Shown here: positions 1-64,000 of the stretch, piece by piece
Numbering within the stretch: position 1 is the stretch's first letter
Layout: every line of letters begins with the position of its first letter
NCBI GenBank assembly: GCA_016214845.1
Contig: JACRMS010000003.1
Location: 24,110-88,109, forward strand
From: Nitrospirota bacterium
GTDB taxonomy: Bacteria; Nitrospirota; Thermodesulfovibrionia; UBA6902
Reading direction: 5' to 3'
DNA: 64,000 nucleotides
Made by a program: the position numbers and the translations under genes
The notes under the pieces: generated by a model
Told to the model about the DNA's origin: nothing
The model's database searches: none
What the model saw: the letters and a program-made list of their open reading frames with translations, nothing else

Positions 1-2
1 CA

Positions 3-533
3 TACAAATGGCAAAACAAGGATGCAAGCAATCATAACGAATACTACGGGGCAATCACTCCCATGACATATGACGGCACCTGTACCATCTGCCATATCGC
101 GCCTATCCCGACAGGCGGGATAAAACCCTCCAGTAACACCATTAGCGCTTTCTGCGGCACATGCCACAGGGCGTTTCATGTTATCAACCAGCTCGATGTG
201 ACACAGGGCATAGGCGATGATACAACTTCGCCGTTCCTTCGGCATCCAACCGATATAGTGATACCAAACAGCGGTGAATATGCTAATTACAATCAGGGAA
301 ATTTAAATCAATACAGCGTAGAGGCGCCTGTTGCAAGAACAACAGTTTCAAGCAGTATAAGCAGTACTGTAACTCCAGGCGCTGATGCTGTTATGTGCCT
401 TTCCTGCCATGTGGCCCATGCCTCCAATTATGCTGATATGCTGAGATGGGATTACAGCGCTATGATTGCCGGAGGCGGAACTAATGGAACAGGATGTTTC
501 ACCTGCCACACGTCAAAAGATGACGGGTCATAA
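3..533 (+). CDS. OmcS-family multihaem c-type cytochrome, C-terminal fragment (5' end lies upstream of the window)
   Basis: Frame 3 is open from the window edge ([16 protein letters not shown]...) to the stop at 531-533. It has four CXXCH motifs (CTICH, CGTCH, CLSCH, CFTCH). By eye it is about 60-65% identical to the C-terminal half of the 14270..15346 product. Confidence 0.85.
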   Translation, partial: YKWQNKDASNHNEYYGAITPMTYDGTCTICHIAPIPTGGIKPSSNTISAFCGTCHRAFHVINQLDVTQGIGDDTTSPFLRHPTDIVIPNSGEYANYNQGNLNQYSVEAPVARTTVSSSISSTVTPGADAVMCLSCHVAHASNYADMLRWDYSAMIAGGGTNGTGCFTCHTSKDDGS

Positions 534-766
534 GCGGTCCTTACTATCCTAAACAAATCATCTTAGCCCACGAATTATCTTGAGTAAATCTTTGACTACT
601 TTATTCGTGGCTTAAGTTTATGACGCCGGAAAATTTAAATTAAACTCATAATGCTATAAGTGCGTTGAATTACGGAGCAATATATTGCTATTATTTATGG
701 CCTAATCTAAAATAACCATATTTTTTCTTTGCGTTTCCAAAAGTCATTGCTTTATTTAGACTCAAA

Positions 767-1753
767 ATGAAAAATTCATGTCTTAATGAAATACATGGAC
801 TGAAGTCAATAGCTAAAAGTCAGAAGCTTGGGACAGGACTTATTTTATTGTGTTTTCTATTTGTTGTTACCGGTCCTCTTTACGCCCAGCAGACCGGCAC
901 CGCTATTACTTACTACGACAGCATAACTTATGATGATGAAGACGGCAGCCTGTCATTTCCATCCGCAGTATTTATAGATCCGGTCATGAATGAAATTTAT
1001 GTAATTGACGGTAAGAGCAGGGTCAATATTTATACATCCGATTTATTCCCCCTTTACTCAATCGGTAAAAACAACGGGATCCAATCGCCGCAGGGATTGA
1101 CCGTCGACTCAGCGGGATATCTTTACGTTGGACAAACCGCGTCGCTTGATAATCCAAGGAACAGGATCTCTGTTTTTAATGCATGCCTTCACTGGGACAG
1201 AGATATTTATTTTGAAGGCTTCGACGGGGCGGATTCATTTGTGCCATACCGCATGGCTGTCGATAAAAAGGGGGTCCTCTACGTGTCCGGCAGCTACTCC
1301 CCGGGCGTTCTGGTCATGGACGGCAAAGGGAAATTCCTCGATATAATTTCTGTGGAAGAGGAAGGAAGGAAGGTCAAAATAAACAACGCCGTCCTGGACA
1401 ACTCCGGGAAACTTTATCTTGTCAGCGAGGAAGAAGGGCGCGTATATGTATATGATGCAAACAATAAAAAAATGCTCTTTAAGTTTGGTGAGAAGGGGGG
1501 GAGTTCAGGCAAACTGAGCCGCCCCAGGGCAGTAGCCGTAGACAACCGGAACGGCAGGATCTTTGTGGTGGATTATATGCGCCATACTGTTTCCGTCTAC
1601 AACAGCGAAGGGACATATATTTTCGAGTTCGGCGGACTGGGCTGGGACGAAGGCTGGTTTCAATTTCCAACGGACATCGCCATTGACAAAGACGGCAAGT
1701 TGGCCGTTGCGGATTTATTTAACAACAGGATACAGGTGTTCAATGCGTGGTAG
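767..1753 (+). CDS. secreted NHL-repeat beta-propeller protein
   Basis: Signal peptide LILLCFLFVVTGPLYA. Repeated NHL-type blades, e.g. PRAVAVDNRNGRIFVVDYMRHTVSVYN and FPTDIAIDKDGKLAVADLFNNRIQVFN. Confidence 0.85.
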   Translation: MKNSCLNEIHGLKSIAKSQKLGTGLILLCFLFVVTGPLYAQQTGTAITYYDSITYDDEDGSLSFPSAVFIDPVMNEIYVIDGKSRVNIYTSDLFPLYSIGKNNGIQSPQGLTVDSAGYLYVGQTASLDNPRNRISVFNACLHWDRDIYFEGFDGADSFVPYRMAVDKKGVLYVSGSYSPGVLVMDGKGKFLDIISVEEEGRKVKINNAVLDNSGKLYLVSEEEGRVYVYDANNKKMLFKFGEKGGSSGKLSRPRAVAVDNRNGRIFVVDYMRHTVSVYNSEGTYIFEFGGLGWDEGWFQFPTDIAIDKDGKLAVADLFNNRIQVFNAW

Positions 1754-3383
1754 AAAAATACGTCGAACAGAAGTCAAGAAGATAAGAAGCTCGGAAGATG
1801 AGAAAAAGGCAACTTCTCAACTTCTCAACTTCTCAACTTCTTCCTTCATTTTTTTTCTTGCCCTCACTGTTTTGTTCCTCCACGGCTGTTCGGCAATCGA
1901 AGCGCAAAGGGCCCCTTCCGATCAATCTAAAGGCCAGGTCACACTTTTTCTGAACGGCCCAGACAAGGTGTCCCAAAATATCACATTTGAATTGTCAGCC
2001 GTAAATATAGTTTCAGAAGAAGGCGTATCAAGAGAGCTCACGAGTGCGCCTTTAAATATTAACTCTGTAGATATCATCGGCCGGCAGGTTGTTCTTGGAG
2101 AGACTTCTCTGCCTGAGGGAAGGTACAAAAAGCTCCGGCTCGTTATAAAAGAGGCGACGATCAAAAGTAAAGAGCGGCCCGCGCGCCTGGCCTTGCCGCC
2201 TGAAGGCGTTGAACTCGCGATAAATATTAGTGTAAAAAGAAAGCAAAGCACAACTTTATTCATTAACTGGAACCCGGACGCTTCCGTTGCCGACGCCTTC
2301 CTCTTCAAACCCGCTGTGACCGTCAAGGAACAGGTACCTGAATTAAGCACATCGCTTATTTATGTAACTAACGAAGATTCAGACAGCGTGTCTGTTATCA
2401 ACAGGCAAACCGAGGAGGTTGTGGCAACGATAACGGTAGGGAGAAAGCCGAGGGGGGTCGCGGCTGTCATGGGCCGGGACCGTCTGAAGGTCTATGTTGC
2501 CAACTCAGGCTCAAACAGCATATCCGTGATTGACCCGACTACGAACAAAGTCGAAAAGGAGCTCCCTATAAGGTTCGGCAAAGAGCCCGAAGGGATAGCG
2601 GTAACCAGCCTGCCTTCAGGGAAGGACCTGATTTTTGTTACAAATTACAATTCCAATTCCGTATCTATGATTGATCCGCTGGCCCTGCAGGAGATGGAAA
2701 AGATCGATGTGGGAAAAGGCCCCATCGCGGTGGCTGTTGATCCGCCGGTTGAGAACCTTCTGGGGACACGGTTTCTCAGCTTTGAGGAGGTCAATATAAT
2801 AAAAGGTTTCCGGGAGAAGTTTTTTAACGTTTATGTTGTCAATAAAAATTCAAACAGCGTTTCCGTGATAATGATGGACTCGCTTACAAGCAAACCTAAA
2901 GATGTTATTACCGTCAACGTGGATTGGAACCCCGTTGCGCTTGCCGTTGATTATCAGAGAGGAAAGGTCTATGTCGCAAATTATAACTCAGACAAACTCT
3001 CCGTCATAGACATCCTGCAAATCATCAAAGGCAATACGACCACGGCGGTAAGCACTATTAATAATCTGGGCGCCTCCATAACAGGGGTAATACCCGAGCC
3101 GTCATTTGACAGAATTTATCTTTTAAAAGAAAGGCCCGGCGAGATAATGATCATAAAGCCCTTCACGGACAGCGCGGCCCAGACTGTAATGCCTCCTGTG
3201 ATGGGAATTATTCCCGTAGGAAGCGCCCCTCGTTCTTTTATTCTGGACTCGGAACTCAGAAAAATATATGTGGTCAACAGAGGGTCTAACAATATTTCGA
3301 TAATCGACAAGACTACAAGAAAGCAGGAGCGTATTATCCCCTCCGGTATGAAACCTTACGGGATAACGATGTTTCCCAAGTAG
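1743..3383 (+). CDS. lipoprotein with an N-terminal DUF4382-like domain and YVTN-type beta-propeller repeats
   Basis: ATG 1743 overlaps the NHL gene stop. Lipobox LHGC. Six or more repeats of the YVTN type (YVTNEDSDSVSVIN, YVANSGSNSISVID, FVTNYNSNSVSMID, YVVNKNSNSVSVI, YVANYNSDKLSVID, YVVNRGSNNISIID). Confidence 0.8.
   Translation: MRGRKIRRTEVKKIRSSEDEKKATSQLLNFSTSSFIFFLALTVLFLHGCSAIEAQRAPSDQSKGQVTLFLNGPDKVSQNITFELSAVNIVSEEGVSRELTSAPLNINSVDIIGRQVVLGETSLPEGRYKKLRLVIKEATIKSKERPARLALPPEGVELAINISVKRKQSTTLFINWNPDASVADAFLFKPAVTVKEQVPELSTSLIYVTNEDSDSVSVINRQTEEVVATITVGRKPRGVAAVMGRDRLKVYVANSGSNSISVIDPTTNKVEKELPIRFGKEPEGIAVTSLPSGKDLIFVTNYNSNSVSMIDPLALQEMEKIDVGKGPIAVAVDPPVENLLGTRFLSFEEVNIIKGFREKFFNVYVVNKNSNSVSVIMMDSLTSKPKDVITVNVDWNPVALAVDYQRGKVYVANYNSDKLSVIDILQIIKGNTTTAVSTINNLGASITGVIPEPSFDRIYLLKERPGEIMIIKPFTDSAAQTVMPPVMGIIPVGSAPRSFILDSELRKIYVVNRGSNNISIIDKTTRKQERIIPSGMKPYGITMFPK
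1768..1848. repeat. purine/pyrimidine word palindrome (GAAG-type words; (CAACTTCT)x3.5) inside the 5' coding end of the YVTN lipoprotein gene
   Basis: agaagtcaagaagataagaagctcggaagatgagaa ... caacttctcaacttctcaacttctcaacttcttcc. It is translated as EVKKIRSSEDEKK...LLNFSTSSFIFF. Confidence 0.8.
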
Positions 3384-3417
3384 CTGGTAGCTGACAGCTA
3401 TTAGCTTACAGCTTATA
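3381..3417. repeat. heptad tandem element (TAGCTGG TAGCTGA CAGCTAT TAGCTTA CAGCTTA)
   Basis: Five consecutive related 7-mers between the stop at 3383 and ATG 3422. Confidence 0.75.
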
Positions 3418-3421
3418 AATT

Positions 3422-5683
3422 ATGAGGAATATAAAATGGAAGATCATAGCGCTGTCAGTAACAGTGATTCTGCTGTGCGGCACTCCCGCATTTACGCAGG
3501 GGCTGAGCGGATGGCTGAATATAATCAGTGACAACTCAAGCGGGTATCAGGACGGGAAAAGGACCTCGGATTCCAGCACATTAAATCAGAATTATTTTTT
3601 AAATTTTGAAAAACCGGTCACTCCAGTGCTTGTTTATCATATTTATCTGAGATCGAACCTGATTGATTCCCGCATCACAGACTCCGCAGGTGAAACGACA
3701 ACCACTTACAGGAGGATGGTGGAGCCGACACTGGACCTCCTGCTGCAGAACCCCGTGTACGATCTTACCGCGGGATACCGCAGGCAGGAAGAGTGGACCA
3801 CCGCGCACCTGCGGGATGAAAGCAGGGAGACCACAGAACTGTATTATTCACGTTTTAATTTAGTCCCCGCTTCACTCCCTTCCTTGTCTATCAACGTAGA
3901 CAGGCTGAGGAATTTCGACTACCTCAGCGTCAGTAAAATTGACCGCACCAATGATGAATATGCCATAAGCTCAACGTATGAACTGCCTTCGCGCGATGTA
4001 AGGTTCAGATATGTTTTAAATTACTCACATAACATAGACAGGGACAAGGCAAGCATAATAGAGAAGACCGTAAATGATAATTTCAGCGGCAACTACAACA
4101 TCGGCTACACGGGGGCGTTATTGAGGGACATGGCAAGCTACTCCCTGCTGTATCAGGGTAATTATTCAAGGAATAAAAGCCGTCAGACCTTTAAGCAGAC
4201 CGGCACCGTAATAAGTAAGCGGACGTCGCTGGGCGGATGGCATAAACATGACGGCATAACGCAGGACCTCGGGACGTTAAACGCTAACGGCTTATTGGTC
4301 GATGAGGACTTTAACGCAAGCGCAGGCATTGATATCGGGGGCGCAAATCCTACCAACAAGCTGCACAATACCGGCATATCGGCGTCATCGCAAAAGACCG
4401 TGGACAGGTTATTTATATATGTATCGTCAAGTACAGACCCGACCGGAGACAGCCTGGACAACGCAGGCAACTGGAGCGTTTTCAGAAGCAACTTCAATCA
4501 GCAAGGGACATGGTCCGAAGTTACTGTTAAAGATGTAAAGGTGACTGCTTTTGACAGGCCCAATAATATATACATCTTCGAGATAGAATTTTTAGGGCCG
4601 CAGGGCGACTCATTTTATAAAGCTGTCAATAACGTGGCTTCCAATATCGGCAGTGTGCTTGTGACTGAAATAGAGGCGTACGGCACTGACGACATCGGAT
4701 CAAAGACCTCTCTGGATGTGTTCACCAGCTTTGAGCAGGGCCTGAATTTTGACGCAAGCGCAAGGCCTTTCACACCATTGACCGTTTCCCTTAATTACTC
4801 ACTGCACAGGTCGGACCAAAACCCCGTATCTCTTACAAATTCTCTCAGGGGAGTTTTTGAAAACATCTACAGCGATTCCCTGCCTGATAATAAAAGTAAT
4901 TTCAGGAGCACTATCTCAAGAAACTACGGCATAGGGGCAACGTGGTTGACGCACCGGTATCTGACTACCATCGCGCGCTATCAAAAAAGCCAGAACTTTG
5001 ATGACCGGGAAGAAACCGATACCGAATTTGACTCTTACAACATTTCTTTTAATTCAGTCCCCCTGCCGACCCTCGACACCACCCTGTCTTATACCAGGAC
5101 CATAAGATATAACTTTGACAAAAAGGATTCCACGACCGACTCTTATCTGCTGAGCCTGGGTTCAAGGCTTTATAAAAACATAAATATGATTACCGATCTC
5201 GGGTATAATCAGACCGATACCATATCGACAAATACAACAACTTCCACTTACTCAATAAACGGCACTGTTGACGCGCGCGTCACACGGCAGGTGTCCAGCA
5301 TCCTCAATTATAATTTAAGCAGGATAACTTCAGACGATAACACCACCGACTCAAAGAACGCCCTTATCATTGTTAACTACCAGCCCGGGCGGTCCATCAA
5401 CATTTCCGGCAATGTAAACTATTTCGGCTCTGAAGAAAGCAAAACCACCTCGGAAGGACTTTCAGTGGATTGGCTGCCGCTTCCCGCGATCAGGTTGAAT
5501 ATGAACTACCTTCACAGCAATACCGACCCCAAGACATCAAAAACCGACAGTATCAACGGTTACGGCATCTGGTATATAACAAAGTTTGCCGATGTCCGTC
5601 TTTCGTCCGGTTACTCAAAAACCATTGAGGACATCAAAACGGAAAATTACAATTTCAACGCAAATTTAAATGTCAGATTCTGA
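3422..5683 (+). CDS. outer-membrane beta-barrel protein with an inserted discoidin (F5/8 type C)-like domain
   Basis: Signal peptide ending PAFTQG. Long stretches of alternating beta-strand pattern. C-terminal aromatic terminus ...NLNVRF. Residues ~275-421 (LLVDEDFNASAGIDIGG ... IFEIEF ... LVTEIEAYG) look like a discoidin fold. Confidence 0.65.
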   Translation: MRNIKWKIIALSVTVILLCGTPAFTQGLSGWLNIISDNSSGYQDGKRTSDSSTLNQNYFLNFEKPVTPVLVYHIYLRSNLIDSRITDSAGETTTTYRRMVEPTLDLLLQNPVYDLTAGYRRQEEWTTAHLRDESRETTELYYSRFNLVPASLPSLSINVDRLRNFDYLSVSKIDRTNDEYAISSTYELPSRDVRFRYVLNYSHNIDRDKASIIEKTVNDNFSGNYNIGYTGALLRDMASYSLLYQGNYSRNKSRQTFKQTGTVISKRTSLGGWHKHDGITQDLGTLNANGLLVDEDFNASAGIDIGGANPTNKLHNTGISASSQKTVDRLFIYVSSSTDPTGDSLDNAGNWSVFRSNFNQQGTWSEVTVKDVKVTAFDRPNNIYIFEIEFLGPQGDSFYKAVNNVASNIGSVLVTEIEAYGTDDIGSKTSLDVFTSFEQGLNFDASARPFTPLTVSLNYSLHRSDQNPVSLTNSLRGVFENIYSDSLPDNKSNFRSTISRNYGIGATWLTHRYLTTIARYQKSQNFDDREETDTEFDSYNISFNSVPLPTLDTTLSYTRTIRYNFDKKDSTTDSYLLSLGSRLYKNINMITDLGYNQTDTISTNTTTSTYSINGTVDARVTRQVSSILNYNLSRITSDDNTTDSKNALIIVNYQPGRSINISGNVNYFGSEESKTTSEGLSVDWLPLPAIRLNMNYLHSNTDPKTSKTDSINGYGIWYITKFADVRLSSGYSKTIEDIKTENYNFNANLNVRF

Positions 5684-5722
5684 TATAATAAGCGGGGTTT
5701 TTTCGAGGTATTATAAATTGTT

Positions 5723-6301
5723 ATGAACAGCTTAATAAGAAAAAAAGTATTCTCCGGCATGGTCATAAGCCTTTGCCTGATTTTCATGTCGGGATGCTCA
5801 GGCAGCATAAAGCATTATGTCAGGCCGAACACCGACGCCGCCAAAATTAAGAAGATCGCGGTGCTGCCGTTTGAGAATTTTACGCCTGATACATTCGCTG
5901 ACAAGAAGGTCAGGAGCCTTGCAATTATAGACCTTCTGTCAAGGGGCCTTGATGTCATAGAACCCGGAGAGGTATTAAAGACCCTGCAGGAGATGAAGGT
6001 GAAATCCGCCCAATCCCTGACCCAGCAGGACATTATGAATATCGGCGAAACCCTCAATGTAGAATCCGTTATGACGGGGTCCGTTGAAGCGTTTGGCATA
6101 AGCAGGGGGATATCGGTTTCCTACCCCGAGGTCTCCGTCAATTTGATGCTGTTTGACGCAAAGACGGGGAAGGTCATCTGGTCGGTATGGCATACCGCGG
6201 GGGGCGCAAGCTTCTGGAGCAGGCACTTTGGGGCCGAGGGGGCCACGCTCGACGAAACTTCAAAAAAAGTAATAAAAGAAGCGATCGATACATTATTTTA
6301 A
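5723..6301 (+). CDS. periplasmic lipoprotein, CsgG/LpoB-like (TolB-N-like) domain
   Basis: Lipobox MSGC. Motif KIAVLPFENFT followed by ...VMTGSVEAFG...VNLMLFDAKTGKVIWS. It is a paralogue of the next gene. Confidence 0.7.
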   Translation: MNSLIRKKVFSGMVISLCLIFMSGCSGSIKHYVRPNTDAAKIKKIAVLPFENFTPDTFADKKVRSLAIIDLLSRGLDVIEPGEVLKTLQEMKVKSAQSLTQQDIMNIGETLNVESVMTGSVEAFGISRGISVSYPEVSVNLMLFDAKTGKVIWSVWHTAGGASFWSRHFGAEGATLDETSKKVIKEAIDTLF

Positions 6302-6317
6302 AAAAAGGAGACGCACC

Positions 6318-6896
6318 ATGAATTCATTTATGAAAATTGTCCCGGTTTCTGCATTACTCATTTTTCTCTTTATTTCAGGGTGTGGCGGCAAAGCCCCGAT
6401 CTATCACATACGTGAAGATATCGATTTCAGTTACTTTAAAAAGGTCGCTGTAATGCCCCTTGATAATCTGAGCAATGATAGAACAGCCGGAGAAGTTGTC
6501 AGGCAGGTGGTCATCAGTGAATTGCTTTCTTCCGGGCTTGTGGACGTTGTGGTCCCCGGGGAGGTAATGGCCGCGGTCAGCGAACTGGATATCAAGAACA
6601 TATCATCCCTGAGTGAAAAACAGATAATGGCCCTCGGCAAGGCCCTGAAGGTTGAGGCGCTTATGATGGGCGCGGTCGAACAATACGGGGAGTCAAGGTC
6701 CGGGAATATTTCCGCCCCTGAAGTAACCATCACATTAATGATGGCGGATGCAGGCACAGGCAATATCATCTGGTCCATTACAACAACCCGCGGCGGCGCT
6801 GGTTTTATGGCGAGGCATTTCGGGGCCAGATCGGAGACCATGAGCGAAACTGTTCTGGCTGCCGTTAGAGAAGCTATCCGAACGCTTGCCAGATAA
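6318..6896 (+). CDS. periplasmic lipoprotein, CsgG/LpoB-like domain (paralogue)
   Basis: Lipobox ISGC. KKVAVMPLDNLSND ... LMMGAVEQYG ... ITLMMADAGTGNIIWS. Same length (192 aa) as the 5723..6301 product. Confidence 0.7.
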   Translation: MNSFMKIVPVSALLIFLFISGCGGKAPIYHIREDIDFSYFKKVAVMPLDNLSNDRTAGEVVRQVVISELLSSGLVDVVVPGEVMAAVSELDIKNISSLSEKQIMALGKALKVEALMMGAVEQYGESRSGNISAPEVTITLMMADAGTGNIIWSITTTRGGAGFMARHFGARSETMSETVLAAVREAIRTLAR

Positions 6897-6904
6897 AAAT
6901 ACAA

Positions 6905-9073
6905 ATGAAGAATAAAATCCTTATCCTTGTCCTTCTGCTCTTTGCCTTCTCGGCTTTCTCTTATCTTATTTACTTCAAGAAAGAAACCAAAGTTGCGCTG
7001 TCTCAGGAGGCTAAAACTGCGGTTTCGCCTTCAAAAGAAGAGGTAAAGAAGCCCGTAGAAAAACCGGCACAGTTAACTGAAGAAACGCTTTCGAAAAAAG
7101 TCGCAACACAAGCAAAGGCAACTCCGTCGGCAATAAAAGCTAAGAAGCCCGCGGAGAAAACAAAAATCCTGCTCGCAAAAAAAACTTACGGAAAGATCAA
7201 AAAAGGGACACGTGTTAGGCATATAACGAAAAAAGCAGGGAAGCGTTTAAAGAAGCCTTCTCAGGAGATAGTCAAAGTGGCAAAGGCAGCTCCTCCAAAG
7301 ACAGGCCCTAAGAAGCCTGTTGAGAAACCGAAGACTGTTGTAAAGCACCCTGAAGTCCCGGCGCAGGCGCCGATTGTTATCGCGAAAACTGAGACGACAC
7401 CGCCGGTAGTAACACCTGCCCCGCTTCCTGCTGCAATACCGGAACAAAAGATTGAAAAGACGATCACGATTAAACCTGCCAAAGAAGAAGCTGACCGCGT
7501 TAAAAATTCCGGCCGGGGATTAAACACCCCGGCAGAACAACAGGGCATTATTTCTGACACGACGAAACAGCCGGTTGAGAAACTGAAACCAGCAGTCGCA
7601 GAAAAACCTTTACCGGAGATCAAAAAAGAATCTTCAAAACCTGCTGGAGAACCAGTAGAGGTCCCCCCTGTGCAAGTGTCTGAAGCAGTGCTTGCGCTTC
7701 CGGAAGCAGAGACGGTGCTGCCAGTAACTGAACCTTTGCGTCCCGCGGTAGCGCCTCAAAAAGTTGAACTTCTTAAAGAAGCCCCTGTGAAACCTGTTGA
7801 GACGCCAAAAACTGCGATTACCGCAAGACCTTCTCCTGAGATAAAAAAAGAGACTGTAGTTGTTCAACTCAAAGAAGAACCGAAGAAGCCCGTTGAGAAG
7901 GAACCCCAAAAAGAAATAACTGCCGCATTGCCGAAAGCAGACAACAAAAAACCTGCTGAACCAGTTGTGGTCCCCTCCGTGCAAGTACCTCAAACAGCGC
8001 TTGCGCTTCCGAAAGCAGAGACGGTGCTGCCGGTAATACCGCCAACACCTTTAATCCCGGCGGCAGCGCCGGTTGTAATTTCTCAGAAGGAAGGCCGGAA
8101 GCTTTCGCCTGAGGAAAAAGCATACGCCGGGACCAAAAAAAAAATAGCCCTCCTGCCGTTTGAAAATTTCACTGACAGCAAGGACGCCTTGAGCCAGGTA
8201 ACTCCGCTGCTGAAGTCGCGGCTGGAAAAGAAAGGCTTGGGGATTGTTGATGAAGACAACCTTAACAAATTATTATGCAATGAAAGGGTAAGGGCCACGG
8301 GGCATATTTCAAGAGAGCTGGCGCAGAAAATAGAAAAGGAATTGTCGGCAAACGCGATAATGGCGGGCGCGATTATTTCATACTCCTCCGGCGAAAACCC
8401 GCAGATCAGCCTTTTGGCAAGACTGATTGACCCCTTCACCGGGCTTATAATCTGGGCAAATTATGCATCTGTCACCGGTGACGATTTCACTACCATCCTC
8501 GGGCTCGGCAGGATAAGCAGCATTGAGGACCTTACTTCAAGGGCTGTTGATATCCTGCTTACCTCTTTTAATACCTCTCCGCCTCAAAAAGACCCGGAGT
8601 CCCTGTACAGGATTGCGGTGATGCCGTTTCAAAACAAAAGCAAATACAAAAGCGCAGGTGTTATTGCCACGTATATGTTCCTGGTGGAGCTTTTCAAGAA
8701 TGAGATATTCGAGCCGGTGGAATACGGTGATGTCAAAAAGATAGTCGTGGAATTGAAAATAAGGGACAAGAGCGAGATTGATTACAAGACCATGGAGGCC
8801 TTGTCAAAACGGTCCGGCGCGGGGGGGATTCTGCTTGGCACGGTGGAGCAGTTCAGCGAAAGCACAGACGCGTCCTCCCCTCCGAAAGTGACCATGACTG
8901 CCAGGCTTTTGGACGCACGGAAGAATAAAATTCTGTGGTATAATACCCAGCAATCAAACGGTGAGAATGATATAATCGCCTTTGAGTGGGCAGAAAAGAA
9001 ACCGGTCGACAGGGTGGCTTACAAGGCGGTTTCGGAGCTGGTAAAAAAAATGAGGACAGCTAAATGGCAATAA
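6905..9073 (+). CDS. membrane-anchored protein: long Pro/Lys/Glu/Ala-rich spacer followed by two CsgG/LpoB-like domains
   Basis: N-terminal TM helix ILILVLLLFAFSAFSYLIYF. Roughly 370 aa of low complexity with an internal duplication. Then KKIALLPFENFTDSKD... and YRIAVMPFQNKSKYKS... domains. Confidence 0.7.
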   Translation: MKNKILILVLLLFAFSAFSYLIYFKKETKVALSQEAKTAVSPSKEEVKKPVEKPAQLTEETLSKKVATQAKATPSAIKAKKPAEKTKILLAKKTYGKIKKGTRVRHITKKAGKRLKKPSQEIVKVAKAAPPKTGPKKPVEKPKTVVKHPEVPAQAPIVIAKTETTPPVVTPAPLPAAIPEQKIEKTITIKPAKEEADRVKNSGRGLNTPAEQQGIISDTTKQPVEKLKPAVAEKPLPEIKKESSKPAGEPVEVPPVQVSEAVLALPEAETVLPVTEPLRPAVAPQKVELLKEAPVKPVETPKTAITARPSPEIKKETVVVQLKEEPKKPVEKEPQKEITAALPKADNKKPAEPVVVPSVQVPQTALALPKAETVLPVIPPTPLIPAAAPVVISQKEGRKLSPEEKAYAGTKKKIALLPFENFTDSKDALSQVTPLLKSRLEKKGLGIVDEDNLNKLLCNERVRATGHISRELAQKIEKELSANAIMAGAIISYSSGENPQISLLARLIDPFTGLIIWANYASVTGDDFTTILGLGRISSIEDLTSRAVDILLTSFNTSPPQKDPESLYRIAVMPFQNKSKYKSAGVIATYMFLVELFKNEIFEPVEYGDVKKIVVELKIRDKSEIDYKTMEALSKRSGAGGILLGTVEQFSESTDASSPPKVTMTARLLDARKNKILWYNTQQSNGENDIIAFEWAEKKPVDRVAYKAVSELVKKMRTAKWQ
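7637..7734 (+). repeat. direct repeat unit 1 inside the low-complexity spacer of the 6905..9073 gene
   Basis: aaacctgctggagaaccagtagaggtcccccctgtgcaagtg...gcgcttccggaagcagagacggtgctgccagta recurs at 7948-8042 (protein: KPAGEPVEVPPVQVSEAVLALPEAETVLPV). Confidence 0.75.
7948..8042 (+). repeat. direct repeat unit 2 inside the low-complexity spacer of the 6905..9073 gene
   Basis: aaacctgctgaaccagttgtggtcccctccgtgcaagta...gcgcttccgaaagcagagacggtgctgccggta (protein: KPAEPVVVPSVQVPQTALALPKAETVLPV). Confidence 0.75.
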
Positions 9074-10791
9074 GACAGACCTCATTCAACAGTCGTCAGT
9101 CCCTCGAAAAGACCTCAGAAGACAGAAGTCAGAAGACAGATAGCTGCACATATTTTCCCCTCTGTTATCTGTCTTCTATTATCTGTCTTCTGTTATCTGT
9201 CTTCTGTCTTCTGTCATTATGGAGCTGCGCCTCCGCCCCGAAAAAAGAAAAAACAGCGGATGTACTGGCAATTGTGGAGGGCGAGCCGATCACTGAAGGA
9301 GACCTTGAATATTCGCTTGAGATAGCCCACCGGAGAGAAGACCTCTCTTCCGCTAAAGGGATCGATATTTCTCAATATATGCAGAAGCTTGTAGACGACA
9401 GGTTGATTGCAATTGAGGCGAAGCGCGCGGGGGTGGAAAAATACCCGGAGGTGCAGAATAAAATCGAGGCATATATTCTGAGGGAATCGGTTGTAAAGCT
9501 TTATAACGAAGAAATAGAAAAAAAGATAAACGTTAGCGAGGCGGACATAGTTGATTACTACAAAAAGAACAACGAAGAGTTCTCCCTCGGCATAATAGAG
9601 CTCAGCTCTGAAAAGGACGCGCAGGACATTATGGAAAAACTGAAAAAGGGTGAAGATTTCAAAAAGCTTGCTGCGGAGAATTCCACCCATGTTTCAAAGA
9701 AAGACGGCGGAGAAATAACGCTCCAGCGAAGGTCCATGGGGTCATTCTTTGAAGAGGCCGCCTCAGGCCTTAAGCCCGGAGACTTAAGCGGCATCAAACA
9801 AAGCGGAGACAAATACTACATCGTAAAATTAATAAACCGGCAGGAGGCCCCTGAGGAAGGACTTGAAAAGGTCAGGGGGAGCATCGCCGCCCAGCTTAAA
9901 TCACAGAAGGCAAAAGACAGGAGCAATGAATATCTTAGAGACCTGCGCGAAAAGATAAAGCCGAGGATCAACAATGAACTGCTTTCTTCCATTAATTTAA
10001 AAGGCGGAAACGAGGAAAGGGAGAAATGGGCCGGGGATGAAAGGCCCCTGGTCGAGATCGACAGCACGACCCTCAAGGTAAAGGACTTTGTGGCAATGCT
10101 TTCATCAAGCGACGAGAACATTAAAGAGCCTGTCCTTAACCGCTGGATCGACCGGAAACTGGTGGATGTTGAGGCCCTGGCCCGGCATTACGAATTAAAT
10201 TCAGACCTGAAGGACATGCTTCAGCGTTACAAAAACCAGATACTCAAAGATGCCTTCACAAATAAAATGCTCGTGCCGCAAATAAAGATCTCGGACCAGG
10301 AGATGACCGCATACTACTCAGCCCATAAAGAAGACTTTGCAAACCCGCTCAGATATAAGCTGCAGCAGATTACCGTTAAAACAAGAGAAGAAGCTGAGGA
10401 CATTTTAAAAAGTCTGAAAAACGGAGCTGATTTTTCATGGCTGGCAAAGACTAAATCAATAGGTCCGAATGCATCAACCGGCGGGACAACGGACTGGCTT
10501 GTTAAAGAGCAGTTGCCTGCTGAGATAAAAAGCATCATTGACACTCTGAATCCGGGAGACATCGGCCCGGTCGTTGAGGCGGATTCTAATTTTGAGATAT
10601 TCAGATTGCAGGAAAAGACCCCGAAAGAGTTTATAGAGTTCAACAATGTAAAACCTGTCATCCAGAGAAAAGTTTTCATGGAAAAGTTCAAAAAGCTTTA
10701 TGATGAATATCTGGCCAAACTGAAGAAAGACGCCCAGATAACAATAAATGAAGCTGCTGTGGAGTCGTTTAAAAAAATGTTCGGCAAATAA
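9064..10791 (+). CDS. SurA/PpiD-like periplasmic chaperone with two parvulin (PpiC-type) PPIase domains
   Basis: Two parvulin-like segments (...ELSSEKDAQDIMEKLKKGEDFKKLAAENS... and ...VKTREEAEDILKSLKNGADFSWLAKTKS...). ATG 9064 overlaps the upstream stop. A hydrophobic segment with lipobox-like LWSC is encoded by a repeat element, so the start is uncertain. Confidence 0.75.
   Translation: MAIRQTSFNSRQSLEKTSEDRSQKTDSCTYFPLCYLSSIICLLLSVFCLLSLWSCASAPKKEKTADVLAIVEGEPITEGDLEYSLEIAHRREDLSSAKGIDISQYMQKLVDDRLIAIEAKRAGVEKYPEVQNKIEAYILRESVVKLYNEEIEKKINVSEADIVDYYKKNNEEFSLGIIELSSEKDAQDIMEKLKKGEDFKKLAAENSTHVSKKDGGEITLQRRSMGSFFEEAASGLKPGDLSGIKQSGDKYYIVKLINRQEAPEEGLEKVRGSIAAQLKSQKAKDRSNEYLRDLREKIKPRINNELLSSINLKGGNEEREKWAGDERPLVEIDSTTLKVKDFVAMLSSSDENIKEPVLNRWIDRKLVDVEALARHYELNSDLKDMLQRYKNQILKDAFTNKMLVPQIKISDQEMTAYYSAHKEDFANPLRYKLQQITVKTREEAEDILKSLKNGADFSWLAKTKSIGPNASTGGTTDWLVKEQLPAEIKSIIDTLNPGDIGPVVEADSNFEIFRLQEKTPKEFIEFNNVKPVIQRKVFMEKFKKLYDEYLAKLKKDAQITINEAAVESFKKMFGK
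9115..9216. repeat. heptad palindrome (CAGAAGA-type / TCTTCTG-type arms) inside the 5' end of the PPIase gene
   Basis: cagaagacagaagtcagaagacagatag ... ctgttatctgtcttctattatctgtcttctgttatctgtcttctgtcttctgtc, with 7-nt periodicity on both arms. Confidence 0.85.
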
Positions 10792-10829
10792 CACACTATG
10801 ATTTAATGTTTTATCGGCAAAGCTAAAAA

Positions 10830-12827
10830 ATGGACCTCCTACATAATCAAAGGCAGAAGGCAGAAGGCAGAAGGCAGAAAAACAAAAACTTCATCCTTCA
10901 TCCTTCATCCCTCATTCTTGTACTTTTATTTGCCGCCCTTGTCACATGCGCTCCTGAACAGAAGGTAAAAAAGGGCTTCGCCCCGAAACCGTGTATGGAT
11001 TGTCACCAGGAAAAACAGGCTGACTTCACCAAGAAGTTCGTGCACGCCCCGATGGCAGGCAATGATTGTGAAGCCTGTCATCTGCGTCACGGCAAACTCG
11101 CTGTCAAGTCTTTTGTGGAAAGGGAGGAAGACAAGCTTTGCTACATTTGCCATAAACAGATGGCGGCTGATATGGAAAAGGCGGCCAATGTCCACACAGT
11201 CCTGAAGCAGGGCAAATGCATACCGTGTCATAATCCTCACGCGTCAGACAATAAATCCCTCCAGGTAAAAACAGGAAGCGAGCAATGCTTTGCATGCCAC
11301 GATAAAAGTTCTTTTATGCGCGCCACGCGTCACAAACCCCTTGATGACGGCTGCCTTAACTGCCACAGCGCACATGCCTCTCCGTATAAATATAATCTCG
11401 TTAAGGAAGAGGGCGAGCTTTGCCGCTCCTGCCATGATTATAAAGCCCCCTCCTTTGCATCCGCGCATAAGGACTATCCTGTGGAACAGTCAAAATGCTC
11501 AGGCTGTCATGCCGCTCACAGCTCTACAAATGACAAATTGCTGAGGGAATCTGTTCATGAGCCGTTAGCACTCGGACAGTGCTCCTCCTGCCACAAACCG
11601 GCAACCGGTCCGGACGCGTTGAAGACAATCGCATCGGACGGTAAGCTCTGTTATACCTGCCACGCAAAGGAAGAGAAGAAATACAGCGCGGCTTACAGGC
11701 ATCCGCTGACGGACCAGGGAAAGTGTCTGACCTGCCATGACCCTCATGCAACTGATTATCCAAAGATCACACTTATGAAAAATAAAGAGCTTTGCACAAA
11801 CTGCCACAAAGATAAACCGAAGATCGACGTAAGTTATTTACATAAGCCGATAAAGGAACAGGGCTGCATTGCCTGTCACAATCCGCACGCCTCCGCAAAC
11901 CGCTTTTATCTGATCGCATCTGAGAAACAGATATGCTTTTCCTGTCACCCGCAGGTCGAGAAGGATCTGCAAGACCCCTACAAGCATGAGCCGTTTTCCA
12001 AAGTTGAATGCGCAAAGTGTCACGATTCACACGGCTCCAATAACTTTGTTATGTCTAAAATACCATTGACTGAATTATGTTATACGTGCCATGACAAGAA
12101 CAAGTACCTCAAGGCCTACGTTCATACGCCTGTAGCAAAAAGACAATGCGGCGCCTGCCATAAGGCCCATACCTCGCCTTACGCGGGACTGCTGAATACT
12201 CCCTACGAACAACTGTGTACAACATGTCACAACAATATGTATGCAGACATTAAACCGGAAGGCACACACCCGTTGTTCAGGGACAAAAATTGCAAGGCCT
12301 GCCACGCCCCTCACGCGAGTGATTTCATCGCGTCAACCGTAAAACCTGAAAAAGAACTCTGCTACGAATGTCACAAAAGCCTGGAGTCAAAAGTACAAGC
12401 CGGCACCCACAAACATCTCCCGGTGGAAGAGGGCAAGTGCACATCATGCCACAGCCCCCACGGGACAAAGCTCAGGTTCCAGCTCCTTGACCGGACAAAC
12501 GAACTTTGCCTCTCATGCCACGAGAGAATAGTCACTACAAAAATAAGGAAGGGACATATATCAATGGAAGGCGGGGATTGTTTGAGCTGTCATACTTCTC
12601 ACTATTCTGAAATAAAAAGTCTGCTCAGCGGAAAAGACCCCGCGCTGTGCACCAAGTGTCACACAGTTGATACGGAAAGGCTGTTGAAGGCGCACAGACA
12701 ACCCGTAAATAAAATCGATCACTGTACAACCTGTCATCTGCCCCATGTGACGGAAAAACCCGGGCTGCTTAAAAATATCATGCATACACCTTTTACCGAG
12801 GGGCGCTGCGAGGCATGTCATGAATAA
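10830..12827 (+). CDS. multihaem c-type cytochrome, 26 CXXCH motifs
   Basis: I counted 26 canonical CXXCH motifs spaced about 20-25 aa apart, often as C..CH.PH.S. N-terminal signal/lipobox-like LVLLFAALVTC. Confidence 0.9.
   Translation: MDLLHNQRQKAEGRRQKNKNFILHPSSLILVLLFAALVTCAPEQKVKKGFAPKPCMDCHQEKQADFTKKFVHAPMAGNDCEACHLRHGKLAVKSFVEREEDKLCYICHKQMAADMEKAANVHTVLKQGKCIPCHNPHASDNKSLQVKTGSEQCFACHDKSSFMRATRHKPLDDGCLNCHSAHASPYKYNLVKEEGELCRSCHDYKAPSFASAHKDYPVEQSKCSGCHAAHSSTNDKLLRESVHEPLALGQCSSCHKPATGPDALKTIASDGKLCYTCHAKEEKKYSAAYRHPLTDQGKCLTCHDPHATDYPKITLMKNKELCTNCHKDKPKIDVSYLHKPIKEQGCIACHNPHASANRFYLIASEKQICFSCHPQVEKDLQDPYKHEPFSKVECAKCHDSHGSNNFVMSKIPLTELCYTCHDKNKYLKAYVHTPVAKRQCGACHKAHTSPYAGLLNTPYEQLCTTCHNNMYADIKPEGTHPLFRDKNCKACHAPHASDFIASTVKPEKELCYECHKSLESKVQAGTHKHLPVEEGKCTSCHSPHGTKLRFQLLDRTNELCLSCHERIVTTKIRKGHISMEGGDCLSCHTSHYSEIKSLLSGKDPALCTKCHTVDTERLLKAHRQPVNKIDHCTTCHLPHVTEKPGLLKNIMHTPFTEGRCEACHE
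10850..10918. repeat. heptad repeat pair (AAGGCAG)x4 ... (CATCCTT)x3 inside the 5' end of the 26-haem gene
   Basis: aaggcagaaggcagaaggcagaaggcagaaaaacaaaaacttcatccttcatccttcatccctcattctt. Confidence 0.85.
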
Positions 12828-14136
12828 GAGCAGAAGTCAGAAGTCAGAAGTCAGAAGTCAGAAAAATGCAAAGCAAGTCTTTTATTCCACTATCCTGACC
12901 ATCTGTTTTATGCTTATTTGGTTTTCAGCAGTCAATGTGGGAGAGGTTAATGCTGAAGCAAGATTAAAATCAAAGATACCGGACCTGTGTTACGACTGTC
13001 ATAAAGAGCTGAAGAAGAACCTGTCGGCAAAGTATGTGCACTTTCTTTTTAAAGACGGGAAATGCATTACCTGTCACAATTCTCACGTAAGCACTATCAA
13101 GGGATTGATGAATGACGACATAAATTCCATTTGCCTGAGCTGCCATGAGAACCTCAGGAACCTTATCCGCAAAGGCATTGTGCACCCCGCGCTCAAGGAA
13201 AGCTCATGCACCGGGTGCCATAACGCGCACAGCAGCGAATACAACCATATTTTGATCGGAGAGGAAAAAACGCTTTGTAAAAATTGCCATGAGAAACTGA
13301 AGGAGCAATTTGAAAAACCCCATGCCTGTCTTCCGTTCAAGGACGGGAAATGCTCCGAGTGTCATAATTCTCACGCGTCAACTGAAGAGGGCCTGCTGCT
13401 TTCTTCATCAAACAAGCTGTGTCAGAAATGCCATCAGCCGCGCTGCAAGGCGGGTGAGGTTTCCATATCGGCTATGGTTAAAGATTCGGATTGCACATCA
13501 TGCCACACAGGGCACAGCTCAAGGACCAAGGGGCTTCTCGGCCCTTACGGCCATACTGATTTCTTAATCAGGAATTGCGAAAAGTGCCATAATCCAATTA
13601 CTGCAAACGCTAAGATCACCAGCCGGCTGGAAGGCCAGGCGCTTTGTTTCAGCTGCCACAAAAAAGAAGCTTCAAAATATAAATATATCGACAATGACGT
13701 TCATGTAAAAAACGTTAAGAATCCCTGCAATATTTGCCATGACTATCACGGGTCAAGAAAGAAAAACCTTACAAAAAACGAAAAGAAAATTTGTAACGGT
13801 TGTCATGAAGGCACGGAGAAAAGGACTGCATCCATGGAGAAGGCTTTAAAGACGGTGAGATGTGCGCCTGTTAGAGACAGGAAATGCTTTGAATGCCATA
13901 TACCGATGCACTCCGACAGGCCGTTCAATTACATAGATGATGAAGACCTGATGTGCGCCAGGTGTCACGAATCTCAGCATAAGATCACCCATCCTATCGG
14001 CGCTACTGTGATAGACCCCCGCAATGGAAAGCCTGTTACCTGCACTTCGTGTCATAGTATGCATTCTGCCATGGCCGAGTTTCTGCTCACTGCCGACAGA
14101 AACAGGGCGCTTTGCATACAGTGTCATAAAATGTGA
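12820..14136 (+). CDS. multihaem c-type cytochrome, 16 CXXCH motifs
   Basis: I counted 16 CXXCH motifs. The ATG overlaps the stop of the 26-haem gene (ATGAATAA). Signal peptide ...FMLIWFSAVNVGEVNA. Confidence 0.9.
   Translation: MNKSRSQKSEVRSQKNAKQVFYSTILTICFMLIWFSAVNVGEVNAEARLKSKIPDLCYDCHKELKKNLSAKYVHFLFKDGKCITCHNSHVSTIKGLMNDDINSICLSCHENLRNLIRKGIVHPALKESSCTGCHNAHSSEYNHILIGEEKTLCKNCHEKLKEQFEKPHACLPFKDGKCSECHNSHASTEEGLLLSSSNKLCQKCHQPRCKAGEVSISAMVKDSDCTSCHTGHSSRTKGLLGPYGHTDFLIRNCEKCHNPITANAKITSRLEGQALCFSCHKKEASKYKYIDNDVHVKNVKNPCNICHDYHGSRKKNLTKNEKKICNGCHEGTEKRTASMEKALKTVRCAPVRDRKCFECHIPMHSDRPFNYIDDEDLMCARCHESQHKITHPIGATVIDPRNGKPVTCTSCHSMHSAMAEFLLTADRNRALCIQCHKM
12829..12862. repeat. heptad tandem repeat (AGTCAGA)x4 inside the 5' end of the 16-haem gene
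   Basis: gagcagaagtcagaagtcagaagtcagaagtcagaaa. It is translated as SRSQKSEVRSQK. Confidence 0.9.
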
Positions 14137-14195
14137 CGGTTGTCAAAAGCTATAGACTATCTGCCCCATTTTCTTGACCGTATTCAAAAAATATT

Positions 14196-14211
14196 TGGCA
14201 TAGTAATTGCA
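14196..14211 (+). promoter_or_regulatory. candidate sigma-54 (-24/-12) promoter of the OmcS-like gene
   Basis: TGGCATagtaaTTGCA matches TGGCAC-N5-TTGCW with one mismatch. It lies ~60 nt upstream of ATG 14270. Confidence 0.55.
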
Positions 14212-14269
14212 GAAATATGCAAAAATATGCAGATGATTTATTATATATAAAGGACTTTGTTGTAAGCTG

Positions 14270-15346
14270 ATGAAATTAATAAAATACATATCTGTTTTAT
14301 TTGCGGCCTTATCAGTCCCGCTTTTTGCGGGTGTGGCAATTTCCGCTATAAGCGGCAATTGCAGCACGTGCCATACAATGCACAACAGCCAGAACGGTTC
14401 GGCAATGGCAACGTACGGCACAGGGACCTGGCAAGGCACAGGTCCTTATGAAGCATTGACCCGCGGCGACTGCATCGGGTGCCATGCATCAGGAACAAGC
14501 AGCAACATTGACGCGGTAACAGGGGCGCCGCAGGTATATCACACAGGCGCCTCGGATGATCTGGCAGGCGGGAACTTTGCCTATATATTGGGGAACAAGG
14601 GCAGCGGGGCCGCTGATTACAAAGGGCATAATGTGGTTGAATTCGGCAACTTGGAGGACACACTGGCTGGCCCGCCCGGACATCATGATCCCATGAATAT
14701 AGGAGTCAGCATCACGTGCTCGGGGATATTCGGCTGTCACGGCACACGTGCATCTTCTGTCCATTTTAAAGGCGCTCACCACAAAAATGTAGACGGCAGA
14801 TGCGATACCGCAAGCGATGTTTACGACAGCTACCGCTTCCTTAGAGGTGTAAAGGGATATGAAAATAACGGCACGTATAAATGGCAAAACAAGGACGCGA
14901 ACAATCACAACGAATACTACGGAGCAGCAACTCCCATGACTTACAGCAGCAACTGCAGTATCTGTCACACCCCGAACGGGATACAACCTACAAATAATAC
15001 GATCAGCGGGTTCTGCGGCACCTGTCATAGAGAACTGCATGTGACTGACGGGATTGGCGGAGATACGAGCTCTCCTTTTACCAGGCACCCGACCGATGTG
15101 GTGCTGCCTAACAGCGGCGAATATGCAAGCTATACATCTTACAGTGTAGTAACCCCCGTTGCGAGAACAACGGTTGCCAGCTCTATCAGTAATACTGTAA
15201 CTCCGGGCACTGACGTTGTCATGTGCTTGTCCTGTCATGCAGCACATGCCACGGATAATTACAAGATGTTAAGATGGAACTATAAAAGCGCGACACTTTC
15301 AACGGCCATATCCGGCTGTAATGTTTGTCACACAAGCAAGAATTAA
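14270..15346 (+). CDS. OmcS-family multihaem c-type cytochrome (6 CXXCH plus one CX5CH)
   Basis: Signal peptide, then [20 protein letters not shown]. Further matches to my recollection of OmcS: GGNF...[16 protein letters not shown]...[18 protein letters not shown] and C-terminal CNVCHTSKN. Confidence 0.8.
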
Positions 15347-15348
15347 CT

Positions 15349-17154
15349 ATGAACAAAAAGCCTGTCACAGAGAGAAAAGAACAAAGAACGATGCCGGGGT
15401 TTGAAAACTTGAAGATATGGAAAAAGTTTATAAGAGGTTCCCTGTGCTCTATGCCCTATGCTCTATGCCCTATGCTTTTTGCTCTTTGCTTCCTTCTGGC
15501 TGCCGAAGGTTTCGCCGGGACATACATCCAGACAAAGCACGGTACATCTGCCAACCGCTCTGTAGTCACCGCCGGCTATGCATACACTACACTGGGGCAT
15601 TGCGGGCACTGCCATGAACAACACGCAAGCATCGACGGAACTGAACCGACCCTTCCTGCTTCTGAGGGGGCTTCATCGTATGCCTTGTTCATGTCTAACT
15701 ATGGGGCCAGCAGAAACGAACTCTGCTTTGCCTGTCATGAGACATTTACCATATCAGGCATGACCCTCGGTTATGGAAGCTACGGTATCTATCAGGGGAA
15801 GACAAAATATAATGCCTCAATTCACTACTCAAGCGCCGGCATGAAATGGACACCCGATGCTTCGCCTCCGGGGCCCTCATATCCAAGCGGCGACGCGGGT
15901 AATTGTCATAACTGCCACGATCCTCATGGGTATAACGCCACCGCAGGCGGCGCTCCGTATGCGTCAATGCTCTTTGCTCTGGACTCGGCTACAGGAGATA
16001 GTCCCGCTTATGAAATGGGATGCGAGGCGTGTCATGACGGAACACAAGGCGGCGTGACAAAAGATGTAAAAGCACAGTTAAATAAAACCTACGCCCATCC
16101 AACGCATACTTATAATAACCGCCATACCCTGCCTGAAACCGGACAGCCCGGCGGAACAAGTTTCGGCCCGGCAGCAACCAACAGACATGCAGAATGCGTT
16201 GACTGCCACAACCCGCATACAGTAGTCAGCGGAACAACGCATACGGAAGCCACATCGGGCAACGCGGTGTCTGATGTATTAAAATACGTTTGGGGCGTTG
16301 AGCCGACATGGACCGCGATCTGGACCCAGCCGACATCATTCACAGTCAGGAAACCGCCAACATATAATGACGGCAGCCAGTATGAATACCAGATATGTTT
16401 CAAATGCCATTCCTATTACGGACTCGGCACATTAACAAACGGGGTCTCAACGATCACCGGCCCATCCGGCACCGCGATTACAGACCAGGCGTGGGAGTTC
16501 AATCCAAACAACAAATCCGCCCATCCTGTGGCTGTAACATTAAATAACCAGACAGGTTCGGATGCAACAAAGGCACTGGCATCTTCACAAATGTCTTCTC
16601 CATGGACAAGCGTTGGAATACAAACCATGTACTGCTCCGACTGTCACGGGGCAGACAACGAAAGCTCGGCTGCAAATGGCCCGCACGGCTCAGCCAGAAA
16701 ATTCATGCTCAAAGGCACCGGACAATATTGGCCGTACAAATCTGACGGGACTACGATGTGGAGGTTAAATACAACAGACGGCGCTGACTCAAACCTATTC
16801 TGCAAGAACTGTCATCCTGTTTATTCAGGAGGCACCTGGAAAAATAATGTCCATAGCAATGGCAATCATAACAGCGGCAGCCTGACGATAAACGGACAAG
16901 CAGGAACAGGTACGCCTTGTGTATCCTGCCACCTGGTGGTTTCTCACGGAGGCAAACACTCAAGGCTGATAGCTTACGGATATCAGGCAGCGTCGCCGGA
17001 TGTATCTCCCTATATAATCAACGCGAATACTGCGCTGCTGAGAGGATTCAGAAAAGCGGCAACAACCAGCTATACGGAAACATATTGCTATTCTACGTAC
17101 AGCGCGTGTAACAACCATACTTCTTCGACCTGCGGCAGCAGCTGCGACCCTTAA
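15349..17154 (+). CDS. multihaem c-type cytochrome, 9 CXXCH motifs, Cys-rich C-terminus
   Basis: ATG lies 2 nt after the upstream stop. The hydrophobic signal segment LCSMPYALCPMLFALCFLLAAEGFAG is encoded by a heptad repeat. Nine CXXCH motifs. C-terminal YCYSTYSACNNHTSSTCGSSCDP. Confidence 0.85.
   Translation: MNKKPVTERKEQRTMPGFENLKIWKKFIRGSLCSMPYALCPMLFALCFLLAAEGFAGTYIQTKHGTSANRSVVTAGYAYTTLGHCGHCHEQHASIDGTEPTLPASEGASSYALFMSNYGASRNELCFACHETFTISGMTLGYGSYGIYQGKTKYNASIHYSSAGMKWTPDASPPGPSYPSGDAGNCHNCHDPHGYNATAGGAPYASMLFALDSATGDSPAYEMGCEACHDGTQGGVTKDVKAQLNKTYAHPTHTYNNRHTLPETGQPGGTSFGPAATNRHAECVDCHNPHTVVSGTTHTEATSGNAVSDVLKYVWGVEPTWTAIWTQPTSFTVRKPPTYNDGSQYEYQICFKCHSYYGLGTLTNGVSTITGPSGTAITDQAWEFNPNNKSAHPVAVTLNNQTGSDATKALASSQMSSPWTSVGIQTMYCSDCHGADNESSAANGPHGSARKFMLKGTGQYWPYKSDGTTMWRLNTTDGADSNLFCKNCHPVYSGGTWKNNVHSNGNHNSGSLTINGQAGTGTPCVSCHLVVSHGGKHSRLIAYGYQAASPDVSPYIINANTALLRGFRKAATTSYTETYCYSTYSACNNHTSSTCGSSCDP
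15444..15492. repeat. heptad repeat (ATGCCCT/ATGCTCT alternating) inside the 5' end of the 9-haem gene
   Basis: gtgctctatgccctatgctctatgccctatgctttttgctctttgcttcc. A near-identical copy lies at 18153-18193. Confidence 0.85.
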
Positions 17155-17160
17155 ATCAAA

Positions 17161-18066
17161 TCAGAATTTGTCCTTGTGACACGCCACGCAGATTTGTAAA
17201 TTCCTCCCGGCAAGACGAAGCCTGTACTTCTCGCTGGCCCCCTGTGCGCTCGGTTTTTCTCCGGGGATGATCCCTTTTTCATGGGGATTGTGGCAGGTAG
17301 GGCAGGTGATTTTCCCTTCATAATTCAACGGCAGAATTATCCCGTATTTCTTTTCCGACTCCTTCATGGTCATCAGCGTCTTGTCGGATGGTTTGCGCAG
17401 GTGGTTGGCATTTATGGGATGAAGCTGGCTTTGTTTATAGTGGCATCTGAAACACAGCACCTCAAGGTCCCCTATGAGCTTGACTTCCTGGAAGGTCGCG
17501 CGTTTTTCATCAGGTTTTTCAGTATGGCAGTATAAGCATTTATCAATAATAATGGCCCCTGCCTCATTTATCTGATTATGCGGGTCCAGCATCGTGTATT
17601 TTTTCTCGTCATGGCACCTGAAACAGAGCATGGTGCGGCTTACATAAGGGGCGCCCCTTAAAAACCTTTTGTTTAATGACAGGGCGCGGGGATTAAGCTG
17701 GCATTGCAGATACATGTCATGGCATGTAGGGCAGGACACCTTGCCGCCCGGCAGCGGGAAGTCTTTCGGGATCTTGGCCTTTTTTTCTTCCGAGGGGACT
17801 ACTTCTACTGGATGAATGTATGTGCCGGTTGTGTACCCGTGACATTTGCACAGCTGCGTGTAATCTCCGCCGAATTTCAGGAAAGTGTCTCCGCCTTGCT
17901 GGGGCGTCTTCTCGTGGCACTCCGTGCAATATTTTCCTGTGAAGTGAAGGTCGGTTGTTTTAGAAACGCCGTTATTTCCGTTATTGCCGTTTTTTTCTTT
18001 TTCCTCGGCAAACAGGAAAAGACAAGGGAAAATTATCAGGATGATTACAAGGACAATTTTCTTCAT
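17161..18066 (-). CDS. multihaem c-type cytochrome, 7 CXXCH motifs
   Basis: Signal peptide MKKIVLVIILIIFPCLFLFA. Seven CXXCH motifs plus one CKCH. Convergent with the 9-haem gene. Confidence 0.85.
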   Translation of the reverse strand: MKKIVLVIILIIFPCLFLFAEEKEKNGNNGNNGVSKTTDLHFTGKYCTECHEKTPQQGGDTFLKFGGDYTQLCKCHGYTTGTYIHPVEVVPSEEKKAKIPKDFPLPGGKVSCPTCHDMYLQCQLNPRALSLNKRFLRGAPYVSRTMLCFRCHDEKKYTMLDPHNQINEAGAIIIDKCLYCHTEKPDEKRATFQEVKLIGDLEVLCFRCHYKQSQLHPINANHLRKPSDKTLMTMKESEKKYGIILPLNYEGKITCPTCHNPHEKGIIPGEKPSAQGASEKYRLRLAGRNLQICVACHKDKF

Positions 18067-18114
18067 ACCCGTAATATATTACATTTGCCTTGTCTCTTTT
18101 ACAAGATTCCCGAC

Positions 18115-18150
18115 AAAAAAAGAGGCGCGGGTAATCCCCGTGCCTCTTTT
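18115..18150 (-). terminator. intrinsic terminator after the amino-acid binding-protein gene (possibly bidirectional)
   Basis: The minus strand reads AGAGGCACGGGG-atta-CCCGCGCCTCT followed by TTTTTTT. The plus strand also has a short T-run after the stem. Confidence 0.7.
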
Positions 18151-18152
18151 AC

Positions 18153-18193
18153 TCTTTTGCTCTATGCCCTATGCTCTATGCCCTATGCTCTTT
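18153..18193. repeat. heptad repeat (ATGCCCT/ATGCTCT), intergenic copy
   Basis: ttttgctctatgccctatgctctatgccctatgctctttg. Same orientation as the 15444-15492 copy. Confidence 0.85.
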
Positions 18194-18215
18194 GTTTTTT
18201 CCCCTGCGCTTTAAA

Positions 18216-19088
18216 TCAATCCGGCCATACATAAAGCATGTCGCCGAATGTATCTTTGGGTAAACGAGGTCTTGCGTTTACTGAGAGCGGGGATTTGCCC
18301 TTGGGGCCGAACCACTTCTGGTAAATCTTTTCATAGGTGCCGTCCTTAAGCATGTCTTGCAGGATGAAGCTTATTTTATCTCTCCAGTCGCTTTCGTTTT
18401 CAGGAACGCCTATGCCGTAAAGTCCGGGGCTCCAGATGGCCCCGCCGACTGCTTCATATTCATCAGCCAAGCCGCCTGCTGCGGCAATGGACGCCATTAT
18501 CTGGGCATCCTGGGAATATGCGTCGATCTTTCCCTGCTTTAATGCGAGAAAACCTTCAGCGCTGTTCTGGAAGGAAAGCATCTCAGGTTTTGCGTCTGTA
18601 TATTTTGTGATTTCCTGCGGCGCTGCGATAAATGCGTTTGATCCCTGGTCAACGCCTAACTTCTTTCCACCGAGGTCTTTAATTGATTTGAATTTCCCTT
18701 TCTTAGCATAAAAGATCTTGCCTGTCCAGAAATATGGCGGCTCAGCATAATCCATCTGCTCCTCGCGGCTCCTGGTCTGGCTTATGTTTGCCAGTGAAAT
18801 GTCAATGGACCTGTTGGCAAGGAAAGCAATCCTCGTCTTGTTATCAACTAACACCCTTTCAATTTTCACTCCTAATTTCTCAGCGATTGCGCTTCCGAGG
18901 TCAACGTCAAAACCTGTCCACTCGCCTTTTTCATCAATGTAGTTCATCGGCGGGGTCGCGTTACCATGACCAATGCGTACAGTGCCTCTCTTCTTTACCT
19001 CGTCAAGCAGTCCTTCTGCCGCAGCGAGAGAAACTAAAGACACGATCAACAGTGCAGCCAACAACACAATTACGGTACTTCTTTTCAT
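18216..19088 (-). CDS. amino-acid ABC transporter substrate-binding protein (family 3)
   Basis: ATG 19088 is preceded by AAAGGAGA. Signal peptide. Typical polar amino-acid binding protein sequence (VRIGHGNATPPMNYIDEKGEWTGFDVDL...). Confidence 0.8.
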   Translation of the reverse strand: MKRSTVIVLLAALLIVSLVSLAAAEGLLDEVKKRGTVRIGHGNATPPMNYIDEKGEWTGFDVDLGSAIAEKLGVKIERVLVDNKTRIAFLANRSIDISLANISQTRSREEQMDYAEPPYFWTGKIFYAKKGKFKSIKDLGGKKLGVDQGSNAFIAAPQEITKYTDAKPEMLSFQNSAEGFLALKQGKIDAYSQDAQIMASIAAAGGLADEYEAVGGAIWSPGLYGIGVPENESDWRDKISFILQDMLKDGTYEKIYQKWFGPKGKSPLSVNARPRLPKDTFGDMLYVWPD

Positions 19089-19152
19089 ACAAAATTCTCC
19101 TTTCATAAGGTTTTATTTAGGCTTAGACTAAGCCGTTAGATGCCATTAGATT

Positions 19153-19168
19153 TGCAATATCTGTGCCA
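19153..19168 (-). promoter_or_regulatory. candidate sigma-54 (-24/-12) promoter of the amino-acid binding-protein gene
   Basis: The minus strand reads TGGCACagataTTGCA, a perfect consensus. It lies ~65 nt upstream of ATG 19088 and directly downstream of the sigma-54 activator gene. Confidence 0.65.
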
Positions 19169-19242
19169 ATAAAAATCAATAAATTTTCCTGAAAAATTAA
19201 GAAGCCTTTTGTTGAAGCATGTGCAAAAGTTGAGCAGGGTGT

Positions 19243-20646
19243 TCATTCTTTACGCAAATTACCATCGTCATCCGCGCTCATCTTTTCCCTGAGCGTATTG
19301 CGAGAAATGCCGAGGAGTTTTGCCGCAAGCGCCTGGTTATTCTTGGTCAATTCAAGGGCCCTTCTAACAAGAAGGCGTTCAAAATTTGAGACAGCCTCCC
19401 TGTATATATCTGTTCCGCCTTGCTGGAGGATCTCATTGATGGTTCCGGAAAGGGTCTTATCAATGTCTACGCTTTGAGCGGTCAACCTGATCTGGGACAG
19501 CCATTCACAATCTTTATAGGAAAGGAGGTCTTTCCTGCACAAAACCATTCCCCTCTGAATAACACTTTCAAGCTCCCTCACATTTCCAGGCCAGTCATAT
19601 TTTTTAAACTCTTCAAGTATCTCAGGCGACACGCCCTGGACTTCCTTGCCGAGTTCCCTGTTGAATTTCCTTATGAAATATTGTGCAAGGGCCTCTATAT
19701 CATCCCTTCTCTCCCTGAGCGGAGGCATGGTGATGCTCACAACATTCAAACGCCAGTAGAGGTCGTCCCTGAATTTACCCATATTGATCAGCGACTCAAG
19801 GTTCTTGTTTGTCGCCGCGATTATCCTCACGTCCGTCCTGATCAGGTCATTGCCCCCTACCCTCTGGAAACAGCCGTCCTGCAGCACCCTGAGCATCTTT
19901 GCCTGAAGCGAAAGCGGCATGTCCCCTATCTCGTCGAGAAACATTGTGCCCTTGTCGCATTGCTCGAACTTGCCGATCTTTTTATTTTCAGCCCCTGTAA
20001 ATGCGCCCTTCTCATGACCAAAGAGTTCGCTCTCAAGAAGTGTCTCCGGGATAGCAGCGCAGTTAACGGGCAGAAAAGGTTTGCTGGCCCTTTTACTGTG
20101 CTGAAAAACAGCCCTCGCGATCAGTTCTTTGCCTGTGCCTGTCTCGCCTCTTAAAAGTACGGTGACATCGCTTGCAGCGATCTGCCCTACCTTCTTGAAT
20201 ATCTCAAGCATGGCATCGCCTTTGCCAATTATCCTGTCGCCGGCTTCCTCAGGGACCCCTTCAAAACTTACAGGGATGTTCATCTTTCCTGCCGCAATGG
20301 CTTTTTCAACAAGCGATATTAATTGGGCGTTGTCAACGGGCTTTGTAATGTAATCAAAGGCCCCGTTCTTCATCGCGGTTATCGCCTTTTCAGAGGTGGT
20401 GTAGGCCGTCATGATTATTACACTGAGTGAGGGATGCAGTGACTTTAATTCGTTAAGTGTTTCGATGCCGTCCCTGCCCGGCATGTTGACATCCATGATA
20501 ACGAGGTCGGGCTGCTCCCTGTTTACTTTCTCAAGGGCCTCCTCGCCGCTTGACGCGGTGACAACATCGTAGTCGTGCCGCCCAAGGACCTTTTTAAAAG
20601 AATGAAGTATCCCCGCCTCGTCGTCTACAACAAGAATTTTATCCAT
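19243..20646 (-). CDS. sigma-54-dependent response regulator (NtrC family)
   Basis: REC domain (ILVVDDE...DLVIMDVNMPG). AAA+ domain with Walker A GETGTGKE and the GAFTGA loop. C-terminal Fis-type HTH (AAKLLGISRNTLREK). Confidence 0.9.
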   Translation of the reverse strand: MDKILVVDDEAGILHSFKKVLGRHDYDVVTASSGEEALEKVNREQPDLVIMDVNMPGRDGIETLNELKSLHPSLSVIIMTAYTTSEKAITAMKNGAFDYITKPVDNAQLISLVEKAIAAGKMNIPVSFEGVPEEAGDRIIGKGDAMLEIFKKVGQIAASDVTVLLRGETGTGKELIARAVFQHSKRASKPFLPVNCAAIPETLLESELFGHEKGAFTGAENKKIGKFEQCDKGTMFLDEIGDMPLSLQAKMLRVLQDGCFQRVGGNDLIRTDVRIIAATNKNLESLINMGKFRDDLYWRLNVVSITMPPLRERRDDIEALAQYFIRKFNRELGKEVQGVSPEILEEFKKYDWPGNVRELESVIQRGMVLCRKDLLSYKDCEWLSQIRLTAQSVDIDKTLSGTINEILQQGGTDIYREAVSNFERLLVRRALELTKNNQALAAKLLGISRNTLREKMSADDDGNLRKE

Positions 20647-20690
20647 GATTTGTTTATTTTAAGTAAGAATTGAAATGATAGCAACAGGGT

Positions 20691-20715
20691 AGGGGCGGGT
20701 TTAAAACCCGCCCTT
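20691..20715. repeat. GC-rich palindrome AGGGGCGGGTTTAAAACCCGCCCTT between the kinase and regulator genes
   Basis: Stem GGGCGGGTTT/AAACCCGCCC. It is followed by a second small palindrome ACGTTAAAACGT. Confidence 0.6.
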
Positions 20716-20777
20716 ACGTTAAAACGTAATTCTTTGGGGGGTGTTCTCGGCCCCTTTAAAATGTTGCGGTATCTTAT

Positions 20778-22172
20778 TCACTTCCCTACCGGCAGCCTCA
20801 CCGTAAACACTGTCCCCGCGCCTTCGTTGCTGTGGAAGAACAGCTTGCCGCCGTGGGATTTGACGATGTTATAGGCGATAGAAAGGCCGAGCCCGGTGCC
20901 GTTTTCCTTTGTCGTGAAAAAAGGGTCAAAGACCTTTGATCGTATATCCGCCGGGATGCCGCTGCCTTTGTCCCATATCATTACCTCCACGAATTTGTCA
21001 TCTGTCTTTCCCGATATCCTGATCTCGCCGCCGTTAGACATAGCCTGAACTGAATTGAGAATGAGGTTCAGGAATACATGTTCGAGCAGCGACCTGTCCC
21101 CCTTTATCTCAGGCAATGTTTCCATCATATCTTTCTGTACTGATATACCGTAGTTGCGGACATCGAATGAAGCGAGAGACAGGACCCGGTCGATCAGCGC
21201 GTTTAAATTTATTTCAGAGTAATGGAAACTCTTCTGTTTTACGAACCCGAGAAATCTTGTAATTATGGTGTCTATCTTCTCGATCTCTTTGCTGATGACC
21301 TCGGCATCTTCCTTTGTCAGGTCAGGCTGTTCTTTAAATGCCTGAAAAAGCATCTTGAGTGTTGTTATAGGATTTTTCAGTTCGTGGCCGAGGCCCGCCG
21401 AGATCTGCCCGATTGTTGAAAGCTTCTCAGCCTGCAAAAGGTGCGTGTAGGTGTACGCCTCTTCCATCTTCTCCTTTACTTTTTTGAGCTCCATCGAAAG
21501 CCTGTTGAAATTGCGCGCGAGGTACCCTATTTCCCCCCCGTAAGGGACATCCACCCTCTTGCCGAACTCCCCTCGCCCAAGGACCTTTGTAAACTCTACA
21601 AATTTATTCAGCGGCTCTGTGATCAAACGGCTGAAAATAAATGACGCAACCACGCCAAGGAGTGTCACGAAAATTATTACCGGAAATGTCAGCGCCCTGA
21701 CCTGCGAGAGGGTCTGTTTTAACTTGTCCTCCCTGATGCCCAGATGCAGCTCCGACTTCGTGCCGTTAAAGACCTTTACCCCGACATCCCTGATAAAACC
21801 TTTCTCCGTGTCAAGAAGCTGCACATTTGTTGTCTTATCAGCAAGAGGGTTCCAGGATAAAATGCCGGGAGGGATTTCATTGTTGAAAGTGTGGGCGACA
21901 ATCTTGCCTTCTTCGTTTGTGACAAAGATATATTCAACATCATTTTCTTTATTACGGACTTCATCAATGTCCTTTGATGCCTGGAAATAGTCTTTCAGTA
22001 GAACATGATTGGCGACCCTGTCGGAAAGGTTGCCTGCAATAGAGACGGCCCTCTTTTCAAGTTCCTCCCTGAAGGCGTTGATGATCACACCCCTTATTGC
22101 AAGCAGGGTAAAGAATACAACGCTGACCGCCATCGCGGTCGTGAGCAGTGTTATTTTCGTTCGTAGTTTCAT
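20778..22172 (-). CDS. sensor histidine kinase (TM, extracytoplasmic sensor, HAMP, HisKA, HATPase)
   Basis: Two TM segments. H-box SAGLGHELKNP. ATPase boxes ...NSVQAM... and GTGLGLSIAYNIV. Confidence 0.85.
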   Translation of the reverse strand: MKLRTKITLLTTAMAVSVVFFTLLAIRGVIINAFREELEKRAVSIAGNLSDRVANHVLLKDYFQASKDIDEVRNKENDVEYIFVTNEEGKIVAHTFNNEIPPGILSWNPLADKTTNVQLLDTEKGFIRDVGVKVFNGTKSELHLGIREDKLKQTLSQVRALTFPVIIFVTLLGVVASFIFSRLITEPLNKFVEFTKVLGRGEFGKRVDVPYGGEIGYLARNFNRLSMELKKVKEKMEEAYTYTHLLQAEKLSTIGQISAGLGHELKNPITTLKMLFQAFKEQPDLTKEDAEVISKEIEKIDTIITRFLGFVKQKSFHYSEINLNALIDRVLSLASFDVRNYGISVQKDMMETLPEIKGDRSLLEHVFLNLILNSVQAMSNGGEIRISGKTDDKFVEVMIWDKGSGIPADIRSKVFDPFFTTKENGTGLGLSIAYNIVKSHGGKLFFHSNEGAGTVFTVRLPVGK

Positions 22173-22185
22173 TTAAAAATTAAAA

Positions 22186-22328
22186 CACAGAGTCACTGAG
22201 ACACAGAGAAAGAAGTTTAGAAGTTATGAAGTTGAGAAATTAAGAAGATACGAAAACCAATAGAACTCCGGCTCAACTTCCCAATTTCTCATCTTCTGTT
22301 GTCCTCAGTGCCTCCGTGTCTCTGTGTT
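22186..22328. repeat. nested heptad palindrome (outer CACAGAG-type arms, inner GAAGTTA-type arms)
   Basis: aacacagagtcactgagacacagag + aaagaagtttagaagttatgaagttgagaaattaagaag ... caacttcccaatttctcatcttctg + cctcagtgcctccgtgtctctgtgtt. It lies between the PhnD-like and kinase genes. Confidence 0.85.
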
Positions 22329-22334
22329 TAATAT

Positions 22335-23279
22335 TCACTCCTTCAGCAGTCCATATTTTCTTGCAAGGGCCTTCACCTTTTCCATCTCAAGCTCATTCAC
22401 TTTGGTAAACCCGAAGGGCATCTCTGTTTTGTCCCAGTCCTCAAGCACGGCTTTATGCCTTCCCATTGGTTCAAAGGCAAGCAGGGCGGACCTGACGGCC
22501 TCAACCGTTTTACTGTCCACGGAATTATTGTAAGCAATGAGGCTGCTTGGATACGGCTCTGAAATTTTCAGGATCTTTATCTTCCCTTCCAAGGACAATC
22601 TTTTCGCAAGCGCGTCCTGAATTCCTCCTGCATCGCATTCTCCGTTGAGCACCATTTTTAAAGTGTCAAGATGAGAACCTGTGTATATATATTTACCGAG
22701 ATCATTCAGTGTGATCCCTTCGTCCTGCAGCATCTTCCTCGGTATCAGGTGCCCCTGTGTCGACATCCTCGCACCGAACGCAAAGCATTTTCCCTTCAAC
22801 TCCTTCAAATCATGCACCTTGCTATTGGGCGCTGTAAAGATTATTGAATTATAGGTCGTGTCGCCTTCCTTATTGACCCCGCTTACAAGATACCTGATCC
22901 CGTACCTGGCCTCCCCGATAACATAACTTAGAGTTCCGACCGCCGCGAAGTGGGTAACGCCTTTGCCGAGGTCTTCAACCGTGTCCTCATATTTTTCTGA
23001 AAATTTAATACGGAAATGCCTGCCTGTTGCAGCTTCAAGATATTTAAGAAACGGGAGGTAAATCCTGACGTCTTCTTTTGGCCCGAGCCTGAGGTCAAAT
23101 CCGAACCAGAGGGTGTCCGGCGGTGTAGAATCAACGGCCCCTGACGGTTCAACAGTCTTTTTTGTAAGACTTACCTTCTTCGGGGTTTCTTCTTTCACAC
23201 ATCCTGATGATAACAGCATAAAAAGAATGACCGGTATCAAGCAACATCTGGATCTCGCCGCATTCATAGCTGTATACAT
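22335..23279 (-). CDS. PhnD-like (phosphonate/phosphate-type) ABC substrate-binding lipoprotein, likely co-sensor of the kinase
   Basis: Lipobox LSSGC. The overall PhnD-family pattern is judged by eye. It lies immediately upstream of the kinase gene on the same strand. Confidence 0.55.
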   Translation of the reverse strand: MYTAMNAARSRCCLIPVILFMLLSSGCVKEETPKKVSLTKKTVEPSGAVDSTPPDTLWFGFDLRLGPKEDVRIYLPFLKYLEAATGRHFRIKFSEKYEDTVEDLGKGVTHFAAVGTLSYVIGEARYGIRYLVSGVNKEGDTTYNSIIFTAPNSKVHDLKELKGKCFAFGARMSTQGHLIPRKMLQDEGITLNDLGKYIYTGSHLDTLKMVLNGECDAGGIQDALAKRLSLEGKIKILKISEPYPSSLIAYNNSVDSKTVEAVRSALLAFEPMGRHKAVLEDWDKTEMPFGFTKVNELEMEKVKALARKYGLLKE

Positions 23280-23480
23280 AATCGGAATATTTTAACTTTT
23301 ATATAAAAATTATGGAAAGCGGAGCAGGGTGATTATTATATTTATTTTGTTTTAATTAAAAGGGTATAATAAACGCACCATCAAAATATTTTAGGATCCA
23401 TGATATCCAAAGACAAAAAAATGTGTTGATTGTATCCCTAATTTCCGTGCAATTAAATAACATATAACACAAGGGAGAAG

Positions 23481-24218
23481 ATGAAGATCCTTAATCTGAG
23501 ATATGATTTTGACTGGAGCATCCCTTTCAGAGAGCCTTTCCTCGGATGGTTAATAACAGGCGTAAAACTTACGGTCCTTATAGCGGTTGTCACCTCTGTA
23601 TTGTCCCTGCTTTTAGGGACCGCACTTGCGATAGCAAGGACCTCAAGGTTCAAGTTCCTTAACATCCCCGGAAAACTGTTTACTGAAATCGTCAGAAATA
23701 TCCCCGGCCTGTTCTGGCTGCTTTTCTTCTACTTTGTATTCCCCCAGATGCTGCCTTCCGCGCTTACCGACAAATTGAACCAATATACTTATTACTCTGT
23801 AGTTGCCGGGGTCCTCGGACTTACAATTGATAATTCCGTATACGTTTCAGACATTGTCAGAACAGGGCTGCTGGGTTTGCCGAGGGGACAAATAGAGGCG
23901 GCGGTCTCAACGGGGCTAAACAGGTTCCAGCAGATATGGTACGTAATATTGCCCGGCGCATTCAGGACCATCCTCCCCCCGCTGGGGACCAGGATGATAC
24001 ATAATTTCAAGAACAGCTCTCTCTGCATGGCTATAACCACCCCTGAGCTGACATGGGCCACCCAGCAGGTTGAGTCCATTACATTCAGGGGGCTTGAGGT
24101 GACTTTTCTGGCAACGGTTTTTTATATAGGGCTCTCTCTTGTGATGGCGGCGATTGTTATCAGGCTTGAGAGATGGCTGAAGATCGATCTCACGAGCATC
24201 AACAGGATGAGAACATAA
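23481..24218 (+). CDS. amino-acid ABC transporter permease (His/Glu/Gln/Arg/opine family)
   Basis: Multi-TM protein with an EAA-type loop GLPRGQIEAAVSTGLNRFQQIWYVILPGAFRTILPPLG. Confidence 0.85.
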   Translation: MKILNLRYDFDWSIPFREPFLGWLITGVKLTVLIAVVTSVLSLLLGTALAIARTSRFKFLNIPGKLFTEIVRNIPGLFWLLFFYFVFPQMLPSALTDKLNQYTYYSVVAGVLGLTIDNSVYVSDIVRTGLLGLPRGQIEAAVSTGLNRFQQIWYVILPGAFRTILPPLGTRMIHNFKNSSLCMAITTPELTWATQQVESITFRGLEVTFLATVFYIGLSLVMAAIVIRLERWLKIDLTSINRMRT

Positions 24219-24219
24219 G

Positions 24220-24993
24220 ATGGAATTTTTCTTTGAGCAGCTTGCAAACTGGAAGTTTTATCTCACAGGGGCTTACCCGTCAGGCCCTCTTACGGGATTG
24301 GCGATCAACATTGTCCTTGCGGTCATCTCTATCACTATCGGTTTGTTCTTCGGAATATTCTTCGGCCTTGGCAGGACCTCATGCAGGAGGTATCTCCGTT
24401 ATCCGTGCAGTATTTATATCGATGTCATAAGGTCCACGCCTCTGCTTATGATCATCTTCTGGTTCTATTTCATGATCCCTGTCATTGGCATCAGGCTGCC
24501 GCTTTTCTGGTGTGCGGTGATCTCACTTTCGGTCTACGCGTCCGCTTATCAGGCAGAAATAGTAAGGGCCGGTTTTATTGCAGTGCCGATGGGACAGATG
24601 GAGGCGGCCATATCCACCGGCATGTCCAGGTTCCAGGCGTTAAGGCACGTTATCCTTCCGCAGGCCTTCAGGAAGATGCTTCCGTCTTTTGTCAGCTTTT
24701 TCAACTCCCTGTTTAAGAGCACCTCTATTGTCTACATTATAGGATTAGTGGACCTCACCCGGACAGGCATAATCATCAGCCAGCGCCAGCCTAACAGGAT
24801 ATATGCGGCTTATGTATGCATGGCGATAGGTTTCTGGATTGTGTGTTATGCGCTCTCTTACGCGGCACAGATGCTTGAGAAAAAACTGGGGATGCTTGAT
24901 TATGAATCGTATAAACCTGAGATATGCAGGCAAGACCTTCTGTTGATACCGCTGCCCAAGTCTGTTAAAAGATATCTCGCCTCACAGAAATAA
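24220..24993 (+). CDS. amino-acid ABC transporter permease (second subunit)
   Basis: Multi-TM protein with EAA-type loop AVPMGQMEAAISTGMSRFQALRHVILPQAFRKMLPSF. It starts 1 nt after the upstream stop. Confidence 0.85.
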   Translation: MEFFFEQLANWKFYLTGAYPSGPLTGLAINIVLAVISITIGLFFGIFFGLGRTSCRRYLRYPCSIYIDVIRSTPLLMIIFWFYFMIPVIGIRLPLFWCAVISLSVYASAYQAEIVRAGFIAVPMGQMEAAISTGMSRFQALRHVILPQAFRKMLPSFVSFFNSLFKSTSIVYIIGLVDLTRTGIIISQRQPNRIYAAYVCMAIGFWIVCYALSYAAQMLEKKLGMLDYESYKPEICRQDLLLIPLPKSVKRYLASQK

Positions 24994-25158
24994 TCCGCAG
25001 CCTTGTTCAAATAATGAGCAGTATGCTCAAATAGTTACCAGCTTTTTGTTTTGGCCGCAAACAATCTCATTGAATTCAAAAGGCCTTTCCCAAAGTTATC
25101 AGGAGCACAAATTTTGCTATTAAGACATTCTGTTGAAAATAACGCATTGGAGAAATTG

Positions 25159-26109
25159 ATGAATGACTTTGAGCAAAAGTTAAAAGAGGCCGGATATCAT
25201 CCATTGACTGCAAGAGACATCTCCACCCTTCAGGTCAATATAGGCTACAAATGCAATTTGAGATGCAGGCACTGCCACGTGGAAGCGTCCCCTGAGAGAA
25301 AAGAGGTAATGTCTTTAAGCACTATGGCAAAGCTCCTTTATATTTTAGGAGAGAACAAAGAGATAAATGCCGTTGACATCACCGGCGGCTCACCTGAGCT
25401 CAATCCTTATTTTAAATATTTTGTAAAATCATGCGCGGATACAGGAAAGAACGTCATCGTCAGGTCAAACCTTGCAATATATTCCGAAAAAGGCCTGGAG
25501 GACATCCCCGATTTTCTTGCGGAGCAAAAAGTAAAAATAGTGGCATCACTGCCCTGCTACACTGAACAAGGCGTGGACAGCCAGAGAGGCACGGGAACAT
25601 ACAAAAAGGCCATATCCGCGTTAAAGCGCCTCAACAGCATTGGATACGGAAACGGCGCAGGGCTTGAAGTAGACATTATGTTCAACCCCGCAAAGGCTGA
25701 GATCGCGCCTGATCAACACGTATTGGAAAATGTATACAGGGGGAAGTTAAAGGAGATGCACAACGTCACATTTAATCACCTGATCGCGTTGAGCAACATG
25801 CCCATTGGAAGGCTCGGCAAGTCCTTATCGGACGAAGGCAAGAAAAAATATATAAAAGAGCTTGAAGAAAAATTTAATCCCGATACAGTGAAGAACCTCA
25901 TGTGCAGGCATCTGGTAAGCATATCTCCAGACGGCAAAATTTACGACTGTGATTTCTGGCAGATGATTAATCTGCCTGTTAAGAGCGATTGCTCGCATGT
26001 GGATAGATTCGATTACGCGGCATTGAGCAGCAGGTCAATCGTAACAACTCCGCTGTGTTTCATGTGTGCCGCAGGCTCCGGAGCAAGCTGCAGCGGGGCG
26101 CTGGCATAA
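25159..26109 (+). CDS. arsS: ArsS-like radical SAM/Cys-rich-domain protein (paralogue 1)
   Basis: Start chosen at ATG 25159 (GGAGA 6 nt upstream), which aligns with the N-terminus of paralogue 2. CX3CX2C motif in YKCNLRCRHCHVEASP. C-terminal Cys-rich tail CFMCAAGSGASCSGALA. Confidence 0.75.
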   Translation: MNDFEQKLKEAGYHPLTARDISTLQVNIGYKCNLRCRHCHVEASPERKEVMSLSTMAKLLYILGENKEINAVDITGGSPELNPYFKYFVKSCADTGKNVIVRSNLAIYSEKGLEDIPDFLAEQKVKIVASLPCYTEQGVDSQRGTGTYKKAISALKRLNSIGYGNGAGLEVDIMFNPAKAEIAPDQHVLENVYRGKLKEMHNVTFNHLIALSNMPIGRLGKSLSDEGKKKYIKELEEKFNPDTVKNLMCRHLVSISPDGKIYDCDFWQMINLPVKSDCSHVDRFDYAALSSRSIVTTPLCFMCAAGSGASCSGALA

Positions 26110-26168
26110 AAATTTTACTTTTATTTGCCTTGTTGCACAACTATCTTGACTGATGAAGGAGGTTTAAG

Positions 26169-27125
26169 ATGAATAGCTTTGATAAAAAATTAAAAGCAAC
26201 AAATAATTATCCTCTGAAGCCTGAGGGCATCTCCACCCTTCAGGTGAACATGGGATATAAATGCAATCTGACCTGCACTCATTGCCATGTTGAGGCTTCC
26301 CCTAAAAGAACTGAAGAGATGTCGTCTGCAACTGTAGATAAGATAATTGAGATATTAAGCCTGCGCAATGAGATAACCACTGTTGATATTACCGGGGGAT
26401 CTCCTGAATATAATCCAAACTATAGACGCCTCGTTAAATTCGCTACGGATATGGGCAAGAGAGTGATGGTTAGAACAAACCTTGCGATCTATTTTGAGCC
26501 GGGGATGGGAAACATCCCGGAATTTCTTGCGGAAAATAAAGTTAAGATTATTGCCTCCCTTCCCTGCTATACAAAAGAAGGTGTTGACGGTCAACGTGGA
26601 AATGGCACGTATGATAAGGCCATCTCTGCGTTAAAACGCCTTAATAAACTTGGATACGGGCAGGAAGGCACCGGCCTTGAAATCGACCTTATGTTCAACC
26701 CGGCAAAAGAAGGCATTGCGCCGGACCAGCATATGCTTGAAAATGCATACAGGGGAAAATTAAAGAAGATGCACGGCGTGACCTTCAATCATCTTATAGC
26801 GCTGAGCAATATGCCGATAGGCAGGCTTGCAAAATCTATGTCAGTGGCGGATACGGAAGATTATTTAAAACAGCTCCAGGAAAAATTCAACCCGGACACG
26901 GTTAAAAATCTCATGTGCAGGCATTTGATAAGCGTTGCGCCCAATGGGACAATTTATGACTGTGATTTCTGGCAGGCGATTAAACTATCTGTAAGAACCA
27001 GAAGTTCGGACCACATCAATGAGTTTGATTATGGCGCGCTGAAGAACAGGGACATTGTCACGGCCTCATTATGTTTTATGTGCACAGCAGGTGCAGGCGC
27101 AAGCTGCAGCGGGGCGTTGGCGTAA
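26169..27125 (+). CDS. arsS: ArsS-like radical SAM/Cys-rich-domain protein (paralogue 2)
   Basis: RBS GAAGGAGG. YKCNLTCTHCHVEASP. C-terminal CFMCTAGAGASCSGALA. Collinear with the 25159..26109 product over its full length. Confidence 0.8.
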   Translation: MNSFDKKLKATNNYPLKPEGISTLQVNMGYKCNLTCTHCHVEASPKRTEEMSSATVDKIIEILSLRNEITTVDITGGSPEYNPNYRRLVKFATDMGKRVMVRTNLAIYFEPGMGNIPEFLAENKVKIIASLPCYTKEGVDGQRGNGTYDKAISALKRLNKLGYGQEGTGLEIDLMFNPAKEGIAPDQHMLENAYRGKLKKMHGVTFNHLIALSNMPIGRLAKSMSVADTEDYLKQLQEKFNPDTVKNLMCRHLISVAPNGTIYDCDFWQAIKLSVRTRSSDHINEFDYGALKNRDIVTASLCFMCTAGAGASCSGALA

Positions 27126-27128
27126 ATT

Positions 27129-27161
27129 CAGAGCAAAGAGCAGAGATGACAGAGCACAGAC
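27129..27161. repeat. single-arm heptad repeat (AGAGCAA AGAGCAG AGATGAC AGAGCAC)
   Basis: cagagcaaagagcagagatgacagagcacagac, immediately after the stop at 27125. It is the approximate complement of the 15444/18153 word family. Confidence 0.7.
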
Positions 27162-27346
27162 AAAAAACACTAAATAAAAAAATGACAACCGACGAAGACA
27201 GCAAAAAACAGTTTAAAAGAGAACTGCTTGAGCTCTTCCGTAAGTTCGGCTACCTCAATGAAGGGAAAGATTACGAAGTGAAGCTCCGGACTACATCAGG
27301 CAGTATCGCATGGATTAACATCAACAGCATAGAGACGATTAAGTAG
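27146..27346 (+). CDS. small hypothetical protein (weakly supported)
   Basis: Open frame after the rSAM gene. The start is ambiguous (ATG 27146 or 27182) and the N-terminus overlaps a heptad repeat. No recognisable motif. Confidence 0.3.
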   Translation: MTEHRQKTLNKKMTTDEDSKKQFKRELLELFRKFGYLNEGKDYEVKLRTTSGSIAWININSIETIK

Positions 27347-27355
27347 AGGCGCAAT

Positions 27356-27420
27356 CTGTCATGCTGAACTTGTTTCAGCATCTTATTGCAAGAGACCCTG
27401 AAACGAGTTCAGGGTGACAG
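27356..27420. repeat. GTCAT...ATGAC-type multi-hairpin REP-like element
   Basis: The outer stem CTGTCA/TGACAG encloses two hairpins, ATGCTGAActtgTTTCAGCAT and ACCCTGAAacgaGTTCAGGGT. Confidence 0.8.
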
Positions 27421-27424
27421 CGTG

Positions 27425-44392: not shown

Positions 44393-44707
44393 CTATTCTT
44401 TCGCTTTCGTTACGGTTTCATACCTTAAAGGGAAATAGTTTCCGACTCCCCCGACAGGATATTGCCATGTAGTATGTGTCTCGGTTATTCCCTCTACTGC
44501 TGTCTTTTCCTTCACGAGAACATACTTGGGCTCTATTCTTAATGGGAAGTAATTCCCAACGCCTCCGATCGGGTATGTCCAGACCGTCTCCACGCTGCTG
44601 CCGCTTCCAACTTGAGCCGCCTGTGCATCTCCGATGAAACCATATCCGAGCGCCAGCATGAAAGTTAAAATCAACGCATAATATATTGTCCGTTTCATCA
44701 TGGTCAC
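44393..44707 (-). CDS. small secreted protein with an internal duplication (W.YP.GGVGNYFPLR x2)
   Basis: Signal peptide ...GYGFIGDAQA. Two copies of TVWTYPIGGVGNYFPLRIEP / TTWQYPVGGVGNYFPLRYET. RBS GGAGGTG upstream on the minus strand. Confidence 0.6.
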   Translation of the reverse strand: MTMMKRTIYYALILTFMLALGYGFIGDAQAAQVGSGSSVETVWTYPIGGVGNYFPLRIEPKYVLVKEKTAVEGITETHTTWQYPVGGVGNYFPLRYETVTKAKE

Positions 44708-44870
44708 CTCCTTCCTTCTATTTTCATCATATCACTCTGGTGGAATTTGTAAAGTGTTAGGTCAGTTACCAATCTCATAACGCTGCTTAATTAATGAACA
44801 CGATGCTCAAATTTTGAACTTTCATTTAGTGTCTTTCAAAATAAACAGGGTGAATTTTAAATGTTTTTAA

Positions 44871-44886
44871 TGGCATAAATATTGCT
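44871..44886 (+). promoter_or_regulatory. candidate sigma-54 (-24/-12) promoter of the cytochrome c / Aio-like operon
   Basis: TGGCATaaataTTGCT. It lies ~50 nt upstream of leader-motif copy 4 and ~140 nt upstream of ATG 45026. Confidence 0.55.
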
Positions 44887-44933
44887 CACTACTCACCACA
44901 AGTAATTCTGCGCCAGGTTTACATTTATAACTT

Positions 44934-45023
44934 ACGGTTACTTTAGCCCTGTTTTTACAGGTCATTAAAGCCCGGTTGATTGACACGATGTTTCGGGATC
45001 AATGCTAGGGCTTTTTTATTTTT
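44934..45023 (+). promoter_or_regulatory. conserved two-hairpin leader/terminator RNA motif, copy 4
   Basis: ACGGTTACTTTAGCCCTGTttttACAGGTCATTAAAGCCCGG, then an imperfect hairpin closed by GCCC/GGGC, then TTTTTTATTTTT. It ends 2-3 nt before ATG 45026. The upstream neighbour is on the opposite strand. Confidence 0.5.
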
Positions 45024-45025
45024 AT

Positions 45026-45412
45026 ATGGTGAACAGAGAAATTTTAATTTTGGTTTCATCCATAGTCATTATGGCTGTAGCTGTCAGTTTTAACCTGTCT
45101 TTTGCTGGAACAAGCCCTTCTCTGCCTGATGCAGAAAAGACCTATTCCTGGTACTGCGCGCCGTGTCATGGGGTCAAGGGCGACGGGAATGGCTTTAACG
45201 CGAAGAACCTCGACCCCCGGCCTGCAAACCACACGGACCCCAACCTTATGACTAAGAGGACGGATGAAGAACTTTTTGGCGTGATAAGCGGCGGGGGCAA
45301 GGGCGTCGGCAAATCCACCTTAATGCCGCCGTGGGGAAATACGTTTGACAAAGCCCGGATCGAATCGCTTGTTAAGTATTTAAGGGAATTGTGCAGGTGT
45401 CAGGAAGAATGA
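45026..45412 (+). CDS. monohaem class I cytochrome c
   Basis: TM/signal segment ILILVSSIVIMAVAV. Single CAPCH. Distal LMPPWG methionine context. ATG 45026 was chosen because the ORF-track start lies inside the terminator hairpin. Confidence 0.75.
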   Translation: MVNREILILVSSIVIMAVAVSFNLSFAGTSPSLPDAEKTYSWYCAPCHGVKGDGNGFNAKNLDPRPANHTDPNLMTKRTDEELFGVISGGGKGVGKSTLMPPWGNTFDKARIESLVKYLRELCRCQEE

Positions 45413-45421
45413 ATAAACATG

Positions 45422-45509
45422 AAAGTTAGAAGATAAGAAGGTGAGAAGCTTCGAGGCATTTATATGTCCTCAACTTCTCAGCTTCCCAACTTCTATCTTC
45501 TAACTTTTT
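45422..45509. repeat. heptad palindrome between the cytochrome c and Rieske (AioB-like) genes
   Basis: aaagttagaagataagaaggtgagaagcttcgagg ... cctcaacttctcagcttcccaacttctatcttctaacttt. Confidence 0.85.
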
Positions 45510-45532
45510 AAAACTCAAACAAAGGAGGACGC

Positions 45533-46066
45533 ATGAAAGAATCAGAGCTTCAAAATGAAGACGTAACGCGGCGGAGCATCTTGAAAACCGCAGGCATTGC
45601 AGCAGCAGGCGCGGCAGTTCTCATCAGCGGCTTGAAAGGCAAGGCCCGGGCATCAAATGGAACATATCCGCAGGTGAAGGTGTCAAACATCAAAGACCTT
45701 AAACCCGGCAAGGCAGTAAAGTTCGATTATCCGCTTGTCGGCAGGAAGAACATCCTGATCGATCTCGGCTGCGCGGTTGAAGGAGGCGCTGGCGCGAACA
45801 AGAGCGTTGTCGCGTACAGCTCGTTCTGCACCCATCTTGGATGCGGCGTTGATATGGACAAGGAAAGCGGGATGCTTGTCTGCGAATGTCACCAGTCCGT
45901 TTATGATCCGAAGCAGAGCGGGAAAGTGGTCGAAGGCCCTGCCCCCAACAGCCTGCCGATGCTCGCGTTGGAAGTGGACAAGAACGGCGATATTTACGCG
46001 GTCGGCGTTGCCGGACTTATTTATGGACTCAGAAACAATCTGCTTGACGGGGAGGAGGTAAAGTAA
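45533..46066 (+). CDS. aioB: Rieske [2Fe-2S] small subunit, arsenite-oxidase (AioB)-like, Tat-exported
   Basis: Twin-arginine motif TRRSILKTAGIAAAGAAV. Rieske boxes CTHLGC ... CECHQS. It directly precedes the molybdopterin subunit (1-nt gap). Confidence 0.6.
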   Translation: MKESELQNEDVTRRSILKTAGIAAAGAAVLISGLKGKARASNGTYPQVKVSNIKDLKPGKAVKFDYPLVGRKNILIDLGCAVEGGAGANKSVVAYSSFCTHLGCGVDMDKESGMLVCECHQSVYDPKQSGKVVEGPAPNSLPMLALEVDKNGDIYAVGVAGLIYGLRNNLLDGEEVK

Positions 46067-48418
46067 ATGAGCGACGAAAAGAAATTTTCCAGAAGGGATT
46101 TATTAAAGGTTTCGGCGGCAGGCGCAGCCGGGGTGTGCGCGATGAACGGGATGCCTGCGTTTGCGACAGGTAAATTTTCAGAGGCAAAGGCCACAGAATT
46201 TGCGGAGCTCCCTCCGGCAAATGCCGAGACTTATGATACCGCCTGCCGTTACTGCCATGTCATGTGCGGGTATAAAGTTTATATCTGGCCGAAAGGCACA
46301 GGCAGAAGGCCGGAAAAGGAAAAATTTTATCCGGTTGAAAAAATGAGGGGCGACTGGCCCAATCCCGTGTTCACCGTGGAGGCGAAAAAGAACGGCAAGG
46401 ATGTGAACATAATGATAGTGCCTGACAACAAGGACGTGGCAAGCGGATCAAACTATTCCATCCGCGGCGCGTTTAATGCCCAGAGTTTATATTCAGAGAA
46501 ACTTCCTACACGTATCCGCCTCAAAAAACCGATGATCCGCAAGGGCGGCAAGTCAGGCGTTCTGACCGAGGTTTCTTGGGATGAGGCGATTGAATTCACA
46601 GCGGCTAACTTTCAAAAGATCATTGATAAACACGGCCCTGACGCGGTCGGCGCTGTTTACGGCGACTGGGGTTATCTCCAGAATACCCACGCATTTTTAA
46701 AGTGGCTCTTCACCGGGATTAAATCCAGCACGCTCGCGGGCAACGGTTATCTGTTCTGGGGCGATGAAAGCTGGGGGCTTGCAGATGTTGTCGGCGGCGG
46801 GACCAGGTCTTTTACAGTGGAGGATTTCACAAAGACCAAGTGCATCTTCTGCGCCGGAAAAAATTTAAAGGACACAGGTTCATCATGGTATTACAACGCG
46901 TTGACAACCGGCGGGATGAACAAAGGCGACATTAAATTAATTTTTGTGGACCCGAGAAAGACACAGATGGCGGACGACGCAGTAAAAAGCGGCGGTCTGT
47001 TTCTCCAGATCAATCCCGGAACGGACGCGATACTTGGCGCATCACTGATGCACGTTCTCGTGAAGAACGATCTGTACGACAAAGATTTCGTGCAAAAGTA
47101 TGCGACTGGTTTTGACACACTTAAGGGAACCGTGTTGAACAGCAGATTCGCCCCTGAGAATGCCGAGAAGGTCACGGGCATCCCGGCTGCGAAAATCAAA
47201 GCGGCGGCAGAAATGCTGGCCAAGTACAAAGGCCAGACAATGGTCCTCTTTGAAAAGGGCATCATGCATCAAGTGACAGGCTATGAAAATGAAGTCTCAT
47301 ACAGCGCAATGGGAATTATCCTCGGCAACGCGGGCAAGCCCGGCGCGTGCACATCAAGGGCAGGCGGGCACCCGAGAGGAACATGGGCTGATCCGCCTGC
47401 GCCGAATGGAGACAGCGCGATGAGAAGCATATGCGACAAGATCGACAAGGGAGAAGTAAAGGCCCTGTGGTCGTACATCAGCAACATCTACGTTCAGCTC
47501 CCGAACCTGAGCAAATATAAACCGCAGATCGACAGGATGTTCCTTGTCGTAAATGAGATCTATCCCACCGACACAACTGCGGCCGCTGACGTGGTCTTTC
47601 CTGCCGCGACATGGGGTGAGTGGAATTGCATTCAGGCCAGCGAAGACCGCAGGATCCATATTCAGCAGGGCTTCATGGACCCGCCGGGTGACGCGAAACC
47701 CGACTGGTGGATAGTCGCGAAACTTGCAAAGCGCATGGGGCTCTCCGGCTTTGACTGGAAGAACGAGCAGGAGATATACGAGGAATGCAGTGCCCGGACG
47801 AAAGGCGATTTCACCAGCGACATTTCAGAGATCTCATGGAACGACCTGATTAAGGCAGGCACTAACGGCATTCAATTCCCGTACAGAAACCGCAGGAGCA
47901 TTTCACGGCTCTATTCCCCTGAAACAGAAGAAGTGATGGGCAGGCGGTTCAAGCACAAGGACGGCAAGGCGCATCTCGATCCTGTAAAAGCGCTGACTGA
48001 TTTTGAGCCGTACAATCATCCACTGAGGGACAAGATCACAGGCGAGTATCCTTTATGGATGATAATGCACCGGGCGAATGAGGTCTGGAACACAGGATAC
48101 AACTTTTACAACAACGGCCTCAATGTGCCGCTGACCCCGAATATCTATGAAAGGATATCGGAGCAGACCGTAAGCATCAATCCCAAAGATGCCAAGACGA
48201 TCGGAGTGAAGAGCGGAGACCGGGTCACTCTCAATTCACGAAACGGCAGCATAAAGGCTGTGGCAAAGGTATCCGGATTGACTGTCCCCGGAGTTGTAGA
48301 CGTCATGGCTCTTTATCCGAAGACCGAGTCAACGCCGAATATGGTCACCAGCGAGAAGGCAGACCCAAAGCTCGCTGAGTGGGACAGGATGGTGCCGGTC
48401 AATATTGTGAAGGTATAA
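46067..48418 (+). CDS. aioA: molybdopterin (bis-PGD) oxidoreductase large subunit, arsenite-oxidase (AioA)-like
   Basis: N-terminal CRYCHVMCGYKVY (CX2CX3C). A Ser sits where other family members have the fourth Cys (GSNYSIRG), i.e. an Aio-type 3Fe-4S signature. It has its own Tat motif SRRDLLK. 783 aa. Confidence 0.6.
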   Translation: MSDEKKFSRRDLLKVSAAGAAGVCAMNGMPAFATGKFSEAKATEFAELPPANAETYDTACRYCHVMCGYKVYIWPKGTGRRPEKEKFYPVEKMRGDWPNPVFTVEAKKNGKDVNIMIVPDNKDVASGSNYSIRGAFNAQSLYSEKLPTRIRLKKPMIRKGGKSGVLTEVSWDEAIEFTAANFQKIIDKHGPDAVGAVYGDWGYLQNTHAFLKWLFTGIKSSTLAGNGYLFWGDESWGLADVVGGGTRSFTVEDFTKTKCIFCAGKNLKDTGSSWYYNALTTGGMNKGDIKLIFVDPRKTQMADDAVKSGGLFLQINPGTDAILGASLMHVLVKNDLYDKDFVQKYATGFDTLKGTVLNSRFAPENAEKVTGIPAAKIKAAAEMLAKYKGQTMVLFEKGIMHQVTGYENEVSYSAMGIILGNAGKPGACTSRAGGHPRGTWADPPAPNGDSAMRSICDKIDKGEVKALWSYISNIYVQLPNLSKYKPQIDRMFLVVNEIYPTDTTAAADVVFPAATWGEWNCIQASEDRRIHIQQGFMDPPGDAKPDWWIVAKLAKRMGLSGFDWKNEQEIYEECSARTKGDFTSDISEISWNDLIKAGTNGIQFPYRNRRSISRLYSPETEEVMGRRFKHKDGKAHLDPVKALTDFEPYNHPLRDKITGEYPLWMIMHRANEVWNTGYNFYNNGLNVPLTPNIYERISEQTVSINPKDAKTIGVKSGDRVTLNSRNGSIKAVAKVSGLTVPGVVDVMALYPKTESTPNMVTSEKADPKLAEWDRMVPVNIVKV

Positions 48419-48424
48419 GGATTG

Positions 48425-48561
48425 GCCACAGAGGGCACAGAGGAAAGAAGATAGGAACTTAAGAGGTTAAGAAGTTGAGAAAAAAACAAAAAGAATTATT
48501 TCCTTTTCTCATCTTCAAAACTTCTCATCTTCTCAATTTCTAACTCTGGGTTCTCTGTGGT
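48425..48561. repeat. nested heptad palindrome between the AioA-like and bc-complex Rieske genes
   Basis: ccacagagggcacagagg + aaagaagataggaacttaagaggttaagaagttgagaa ... ttctcatcttcaaaacttctcatcttctcaatttctaac + tctgggttctctgtgg. Same architecture as 22186-22328. Confidence 0.85.
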
Positions 48562-48575
48562 TCAAAATTATTTTT

Positions 48576-49070
48576 ATGCAAAAAGATAATATCTCCCGCC
48601 GCTCTTTTCTCCGCTTGATCGGATGGGGGTCTTTTTTTGCCGCAACAGGTATATCAGTTGCCGGAGCATTAAGGTTCTTATTTCCGCGTGTGCTTTTTGA
48701 AAAGCCATCGGCTTTCAAGATCAGTGTTCCTGCTGAATTCAAAGGAGGACCGGACTATCAGGTTTTTGAAAATTGGAAAGCCGAACACTCAGTCTGGCTT
48801 GTGAGAGAAAGAAATCGAATATACGCCGTACATGCTAAGTGCACTCATTTGGGCTGCACGCCAAACTGGTTTCCTGACGAAGGGATATTTAAATGTCCCT
48901 GTCACGGCAGTCAGTTTCACAAAAACGGCATGAACTTTGCGGGGCCTGCTCCGAGGCCGCTTGACCGTCTCAATATCGCGATCGATGATGACGGCAACAT
49001 TGTCATAGACAAAAGCAGGGTGTACACGTTTAAGGAATTTGATAAACAGGGTGCGTATGTGGAGGTTTAA
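48576..49070 (+). CDS. Rieske iron-sulfur subunit of a cytochrome bc/b6f-type complex
   Basis: SRRSFLRLIGWGSFFAATG anchor. CTHLGC ... CPCHGSQF. Confidence 0.85.
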   Translation: MQKDNISRRSFLRLIGWGSFFAATGISVAGALRFLFPRVLFEKPSAFKISVPAEFKGGPDYQVFENWKAEHSVWLVRERNRIYAVHAKCTHLGCTPNWFPDEGIFKCPCHGSQFHKNGMNFAGPAPRPLDRLNIAIDDDGNIVIDKSRVYTFKEFDKQGAYVEV

Positions 49071-49797
49071 ACATTCCCAAATTTACAAATCCATCTTCCG
49101 CCACGGGTATGAGGACACTAAGGAAAACAGGATACGGCAGATAAGGTCCAATATCTTCCTCCATGTCCACCCGGCAAAAATACCTGAACATGCGATGAAG
49201 ATACGCTTTACCTGGTGCATGGGAGGGATAACCTTTTTTCTGTTTCTGGTGGAAACTGTAACCGGGATACTGCTGATGTTTTATTACCGCCCTGTCCCTG
49301 AGTACGCCTATCTTGATATAAAGTACCTGGAATTTGACGTGCCTTTCGGCGTGGTCCTGAGAAACCTCCATCGCTGGGCCGCGCACCTGATGGTGATCAC
49401 AATCATGCTTCACATGCTGAGGGTCTTTCTTACCGGCTCATATAAACCTCCGAGGGAGTTCAACTGGGTAGTCGGCGTAACCTTACTGGTCCTCACTTTC
49501 CTGCTGAGCTTTACAGGCTATCTCCTGCCGTGGGACCAATTGGCTTATTGGGCCATAACGGTCGGCACAAATATGGTAAGGTCCATGCCGGTAATCGGAC
49601 ATGAAGGCCCGTTTGCAGTAGTTGATAAATATCATGACGTGCGATTTATGCTTCTTGGCGGCACAGAGATCGGAGGAAACGCGCTGTTAAGGTTTTATGT
49701 GCTGCACATTATGGCGCTGCCCTCTGCCGCGCTCATTTTCATAGGCGTTCATTTCTGGAGAATAAGAAAGGACGGAGGTATATCAAGACCGTTATAA
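49057..49797 (+). CDS. cytochrome b (b6-like N-terminal part)
   Basis: ATG 49057 overlaps the Rieske stop. Four-helix core with haem-ligand contexts RNLHRWAAHLM and RFYVLHIMALP. ...LLPWDQLAYWA... Confidence 0.85.
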   Translation: MWRFKHSQIYKSIFRHGYEDTKENRIRQIRSNIFLHVHPAKIPEHAMKIRFTWCMGGITFFLFLVETVTGILLMFYYRPVPEYAYLDIKYLEFDVPFGVVLRNLHRWAAHLMVITIMLHMLRVFLTGSYKPPREFNWVVGVTLLVLTFLLSFTGYLLPWDQLAYWAITVGTNMVRSMPVIGHEGPFAVVDKYHDVRFMLLGGTEIGGNALLRFYVLHIMALPSAALIFIGVHFWRIRKDGGISRPL

Positions 49798-49866
49798 GGG
49801 ATTAGGGGTTAGGGATTGGGGATTGGTCTTTCACTAACCCCTGATCCCTAACCCCCAATCCCTAAG
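49797..49866. repeat. G-rich/C-rich heptad palindrome (GGGGATT-type words) between cytochrome b and subunit IV
   Basis: agggattaggggttagggattggggattgg tctttcact aacccctgatccctaacccccaatccctaag. Confidence 0.85.
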
Positions 49867-49871
49867 ACACT

Positions 49872-50561
49872 ATGAATAAACAAGAACGAAAATACGTCTT
49901 CCCTGACCTGGCGTTTATGGAATTTCTGACTGCCGTGGCGCTGACGATTATCCTGATCGTGTGGGCGCTGCTTGCCAATGCCCCTTTGATGGAGATCGCT
50001 TCACCGGCAAGGTCAGAGAACCCTTCAAAGGCCCCGTGGTATTTTGTGGGATTGCAGGAGCTGTTAGTCTATTTTGACCCGTGGATGGCAGGGGTCATCA
50101 TACCAATGATCATTATCATCTGCCTCGCGGTAATTCCATATCTGGACAGAAACCCGCATGGCAGCGGCGGGTACTCGCTTTCTCTCAGAAAGTTTGCGGT
50201 AATAAATTTTATCTTCGGATTTTCGATGTGGGCCATACTGATCTTTATCGGATACTTTTTCAGGGGGCCGAACTGGCAAATATATTTGCCGTGGGAGTCG
50301 TGGGAACAGGTCAAAGACCTTGAAGAAAATCTCTGGAGCTTAAACCCGGTGATCGGGTTGATATTCATAGCAGCATATTTTTGCCTGTTCATGATCTTAC
50401 CGGGGATGATAAAAAAAGATTTTCACAAGCGATACGGTCCCATCAGATACGTGATCGTCATGCTTGCATTGGCCTCAATGTATTTTGTCCCGGTGAAAAT
50501 ATTCTTAAGGCTTGCCTTCGGTATCAAATATGTTTTGGTGACACCGTGGTTTAACGTGTGA
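49872..50561 (+). CDS. cytochrome b C-terminal part / subunit IV-like protein
   Basis: APWYFVGLQELLVYF (PEWY-type motif) followed by TM helices. It follows cytochrome b after a 74-nt palindromic spacer. Confidence 0.75.
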   Translation: MNKQERKYVFPDLAFMEFLTAVALTIILIVWALLANAPLMEIASPARSENPSKAPWYFVGLQELLVYFDPWMAGVIIPMIIIICLAVIPYLDRNPHGSGGYSLSLRKFAVINFIFGFSMWAILIFIGYFFRGPNWQIYLPWESWEQVKDLEENLWSLNPVIGLIFIAAYFCLFMILPGMIKKDFHKRYGPIRYVIVMLALASMYFVPVKIFLRLAFGIKYVLVTPWFNV

Positions 50562-50569
50562 ATAAAAAA

Positions 50570-50603
50570 TTGGGTTGGGGGTTGGGGATTAGGGTTTGGT
50601 TAG
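50570..50603. repeat. single-arm G-rich heptad repeat just upstream of the octahaem gene start
   Basis: aattgggttgggggttggggattagggtttggttagg. It has four G-runs (GGG TT GGGGG TT GGGG ATTA GGG). Confidence 0.8.
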
Positions 50604-50606
50604 GTT

Positions 50607-52655
50607 ATGAAACTGACACGACATCAACTAATTTTAAATGCCATATTCTGCACAGCGCTTTTAATTGTCATTCTCTGGGCGCTGTACAGCGAATACAATC
50701 GTCCGTGGAAAAAGTATCAGAAGGAAAAAAAAATCCAGCAGCTCTATCTTCAGGATATCGGCGGAACCGACCGCTGCATCACATGCCATCAGGGAGCGGA
50801 CAAACCCGGGTTCATCAACAGACCCCAGCCTTTTAAAACCCATTCGGGAGATTACCTGAAACATCATCCTGTTGAAAAATTCGGCTGTGTTGTCTGCCAT
50901 CAGGGACAGGGCGCGGCTTTGACAGTTGATGCGGCGCACGGCAATGTGAAGAACTGGACAAAGCCGATTTTGAAGGGTCCTTTTGCGCAATCTTCATGCG
51001 GAAAATGTCATTCCATGGACCAGGCGCTGCCGCTGAATGTTGAATTAAAGGGCGCATCGGCTTTTGTCGAGGGATGGAAACTTTTCAACGAGAACAATTG
51101 TCTTGGATGCCACAAACTCACCGGATACAAAGTGCCTGACAGAATCGCACCCGCTCTCACATCAATAGGCAATAAGGTCAACAGGGAATGGCTGATAAAA
51201 TGGCTGAAAAATCCAAAGGACTATCTGCCGAAAACAAAAATGCCGCGCTTTGACCTCAGTGATGAGGAGATCGGTTATGTCGCGGATTTTTTGATGGGTA
51301 AAAAAAATAACCCCTCCTTGTTCCTCCCCTTAGATAAGGGGAGGTTAGGTGGGGTTACAGGGAATGCAAATGGCATTCTTATATCACTCGGCTGTCTCGG
51401 CTGCCACACGATTGATGGGAACGGAAACAGTTTCGCTCCTGATCTGTCAAATATCGGCAGTAAGGTCAATGCGGACTGGCTTGTTCAATATTTGAAAAAC
51501 CCGAAGGCTTATCAGGCAAAGACACCTATGCCTAACCTCATGATAGCTGATGGAGAAATCCAAAGCATTGTCGGTTATCTTATGAGTTTGGAAGGGGATA
51601 ATCACAAAATAATAAATCCCCCTGCATCCCCCTTTTTCAAAGGGGGAGATCATTCCCCTCTATCAAGAGGGGTTAGGGGTGTGTCCTCCTCTTTAGCAAA
51701 GAGGGGCGAGGAAAAATTTTCCGAAAACATCGACAAGGGCAGAAAGCTTGTAAAAGACAAAGGCTGCACAGGCTGCCATGAGATAGAAAAATTTCCAACC
51801 GGATACGATGCCCCGACGCTTGACGGGATAGGAAGCAAAAGGGTTGATGAACTGGTTTTCGGCGATATCACCGGCGTTGATAAGACCCTGACAAATTGGC
51901 TGATGATCAAGGTTCAGGATCCCGAAAGGTTTGCCACAGACAGGATTGTGACGCGTATGCCAAATTATAATTTCAGTAAAGAGCAGGCAGAGGCGCTGGT
52001 GACTTTTCTCCTCGGCATAAGAAATGAATCAATCCCGTCAACTTACAAAAAGACGCTACTTGATCCTGACAAGCCAGAGATGAGAGGTGAAAGTGTTTTT
52101 GAGAAATATAACTGCGCGGGTTGCCACAAGTTTAATGATAAAGGCGGCAATATCGCCCCTGATATCAGTAAGGAAGCAAAAAAGAGCAGGCCGGAATGGT
52201 TATTCGCTTTTCTGAAAAGCCCGTATAAAATACGCCCTGAGTTTATGCTCAAAGCAAAGATGCCGGATTTCAATTTGTCCGATAAGGAAGTCAATTCCAT
52301 AGTCGGATACCTGGCCGCTGTCTCCGGAGAATCTTTCCCATATAATTTTGAACCAAAAAAAGAAGTTAGCGCAGGGGACATTGATGACGGTGAAAAATTA
52401 TACCAGGAAATATTTGCGTGCACTGGTTGTCATTCCGCGAACGGGCGCGGCGGGCAGATTGGCCCCGATCATACTGATGTGTCAAGCCGTTTGAAAAGGG
52501 AATGGATCGAGCAGTGGCTGAAAGACCCTCAAGCCGTACAGCCTGACGTCAGGATGCCGAAATTTAAATTCAGGGACTGGGAGTTTGAGGCATTAACTAA
52601 TTACCTCATGACCCTCGGCAAATACAGGTTTGTGCGGACAAAGAATGCTGATTAG
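50607..52655 (+). CDS. membrane-anchored octahaem c-type cytochrome subunit
   Basis: N-terminal TM helix LILNAIFCTALLIVILWALY. Eight CXXCH motifs, several in class-I-like modules (CLGCHKL...KTKMPRF, CAGCHKF...KAKMPDF, CTGCHSA...DVRMPKF). Confidence 0.85.
   Translation: MKLTRHQLILNAIFCTALLIVILWALYSEYNRPWKKYQKEKKIQQLYLQDIGGTDRCITCHQGADKPGFINRPQPFKTHSGDYLKHHPVEKFGCVVCHQGQGAALTVDAAHGNVKNWTKPILKGPFAQSSCGKCHSMDQALPLNVELKGASAFVEGWKLFNENNCLGCHKLTGYKVPDRIAPALTSIGNKVNREWLIKWLKNPKDYLPKTKMPRFDLSDEEIGYVADFLMGKKNNPSLFLPLDKGRLGGVTGNANGILISLGCLGCHTIDGNGNSFAPDLSNIGSKVNADWLVQYLKNPKAYQAKTPMPNLMIADGEIQSIVGYLMSLEGDNHKIINPPASPFFKGGDHSPLSRGVRGVSSSLAKRGEEKFSENIDKGRKLVKDKGCTGCHEIEKFPTGYDAPTLDGIGSKRVDELVFGDITGVDKTLTNWLMIKVQDPERFATDRIVTRMPNYNFSKEQAEALVTFLLGIRNESIPSTYKKTLLDPDKPEMRGESVFEKYNCAGCHKFNDKGGNIAPDISKEAKKSRPEWLFAFLKSPYKIRPEFMLKAKMPDFNLSDKEVNSIVGYLAAVSGESFPYNFEPKKEVSAGDIDDGEKLYQEIFACTGCHSANGRGGQIGPDHTDVSSRLKREWIEQWLKDPQAVQPDVRMPKFKFRDWEFEALTNYLMTLGKYRFVRTKNAD
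51310..51356. repeat. in-frame palindromic insertion 1 inside the octahaem cytochrome gene
   Basis: cccctccttgttCCTCCCCTTagataAGGGGAGGttaggtgggg. It is translated as PSLFLPLDKGRLGGV in a linker between cytochrome c modules. Confidence 0.7.
51617..51711. repeat. in-frame palindromic insertion 2 (three small hairpins) inside the octahaem cytochrome gene
   Basis: TCCCCCTttttcaaAGGGGGA, CCCCTCTatcaAGAGGGG and CCTCCTCTTTagcAAAGAGGgGcGAGG. Translated as PPASPFFKGGDHSPLSRGVRGVSSSLAKRGEE. Confidence 0.7.
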
Positions 52656-52810
52656 CAGCGGCGCGCCGAATTAGAAATTGTTCACATTACCCCCCCTGCA
52701 CCGGAACCCCTTTATTTTTCAGGTAAAGCTATTTGTCTAAAGAACCGAAAAGCATATATGTCATTACGTTATCATAATGGCATTAAAGACTGAACATTGA
52801 ACTTTAGAAT

Positions 52811-54850
52811 ATGACAGTATACTATATCAACCAAATGCTCATCCGGCTCTTGATAATATTCGCTATGCTGTCTGCTGTCCCGTCATATGCAGAGGACTCC
52901 ATTGTGAACATCATTAAGAAATACGAAAATACATTCCTGTCGCAGAGCGCCGGTGAGGACAGTAAGGTAATGTTAAAGGACCTGCTGTCACGAAGCTGCG
53001 GGGGACATTCGGATTTTGAAACCGAGGCCGCGTTCAGGAAAGAGCTTATCTCCGATTCGGAAAAAGACACGGGGTTGCATCTTGAGGGCGGATACAATTT
53101 TAATTCACGTGCCGAAGCTGAGATCAACAGGAAACAGCATCTCTACCTCGGGGTCTACTGGGATGTGCTCCGTGACGGGTATTACGCCGGGAAAAGGCGG
53201 GCATCTTCACATGAGAACGAACTCCGTATCCTGGAACTCAGGCAGCAGGAGATAAGACGCCGGGAGGACCTGCCCTGTTACGTTAATGCCATTATCTCGG
53301 AGTTCAGCTCAGCTAAACTGAAAATGCTGCATGACAAGCATCAGTTCCTGCAGGATGTCCTTCCCGAACTGAAGAGGCTCTACTATCTCGGATATTTGCC
53401 CTTTGAAGAGATAAGCGATCTCAAGAGCGAGACCGTTCAGACGGAAAACAGGATATCTCAGTATTATTACTTCAGCAGGCTGGCATCTCCGGCGGGGATT
53501 TCACCCGCATCTTCGGATATTGCACACAAAAGTTTTCCCGTCTTTGACGTGGACCTTGACGGGCTCCTCCGGGAAACAGACGCCAACGACACAACAGACA
53601 GGACAATCGGATTCAAAAAAGAGATACTGGACAATAAATATTCCCGCTGGAACGACGTGCGCTTAAAATTGTTTGCCCGAGCAAACACATATGAGGACAG
53701 CTCTAAATTTGACGAAGGCGCCTCACTCGGTTTTTACTTTTCAGTCCCTTTAAATGTGTTCAGGGAAAAGGCCGTCACGAGCGCTGAACTCGAAAGGGAT
53801 GCGGCAATGCTCCGCAGGGAGCAGAGCGGCAACATCGAGGACATTGTTGAAACCTGGTATGAATTAAAGTACAAGATCGACGATGTTATAAAGATGTACG
53901 GGAAAAAGCTGCATGTAACGGAGAAATTGAGGAGGGAAACCGTCAGGCAGGATTTCGACCCTGACAACTTTGATATGCTGCTTGCCGTCAGTCTGATGAA
54001 GGACCTTATGGATATTGACTTTGAAATGCTCGACGCTAAAGAGAAGGCTTACCTGAGGACGGCAAGGCTTTACGCCCTGTCGAAAGCGGAGAATTTTACG
54101 CAGTATGTAAACGAGGTCGAACTCAATGAACGGAATTTCGAGTTCAGAAGGCCCGGCGAGAGGGCGCTGTACATCTGGTCGGACGCCTTTAACAGGGAGG
54201 ACAACCGGTTCATTATCGAATTCGCTGTAACCAAGACTATCTCAACGATCATCCTGTCTTTCAGCGAAAAAACGGACCTCTCGAAGCTCAGCGTTTTTTT
54301 GGGTGAGGCGAAAAAGAGAAACATTTCCGTAGAGTTGATGGTAAGCTCTAACAACTGGATATTCCCTGAGAGGGCCGCGGAAGCGGAGACAAAATTAAAG
54401 GACATCCTGAACTACGGTCCTTCCGTCTCCGCTGTGCATATTGATATTGAGCCTCATACCCTTGAGGGCTGGAAGACAAACAGGGACGAATACATGGGCC
54501 TGTATATCGGAATGCTTGAAAGGATGAAAGAGATTGTTGCCGGTAAAATAAAAATGTCCGTATCAATTCCCGTCTTTTATGACGCTAAGTATCTCCCCCG
54601 GATCTTTCATGCGGCGGACAGGGTCTATGTCATGGCGTACGAAATAAAAGACATCGACAAATTGAAGAACGGGCTGCAGGAGGCAATGGAGGTTGATAAA
54701 GGGAAAATAGTTTTGGCCCTGAGGCCCAAAGATTTCACTAACGAATTGGAAATGGAAGAGTTCATCGAGAAGGTAATGGGCACTACGGGACTGGGCTCAT
54801 TTGCCTTCCATGATTTTGGCCAACATATAAATATTACGAGGCAGCCATGA
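52811..54850 (+). CDS. secreted fusion: TolC/OEP-like N-terminal half plus glycoside-hydrolase-like TIM-barrel C-terminal half
   Basis: Signal peptide ...LSAVPSYAED. OEP-like heptad/beta pattern (GLHLEGGYNFNS...LYLGVYWDVLRDGYYAGKRRA). C-terminal ...VELMVSSNNW...VHIDIEPH...VYVMAYE. Both domain calls were made by eye. Confidence 0.45.
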   Translation: MTVYYINQMLIRLLIIFAMLSAVPSYAEDSIVNIIKKYENTFLSQSAGEDSKVMLKDLLSRSCGGHSDFETEAAFRKELISDSEKDTGLHLEGGYNFNSRAEAEINRKQHLYLGVYWDVLRDGYYAGKRRASSHENELRILELRQQEIRRREDLPCYVNAIISEFSSAKLKMLHDKHQFLQDVLPELKRLYYLGYLPFEEISDLKSETVQTENRISQYYYFSRLASPAGISPASSDIAHKSFPVFDVDLDGLLRETDANDTTDRTIGFKKEILDNKYSRWNDVRLKLFARANTYEDSSKFDEGASLGFYFSVPLNVFREKAVTSAELERDAAMLRREQSGNIEDIVETWYELKYKIDDVIKMYGKKLHVTEKLRRETVRQDFDPDNFDMLLAVSLMKDLMDIDFEMLDAKEKAYLRTARLYALSKAENFTQYVNEVELNERNFEFRRPGERALYIWSDAFNREDNRFIIEFAVTKTISTIILSFSEKTDLSKLSVFLGEAKKRNISVELMVSSNNWIFPERAAEAETKLKDILNYGPSVSAVHIDIEPHTLEGWKTNRDEYMGLYIGMLERMKEIVAGKIKMSVSIPVFYDAKYLPRIFHAADRVYVMAYEIKDIDKLKNGLQEAMEVDKGKIVLALRPKDFTNELEMEEFIEKVMGTTGLGSFAFHDFGQHINITRQP

Positions 54851-55866
54851 AACTGAGAAACAAACAGACTTATATCAGGACAACAAAGGAAGAATTTACC
54901 GGGGGGAAGACAAACATAAGCAAGCTTATCTATTTTTCCGTGCTTATACTGTTAGCTTGCTTTGTCCTGTTCTATCTCTTCAGTAAGTTCTATTACGTCA
55001 ACGGCATCGGACAGGTCGTTTTCGATGTGACATATGTACAACCGGACAGGGACATAAGGATAGAAAAATTCCTGGTCGGGGAGGGAACGTTCGTAAAAAA
55101 AGGCGACCCCCTTATCGAGTACGAAACTTCAAGCTACCTCTATAATGTAAACACGCCCGGCGATGAAGGAAGACAGAGATATGATATGGACACTTTCAGG
55201 CTCCACAGGGACCTGGAAGAAAAAAAGATAGAAAAGACAGGCATCGAAAAAGAACTTGAACTGCTGCAAGGCCAGCTCGACAGCATATACAGGCTTCAGT
55301 CCCTCGAAATTTATATGAGAAAGGACATGTTGCCTGTGACAAAAAGGATTGACGAGCTCAGGCTCAAAAAGGACCTTATTGAAAATGAGATCACTCTGCT
55401 GAATGAACTGACCGGCCAGGTCCCCAGGGGCGCAGCGCGCCAGGGTGCAGGTGTTCAATCTTTTGATTACAGCGGCAAAGGAATAATTCAGTCGCCTTCA
55501 GACGGACAGGTAACAAAGCTTTACAGGGAAACTTATGAGGTCGTGCCCAAGGGAGACAACATTATTGCAATCCATCAGGTCCAAAATCCGAGGATAAAGG
55601 CGTACTTTGAGCAGAATGATATACAACACATTGCTTCCGGGCTGAAAGTTGACATTGAGTTTCCCGACGGCACAGGCGGCTGCGGGGTCATTGATAAACA
55701 TTATCCGTACACAACCCTGCCGCTCCCGGAGGAGCTTCAGATGAAATCCGAACCGGTGCACAGGTCGCTTGTCGCTGACATAACACCCTGTAAGGGGGAT
55801 GAAGAACGATGGAAATATTTTTATAAAATGAACGTGAAAGTAAAGGTAAAAAGATGGAAAAAATAA
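54847..55866 (+). CDS. HlyD/membrane-fusion-like periplasmic adaptor
   Basis: Single N-terminal TM helix. Lipoyl-like halves (IEKFLVGEGTFVKKGDPLIEYE and GIIQSPSDGQVTKLY) flank a coiled coil. ATGA overlap with the upstream gene. Confidence 0.65.
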   Translation: MKLRNKQTYIRTTKEEFTGGKTNISKLIYFSVLILLACFVLFYLFSKFYYVNGIGQVVFDVTYVQPDRDIRIEKFLVGEGTFVKKGDPLIEYETSSYLYNVNTPGDEGRQRYDMDTFRLHRDLEEKKIEKTGIEKELELLQGQLDSIYRLQSLEIYMRKDMLPVTKRIDELRLKKDLIENEITLLNELTGQVPRGAARQGAGVQSFDYSGKGIIQSPSDGQVTKLYRETYEVVPKGDNIIAIHQVQNPRIKAYFEQNDIQHIASGLKVDIEFPDGTGGCGVIDKHYPYTTLPLPEELQMKSEPVHRSLVADITPCKGDEERWKYFYKMNVKVKVKRWKK

Positions 55867-57257
55867 TTCTCATAACAGACAAACCGGAACAGGGCAAAGG
55901 CCTGTTTTCCCGGGTCCTCAGTCTTGATTCACTGGACTTAGAAGCTCTCAAAGATTTCGAGGCGGTTTTCATTGAAGCAGCGGATGCAGCCCGGGTTGAG
56001 GACACCGTAAGGGGAATAAAGGACCACCATGACATCAACGTTTACCTGAAGCCCCTCTTCCTGCTTGTAAAAGAGCAGGCCAAAGATGAGCGGCTCGCGG
56101 GCCTGCTGGACGGGACCATTGTCAAAGGCAATACGCTTGAGGAATCAATAAAAGCGGAGACCGGCAACATCCGGGGCATCAATAAAAAAATACAGGACAT
56201 CGCGGCTGCCGGACACGCCGATGACAACAGCATCACAACAAAGATACTGAGATATCTCTTCAGCCGCGGGCGGAAATTGTCCCCCATCCGCTCGGTAAGG
56301 TCCAGGTTCGGATATTTCTTCCCGGCACTGAACGCGTATCATTCAAAGGAAGATATCCAGGTATTCACCCTCCTGGATTTCATGAAGAAGGAGCAACTGC
56401 TTTCCGGCGTTTTCAGAGACCGGATACATCTGTGCAATTACTGCAACTCCGCCTTCCTGAATTTCAGGGAAACCTGCCCCCTGTGTAAATCGGCGGACCT
56501 CATAGTAAACGATCTCGTTCACCATTTTGTCTGCGGTTACACAGGCCCTGAAACAGACTTCAGGCAGGAAAACAGGACCGTTTGTCCCAAGTGCAGGACC
56601 GAACTTAAGCATATCGGCGTGGATTTTGACAGGCCTTCCGTTGTCTATGAATGCGCGGAATGCAAAGAGGTTTTTCAGGAGCCGGCAGTCGATTCCCTGT
56701 GCATAGCTTGCGGGAAGACATCCAGTGCGGACGACCTCGTTACCGAGGACATTGAAGAGTATGATCTGACGTCCCTTGGCAGGAACGCGGCATTCTCCGG
56801 GATTGATATGCTCTTTGTGAATATCCTGAAAAAAGAAGTGAACGTCTTGAGTCTCGATACATTCAAAGAGATCCTGAACCTTGAGGTCTTGAGGATCAAG
56901 AGATACAAGAACGTGGCAAGTTCAATCACGGCGCTTCACATGGACAACCTCGACCGTATCCAGACGGAGCTGGGATCAAAGGGGCAGTCTGTTTTCATGG
57001 AGATAGCAAAAGTCATCAGGGGATATGTCAGGGAGACAGACGTTGTTACAATGACGGGTAATTCTCTCTACCTGTTCTTATTTATTGAAACCCCCCTGGA
57101 AAACGTCCAGGGCGTTATGGACCGGTTGAAGAAATCCGTTGAGAAGCCCCTGACAGACAACCTGAACTTTTCTCCCTCCATCCGGACAATATCTCTTCCT
57201 GTTGACGGGAAAGCAGACGCGGCAGAACTCATAAATAATCTGTTAAAAGCAAGATGA
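55854..57257 (+). CDS. regulatory protein: N-terminal REC-like region, five-CxxC zinc-ribbon module, degenerate GGDEF domain with intact RxxD I-site
   Basis: CNYC, CPLC, CPKC, CAEC, CIAC between residues 194 and 286. GGDEF-fold pattern ...ALHMDNLDRIQTELGSKGQSVFMEIAKVIRGYVRETDVVTMTGNSLYLF (GGDEF replaced by GNSLY, with RETD five residues upstream). Confidence 0.6.
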   Translation: MEKIILITDKPEQGKGLFSRVLSLDSLDLEALKDFEAVFIEAADAARVEDTVRGIKDHHDINVYLKPLFLLVKEQAKDERLAGLLDGTIVKGNTLEESIKAETGNIRGINKKIQDIAAAGHADDNSITTKILRYLFSRGRKLSPIRSVRSRFGYFFPALNAYHSKEDIQVFTLLDFMKKEQLLSGVFRDRIHLCNYCNSAFLNFRETCPLCKSADLIVNDLVHHFVCGYTGPETDFRQENRTVCPKCRTELKHIGVDFDRPSVVYECAECKEVFQEPAVDSLCIACGKTSSADDLVTEDIEEYDLTSLGRNAAFSGIDMLFVNILKKEVNVLSLDTFKEILNLEVLRIKRYKNVASSITALHMDNLDRIQTELGSKGQSVFMEIAKVIRGYVRETDVVTMTGNSLYLFLFIETPLENVQGVMDRLKKSVEKPLTDNLNFSPSIRTISLPVDGKADAAELINNLLKAR

Positions 57258-58567
57258 CCGAATTTTTTGCGGACTTCCACGAGTTTTACCGGAATATGGG
57301 ATTTACAAAATTCCTTCGGCTGTTCTGGTATTTCGCTGTATTTGATTTCGTCCGGTATGTCGTGGGTGATTATATTGTTTTTGCCCTGTCCGTTATAAAA
57401 AGGAAAAAGAAAGAAGCGCAGTACAGCACGGCACGGGCCGACCTTTTTAACGACCGGCCGCTCGTATCAGTCATCGCCCCGGGGAAAAATGAGGGGAAGC
57501 ACATCCCCGGGCTCGCAAGGTCCCTGAAATTACAGACGTATAAGAACTATGAATTGATCATCGCTGACGACGGTTCTGATGATGACACCCCCGCCGTCTG
57601 CAGGCAGATGCTGCGGGAAAGGCTGATCGGCAGGTATTTCAGAAATGACGTAAGGGGAGGGAAGGCCTCAGCGGCAAATCTCGCGTTAAGGTACAGCCGC
57701 GGGAAATTTATTGTGCATGTTGACGCGGACACTTATCTGGACAGAAACGCAATTGAGAACATCATCACCCCTTTCTATCTCGATGAGAAAATAGGCGCGG
57801 TGGGCGGCGATGTCCGAGTGGCCAACAGCGATGGGTCTTTGGCAGCGTCCCTGCAGGCGATAGAGTATTTCAAAAGCATATCCATCGGGAGGTGGGTCTC
57901 CTCAACGTTCGGTATACTGAGGATAGTGCCGGGCGCTTTCGGCGCCTTCAGGAAGGACATTCTTGACAAGCTGAAAGGGTGGGACGTCGGCCCCGGTCTG
58001 GACGGGGATTTAACGGTCAAGATAAGAAAACTGCACTACAGGATCATCTTTGAGCACACGGCGTTTTGCCATACAAATGTCCCTGATACCTTTGCTAAAC
58101 TGGCAAGGCAGAGATACAGATGGGACCGGTCGCTCGTCAGGTTCAGGCTCAGGAAACACAGGGACGTATTTATGCCCTCGGAGAATTTCCGGTTCAACGA
58201 CTTTTTCTCCTTTCTTGAGAACTTCCTGTTCAATTTCATACTGAACCTCAAATGGTGGGTGTATCTCATTGACATCCTGCTGAATTATTCTTCCCTGATT
58301 AAATTTATTATCCCTATGAACTACATACTCTATTATTTGTCAAACATAATCCAGTATGTCATCGGTGTCATACTGCTCGGCAGGACCATAACAAAGAAAG
58401 AGTTGAAACTGTTCATATATCTCCCCCTCATGCCTTTATATACAACATTGTATATGAGAATTGTCAGGACGTATGCCTATCTGGGTGAACTGGTCTTCAA
58501 GCTGTCGTATAAGGACCGGTGGAACCCCGCCAAGGTCTCCCGCAAGGCCCTTGAAAAGGGGTTGTGA
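57254..58567 (+). CDS. processive family-2 glycosyltransferase (PgaC/IcaA/cellulose-synthase-like)
   Basis: IADDGSDDDT, VDADT, GAFGAFRK, QRYRW (Q(R/Q)xRW) motifs. TM helices at both ends. ATGA overlap with the upstream gene. Confidence 0.8.
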   Translation: MTEFFADFHEFYRNMGFTKFLRLFWYFAVFDFVRYVVGDYIVFALSVIKRKKKEAQYSTARADLFNDRPLVSVIAPGKNEGKHIPGLARSLKLQTYKNYELIIADDGSDDDTPAVCRQMLRERLIGRYFRNDVRGGKASAANLALRYSRGKFIVHVDADTYLDRNAIENIITPFYLDEKIGAVGGDVRVANSDGSLAASLQAIEYFKSISIGRWVSSTFGILRIVPGAFGAFRKDILDKLKGWDVGPGLDGDLTVKIRKLHYRIIFEHTAFCHTNVPDTFAKLARQRYRWDRSLVRFRLRKHRDVFMPSENFRFNDFFSFLENFLFNFILNLKWWVYLIDILLNYSSLIKFIIPMNYILYYLSNIIQYVIGVILLGRTITKKELKLFIYLPLMPLYTTLYMRIVRTYAYLGELVFKLSYKDRWNPAKVSRKALEKGL

Positions 58568-58568
58568 G

Positions 58569-58617
58569 TTATTGCACTTTTGTGCTTCTTAACTTTTGCA
58601 CCTTTACACTATTGCCC
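58569..58617. repeat. heptad-like word repeat at the convergent junction of the GT2 and PAS genes
   Basis: ttattgcacttttgtgcttcttaacttttgcacctttacactattgc. It overlaps the last codons of the minus-strand PAS gene. Confidence 0.6.
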
Positions 58618-59630
58618 TTCTTTACTTCAGTGTGTTCAGGAAATTGTTTACTGACACAATCGGGACAAAGGCCGTGAGTGAATTCGGCGTCCGTGCGCTC
58701 GCGGATGTAATCATCAACCTGCTTCCAGTAGCCGCCGTCATCACGGATCTTTTTGCATGAGCAGCAGATAGGGAGCAGCCCGCTCAGGGTCTTGACCCTG
58801 ACGAGAGCATCCGTAAGATCAAAGATCAGTTTATTACGCTCTTCTTCAAGCTTCTTTTGTTCGGTGATGTCCCTGACAACGTGGACCAGGCCGATGATTT
58901 GTCTGTCTTCCCCAAAACGCGGGAGCGACTTTATTTCAAGACATTTTCTCAGGTTCGGCTCAAACATTTCCGTGGTGGTGGGCAAACCGGTCTTTAAGGT
59001 CCTGCAGCTTGGGCAGTTCTCAGGCGGGGAAGCTGACCCGTGGTAGGATTCATAGCATTTATGTTTCAGGAGTTTCAGGAATTCCGAATCAAGCATTTCT
59101 TTTGCCGCCTTATTGGCGCGCACTATATTAAAATCCATATCGTGAATAGTTATTGCCTCGTTAATGATATCGAAGGTCTCTTTCCATTCTTTTTTCTCCT
59201 GGAAGATCAGGTGCTCCAACTGCGTGTGAATAGTCACGTCCCTTACAACCTCCATACCGGCAACGGTCCTTCCTGATGAGTCTTTAATGGCCGAAGAAGT
59301 AATTTCAACGATCAGCTTTCCGTTTTTGGAAGGGTTGGTCCTCACGGCTGTGTGGACCCTCCCGTCTTCAAATGATTTCGTTAAAGGGCAGGCTTCACAA
59401 ATGTTGTCTCTTTTTTCAAAAGCGCTGTAACAGAATTCACCGACATGATTTCCTATGATGTCTATCGCCTTTTTGTTCTGATATAAGATCCTGTAATCCG
59501 TGTCCTGGATGCTTATCCCGTCTCCAACGGCCTCAAGTATCCCGTGTCCGACAATTTTTTCTATGAGCTGTTTCCCGGTCTTGGCTTTTGCCTTCATTCT
59601 GTCCATCCCCTCTTCAGACTTTGGTTGCAA
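58569..59630 (-). CDS. tandem-PAS signalling protein with a C-terminal Cys4 module (LPICCSCKKIRDDGGYW...HGLCPDC)
   Basis: Two PAS-like segments (...GISIQDTDYRILYQN... and ...AITIHDMDFNIVRAN...). Coiled-coil linker. Conserved-looking C-terminal CxxC...CxxC. The last ~17 codons run through a repeat element. Confidence 0.65.
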   Translation of the reverse strand: MQPKSEEGMDRMKAKAKTGKQLIEKIVGHGILEAVGDGISIQDTDYRILYQNKKAIDIIGNHVGEFCYSAFEKRDNICEACPLTKSFEDGRVHTAVRTNPSKNGKLIVEITSSAIKDSSGRTVAGMEVVRDVTIHTQLEHLIFQEKKEWKETFDIINEAITIHDMDFNIVRANKAAKEMLDSEFLKLLKHKCYESYHGSASPPENCPSCRTLKTGLPTTTEMFEPNLRKCLEIKSLPRFGEDRQIIGLVHVVRDITEQKKLEEERNKLIFDLTDALVRVKTLSGLLPICCSCKKIRDDGGYWKQVDDYIRERTDAEFTHGLCPDCVSKQFPEHTEVKKGNSVKVQKLRSTKVQ

Positions 59631-59717
59631 GGTTAATGTTTTTCATCGTTATAATTTCTTTATCAAAAAGCTTCCTGCTTGTCTATCGTAAATTTACTTT
59701 GCCGCATCGGGGACCTT

Positions 59718-60176
59718 TCACTTTACCCTCTGTATCCTTCTGATTATTTCGCTTGTGGATATCCCCTCAACAAAGGGGATTGTGCGTACTTCTTTAGCAA
59801 TGTCCGCCCCGACGATATCTTTTACGTCCCAGTCCGCGCCTTTAACAAGCACGTCCGGTTGAATATTTTTTATAAGCTCATACGGGGTGTCTTCGTCAAA
59901 AAGCGTCACGTAATCAACCATGTATAATGCCGCGAGGACTTCCGCCCTCTCCTTTTCCGGATTAACGGGCCTGCCGGGTTTGATGCTTGAAACTGAACGG
60001 TCCGAATTCAGCCCTATGACGAGGATGTCCCCGAGCTTTTTGGCCCCGGTCAGATAGCGGACATGCCCCACGTGAATAATGTCAAAGCAGCCGTTGGTAA
60101 AGACGATCCTGCTGCCTTGCTGCTTTAACTTGTCTATAATATTTTTCAACGCTGCCCTGTCAACGATCTTATTCAT
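59718..60176 (-). CDS. rfaE2: D-glycero-beta-D-manno-heptose 1-phosphate adenylyltransferase (RfaE domain II type)
   Basis: Cytidylyltransferase motif FTNGCFDIIHVGHVRYL. 152 aa. Confidence 0.8.
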   Translation of the reverse strand: MNKIVDRAALKNIIDKLKQQGSRIVFTNGCFDIIHVGHVRYLTGAKKLGDILVIGLNSDRSVSSIKPGRPVNPEKERAEVLAALYMVDYVTLFDEDTPYELIKNIQPDVLVKGADWDVKDIVGADIAKEVRTIPFVEGISTSEIIRRIQRVK

Positions 60177-60185
60177 TGCAGTCCA

Positions 60186-60223
60186 TTTTAAATTTTAAAT
60201 CTTAAATTTGCAATTTCAAATTC
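60186..60223. repeat. AT-rich heptad tandem repeat (TTTTAAA TTTTAAA TCTTAAA TTTGCAA TTTCAAA)
   Basis: Five related 7-mers in the divergent region between rfaE2 and the phosphomannomutase gene. Confidence 0.75.
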
Positions 60224-60275
60224 AGTGCGCCTGATGTATGTTATAATTTACGACTGTAAATTCAAAGGAGGCCTA

Positions 60276-61649
60276 ATGATAAATCCGGCTATCTTCAGGC
60301 AATACGACATCAGAGGTGTATGGGAAAAGGATTTAACTCCTGAGGTAGTCGAACTTATAGGCAGGGGGTTTGCCTCGTATCTGCGTAAGTCAATTAAAAG
60401 AGACCGGGCAAAGATAAGCATTGGAAGGGACGCAAGGCTGCATTCTCCGGCGATTAGAGACAGTCTTATCAGGGGCTTAACAAGTTCCGGGATCGATATC
60501 GTTGACCTCGGTGTTTGTCCGACACCCCTTCAATACTACTCAATGCATAAACTTCAGCTTGACGGCGGCGTGATGATTACCGGCAGCCATAATCCCCCGG
60601 AATTTAATGGATTTAAGCTGAGCGTCGGAAGGACCACTATTTTCGGAGACGCGATACAGGAGATCAGGAAAATCATAGACGCAAATGCCCTTATGAACGG
60701 AAGCGGCAAGGTTGAAACATATCCGGTAATTGACGACTATATTAGTTTTATAAAAAATAAATTTGAAAGCCTTTCAGGACTCAGGGTCGTAGTTGACGCC
60801 GGCAACGGCACAGGAGGTCTTGTCGCGCCTCAGATCATGAAGGCCCTTGGGGCAGAGGTAATAGAGCTTTACTGCGAGCCTGACGGGAATTTTCCGAACC
60901 ACCATCCCGATCCAACCGTGGAAAAATATCTCACTGACCTCATTGCAAAGGTCAAAGAACTGAAGGCCCATGTCGGTTTCGGTTATGACGGAGACGCTGA
61001 CAGGATCGGCGCCATTGACGAGGACGGCAATATCATCTGGGGTGATAAATTAATGATAATCTTTTCGCGGGACATCCTCAAAGACAACCCCGGGGCAAAG
61101 ATAATCGGCGAAGTAAAATGCTCCCAGACCCTTTATGACGATATCTCGGCCCACGGCGGGGTCCCTGTGATGTGGAAGACCGGACACTCTCTTATCAAAG
61201 AAAAACTTAAGAAGGAGCATGCCCTGCTTGCCGGCGAAATGAGCGGGCACCTGTTTTTCGCCCACAGATATTTAGGCTACGATGACGCGATCTATGCAAG
61301 TCTGAGGCTCCTTGAGATCATAAAGAAGGCCGGTTTGCCATACAGTACGAAGGCCTTGTTGCAAGATGTCCCTCACACCGTTGCGACTCCTGAGATAAGG
61401 TTTGACTGCCCTGATGAGATCAAATTCAAGATAGCCGAAAAAGCCCAGGAGGCGTTTAATGAGTACCCGTCAATCACCATTGACGGCATCAGGATCCAGT
61501 TTGACGACGGGTGGGCGCTCATCCGGGCTTCCAACACCCAACCCGTCCTGGTCCTGCGCTTCGAGGCAAAAAATGAAGCCCGCCTTTTGGAGATCAGAAA
61601 TTTTGTTGAATCACGGTTAAATCAAATAATTGAGGGACATAGGTCTTGA
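60276..61649 (+). CDS. phosphomannomutase/phosphoglucomutase
   Basis: AAGGAGG before ATG 60276. FRQYDIRG, active-site TGSHNPPEFNGFK, Mg site GYDGDADR, GEMSGH. Confidence 0.9.
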   Translation: MINPAIFRQYDIRGVWEKDLTPEVVELIGRGFASYLRKSIKRDRAKISIGRDARLHSPAIRDSLIRGLTSSGIDIVDLGVCPTPLQYYSMHKLQLDGGVMITGSHNPPEFNGFKLSVGRTTIFGDAIQEIRKIIDANALMNGSGKVETYPVIDDYISFIKNKFESLSGLRVVVDAGNGTGGLVAPQIMKALGAEVIELYCEPDGNFPNHHPDPTVEKYLTDLIAKVKELKAHVGFGYDGDADRIGAIDEDGNIIWGDKLMIIFSRDILKDNPGAKIIGEVKCSQTLYDDISAHGGVPVMWKTGHSLIKEKLKKEHALLAGEMSGHLFFAHRYLGYDDAIYASLRLLEIIKKAGLPYSTKALLQDVPHTVATPEIRFDCPDEIKFKIAEKAQEAFNEYPSITIDGIRIQFDDGWALIRASNTQPVLVLRFEAKNEARLLEIRNFVESRLNQIIEGHRS

Positions 61650-61827
61650 TAGGTAGACTTCCTTTTATTATTGAGATGTTTTTTGGCCCACGCCCTGCAG
61701 GCCACCGGTTCCTTTTTTAACTTACAGTAACATCTCTTATGCGCCAATTCATGAAAAGCTTGTGACCTTGTAATTTTCCCGAGAATATGGTAATTTTTCA
61801 AGTTATATAAAGATAAGGGGGAGCCTT

Positions 61828-62046
61828 ATGAAACATGACGATATAATAAATGCTTTAAGAAGTGAAAATGAAGAGTTCAGGAGACTTGAAGAGGACCACA
61901 GGAAACTTGACAAGGCCCTTGATGAAATGAATAAGAAAAAGTATCTCACAGCGGAGGAAGAAGTCGAAAAAAAGAAAATGCAAAAACAAAAGCTTCAGCA
62001 TAAAGACCGTATAGCTCAGCTTATCAGGGAATACCAACCAGGTTGA
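61828..62046 (+). CDS. DUF465 (YdcH-like) small coiled-coil protein
   Basis: 72 aa. ...FRRLEEDHRKLDKALDEMNKKKYLTAEEEVEKKKMQKQKLQHKDRIAQLI pattern. RBS GGGGGAG. Confidence 0.7.
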   Translation: MKHDDIINALRSENEEFRRLEEDHRKLDKALDEMNKKKYLTAEEEVEKKKMQKQKLQHKDRIAQLIREYQPG

Positions 62047-62128
62047 AAATTGAAAGTTAAAAGTGTAAAGTTGTTTTCTGTTTCCACTTTTAACTCTTAA
62101 TTTTTAACTGTCAACTCTTAACTTGTTT
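62044..62128. repeat. heptad palindrome between DUF465 and ilvD
   Basis: aaaattgaaagttaaaagtgtaaagttg ... cacttttaactcttaatttttaactgtcaactcttaacttg. Confidence 0.85.
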
Positions 62129-62133
62129 ATATT

Positions 62134-63810
62134 ATGAAAAGCAATTCGATAAAAAAAGGGCTGGAAAGACTGCCTCACCGGGCGCTGCTCTACGCCACTG
62201 GGATCCCTCGCACTGAAATGGACAAGCCTTTCATCGGCGTGGCAACAAGCTTCACGGACATCATCCCCGGACACATAGGCATGAGAGACCTTGAAAGGTT
62301 TATAGAAAAAGGCGTCCATGCAGGCGGAGGTTATCCGTTCTTCTTCGGGATCCCCGGCATCTGCGATGGTATCGCAATGGGCCACAGCGGAATGCACTAC
62401 AGCCTTCCTTCGAGGGAGCTGATCGCAGATATGGTGGAGACCATTGCTCAGGCGCACCAGTTTGACGGGCTGGTGCTTCTTACAAATTGCGACAAGATTA
62501 CCCCCGGAATGCTTATGGCCGCGGCGAGAGTGAATGTCCCTTCAATAGTTGTTACCGCAGGGCCGATGTATTCAGGCCATTTGCGGGGCAAGAGACTTTC
62601 ACTTGTTAATGACACATTTGAGGCAATAGGAAAATATAAAAAGGGATTGCTGAAGAAGTCGGAACTGGAAGACCTCGAGATGTGCGCCTGTCCCGGCGCG
62701 GGTTCCTGTCAGGGTATGTACACGGCAAACACAATGGCTTGCGTAACCGAGTCTCTCGGCATGAGCCTTCCCGGCTGCGCGACTGCCCTGGCGGTCTCAG
62801 CGCAAAAGCGCAGGATCGCATTTAACAGCGGCAGCAGGATTGTTGAGCTTATAAAAAAGGATATGACTCCAAAAAAGATAATGACCCGTAAGGCGTTTGA
62901 AAATGCGATAACGGTTGATCTGGCCCTCGGAGGCTCAACCAACACAGTGTTACATATCCCCGCAATAGCTCATGAGGCCAAAGTAAATTTGACCCTGGAA
63001 CTGTTTGACAGGATAAGCAAGAGGACTCCGCATATCTCAAACATGCTGCCCGGAGGCACGCATTATCTTGAGGACCTGGATTTTGCCGGCGGAATACCCG
63101 CGGTGCTGAAGAGATTGAAATCCGGCCTCAATAATGTTATTACTGTTTCAGGGCAGAAGATATACGAAATCGCTGATGGCGCCGAGATCACTGATGAAGA
63201 GGTCATCAGGCCTCTTGATAAGGCCCATCGCAAACAGGGCGGCATCGCAGTATTAAGAGGCTCTCTTGCCCCTGACGGCGCTGTTGTAAAACAAACGGCT
63301 GTCAGCGAAAAAATGCTCAAGTTCCAGGGCAGGGCCAAGGTGTTTAATTCAGAAGAAGAGACAATGAAGGCAATACTCTCAGGAAAGATCAAACCAGGCG
63401 ACGTCGTCATAATCCGCTATGAAGGGCCCAAAGGCGGCCCGGGCATGAGAGAGATGCTGAGCCCCACGTCCGCAATCGCGGGAATGGGATTAAGTGACTC
63501 CGTTGCCTTGATCACTGACGGACGTTTCTCAGGAGGAACGAGAGGTCCCTGTATCGGACATGTCTCGCCGGAGGCAATGGAAGGCGGGCCGATCTCTATC
63601 GTAAAAAATGGAGATATGATAGAGATTGATATTACTAACAGAAAGCTGAATTTACTCCTCAGCGATAAAGAAATTAAAAAGAGGTTTAAAACGCACGTCC
63701 CGGTAAAACCAAAAATAAACAACGGCTGGCTTGCAAGATATGCTTCTCTGGTAACATCCGCAAGCACCGGCGCGGTGATGAAGTCAGGGAGTGATATAGT
63801 CAAGAAGTGA
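62134..63810 (+). CDS. ilvD: dihydroxy-acid dehydratase
   Basis: [59 protein letters not shown]. Confidence 0.95.
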
Positions 63811-63829
63811 AAGTGTGAATATTTTGCAG

Positions 63830-63902
63830 GCGTCATTCCCGCAGTCAGTTAGCGGGAATCCAGAGCAATAAGACTGGATTCCGGGTCAAGCCCGGAATGA
63901 CA
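63830..63902. repeat. GTCATTCC...GGAATGAC multi-hairpin REP-like element (between ilvD and ilvB)
   Basis: gtcattcc cgcagtcagttagcg ggaatccagagcaataagactggattcc gggtcaagccc ggaatgac. Confidence 0.8.
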
Positions 63903-63935
63903 TTTAAGCAACTGAATGTTGCTTAGGGAGATTAA

Positions 63936-64000
63936 ATGAAAAAGAGCGGCGCAGAGATATTAATTGAATGTCTGAAAAAAGAAGGGGTGAAACACGTCTT
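63936..64000 (+). CDS. ilvB: acetolactate synthase large subunit, N-terminal fragment (runs off the window)
   Basis: GGGAG RBS. MKKSGAEILIECLKKEGVKHV is a typical ThDP-enzyme N-terminus located downstream of ilvD. Only 21 codons are visible. Confidence 0.55.
   Translation, partial: MKKSGAEILIECLKKEGVKHV

Follow-up and report, generated by a model that had tools for sequence, protein, structure and literature searches.

The first 18,066 nucleotides of the window, that is, the 64,000-nucleotide stretch of DNA analysed here, together with 2.8 kb upstream, are likely to form an osc-type (omcS-companion) cluster, in which three cytochromes of the OmcS family, all from a divergent clade, are encoded with a conserved accessory set (Table 1). 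The host is a groundwater Nitrospirota bacterium of Thermodesulfovibrionia-like affiliation. The interpretation given in a preliminary description of this DNA was supported overall, except that the locus is not complete within the window. The window edge truncates the cluster, which starts 2.8 kb earlier on an overlapping contig (L001, an exact match to the window over the 9,211-base overlap), where a third OmcS-like paralogue of 403 aa and then rpsO are found. The thirteen adjacent genes described were recovered as ORFs, with products that are apparently exported (signal peptides and lipoboxes were read from the translations by eye), and counting motifs in the translations reproduced the haem numbers of 26, 16, 6, 9 and 7, or 64 CXXCH.

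Table 1. Features of the cluster and its flanks. Osc letters rest on gene order and secondary citations.
Feature	Position	Strand	Evidence or note
OmcS-like cytochrome A, 3' end (176 codons and stop)	3..533	+	tblastn, 100% identity to P0018 residues 210-385
NHL-repeat beta-propeller, signal peptide	767..1753	+	Pfam NHL, E = 1.3e-17
YVTN beta-propeller lipoprotein, N-terminal DUF4382; OscD position	1743..3383	+	TIGR02276 YVTN repeats, E = 3e-55; start codon from the gene call in L001
Beta-barrel, 753 aa; OscE position	3422..5683	+	AF2, Foldseek, collinearity
OscF-type lipoprotein copy 1, 192 aa, GNA1162/LpoB-like	5723..6301	+	Pfam GNA1162-like, E = 2.4e-9; lipobox MSGC
OscF-type lipoprotein copy 2, 192 aa, LpoB-like	6318..6896	+	Pfam LpoB, E = 3e-5; lipobox ISGC
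OscG-position protein, 722 aa	6905..9073	+	Pfam CsgG, E = 3.7e-9, and LpoB in C-terminal half
Double-parvulin peptidyl-prolyl isomerase, SurA/PpiD type, probable lipobox; OscH position	9064..10791	+	Rotamase_2, E = 5e-36, two stretches
26-haem cytochrome, 665 aa, predicted periplasmic; OscI (GSU2495) position	10830..12827	+	26 CXXCH
16-haem cytochrome, 438 aa; OscJ (GSU2494) position	12820..14136	+	16 CXXCH
Sigma-54-type -24/-12 promoter motif TGGCATAGTAATTGCA	14196..14211	+	59 nt upstream of OmcS-like B
OmcS-like cytochrome B (P0001, 358 aa)	14270..15346	+	6 CXXCH and CX5CH
9-haem cytochrome, ~601 aa from ATG at 15349, low haem density	15325..17154	+	9 CXXCH
7-haem cytochrome, 301 aa, convergent	17161..18066	-	7 CXXCH
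Palindromic hairpin, 14-bp stem, T/A runs flanking both sides; downstream cluster boundary	18118..18150	.	Sequence
Candidate regulators: NtrC-type sigma-54 activator and sensor histidine kinase	19243-20646; 20778-22172	-	Translations

A divergent clade of OmcS-family cytochromes

The full gene of OmcS-like A (L001 2211-3368) encodes P0018, a protein of 385 aa with six CXXCH and one CX5CH, which is 60% identical to P0001, so that the two paralogues described before were confirmed and the upstream gene adds a third. P0001 has the same motif set and is therefore a putative heptahaem protein. Similarity of P0001 to OmcS had been set as a test of the earlier reading. A phmmer search of the PDB with P0001 as a single sequence did not return OmcS at E <= 10, and no pairwise similarity was detectable. 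A profile of its family matched OmcS (6EF8) with E = 3.3e-13 over residues 8-359, and hhalign of the clade profile against 76 OmcS-type sequences gave 99.9% probability (E = 1.3e-32, 280 columns). Judged from these alignments, P0001 is a remote homologue of OmcS, visible by profile methods only. The clade is a separate one: its members score about 45-70 bits with the OmcS HMM and 290-600 bits with the clade's own (45 and 604 bits, respectively, for P0018). Hydrosulfovibrio ferrireducens CB1MN and Pelovirga terrestris M08fum are among its carriers. An AF2 model of the OmcS-like cytochrome reached a pLDDT of 52.5, and Foldseek with this low-confidence model returned noise.

The spacing of haem motifs in the clade parallels that of OmcS. 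In the profile alignment, C31xxC34H35-T-M-H38 of P0001 aligns with OmcS C9-H16, with H38 at the position of His16, and its haem-5 motif C319-L-S-C-H323 (CLSCHxAH) aligns with OmcS C328-H332. The His16 equivalent and the haem-5 motif are near-invariant, at 98% in one and 91% in the other of the two subgroups of 114 clade sequences. At the haem-3 position, CX5CH was present in 106 of 135 clade ORFs vs none of 141 OmcS-type ORFs; a search of the accessible literature returned nothing on this haem-site spacing. Both P0001 and P0018 also carry a seventh site, of the form C-Xn-CH, that lies 20 residues ahead of haem motif 4 and covaries with extra histidines in the clade. Haem may be bound at the CX5CH and at the seventh site.

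The promoter motif upstream of OmcS-like B recurs before the first paralogue (L001 820-835). Upstream copies were found for 21 of 116 clade genes vs 1 of 117 OmcS-proper genes (background rate 0.005 per 400 nt), and transcription of the cytochrome genes is, from these motifs, probably sigma-54 dependent. The motif was also seen upstream of an adjacent SBP gene. Of the two candidate regulators downstream of the cluster, the first combines, in translation, a receiver with an AAA+ sigma-54 interaction module and an HTH, and the second is a HAMP/HisKA/HATPase kinase; we infer a link between this pair and the cluster.

Accessory genes, synteny and the published osc cluster

The accessory genes were compared with an OmcS-proper reference set of 78 loci, whose OmcS homologues share 49-67% identity with the solved OmcS, and with 80 clade loci. 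Beside OmcS homologues the block runs in the order NHL, YVTN, ~750-aa barrel, LpoB-like lipoprotein(s), OscG-like protein, PPIase, 26-haem and then 16-haem cytochrome, and this order was also collinear in the cultured Citrifermentans bremense R1, Geomonas oryzae S43 and Geotalea sp. SG265. Comparable arrangements were found in other Thermodesulfovibrionia, Thermosulfidibacter, Pelovirga and Desulfovibrionaceae, and the complete 15-gene order is repeated in a 92%-identical MAG (L081/L083). Each member of the block showed significant homology to its equivalents in other Geobacterales, Myxococcota, Nitrospirota and other MAGs. Conservation of the accessory genes next to OmcS homologues, on which the preliminary description had made its proposal depend, was thus found as collinearity in dozens of genomes; among the clade loci the accessory block lies within 10 kb in about 30 of 80 only. 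That unrelated exported proteins and multihaem cytochromes of a generic kind lie together here by chance, forming no functional unit, would fit the generic or absent Pfam annotation of several members, but this reading is refuted by the synteny analysis, in which an order of 8-10 genes recurs beside OmcS-family genes at >100 loci in several phyla, and we give it practically no credence.

Domain matches to NHL, YVTN repeats and two Rotamase domains agreed with the propellers and the double-parvulin protein as first described. The NHL gene corresponds to the NHL neighbour of omcS-type genes, with homologues at 53 of the 78 OmcS-proper loci and at 24 of the 80 from the clade. At 67 of the 78 loci, a YVTN homologue immediately follows the OmcS-type genes. 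In 60/78 OmcS loci there is a single lipoprotein of ~200 aa, which the second OscF-type copy matches best (E down to 8e-37); clade loci typically have two such lipoproteins, OmcS-proper loci one. OscG-type homologues of ~400 aa were found in 55/78 OmcS loci. The 722-aa protein consists of an N-terminal membrane anchor, a ~390-aa spacer rich in Lys/Pro/Ala/Val/Glu and two C-terminal LpoB/CsgG-like domains, the spacer being variable in length (605 aa for the protein in the 92% relative). CsgG/LpoB-like domains are accordingly present in all three proteins for which they had been claimed, whereas the designation as three lipoproteins is slightly loose, because the 722-aa protein has the membrane anchor and not a lipobox. 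PPIase homologues hold the same position in 48 of 78 OmcS loci.

In OmcS loci, ORFs that follow the PPIase gene match the 26-haem protein at E values as low as 2.7e-143. Its homologues are present in 35/78 of these loci, 23 complete ones having exactly 26 CXXCH, and the count equals that of GSU2495, for which the accessible sources give ~70 kDa and 26 haems. A 16-haem homologue occupies the same position in 18 clade loci. The pair of OmcS-like B and the 9-haem cytochrome, kept in 19/80 clade loci and in none of the OmcS-proper ones, is a conserved add-on after the osc-type block; the 9-haem family has >2000 unnamed members, and its profile search gave weak matches only, to OmcE-type chains. 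The 7-haem gene had been counted as a member of the island. Its seven motifs were confirmed and it is kept in the 92% relative L081, yet with presence in 6/80 related loci its link to the cluster is a weak one, and a PDB search with its product gave no informative match.

In the accessible parts of the literature, the osc (omcS-companion) cluster of Geobacter sulfurreducens spans GSU2504-GSU2493 (Shen et al. 2025, Cell Chem Biol 32:239), with oscC = GSU2501, oscI = GSU2495 and oscJ = GSU2494, and an eight-gene block GSU2500-2493 always following a GSU2501-type gene. The same sources report the block as required for OmcS nanowire maturation and secretion and assign folding to OscH, secretion to OscEFG and morphology to OscD (PMC13194489; bioRxiv 2025.11.06.686851). 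As far as these accounts go, the barrel, lipoprotein, propeller and PPIase set is the already published osc cluster, and the "candidate machine" for which the preliminary description knew of no established mechanism had therefore been described.

The outer-membrane barrel and the proposed route

The AF2 model of the 753-aa protein (pLDDT 90) consists of long antiparallel strands, roughly 28-30, with an inserted beta-sandwich at about residues 260-425, and the sequence ends in a C-terminal Phe; the barrel claimed from the sequence was thereby borne out. Pfam, NCBIfam and PDB sequence searches gave no match. Collinear homologues of ~750 aa are present in 25/78 OmcS loci. With Foldseek, the best PDB match was MtrB (6R2Q_B, E = 4.6e-10), followed by barrels of the TonB-dependent receptor and usher types.

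This neighbour raises the reading of a porin-cytochrome conduit, in which the barrel would sheathe the 26- and 16-haem cytochromes as MtrB does MtrA, and the OmcS-like proteins would be monomeric surface terminal reductases or oxidases that never polymerise. The strong divergence of the clade from OmcS is in keeping with it, as is the status of the Geobacter paralogues OmcT, OmcJ and GSU2501, which, in the accessible literature, are not known as filament formers as OmcS alone is. However, the TM-scores with MtrB are low (0.36/0.40), generic large barrels score similarly, and the 26-haem protein is far larger than MtrA-type inserts. The near-invariance of the two motifs for inter-subunit ligation, and the reported need for the homologous block in nanowire maturation, also argue against the conduit, which we regard as improbable.

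For the osc-type cluster, homology with G. sulfurreducens suggests the following route. Cytochromes would be exported by Sec, loaded with haem in the periplasm and folded by the double-parvulin lipoprotein. They may cross the outer membrane via the very large barrel, partnered by both OscF-type lipoproteins and the inner-membrane-anchored protein with the Pro-rich spacer. Extracellular protomers would probably polymerise head-to-tail, the CxxCH-T-M-His histidine ligating haem 5 of the neighbouring subunit, and the surface polymer may be acted on by the YVTN and NHL propellers. The 26- and 16-haem cytochromes could bridge the periplasm electrically. Weighing against this reading are the lack of pairwise similarity to OmcS, the low-confidence cytochrome model, the CX5CH at haem 3, the filament-forming status of OmcS alone among the Geobacter paralogues, and the share of clade loci, about 30 of 80, that have the accessory block within 10 kb.

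The same hardware could serve electron uptake, with filaments taking in electrons supplied by a syntrophic partner, by a mineral or by Fe(II) for use in anaerobic respiration. Thermodesulfovibrionia are typically sulfate reducers, which speaks for uptake, as does the proposal of such a role for OmcS-like cytochromes in sulfate-reducing partners of methanotrophic archaea, and clade members occur in many Thermodesulfobacteriota/Desulfobulbaceae and Guaymas MAGs. On the other side, the window genes do not settle which way electrons flow, and among the ORFs examined none was recognised as a sulfate-reduction gene. Uptake appears rather unlikely, but as a matter of physiology it leaves the kind of locus unaffected and is compatible with an osc-type cluster. 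In the literature accessible here, what OmcS filaments do physiologically is itself a matter of dispute.

Comparison with known systems

The three OscF/OscG-position proteins resemble curli CsgG and LpoB/GNA1162 lipoproteins in matching the corresponding Pfam models. These matches score modestly (E 1e-5 to 1e-9) and cover one small domain only, and the partners CsgE/F/A/B are absent. The OmcZ-OzpA operon likewise encodes a PPIase with its cytochrome, and the accessible account holds this dedicated periplasmic prolyl isomerase to be required for production of the filament-forming cytochrome. It differs in its unrelated cytochrome family (octahaem OmcZ), in maturation by the OzpA protease and in having no barrel/lipoprotein block. 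As in MtrCAB, a very large outer-membrane beta-barrel is encoded amid multihaem cytochromes. Sequence similarity to MtrB is absent, however, the strands are more numerous, the beta-sandwich is inserted, and the partners are LpoB/CsgG-like lipoproteins and a PPIase instead of the MtrA/MtrC pair.

With OmcS (6EF8/6NEF), the clade shares full-length profile homology, the N-terminal His16-equivalent and haem-5 motifs, haem motifs 1, 2, 4, 5 and 6 in the same order and approximate spacing, low haem density and high Gly content. Clade precursors are shorter (358-403 aa vs ~430-440 aa), with haem 3 as CX5CH instead of CXXCH and, in P0001 and P0018, the seventh site.

The closest system is the G. sulfurreducens osc cluster as far as it is described in the accessible sources. 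OmcS-type paralogues, NHL protein, beta-propeller (OscD), ~750-aa OscE-position protein, LpoB-like OscF, ~400-aa LpoB/CsgG-like OscG position, prolyl isomerase OscH, OscI and a second large cytochrome, OscJ, follow in the same order. Unlike that cluster, the window has cytochromes of a separate clade in a Nitrospirota host, a duplicated OscF-type lipoprotein, an OscG-type protein with a long Pro/Lys-rich spacer, an extra OmcS-like and 9-haem pair after OscJ, and sigma-54 motifs before the cytochrome genes.

Accessory genes and the osc block

Twelve co-directional genes from position 3 to 17154 and one convergent gene were identified by ORF listing and translation. N-terminal signal peptides and lipoboxes were read by eye in the translations of all thirteen products, and the complete cytochrome genes carried 26, 16, 6, 9 and 7 canonical CXXCH motifs, 64 in all. 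The preliminary description had noted thirteen adjacent genes for exported proteins with the same number of motifs, and the gene labels proposed there were borne out by domain searches and, for the barrel, by a structural model.

The accessory proteins were compared with those encoded in 78 genomic loci fetched with the solved OmcS sequence, each locus encoding a protein 49–67% identical to OmcS. Significant homologues were found in the same order in the OmcS loci, including those of the cultured Citrifermentans bremense R1, Geomonas oryzae S43, Geotalea sp. SG265 and Anaeromyxobacter sp. PSR-1; collinear homologues of the barrel, the lipoprotein and the 722-aa protein were also present in C. 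bremense R1. The 26-haem protein matched ORFs following the PPIase gene with E values reaching 2.7e-143, and exactly 26 CXXCH motifs were counted in 23 complete ORFs at this place. The accessory genes are thus conserved beside OmcS homologues. Neither of the two outcomes named as refuting in the preliminary description, no significant similarity to OmcS and no conserved accessory genes, was observed, and its interpretation is supported. The comparison is with the same block in other Geobacterales, G. sulfurreducens being absent from the loci, and the Osc letter of each gene was assigned by gene order.

Features of the cluster and of other loci. Positions refer to the window unless L001, a public contig overlapping the window start, is named.
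Feature	Position (strand)	Assignment	Homologue in OmcS loci
Sigma-54 motif, perfect (TGGCAC-N5-TTGCA)	L001 820-835 (+)	69 nt upstream of first paralogue	
Third OmcS-like paralogue, 403 aa	L001 904-2115	5 CXXCH + CX5CH	
OmcS-like A (P0018, 385 aa), C-terminus	3..533		
NHL protein	767-1753	NHL (domain search)	53/78
YVTN propeller (OscD)	1743-3383	YVTN repeats + DUF4382 (domain search)	67/78, directly downstream of OmcS-type genes, E down to 1e-47
Barrel, 753 aa (OscE)	3422-5683	AlphaFold2 model	25/78, collinear (about 750 aa)
Two lipoproteins (OscF)	5723 and 6318	GNA1162-like and LpoB-like (domain search)	60/78, collinear (about 200 aa, LpoB-like)
722-aa protein (OscG)	6905-9073	CsgG/LpoB-like domains in C-terminal half (domain search)	55/78, collinear (about 400 aa, LpoB/CsgG-like)
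PPIase (OscH)	9064-10791	two parvulin domains (domain search)	48/78, same position
26-haem cytochrome (OscI)	10830-12827		35/78 (limited by 10-kb flank)
16-haem cytochrome (OscJ)	12820-14136		
Sigma-54 motif, one mismatch	14196-14211 (+)	59 nt upstream of OmcS-like B	
OmcS-like B (P0001, 358 aa)	14270-15346		
9-haem cytochrome	15349-17154		
7-haem cytochrome, convergent	17161-18066		
Strong hairpin	18118-18150		
TGGCAY-N5-TTGCW motif	19153-19168 (-)		
NtrC-type sigma-54 activator and histidine kinase	19243-22172		
Radical-SAM/DUF3641 gene	start 25018 (+), within 25018-27122		
ORF with similar N-terminal start	26157-27122		
Radical-SAM/DUF3641 gene	start 31334 (+), within 31334-33151		
Small ORF	43182-43574 (+)	ArsR-type regulator, by eye	
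TGGCAY-N5-TTGCW motif	44871-44886 (+)		
Respiratory module	45512-52652 (+)	first two subunits resemble arsenite oxidase AioBA	

In G. sulfurreducens, GSU2495 encodes a protein of about 70 kDa with 26 haems. PMC13194489 cites Shen et al. (2025) for GSU2501, GSU2495 and GSU2494 being oscC, oscI and oscJ, and for the assigned roles: folding for OscH, secretion for OscE/F/G and morphology for OscD. An independent preprint describes the eight-gene block GSU2500–2493 as always following a GSU2501-type gene (bioRxiv 2025.11.06.686851). Judged by homology and gene order, the accessory set is the osc (omcS-companion) operon, with counterparts of OscD, OscE/F/G, OscH and OscI/OscJ. The earlier statement that no mechanism was established for these genes is outdated.

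The same block also adjoins divergent OmcS-related cytochromes including P0001 (hereafter the clade) in other Thermodesulfovibrionia, a Thermosulfidibacter MAG, Pelovirga terrestris, Hydrosulfovibrio ferrireducens and MAGs of Desulfovibrionaceae and Desulfobulbaceae. The closest clade genome, a groundwater Nitrospirae MAG with 92% identity (loci L081 and L083), has an identical order of 15 genes, and 18 clade loci retain the 16-haem partner. A chance cluster is ruled out by the recurrence of this gene order in both OmcS-proper and clade loci. A literature search on H. ferrireducens returned nothing useful.

The OmcS-related cytochromes and their haem sites

A single-sequence phmmer search of P0001 against all PDB chains gave no OmcS match even at E ≤ 10. 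The profile of 34 family members matched OmcS (6EF8/6NEF) at residues 8–359 with E = 3.3e-13, and hhalign against 76 OmcS-type sequences from genomes gave 99.9% probability (E = 1.3e-32, 280 aligned columns). The relationship to OmcS proposed in the preliminary description is therefore significant at the profile level and negative in pairwise comparison, and from these alignments the homology of P0001 to OmcS is judged real and full-length. The AlphaFold2 model of P0001 built on the 34-sequence alignment was poor (pLDDT 52.5), and the Foldseek search with that model returned noise and was discarded.

All OmcS-like ORFs from 158 fetched loci were scored with HMMs of both groups, resulting in a clean two-way split with no intermediates; the window cytochromes scored 288–605 bits on their own clade model versus 45–70 bits on the OmcS model. 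The hallmark of the clade is CX5CH, which was found in 106 of 135 clade ORFs versus 0 of 141 OmcS-type ORFs and lies at the haem-3 position. The motifs are offset by 0/37/119/218/288/319 in the clade protein versus about 0/38/131/231/324/397 in OmcS. Five OmcS haem positions remain CXXCH, so that the arrangement of six canonical CXXCH motifs seen in OmcS is not retained, and the commonest clade architecture has six sites (5 CXXCH + CX5CH). A further haem-type site is present at residues 229–233 of P0001 and P0018, which are 60% identical to each other. The CX5CH at haem 3 and this extra site indicate a distinct subfamily related to OmcS rather than OmcS orthologues.

The seventh site was found as C-Xn-CH (n = 2 to 6) in 59 members of a 114-sequence clade alignment, and its presence covaries with His139 (88% vs 16%) and His91 (97% vs 47%), as would be expected of a site that binds a seventh haem with a distal ligand of its own; this haem is putative. 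Full-text searches on CX5CH and on OmcS-like combined with heptahaem returned nothing useful.

The residues at the subunit interface were also compared. In OmcS, His16 and the haem bound at C328/C331/H332 reportedly form the inter-subunit haem ligation. The existence of an inter-subunit His–haem bond in OmcS is documented (PMC12307469). In the clade protein, the invariant C31-x-x-C34-H35-T-M-H38 aligns with OmcS C9-x-x-C12-H13-T-M-H16, and C319-L-S-C322-H323 aligns with OmcS C328-L-S-C331-H332. H38 and C319/C322/H323 are invariant in the 34-sequence alignment; in the 114-sequence alignment, H38 is present in 98% and 91% of two subgroups and the haem-5 motif in 100%. [quoted passage not shown]

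Extent, composition and regulation of the cluster

L001 is 100% identical to the window across a 9,211-base overlap, and it encodes the third OmcS-like paralogue (40% identical to P0001) upstream of P0018. This paralogue heads the cluster; ahead of it lie 600 bp of intergenic DNA and then rpsO in divergent orientation. The start of the cluster is thus about 2.0 kb upstream of window position 1, and the locus is truncated by the window: the osc set of the "complete" locus announced in the preliminary description is present, whereas its upstream end, with the third paralogue, lies outside. Downstream, the cluster ends with the convergent 7-haem gene, which is kept in just 6 of 80 clade loci, and the hairpin. 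The number of terminators in the window was only about two standard deviations above that of shuffles, and this hairpin alone was used. Sigma-70 promoters in the window scan were as numerous as in shuffles, and no Rfam family matched within the window.

The GC content inside the cluster (0.45–0.50) equals that of the rest of the window, so the cluster is not compositionally foreign, and the idea of a horizontally acquired "island" was rejected. The coding-strand AT skew is 0.19–0.20 at window 6001–14000, across the OscG-like, PPIase and 26/16-haem genes, and ≤ 0.13 in the rest of the cluster, which is consistent with a Lys/Glu-rich composition and gives no sign of a compositional island.

All four sigma-54-type (-24/-12) motifs are intergenic and correctly oriented, 47–100 nt upstream of start codons, and two precede OmcS-like genes. 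Among clade loci, 21 of 116 cytochrome genes had the motif in the 400 nt preceding their first haem codon, and these account for 21 of the 29 occurrences in the 2.3 Mb searched on both strands; only 1 of 117 OmcS-proper genes had one. The NtrC-type activator and histidine kinase flank the cluster and may be linked to its regulation. A clade cytochrome 40% identical to P0001, also with a sigma-54-type motif upstream, was observed on CAYSLW010000147 (L151), a contig binned as the methanotrophic archaeon Candidatus Methanoperedens; this could reflect a binning error or transfer from bacteria.

Elsewhere in the window, the respiratory module opens with a Rieske subunit bearing a TAT signal and a molybdopterin subunit whose N-domain is of the Rieske-3Fe-4S kind, a pair resembling arsenite oxidase AioBA. 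Next come another Rieske protein, a cytochrome b, a membrane protein of 230 aa and a cytochrome of 682 aa that has 8 CXXCH and contains four class-I cytochrome c domains. A DUF3641 domain is encoded in at least two radical-SAM genes, the architecture of ArsS-type enzymes of arsenosugar synthesis, and one of the two also has a fused CMD (carboxymuconolactone decarboxylase-like) domain. These genes and the ArsR-like ORF may mark an arsenic-related region.

The barrel, the proposed export route and known systems

The 753-aa protein matched no family in the domain search, and the profile of its family found no sequence match in the PDB. An AlphaFold2 model on 49 homologues (mean pLDDT 90) showed about 28–30 long antiparallel strands with a beta-sandwich inserted at about residues 260–425. 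The closest PDB neighbour by Foldseek was MtrB of MtrCAB (E = 4.6e-10), and TonB-dependent receptors and usher pores came next; TM-scores were 0.2–0.4 overall. By this strand architecture and these neighbours, the protein is a very large outer-membrane barrel. The inserted sandwich holds a conserved VTEIEAYG motif. A distant barrel homologue, P0203, is annotated with an F5/8 type C (discoidin) domain (PF00754), which points to a module on the channel that may bind carbohydrates or surfaces.

The neighbourhood to MtrB brings in a rival reading, in which the barrel and cytochromes would form a non-filamentous porin–cytochrome conduit. The TM-scores to MtrB (0.36–0.40) denote generic large-barrel similarity alone; in contrast to MtrCAB, the cluster has no decahaem MtrA/MtrC-type genes, its haem counts being 26, 16, 9, 7 and 6(+1). 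On these grounds and for want of a PDB sequence match, a conduit of the Mtr type was rejected, and a non-filamentous conduit is the less likely reading. The evidence best supports an osc-type system that exports and assembles OmcS-family cytochromes. The cytochromes would be exported by Sec, receive haem in the periplasm and be folded with the assistance of the parvulin protein. They would cross the outer membrane through the large barrel, acting together with the LpoB-like lipoproteins and with the OscG-like protein on its tether, and the propeller proteins would handle the surface product. Head-to-tail polymerisation via the His16 equivalent is probable, and the 26- and 16-haem periplasmic cytochromes would make the electrical connection. 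The same hardware might serve electron uptake, a use that has been suggested in syntrophic sulfate reducers; this concerns direction and is compatible with the export and assembly reading.

A more specific and rather unlikely proposal would make the P0001-type cytochromes a new OmcS-related nanowire, with the CX5CH loop holding haem 3, a seventh haem at C-X2-6-CH with covarying His in roughly half of the clade members (both window paralogues among them), export through the barrel of about 28–30 strands, sigma-54 promoters, and the conserved 9-haem partner possibly as a second filament or anchor. This 9-haem family has more than 2000 unnamed members and was observed in MAGs of Nitrospirota, Bacteroidota, Ignavibacteria, Anaerolineae, Campylobacterota and Actinobacteria. 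The 7- and 9-haem proteins gave motif-level matches alone in phmmer searches against the PDB. The 9-haem family profile weakly matched 9YUQ (a 16-chain entry, putative multihaem cytochrome c; E = 5e-6) and 7TFS (OmcE; E = 1e-3), with a best domain i-E of 0.055, too weak for homology to OmcE-type chains to be claimed.

Among models of biological electron transport over micrometres, OmcS-type filaments have been studied best, and their companion machinery was defined recently, in Geobacter only. Here a Nitrospirota lineage from groundwater has the same machinery, matched one gene to one, with cargo from a clade too divergent for pairwise searches. The accessory proteins are far more conserved than the cargo, and candidate nanowire cytochromes are better recognised by osc-block context than by similarity to OmcS. 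The cargo tolerates non-canonical haem sites (CX5CH and the variable seventh), which bears on the number of haems per wire subunit, and the cultured carriers H. ferrireducens and P. terrestris make the question testable.

The cluster differs from the Geobacter-type osc cluster in the clade of its cytochrome cargo and in the number of OscF-type lipoproteins, two as against one. In the OscG-position protein, an N-terminal membrane anchor and a Lys/Pro/Ala/Val/Glu-rich spacer of about 390 aa precede two LpoB/CsgG-like domains; the spacer, a putative periplasm-spanning tether, varies in length among relatives, and tandem repeats were not found in the gene. An extra pair of OmcS-like B and the 9-haem cytochrome follows OscJ, an arrangement that 19 of 80 clade loci share and that no OmcS-proper locus has. 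The cluster constitutes no new category, since both the type of system and its spread across phyla are already published. It represents a variant of the published machinery in a Nitrospirota host, with divergent cargo that has CX5CH and the seventh site and with sigma-54 motifs upstream of the cytochrome genes.

What the first reader, a model, noticed from the sequence alone, without database searches (positions are those of the whole stretch)
52811..58567. Compact four-gene synthase-dependent exopolysaccharide system with unusual parts
Seen in the sequence: four translationally coupled genes (overlaps at 54847, 55854 and 57254).
1. A secreted protein. Its N-terminal half looks TolC/OEP-like and its C-terminal half looks like a glycoside-hydrolase-type TIM barrel.
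2. An HlyD/membrane-fusion-like adaptor.
3. A regulator with a five-CxxC zinc-ribbon module and a degenerate GGDEF domain.
4. A family-2 glycosyltransferase with D,D,D and QRYRW motifs (nt 58109-58123) and flanking TM helices.

Established knowledge: synthase-dependent systems (cellulose, PNAG, alginate, Pel) combine a processive GT2, a c-di-GMP receptor, a periplasmic co-polymerase or adaptor, a glycan-modifying hydrolase and an outer-membrane exporter.

Inference: all five roles seem to be covered by four proteins in a domain arrangement I do not recognise from the named systems. In particular, the outer-membrane channel appears fused to the hydrolase, and an MFP adaptor is used as in tripartite efflux pumps.
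Basis: partly seen in the sequence, partly recalled or inferred. Interest (0 to 1): 0.65.

Follow-up and report, generated by a model that had tools for sequence, protein, structure and literature searches.

The report
Four-gene exopolysaccharide synthesis and export operon
This is a real, widely conserved four-gene operon that most likely makes a sugar polymer and pushes it out through its own TolC-type outer-membrane duct, which carries a built-in sugar-cutting domain; it is probably a rearranged relative of the little-understood Shewanella Mxd biofilm system.

Summary
Four ORFs lie at 52811-58567 on the + strand and overlap by 4, 13 and 4 nt.

- **P1** has a signal peptide and a complete TolC-type outer-membrane-factor fold (AlphaFold2 pLDDT 93; Foldseek E=5e-12). 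This is fused to a TIM barrel with invariant HxDxE and MxY motifs in the GH18 register.
- **P2** is a membrane-anchored HlyD-type adaptor.
- **P3** is a TackOD1 zinc-ribbon domain (Pfam E=8e-58) plus a degenerate GGDEF domain. That domain keeps an I-site RxxD.
- **P4** is a PgaC-like processive family-2 glycosyltransferase (GT2).

The same gene order occurs in essentially all 80 related loci I fetched, out of 350 hits spanning at least six phyla. No other gene is conserved beside it. Two pairs never separate: P3 then P4, and P1 then P2. Permuted or P1-less versions sit on plasmids of Aeromonas, Plesiomonas, Photobacterium and several alphaproteobacteria.

Best reading: a self-contained, probably c-di-GMP-gated GT2-MFP-OMF machine that exports a polysaccharide, probably one containing N-acetylhexosamine.

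It is not unprecedented. BgsAB-TolC and cyanobacterial XcsAB-TolC use the same tripartite logic. Shewanella mxdABCD has the same composition, but I could not test its homology directly. The duct-hydrolase fusion and the TackOD1-synthase coupling appear undescribed.

The parts
52811..54850 (+). P1 (679 aa): secreted fusion of an outer-membrane-factor (TolC-type) channel and a C-terminal TIM barrel.
   Evidence: ORF. No Pfam, NCBIfam or PDB sequence hit for the window protein itself. Exhaustive HMMER found 667 representative relatives, nearly all matching full length. AlphaFold2 pLDDT 93.4.
52811..52897 (+). P1 signal peptide (MTVYYINQMLIRLLIIFAMLSAVPSYA|ED). No lipobox Cys.
   Evidence: Hydropathy peak at residues 2-20; sequence. 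The cleavage site is inferred from the sequence.
52988..54085 (+). P1 OMF/TolC-like domain (about aa 60-425): four beta strands (89-97, 109-118, 284-296, 299-311) and long paired helices.
   Evidence: Secondary structure. Foldseek hits to TolC, ST50, CusC, VceC, OprM, OprN and MtrE: E 5e-12 to 4e-8, TM-score (target-normalised) 0.5-0.62. Pfam OEP matches 19 of 70 family members, best E=2.5e-10.
54143..54847 (+). P1 C-terminal (beta/alpha)8 barrel (about aa 445-679), GH18-like. Key motifs: YIWS (54170-54181), HIDIE (54437-54451) and MAY (54632-54640).
   Evidence: Eight alternating strand-helix units and generic TIM-barrel Foldseek hits. W456, D545, E547, M608 and Y610 are invariant in 109 relatives and present in about 70 of 76 locus homologues. 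Pfam Glyco_hydro_18 is the only recurrent barrel family, in 11 of 70 members, best E=3.2e-5. A profile search hits PDB 10yv_A, 'putative GH97 from Cellulomonas fimi', at E=1.6e-10.
54847..55866 (+). P2 (339 aa): membrane-fusion / periplasmic adaptor protein with an N-terminal TM anchor (aa 27-45, nt 54925-54981).
   Evidence: Pfam HlyD_3 E=2.8e-6, above the cut-off. NCBIfam type_I_hlyD, RND_mfp and DevB are weak. TM helix. The lipoyl and beta-barrel halves are conserved, whereas the coiled-coil region is variable.
55854..57257 (+). P3 (467 aa): cytoplasmic regulator with no TM segment. It has a receiver-like N-terminal region, a TackOD1 domain and a degenerate GGDEF domain.
   Evidence: The N-terminal receiver likeness is weak (hhalign vs E. 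coli CheY, E=0.0046, probability 7.6%).
56226..56768 (+). TackOD1 zinc-ribbon module (aa 125-305): five CxxC plus HxxC.
   Evidence: Pfam PF18551 E=8.1e-58, 195.5 bits against a cut-off of 32. Motif positions. All 13 Cys/His ligand positions are invariant in 83 homologues. The domain is described in PMC5847659.
56862..57248 (+). Degenerate GGDEF domain (aa 337-465). The I-site RETD is at nt 57030-57041. GNSLY replaces GG[DE]EF at nt 57057-57071.
   Evidence: Pfam GGDEF E=9.5e-6; NCBIfam GGDEF domain 28.7 bits, below its cut-off of 37.4. RxxD sits five residues before the degenerate motif. It is kept in all of the roughly 50 non-Bacteroidota homologues and mostly lost in Bacteroidota.
57254..58567 (+). 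P4 (437 aa): membrane-embedded processive family-2 glycosyltransferase, PgaC-like. Motifs: DDGS (57566-57577), DAD (57722-57730), LDGDLT (57998-58015) and QRYRW (58109-58123).
   Evidence: Pfam GT2 E=1.7e-24 and Chitin_synth_2 E=4.9e-14. NCBIfam PgaC_IcaA E=2.2e-44, but 152 bits against a cut-off of 422; NodC E=4e-17; CelA only 1e-3. 25% identity to E. coli PgaC over 378 aa, E=2e-33. Hydrophobic segments at 27-45, 335-353, 358-376 and 386-404.

Best explanation
The four genes encode one self-contained, envelope-spanning machine that makes and exports an exopolysaccharide.

- P4 sits in the inner membrane. It polymerises a nucleotide sugar, most likely UDP-GlcNAc or another N-acetylhexosamine donor, and threads the chain through its own membrane pore, as PgaC, BcsA and hyaluronan synthase do.
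- P3 is a soluble cytoplasmic partner. It senses c-di-GMP at the retained RxxD inhibitory-site motif of its catalytically dead GGDEF domain. It switches P4 on through its zinc-ribbon TackOD1 domain.
- P2 is anchored in the inner membrane. It bridges the periplasm like the adaptor of a tripartite efflux pump or type I secretion system.
- P1 trimerises into a TolC-type duct through the outer membrane. Its C-terminal GH18-like TIM barrel hangs on the periplasmic side of the duct. There it trims, releases or clears polymer, the role BcsZ, PelA, AlgL and the PgaB C-domain play in other synthase-dependent systems.

Shown here: the folds and domains, the intact catalytic motifs, translational coupling, and conservation of the module. 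Inferred: c-di-GMP binding, P3-P4 and P2-P1 contacts, hydrolase activity, the periplasmic location of the barrel (from the known position of the TolC C-terminus; established knowledge), and polymer chemistry.
For: 1. The gene order P1-P2-P3-P4 is preserved on one strand in essentially all 80 fetched loci where the contig allows. These come from Gamma-, Zeta- and Betaproteobacteria, Desulfobacterota, Fibrobacter, Nitrospirae, Aminicenantes, Bacteroidota and Caldisericaceae. No flanking gene family is shared by more than 9 loci, so the module is complete in itself.
2. In every arrangement seen, P3 directly precedes P4, and P1 (when present) directly precedes P2. The arrangements are the window type, Aeromonas P3-P4-P1-P2, and P3-P4-P2 in Plesiomonas, Photobacterium, Phyllobacterium, Aminobacter and Palleronia.
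3. P1 has the full OMF fold.
4. P4 keeps D, D, D and QxxRW and aligns end to end with PgaC.
5. In P3 the GGDEF motif is degenerate in 83 of 83 homologues. RxxD is kept in all non-Bacteroidota homologues and mostly lost in Bacteroidota. From my own knowledge, that phylum has little c-di-GMP signalling.
6. In Palleronia the same TackOD1 module is driven by a true receiver domain next to Hpt and histidine-kinase genes. This fits TackOD1 as the output that couples variable inputs to the synthase.
7. The barrel's invariant HxDxE at the end of strand 4 and MxY at the end of strand 6 match the GH18 DxDxE and MxYD positions. The positions of these motifs in GH18 are from my own knowledge. This fits a HexNAc polymer made by a PgaC/NodC/chitin-synthase-like GT2.
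8. Precedents exist: BgsAB-TolC (PMC13438883), XcsAB-TolC (PMC12430437), and MxdA as a c-di-GMP effector thought to activate the Mxd machinery (PMC7666153).
9. An RfaE-II heptose gene nearby indicates a diderm, LPS-bearing host.
Against: - No biochemical or expression data exist. Only DNA metagenome runs hold the sequence.
- The GH18 link is sub-threshold. The window protein itself has no Pfam hit. hhalign against E. coli ChiA is not significant (E=0.085). Foldseek finds only generic TIM barrels.
- The barrel is attached outside the predicted duct, so how it would reach a chain travelling inside a sealed MFP-OMF conduit is unclear.
- A few relatives lack the barrel (L005) or its motifs (L045), so it is dispensable in some lineages.
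- The cluster has no deacetylase and no sugar-precursor genes, so polymer identity rests on weak family resemblance.
- The RxxD motif alone does not prove c-di-GMP binding.
Confidence: 0.68

Rival explanations
1. The machine is the same, but the TIM barrel does not hydrolyse the exported polymer. Instead it binds or remodels peptidoglycan (whose backbone contains GlcNAc) to seat the duct in the cell wall, or it acts as a non-catalytic lectin or guide for the chain.
For: The barrel is fused where the TolC C-terminus lies, at the equatorial level of the periplasmic barrel (established TolC structure; topology). Some P1 relatives carry N-terminal SPOR or AMIN peptidoglycan-binding domains, or Sel1 repeats. 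The family assignment is only sub-threshold. Some lineages lack the barrel.
Against: D545, E547, M608 and Y610 are invariant or near-invariant across more than 100 relatives at the catalytic positions of GH18. Such conservation is typical of an active enzyme. All well-studied synthase-dependent systems include a periplasmic glycanase or lyase for their own polymer (established knowledge).
Confidence: 0.17
2. P3 is not a c-di-GMP receptor. It is a constitutive structural subunit or chaperone of the synthase (a PgaD- or BcsB-like co-factor), or a zinc- or redox-sensing switch acting through its 13 Cys/His ligands. The GGDEF remnant would then be merely a scaffold.
For: Bacteroidota homologues mostly lack the Arg of RxxD yet keep the whole operon. 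The most strongly conserved feature of P3 is the Cys/His set, not the GGDEF remnant. The function of TackOD1 is called 'obscure' in the only paper describing it.
Against: RxxD is kept in all of the roughly 50 non-Bacteroidota homologues, at the canonical five-residue spacing from the degenerate motif. It is also kept in the gammaproteobacterial sister group as RDTD. Shewanella MxdA, of matching description, binds c-di-GMP according to PMC7666153 and PMC11395469.
Confidence: 0.15
3. The product is not a high-molecular-weight exopolysaccharide. It would be a short oligosaccharide or glycolipid (NodC-like or ceramide/hopanoid-glycosyltransferase-like), extruded by an efflux-pump-like MFP-OMF pair.
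For: P4 also shows weaker similarity to NodC (E=4e-17), HpnI and ceramide glucosyltransferase. MFP-OMF pairs normally export small molecules or proteins.
Against: The cluster contains no ABC, RND or MFS inner-membrane transporter, so the MFP's only available partner is the GT2 itself. P4 has the QxxRW motif and C-terminal TM bundle of processive, self-translocating synthases, and it aligns full length with PgaC. A fused endo-type barrel makes most sense with a polymer.
Confidence: 0.1

Closest known systems
Shewanella oneidensis MR-1 mxdABCD biofilm matrix operon
   Same: It has four genes. They encode a protein with a degenerate GGDEF domain that binds c-di-GMP and is thought to activate the machinery (MxdA), a membrane family-2 glycosyltransferase (MxdB), an efflux-pump-like protein (MxdC) and a hypothetical protein (MxdD). 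The operon is required for three-dimensional biofilm, and its polymer is unknown (PMC3691769, PMC7666153, PMC11395469). Plasmid-borne clusters in Aeromonas, Plesiomonas and Photobacterium start with a TackOD1-GGDEF gene followed by a GT2, as mxdA-mxdB does. They are homologous to P3, P4 and P2, and in Aeromonas also to P1.
   Different: The gene order in the window is P1-P2-P3-P4, not regulator first. The papers I could read do not mention TackOD1, an OMF fold or a fused TIM barrel for Mxd proteins.
BgsA-BgsB-TolC (mixed-linkage beta-glucan, Sinorhizobium meliloti) and XcsA-XcsB-TolC (cyanobacterial cellulose)
   Same: A processive GT2 synthase is coupled through an HlyD-type membrane fusion protein to a TolC-type outer-membrane channel and activated by c-di-GMP. 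Cyanobacterial operons also include an endoglucanase (PMC13438883, PMC12430437).
   Different: In those systems TolC is the housekeeping channel, encoded elsewhere. Here a dedicated OMF is in the operon and fused to the hydrolase. There c-di-GMP binds a domain of the synthase itself (the BgsA C-terminus, or PilZ). Here the presumed receptor is a separate TackOD1-GGDEF protein. The synthases are cellulose/curdlan-like there and PgaC-like here (CelA E=1e-3 against PgaC E=2e-44).
PgaABCD / IcaADBC poly-beta-1,6-GlcNAc (PNAG) system
   Same: P4 is most similar to PgaC/IcaA among curated families and aligns over 378 residues with E. coli PgaC (25% identity, E=2e-33). Size and TM layout are also similar.
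   Different: P4 scores 152 bits against the equivalog cut-off of 422. There is no PgaD, no CE4 deacetylase or GH153 (PgaB; hhalign gives no match) and no TPR-porin PgaA. Export uses MFP plus OMF instead.
Pel (PelD), Bacillus YdaK and Listeria PssE: degenerate-GGDEF I-site receptors of EPS synthases
   Same: A catalytically dead GGDEF domain that retains RxxD is used as a c-di-GMP receptor to activate a polysaccharide synthase (established knowledge, recalled, not tested here).
   Different: Those receptors are membrane-anchored and lack a zinc-ribbon module. P3 is soluble and carries TackOD1. The partner synthases and export routes differ.
TolC / outer membrane factor family (Pfam OEP PF02321)
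   Same: The whole-protomer fold matches: four beta strands plus long helical hairpins.
   Different: Sequence identity to solved OMFs is about 10%, and the window protein is below Pfam detection. It carries a roughly 235-residue C-terminal TIM barrel that is absent from the OMF structures matched (chains of 402-493 residues) and that I have not seen described for any OMF (my own knowledge).

Membership tests
Synthase-dependent exopolysaccharide secretion systems (general class) | Inner-membrane processive glycosyltransferase with D, D, D and QxxRW motifs and its own TM pore | tested here: met
   DDGS, DAD, LDGDLT and QRYRW are present, along with an N-terminal and three C-terminal hydrophobic segments and a full-length PgaC alignment.
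Synthase-dependent exopolysaccharide secretion systems (general class) | Post-translational activation by a c-di-GMP receptor | tested here: inconclusive
   The GGDEF domain is degenerate, with a conserved RxxD at canonical spacing. Binding itself cannot be tested with these tools.
Synthase-dependent exopolysaccharide secretion systems (general class) | Dedicated outer-membrane exporter and periplasmic polymer-modifying enzyme encoded in the operon | tested here: met
   P1 combines the OMF fold with a TIM barrel in one polypeptide. Enzyme activity is inferred only.
Shewanella Mxd system | Sequence homology of each protein to MxdA-D (SO_4180-SO_4177) | not testable with these tools
   No Shewanella chromosome is in the accessible collections. 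The founding papers are not held.
Shewanella Mxd system | Composition: degenerate-GGDEF c-di-GMP effector + GT2 + efflux-pump-like protein + fourth protein | tested here: met
   Searches compared with the descriptions in PMC3691769 and PMC7666153.
Shewanella Mxd system | Gene order: regulator first, then GT2, then export genes | tested here: not met
   The window order is OMF-MFP-regulator-GT2. The regulator-first order is seen in the Aeromonas, Plesiomonas and Photobacterium relatives.
Tripartite GT2-MFP-TolC glycan exporters (Bgs/Xcs type) | GT2 synthase and HlyD-type MFP encoded together, with a TolC-type channel required | tested here: met
   P4, P2 and P1 lie in one translationally coupled operon. 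A physical complex was not tested.
Tripartite GT2-MFP-TolC glycan exporters (Bgs/Xcs type) | c-di-GMP-binding domain (PilZ or BgsA C-terminus) within the synthase polypeptide | tested here: not met
   P4 ends after its TM bundle and has no extra domain or PilZ hit.
PgaABCD PNAG system | PgaC equivalog score; presence of PgaD, PgaB (CE4+GH153) and PgaA (TPR porin) | tested here: not met
   TIGR03937 scores 152 bits against a cut-off of 422. No PgaA, PgaB or PgaD homologue is in the cluster, and no gene family recurs beside the related loci. hhalign of the P1 family against PgaB gives no match.
Outer membrane factor / TolC family | Protomer fold with four barrel strands and long alpha-hairpins | tested here: met
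   AlphaFold2 pLDDT 93.4. Foldseek E=5e-12 to TolC, target TM-score up to 0.62.
Outer membrane factor / TolC family | Pfam OEP (PF02321) match above the gathering score | tested here: not met
   The window protein has no hit. 19 of 70 relatives match, best E=2.5e-10. NCBI annotates the Aeromonas relative as 'TolC family protein'.
Glycoside hydrolase family 18 | (beta/alpha)8 barrel with DxDxE at the end of strand 4 and MxYD at the end of strand 6; Pfam PF00704 match | tested here: inconclusive
   The barrel is present and HxDxE and MxY[E/G] are invariant. PF00704 hits are sub-threshold, in 11 of 70 relatives. hhalign against E. coli ChiA aligns DIE with DIE, but at E=0.085. The first two Asp are replaced (S/H and H).
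TackOD1 (PF18551) | Profile match; five CxxC plus HxxC | tested here: met
   195.5 bits against a cut-off of 32. Motifs. Description in PMC5847659.
Active diguanylate cyclases (GGDEF) | GG[DE]EF active-site motif | tested here: not met
   The window has GNSLY. The motif is degenerate in 83 of 83 homologues.
Membrane fusion proteins (HlyD family) | Pfam HlyD_3 above the gathering score; N-terminal membrane anchor | tested here: met
   28.5 bits against 22.2; TM helix at residues 27-45. NCBIfam subfamily cut-offs are not reached.

The most novel reading that the evidence does not exclude
This operon typifies an undescribed, phylum-spanning class of synthase-dependent polysaccharide secretion, with three distinguishing features.

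1. A PgaC-like synthase is plugged directly into a dedicated type-I-secretion-like MFP-OMF conduit encoded in cis.
2. The outer-membrane duct carries its own GH18-like glycanase as a fused domain.
3. The previously function-less TackOD1 zinc-ribbon domain is the universal coupling module. It transmits interchangeable inputs (c-di-GMP through a dead GGDEF domain, phosphorylation through a receiver domain) to the synthase.

On this reading, Shewanella Mxd would be one rearranged member of the class.
Probability: 0.4. Interest if true: 0.75.

Novelty: new variant of a known kind. Interest (0 to 1): 0.6.

Why it matters
1. The idea that TolC-type ducts and HlyD adaptors export synthase-made glycans currently rests on systems where TolC is encoded elsewhere. 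A review calls that model unvalidated for this reason (PMC12430437). Here the synthase, adaptor and duct are translationally coupled and co-inherited across phyla. This is the strongest kind of genomic evidence for such a complex, and it offers a compact four-gene cassette for testing.
2. It gives TackOD1, a domain whose role was called obscure (PMC5847659), a concrete and testable function: a partner of a GT2 synthase.
3. An outer-membrane factor with a fused enzyme domain is unusual for the TolC family. It raises a mechanistic question about how a periplasmic glycanase accesses a chain in a sealed conduit.
4. If Mxd is homologous, the analysis supplies domain-level hypotheses for a 20-year-old biofilm locus whose polymer is still unknown.
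5. A version of the cluster sits on a mobilizable Aeromonas plasmid, so the biofilm trait can move between strains.

Tried and rejected
**Searches that returned nothing useful**
- A word-indexed homology search for P1 returned only P1 itself.
- The third and last such search, using a 30-sequence P3 alignment, added nothing and no Shewanella protein.
- A Pfam scan of that alignment exceeded the size limit.
- A literature search for the Cellulomonas fimi 'GH97' structure found nothing relevant.

**Structure and fold comparisons**
- Single-sequence AlphaFold2 of P1 was poor (pLDDT 42). Using that model to bias Foldseek towards the barrel gave only generic TIM barrels.
- The P1 profile against PgaB gave no match. 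Against E. coli ChiA it was not significant.
- P3 N-terminus against CheY gave only a weak receiver-like register.

**Regulatory and expression evidence**
- No Rfam family, and so no c-di-GMP riboswitch, lies within 50000-61000.
- Promoter and terminator scans did not differ from shuffled sequence.
- Only DNA metagenome runs hold the locus, so there is no expression evidence.

**The Mxd link**
- The founding Mxd papers (Thormann 2006, Rakshe 2011) are not held.
- My recollection that MxdA has an 'NVDEF' motif could not be verified, so I did not use it as evidence.

**Readings rejected**
- PNAG (Pga) membership: cut-off not met and the partner genes are absent.
- An active diguanylate cyclase: the motif is degenerate in all homologues.
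- Chance juxtaposition: the order is conserved in 80 loci.

Full report
**1. Observation**

The window carries four same-strand ORFs at 52811-54850 (P1, 679 aa), 54847-55866 (P2, 339 aa), 55854-57257 (P3, 467 aa) and 57254-58567 (P4, 437 aa). The junction sequences show ATGA start/stop overlaps at 54847 and 57254 and a 13-nt overlap at 55854. A 155-nt gap lies upstream. Downstream, a convergent PAS-domain gene ends 1 nt after P4. The unit is therefore four genes. The sequence comes from a groundwater metagenome and is held only in DNA runs.

**2. What each protein is**

*P4* is a family-2 glycosyltransferase.
- Pfam gives Glycos_transf_2 E=1.7e-24, Glyco_trans_2_3 E=2.6e-15 and Chitin_synth_2 E=4.9e-14.
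- Among curated NCBI families it is closest to PgaC/IcaA (E=2.2e-44), but at 152 bits against a cut-off of 422. An XrtG-associated GT follows at E=2.3e-32, then NodC at 4e-17. Cellulose synthase reaches only 1e-3.
- It aligns with E. coli PgaC over 378 residues at 25% identity (E=2e-33).
- DDGS (aa 105), DAD (157), LDGDLT (249) and QRYRW (286; nt 58109-58123) are present. There is one N-terminal and three C-terminal hydrophobic segments.

*P2* passes the Pfam HlyD_3 threshold (28.5 bits against 22.2). It gives weak hits to type I HlyD, RND MFP and DevB models. It has a single N-terminal TM helix at residues 27-45. Its lipoyl and beta-barrel halves are conserved, while the central coiled coil is variable.

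*P3* has no TM segment.
- Residues 125-305 match Pfam TackOD1 at E=8e-58.
- The only paper in the library that mentions TackOD1 describes five CxxC plus one HxxC, occurrence in thaumarchaeal type IV pilus loci and some bacteria, and an 'obscure' function (PMC5847659).
- Residues 337-465 are a weak GGDEF domain (E=9.5e-6). GNSLY stands in place of GG[DE]EF, and RETD lies exactly five residues upstream, the canonical I-site position.
- The N-terminal 120 residues align weakly with the beta3-beta5 part of CheY (E=0.0046, probability 7.6%). At most this is a hint of a pseudo-receiver.

*P1* has no hit in Pfam, NCBIfam or PDB sequences, and no relative by the word-indexed search.
- Exhaustive HMMER found 667 representative relatives (242 at E<=1e-30), almost all matching end to end. 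The two-domain fusion is therefore the family norm.
- A single-sequence AlphaFold2 model was poor. With a 109-sequence alignment (A1) the model reached pLDDT 93.4 and pTM 0.87.
- Residues ~68-423 show four beta strands and long helices in the TolC order. Foldseek matched TolC, ST50, CusC, VceC, SilC, OprM/N/J, CmeC and MtrE at E 5e-12 to 4e-8 over ~410-450 columns, with target TM-scores of 0.5-0.62. Nineteen of 70 relatives hit Pfam OEP, best E=2.5e-10.
- Residues ~445-679 are an eight-fold beta/alpha barrel. Fold searches give only generic TIM barrels, including an EndoE GH18 domain at 2.4e-4.
- Sequence evidence on the barrel is more specific. GH18 is the only barrel family that recurs among relatives (11 of 70, best E=3.2e-5). 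W456, D545, E547, M608 and Y610 are invariant in the 109-sequence alignment. The positions H543-x-D545-x-E547-P and M608-x-Y610 are conserved in about 70 of 76 locus homologues.
- These residues sit at the ends of strands 4 and 6. From my own knowledge, that is where GH18 enzymes carry DxDxE and MxYD. In relative P0015 the GH18 profile hit spans the HLDIEP motif. hhalign against E. coli ChiA puts DIE on DIE but is not significant (E=0.085).
- The family profile also hits PDB 10yv, a stand-alone 275-residue 'putative GH97 from Cellulomonas fimi', at E=1.6e-10.
- My conclusion: the fold is certain, a GH18-like active site is likely, and activity is untested.

**3. Conservation**

Scanning one genome per species (GTDB) with the P3 alignment gave 350 loci that encode a relative. 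The best 80 were fetched.

I called ORFs and searched them with HMMs for the four proteins. P1-P2-P3-P4 appeared in that order on one strand in essentially every locus where the contig extends far enough. The organisms are Gamma-, Zeta- and Betaproteobacteria, Desulfobacterota (including a multicellular magnetotactic bacterium), Fibrobacter, Nitrospirae, Aminicenantes, Bacteroidota and Caldisericaceae.

Only one metagenomic contig had P3 alone (L007). Clustering all flanking ORFs showed that no family is shared by more than 9 loci. The four genes are therefore the whole conserved module, and the sugar donor is probably a housekeeping nucleotide sugar.

**4. Variants**

A tblastn search of plasmids with P3 found homologous clusters in other orders.

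| Replicon | Gene order |
|---|---|
| Plesiomonas shigelloides p1, Photobacterium pDA100 | P3-like, P4-like, P2-like (no P1) |
| Phyllobacterium, Aminobacter | same three genes |
| Palleronia | same three genes, but the regulator is a true REC-TackOD1 response regulator beside Hpt and kinase genes |
| Aeromonas caviae pKAM345_3 (mobilizable, 29 kb) | P3-like, P4-like, then a 694-aa 'TolC family protein', then an HlyD protein |

The Aeromonas 'TolC family protein' is a distant P1 homologue that includes the barrel (hhalign probability 97.4%, E=1e-11).

Across all arrangements, P3 immediately precedes P4, and P1 immediately precedes P2. This suggests a cytoplasmic/inner-membrane pair and an envelope pair. 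Clusters without P1 presumably borrow the housekeeping TolC, as shown genetically for BgsAB (PMC13438883).

**5. The c-di-GMP inference**

In 83 homologues the GGDEF motif is always degenerate and all 13 Cys/His ligands are invariant. RxxD is kept in every non-Bacteroidota sequence (about 50) and in the gammaproteobacterial sister group as RDTD. Most Bacteroidota have TPAD or KxxD instead.

From my own knowledge, Bacteroidota make little use of c-di-GMP. The pattern is what one would expect if RxxD is a working c-di-GMP site that decays where the signal is absent. This is inference, not proof.

**6. Mechanism proposed**

- P4 polymerises and translocates the chain.
- P3 binds c-di-GMP and activates P4 through TackOD1.
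- P2 bridges P4 to the P1 trimer.
- P1 conducts the chain across the outer membrane. Its barrel, attached at the position of the TolC C-terminus on the periplasmic side (established TolC structure), trims or clears polymer.

A PgaC/NodC/chitin-synthase-like GT2 paired with a GH18-like barrel points to an N-acetylhexosamine-containing beta-glycan. I give that about 45%.

An RfaE-II heptose gene nearby (187.8 bits against a cut-off of 181.5) is consistent with a diderm host.

Open problem: how a barrel outside the duct reaches a chain inside a sealed conduit. The barrel is absent from one Bacteroidota lineage (L005) and degenerate in one Colwellia locus.

**7. Comparison with known systems**

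The GT2-MFP-TolC logic is published for mixed-linkage glucan (PMC13438883) and proposed for cyanobacterial cellulose (PMC12430437). The latter review notes that TolC being encoded elsewhere leaves that model unvalidated.

The closest named system by composition is Shewanella mxdABCD. I estimate about 0.75 that Mxd is homologous, probably with the Aeromonas-type or Plesiomonas-type order.

The cluster is not a Pga system.

**8. Verdict**

This is a real, ancient, self-contained EPS module. Novelty is moderate. The tripartite export idea and probably the Mxd locus are known. The in-cis OMF-glycanase fusion, the fixed TackOD1-synthase pairing and the wide distribution do not appear in the literature I could search.

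Noticed in passing
window 46067-52655 (+): Directly upstream lies a respiratory gene set. It comprises a molybdopterin oxidoreductase most like the arsenite oxidase large subunit (309 bits, below cut-off), a Rieske protein, a b-type cytochrome scoring 288.5 against the ExtP cut-off of 290, an ExtQ-like membrane protein and a 682-aa multihaem c-type cytochrome. It is probably a separate operon.
   Followed up: partly
window 58569-59630 (-): A convergent gene ends 1 nt after P4. It encodes a PAS-domain protein (at least two PAS matches) with no kinase domain. It has a Cys-rich C-terminal tail (LPICCSCKKIRDD...HGLCPDC) that matches no Pfam family. The gene is also adjacent in the other contigs of the same organism. 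It is not conserved next to the operon in other taxa.
   Followed up: partly
L091 6584-8944 and L093 1-3462 (Aeromonas caviae plasmid pKAM345_3, NZ_AP024951.1): A 29-kb mobilizable plasmid carries a permuted version of the system, running across the record origin: TackOD1-GGDEF, GT2, a 694-aa 'TolC family protein' with the barrel, then HlyD. The biofilm or EPS module can therefore be plasmid-borne.
   Followed up: partly
L095 5341-9415 (Palleronia sp. plasmid NZ_CP136762.1): Here the TackOD1 protein is a genuine response regulator (REC + TackOD1, 565 aa), followed by the GT2 and an HlyD-like protein. It sits beside Hpt and histidine-kinase genes. The same output module is thus driven by phosphorelay instead of a degenerate GGDEF domain.
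   Followed up: partly
L005 3823-12525 (Bacteroidota MAG GCA_039194925.1): The P1 homologue is only 501 aa and lacks the TIM barrel, and P3 lacks the RxxD Arg. The operon is flanked by UDP-glucose 6-dehydrogenase and GlmS, which hints at a GlcA/GlcNAc-type product in that lineage.
   Followed up: partly
P1 relatives P0021, P0024, P0025, P0046, P0052, P0063, P0133: Some family members carry N-terminal extensions with Sel1 repeats, SPOR domains or a sub-threshold AMIN match. SPOR and AMIN are known peptidoglycan-binding domains (established knowledge). This suggests the duct is tied to the cell wall in some lineages.
   Followed up: no
whole window /: The best match to P3 among one-genome-per-species representatives is only 38% identical. 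The groundwater organism that carries this window therefore has no close relative in that collection.
   Followed up: no
P1 aa 474-598 vs PDB 10yv_A: A solved but apparently unpublished 275-residue structure labelled 'putative GH97 from Cellulomonas fimi' shares the LD[IV]EP[HW]TL motif with the P1 barrel (E=1.6e-10). It is a stand-alone relative in a Gram-positive bacterium. No paper was found.
   Followed up: partly
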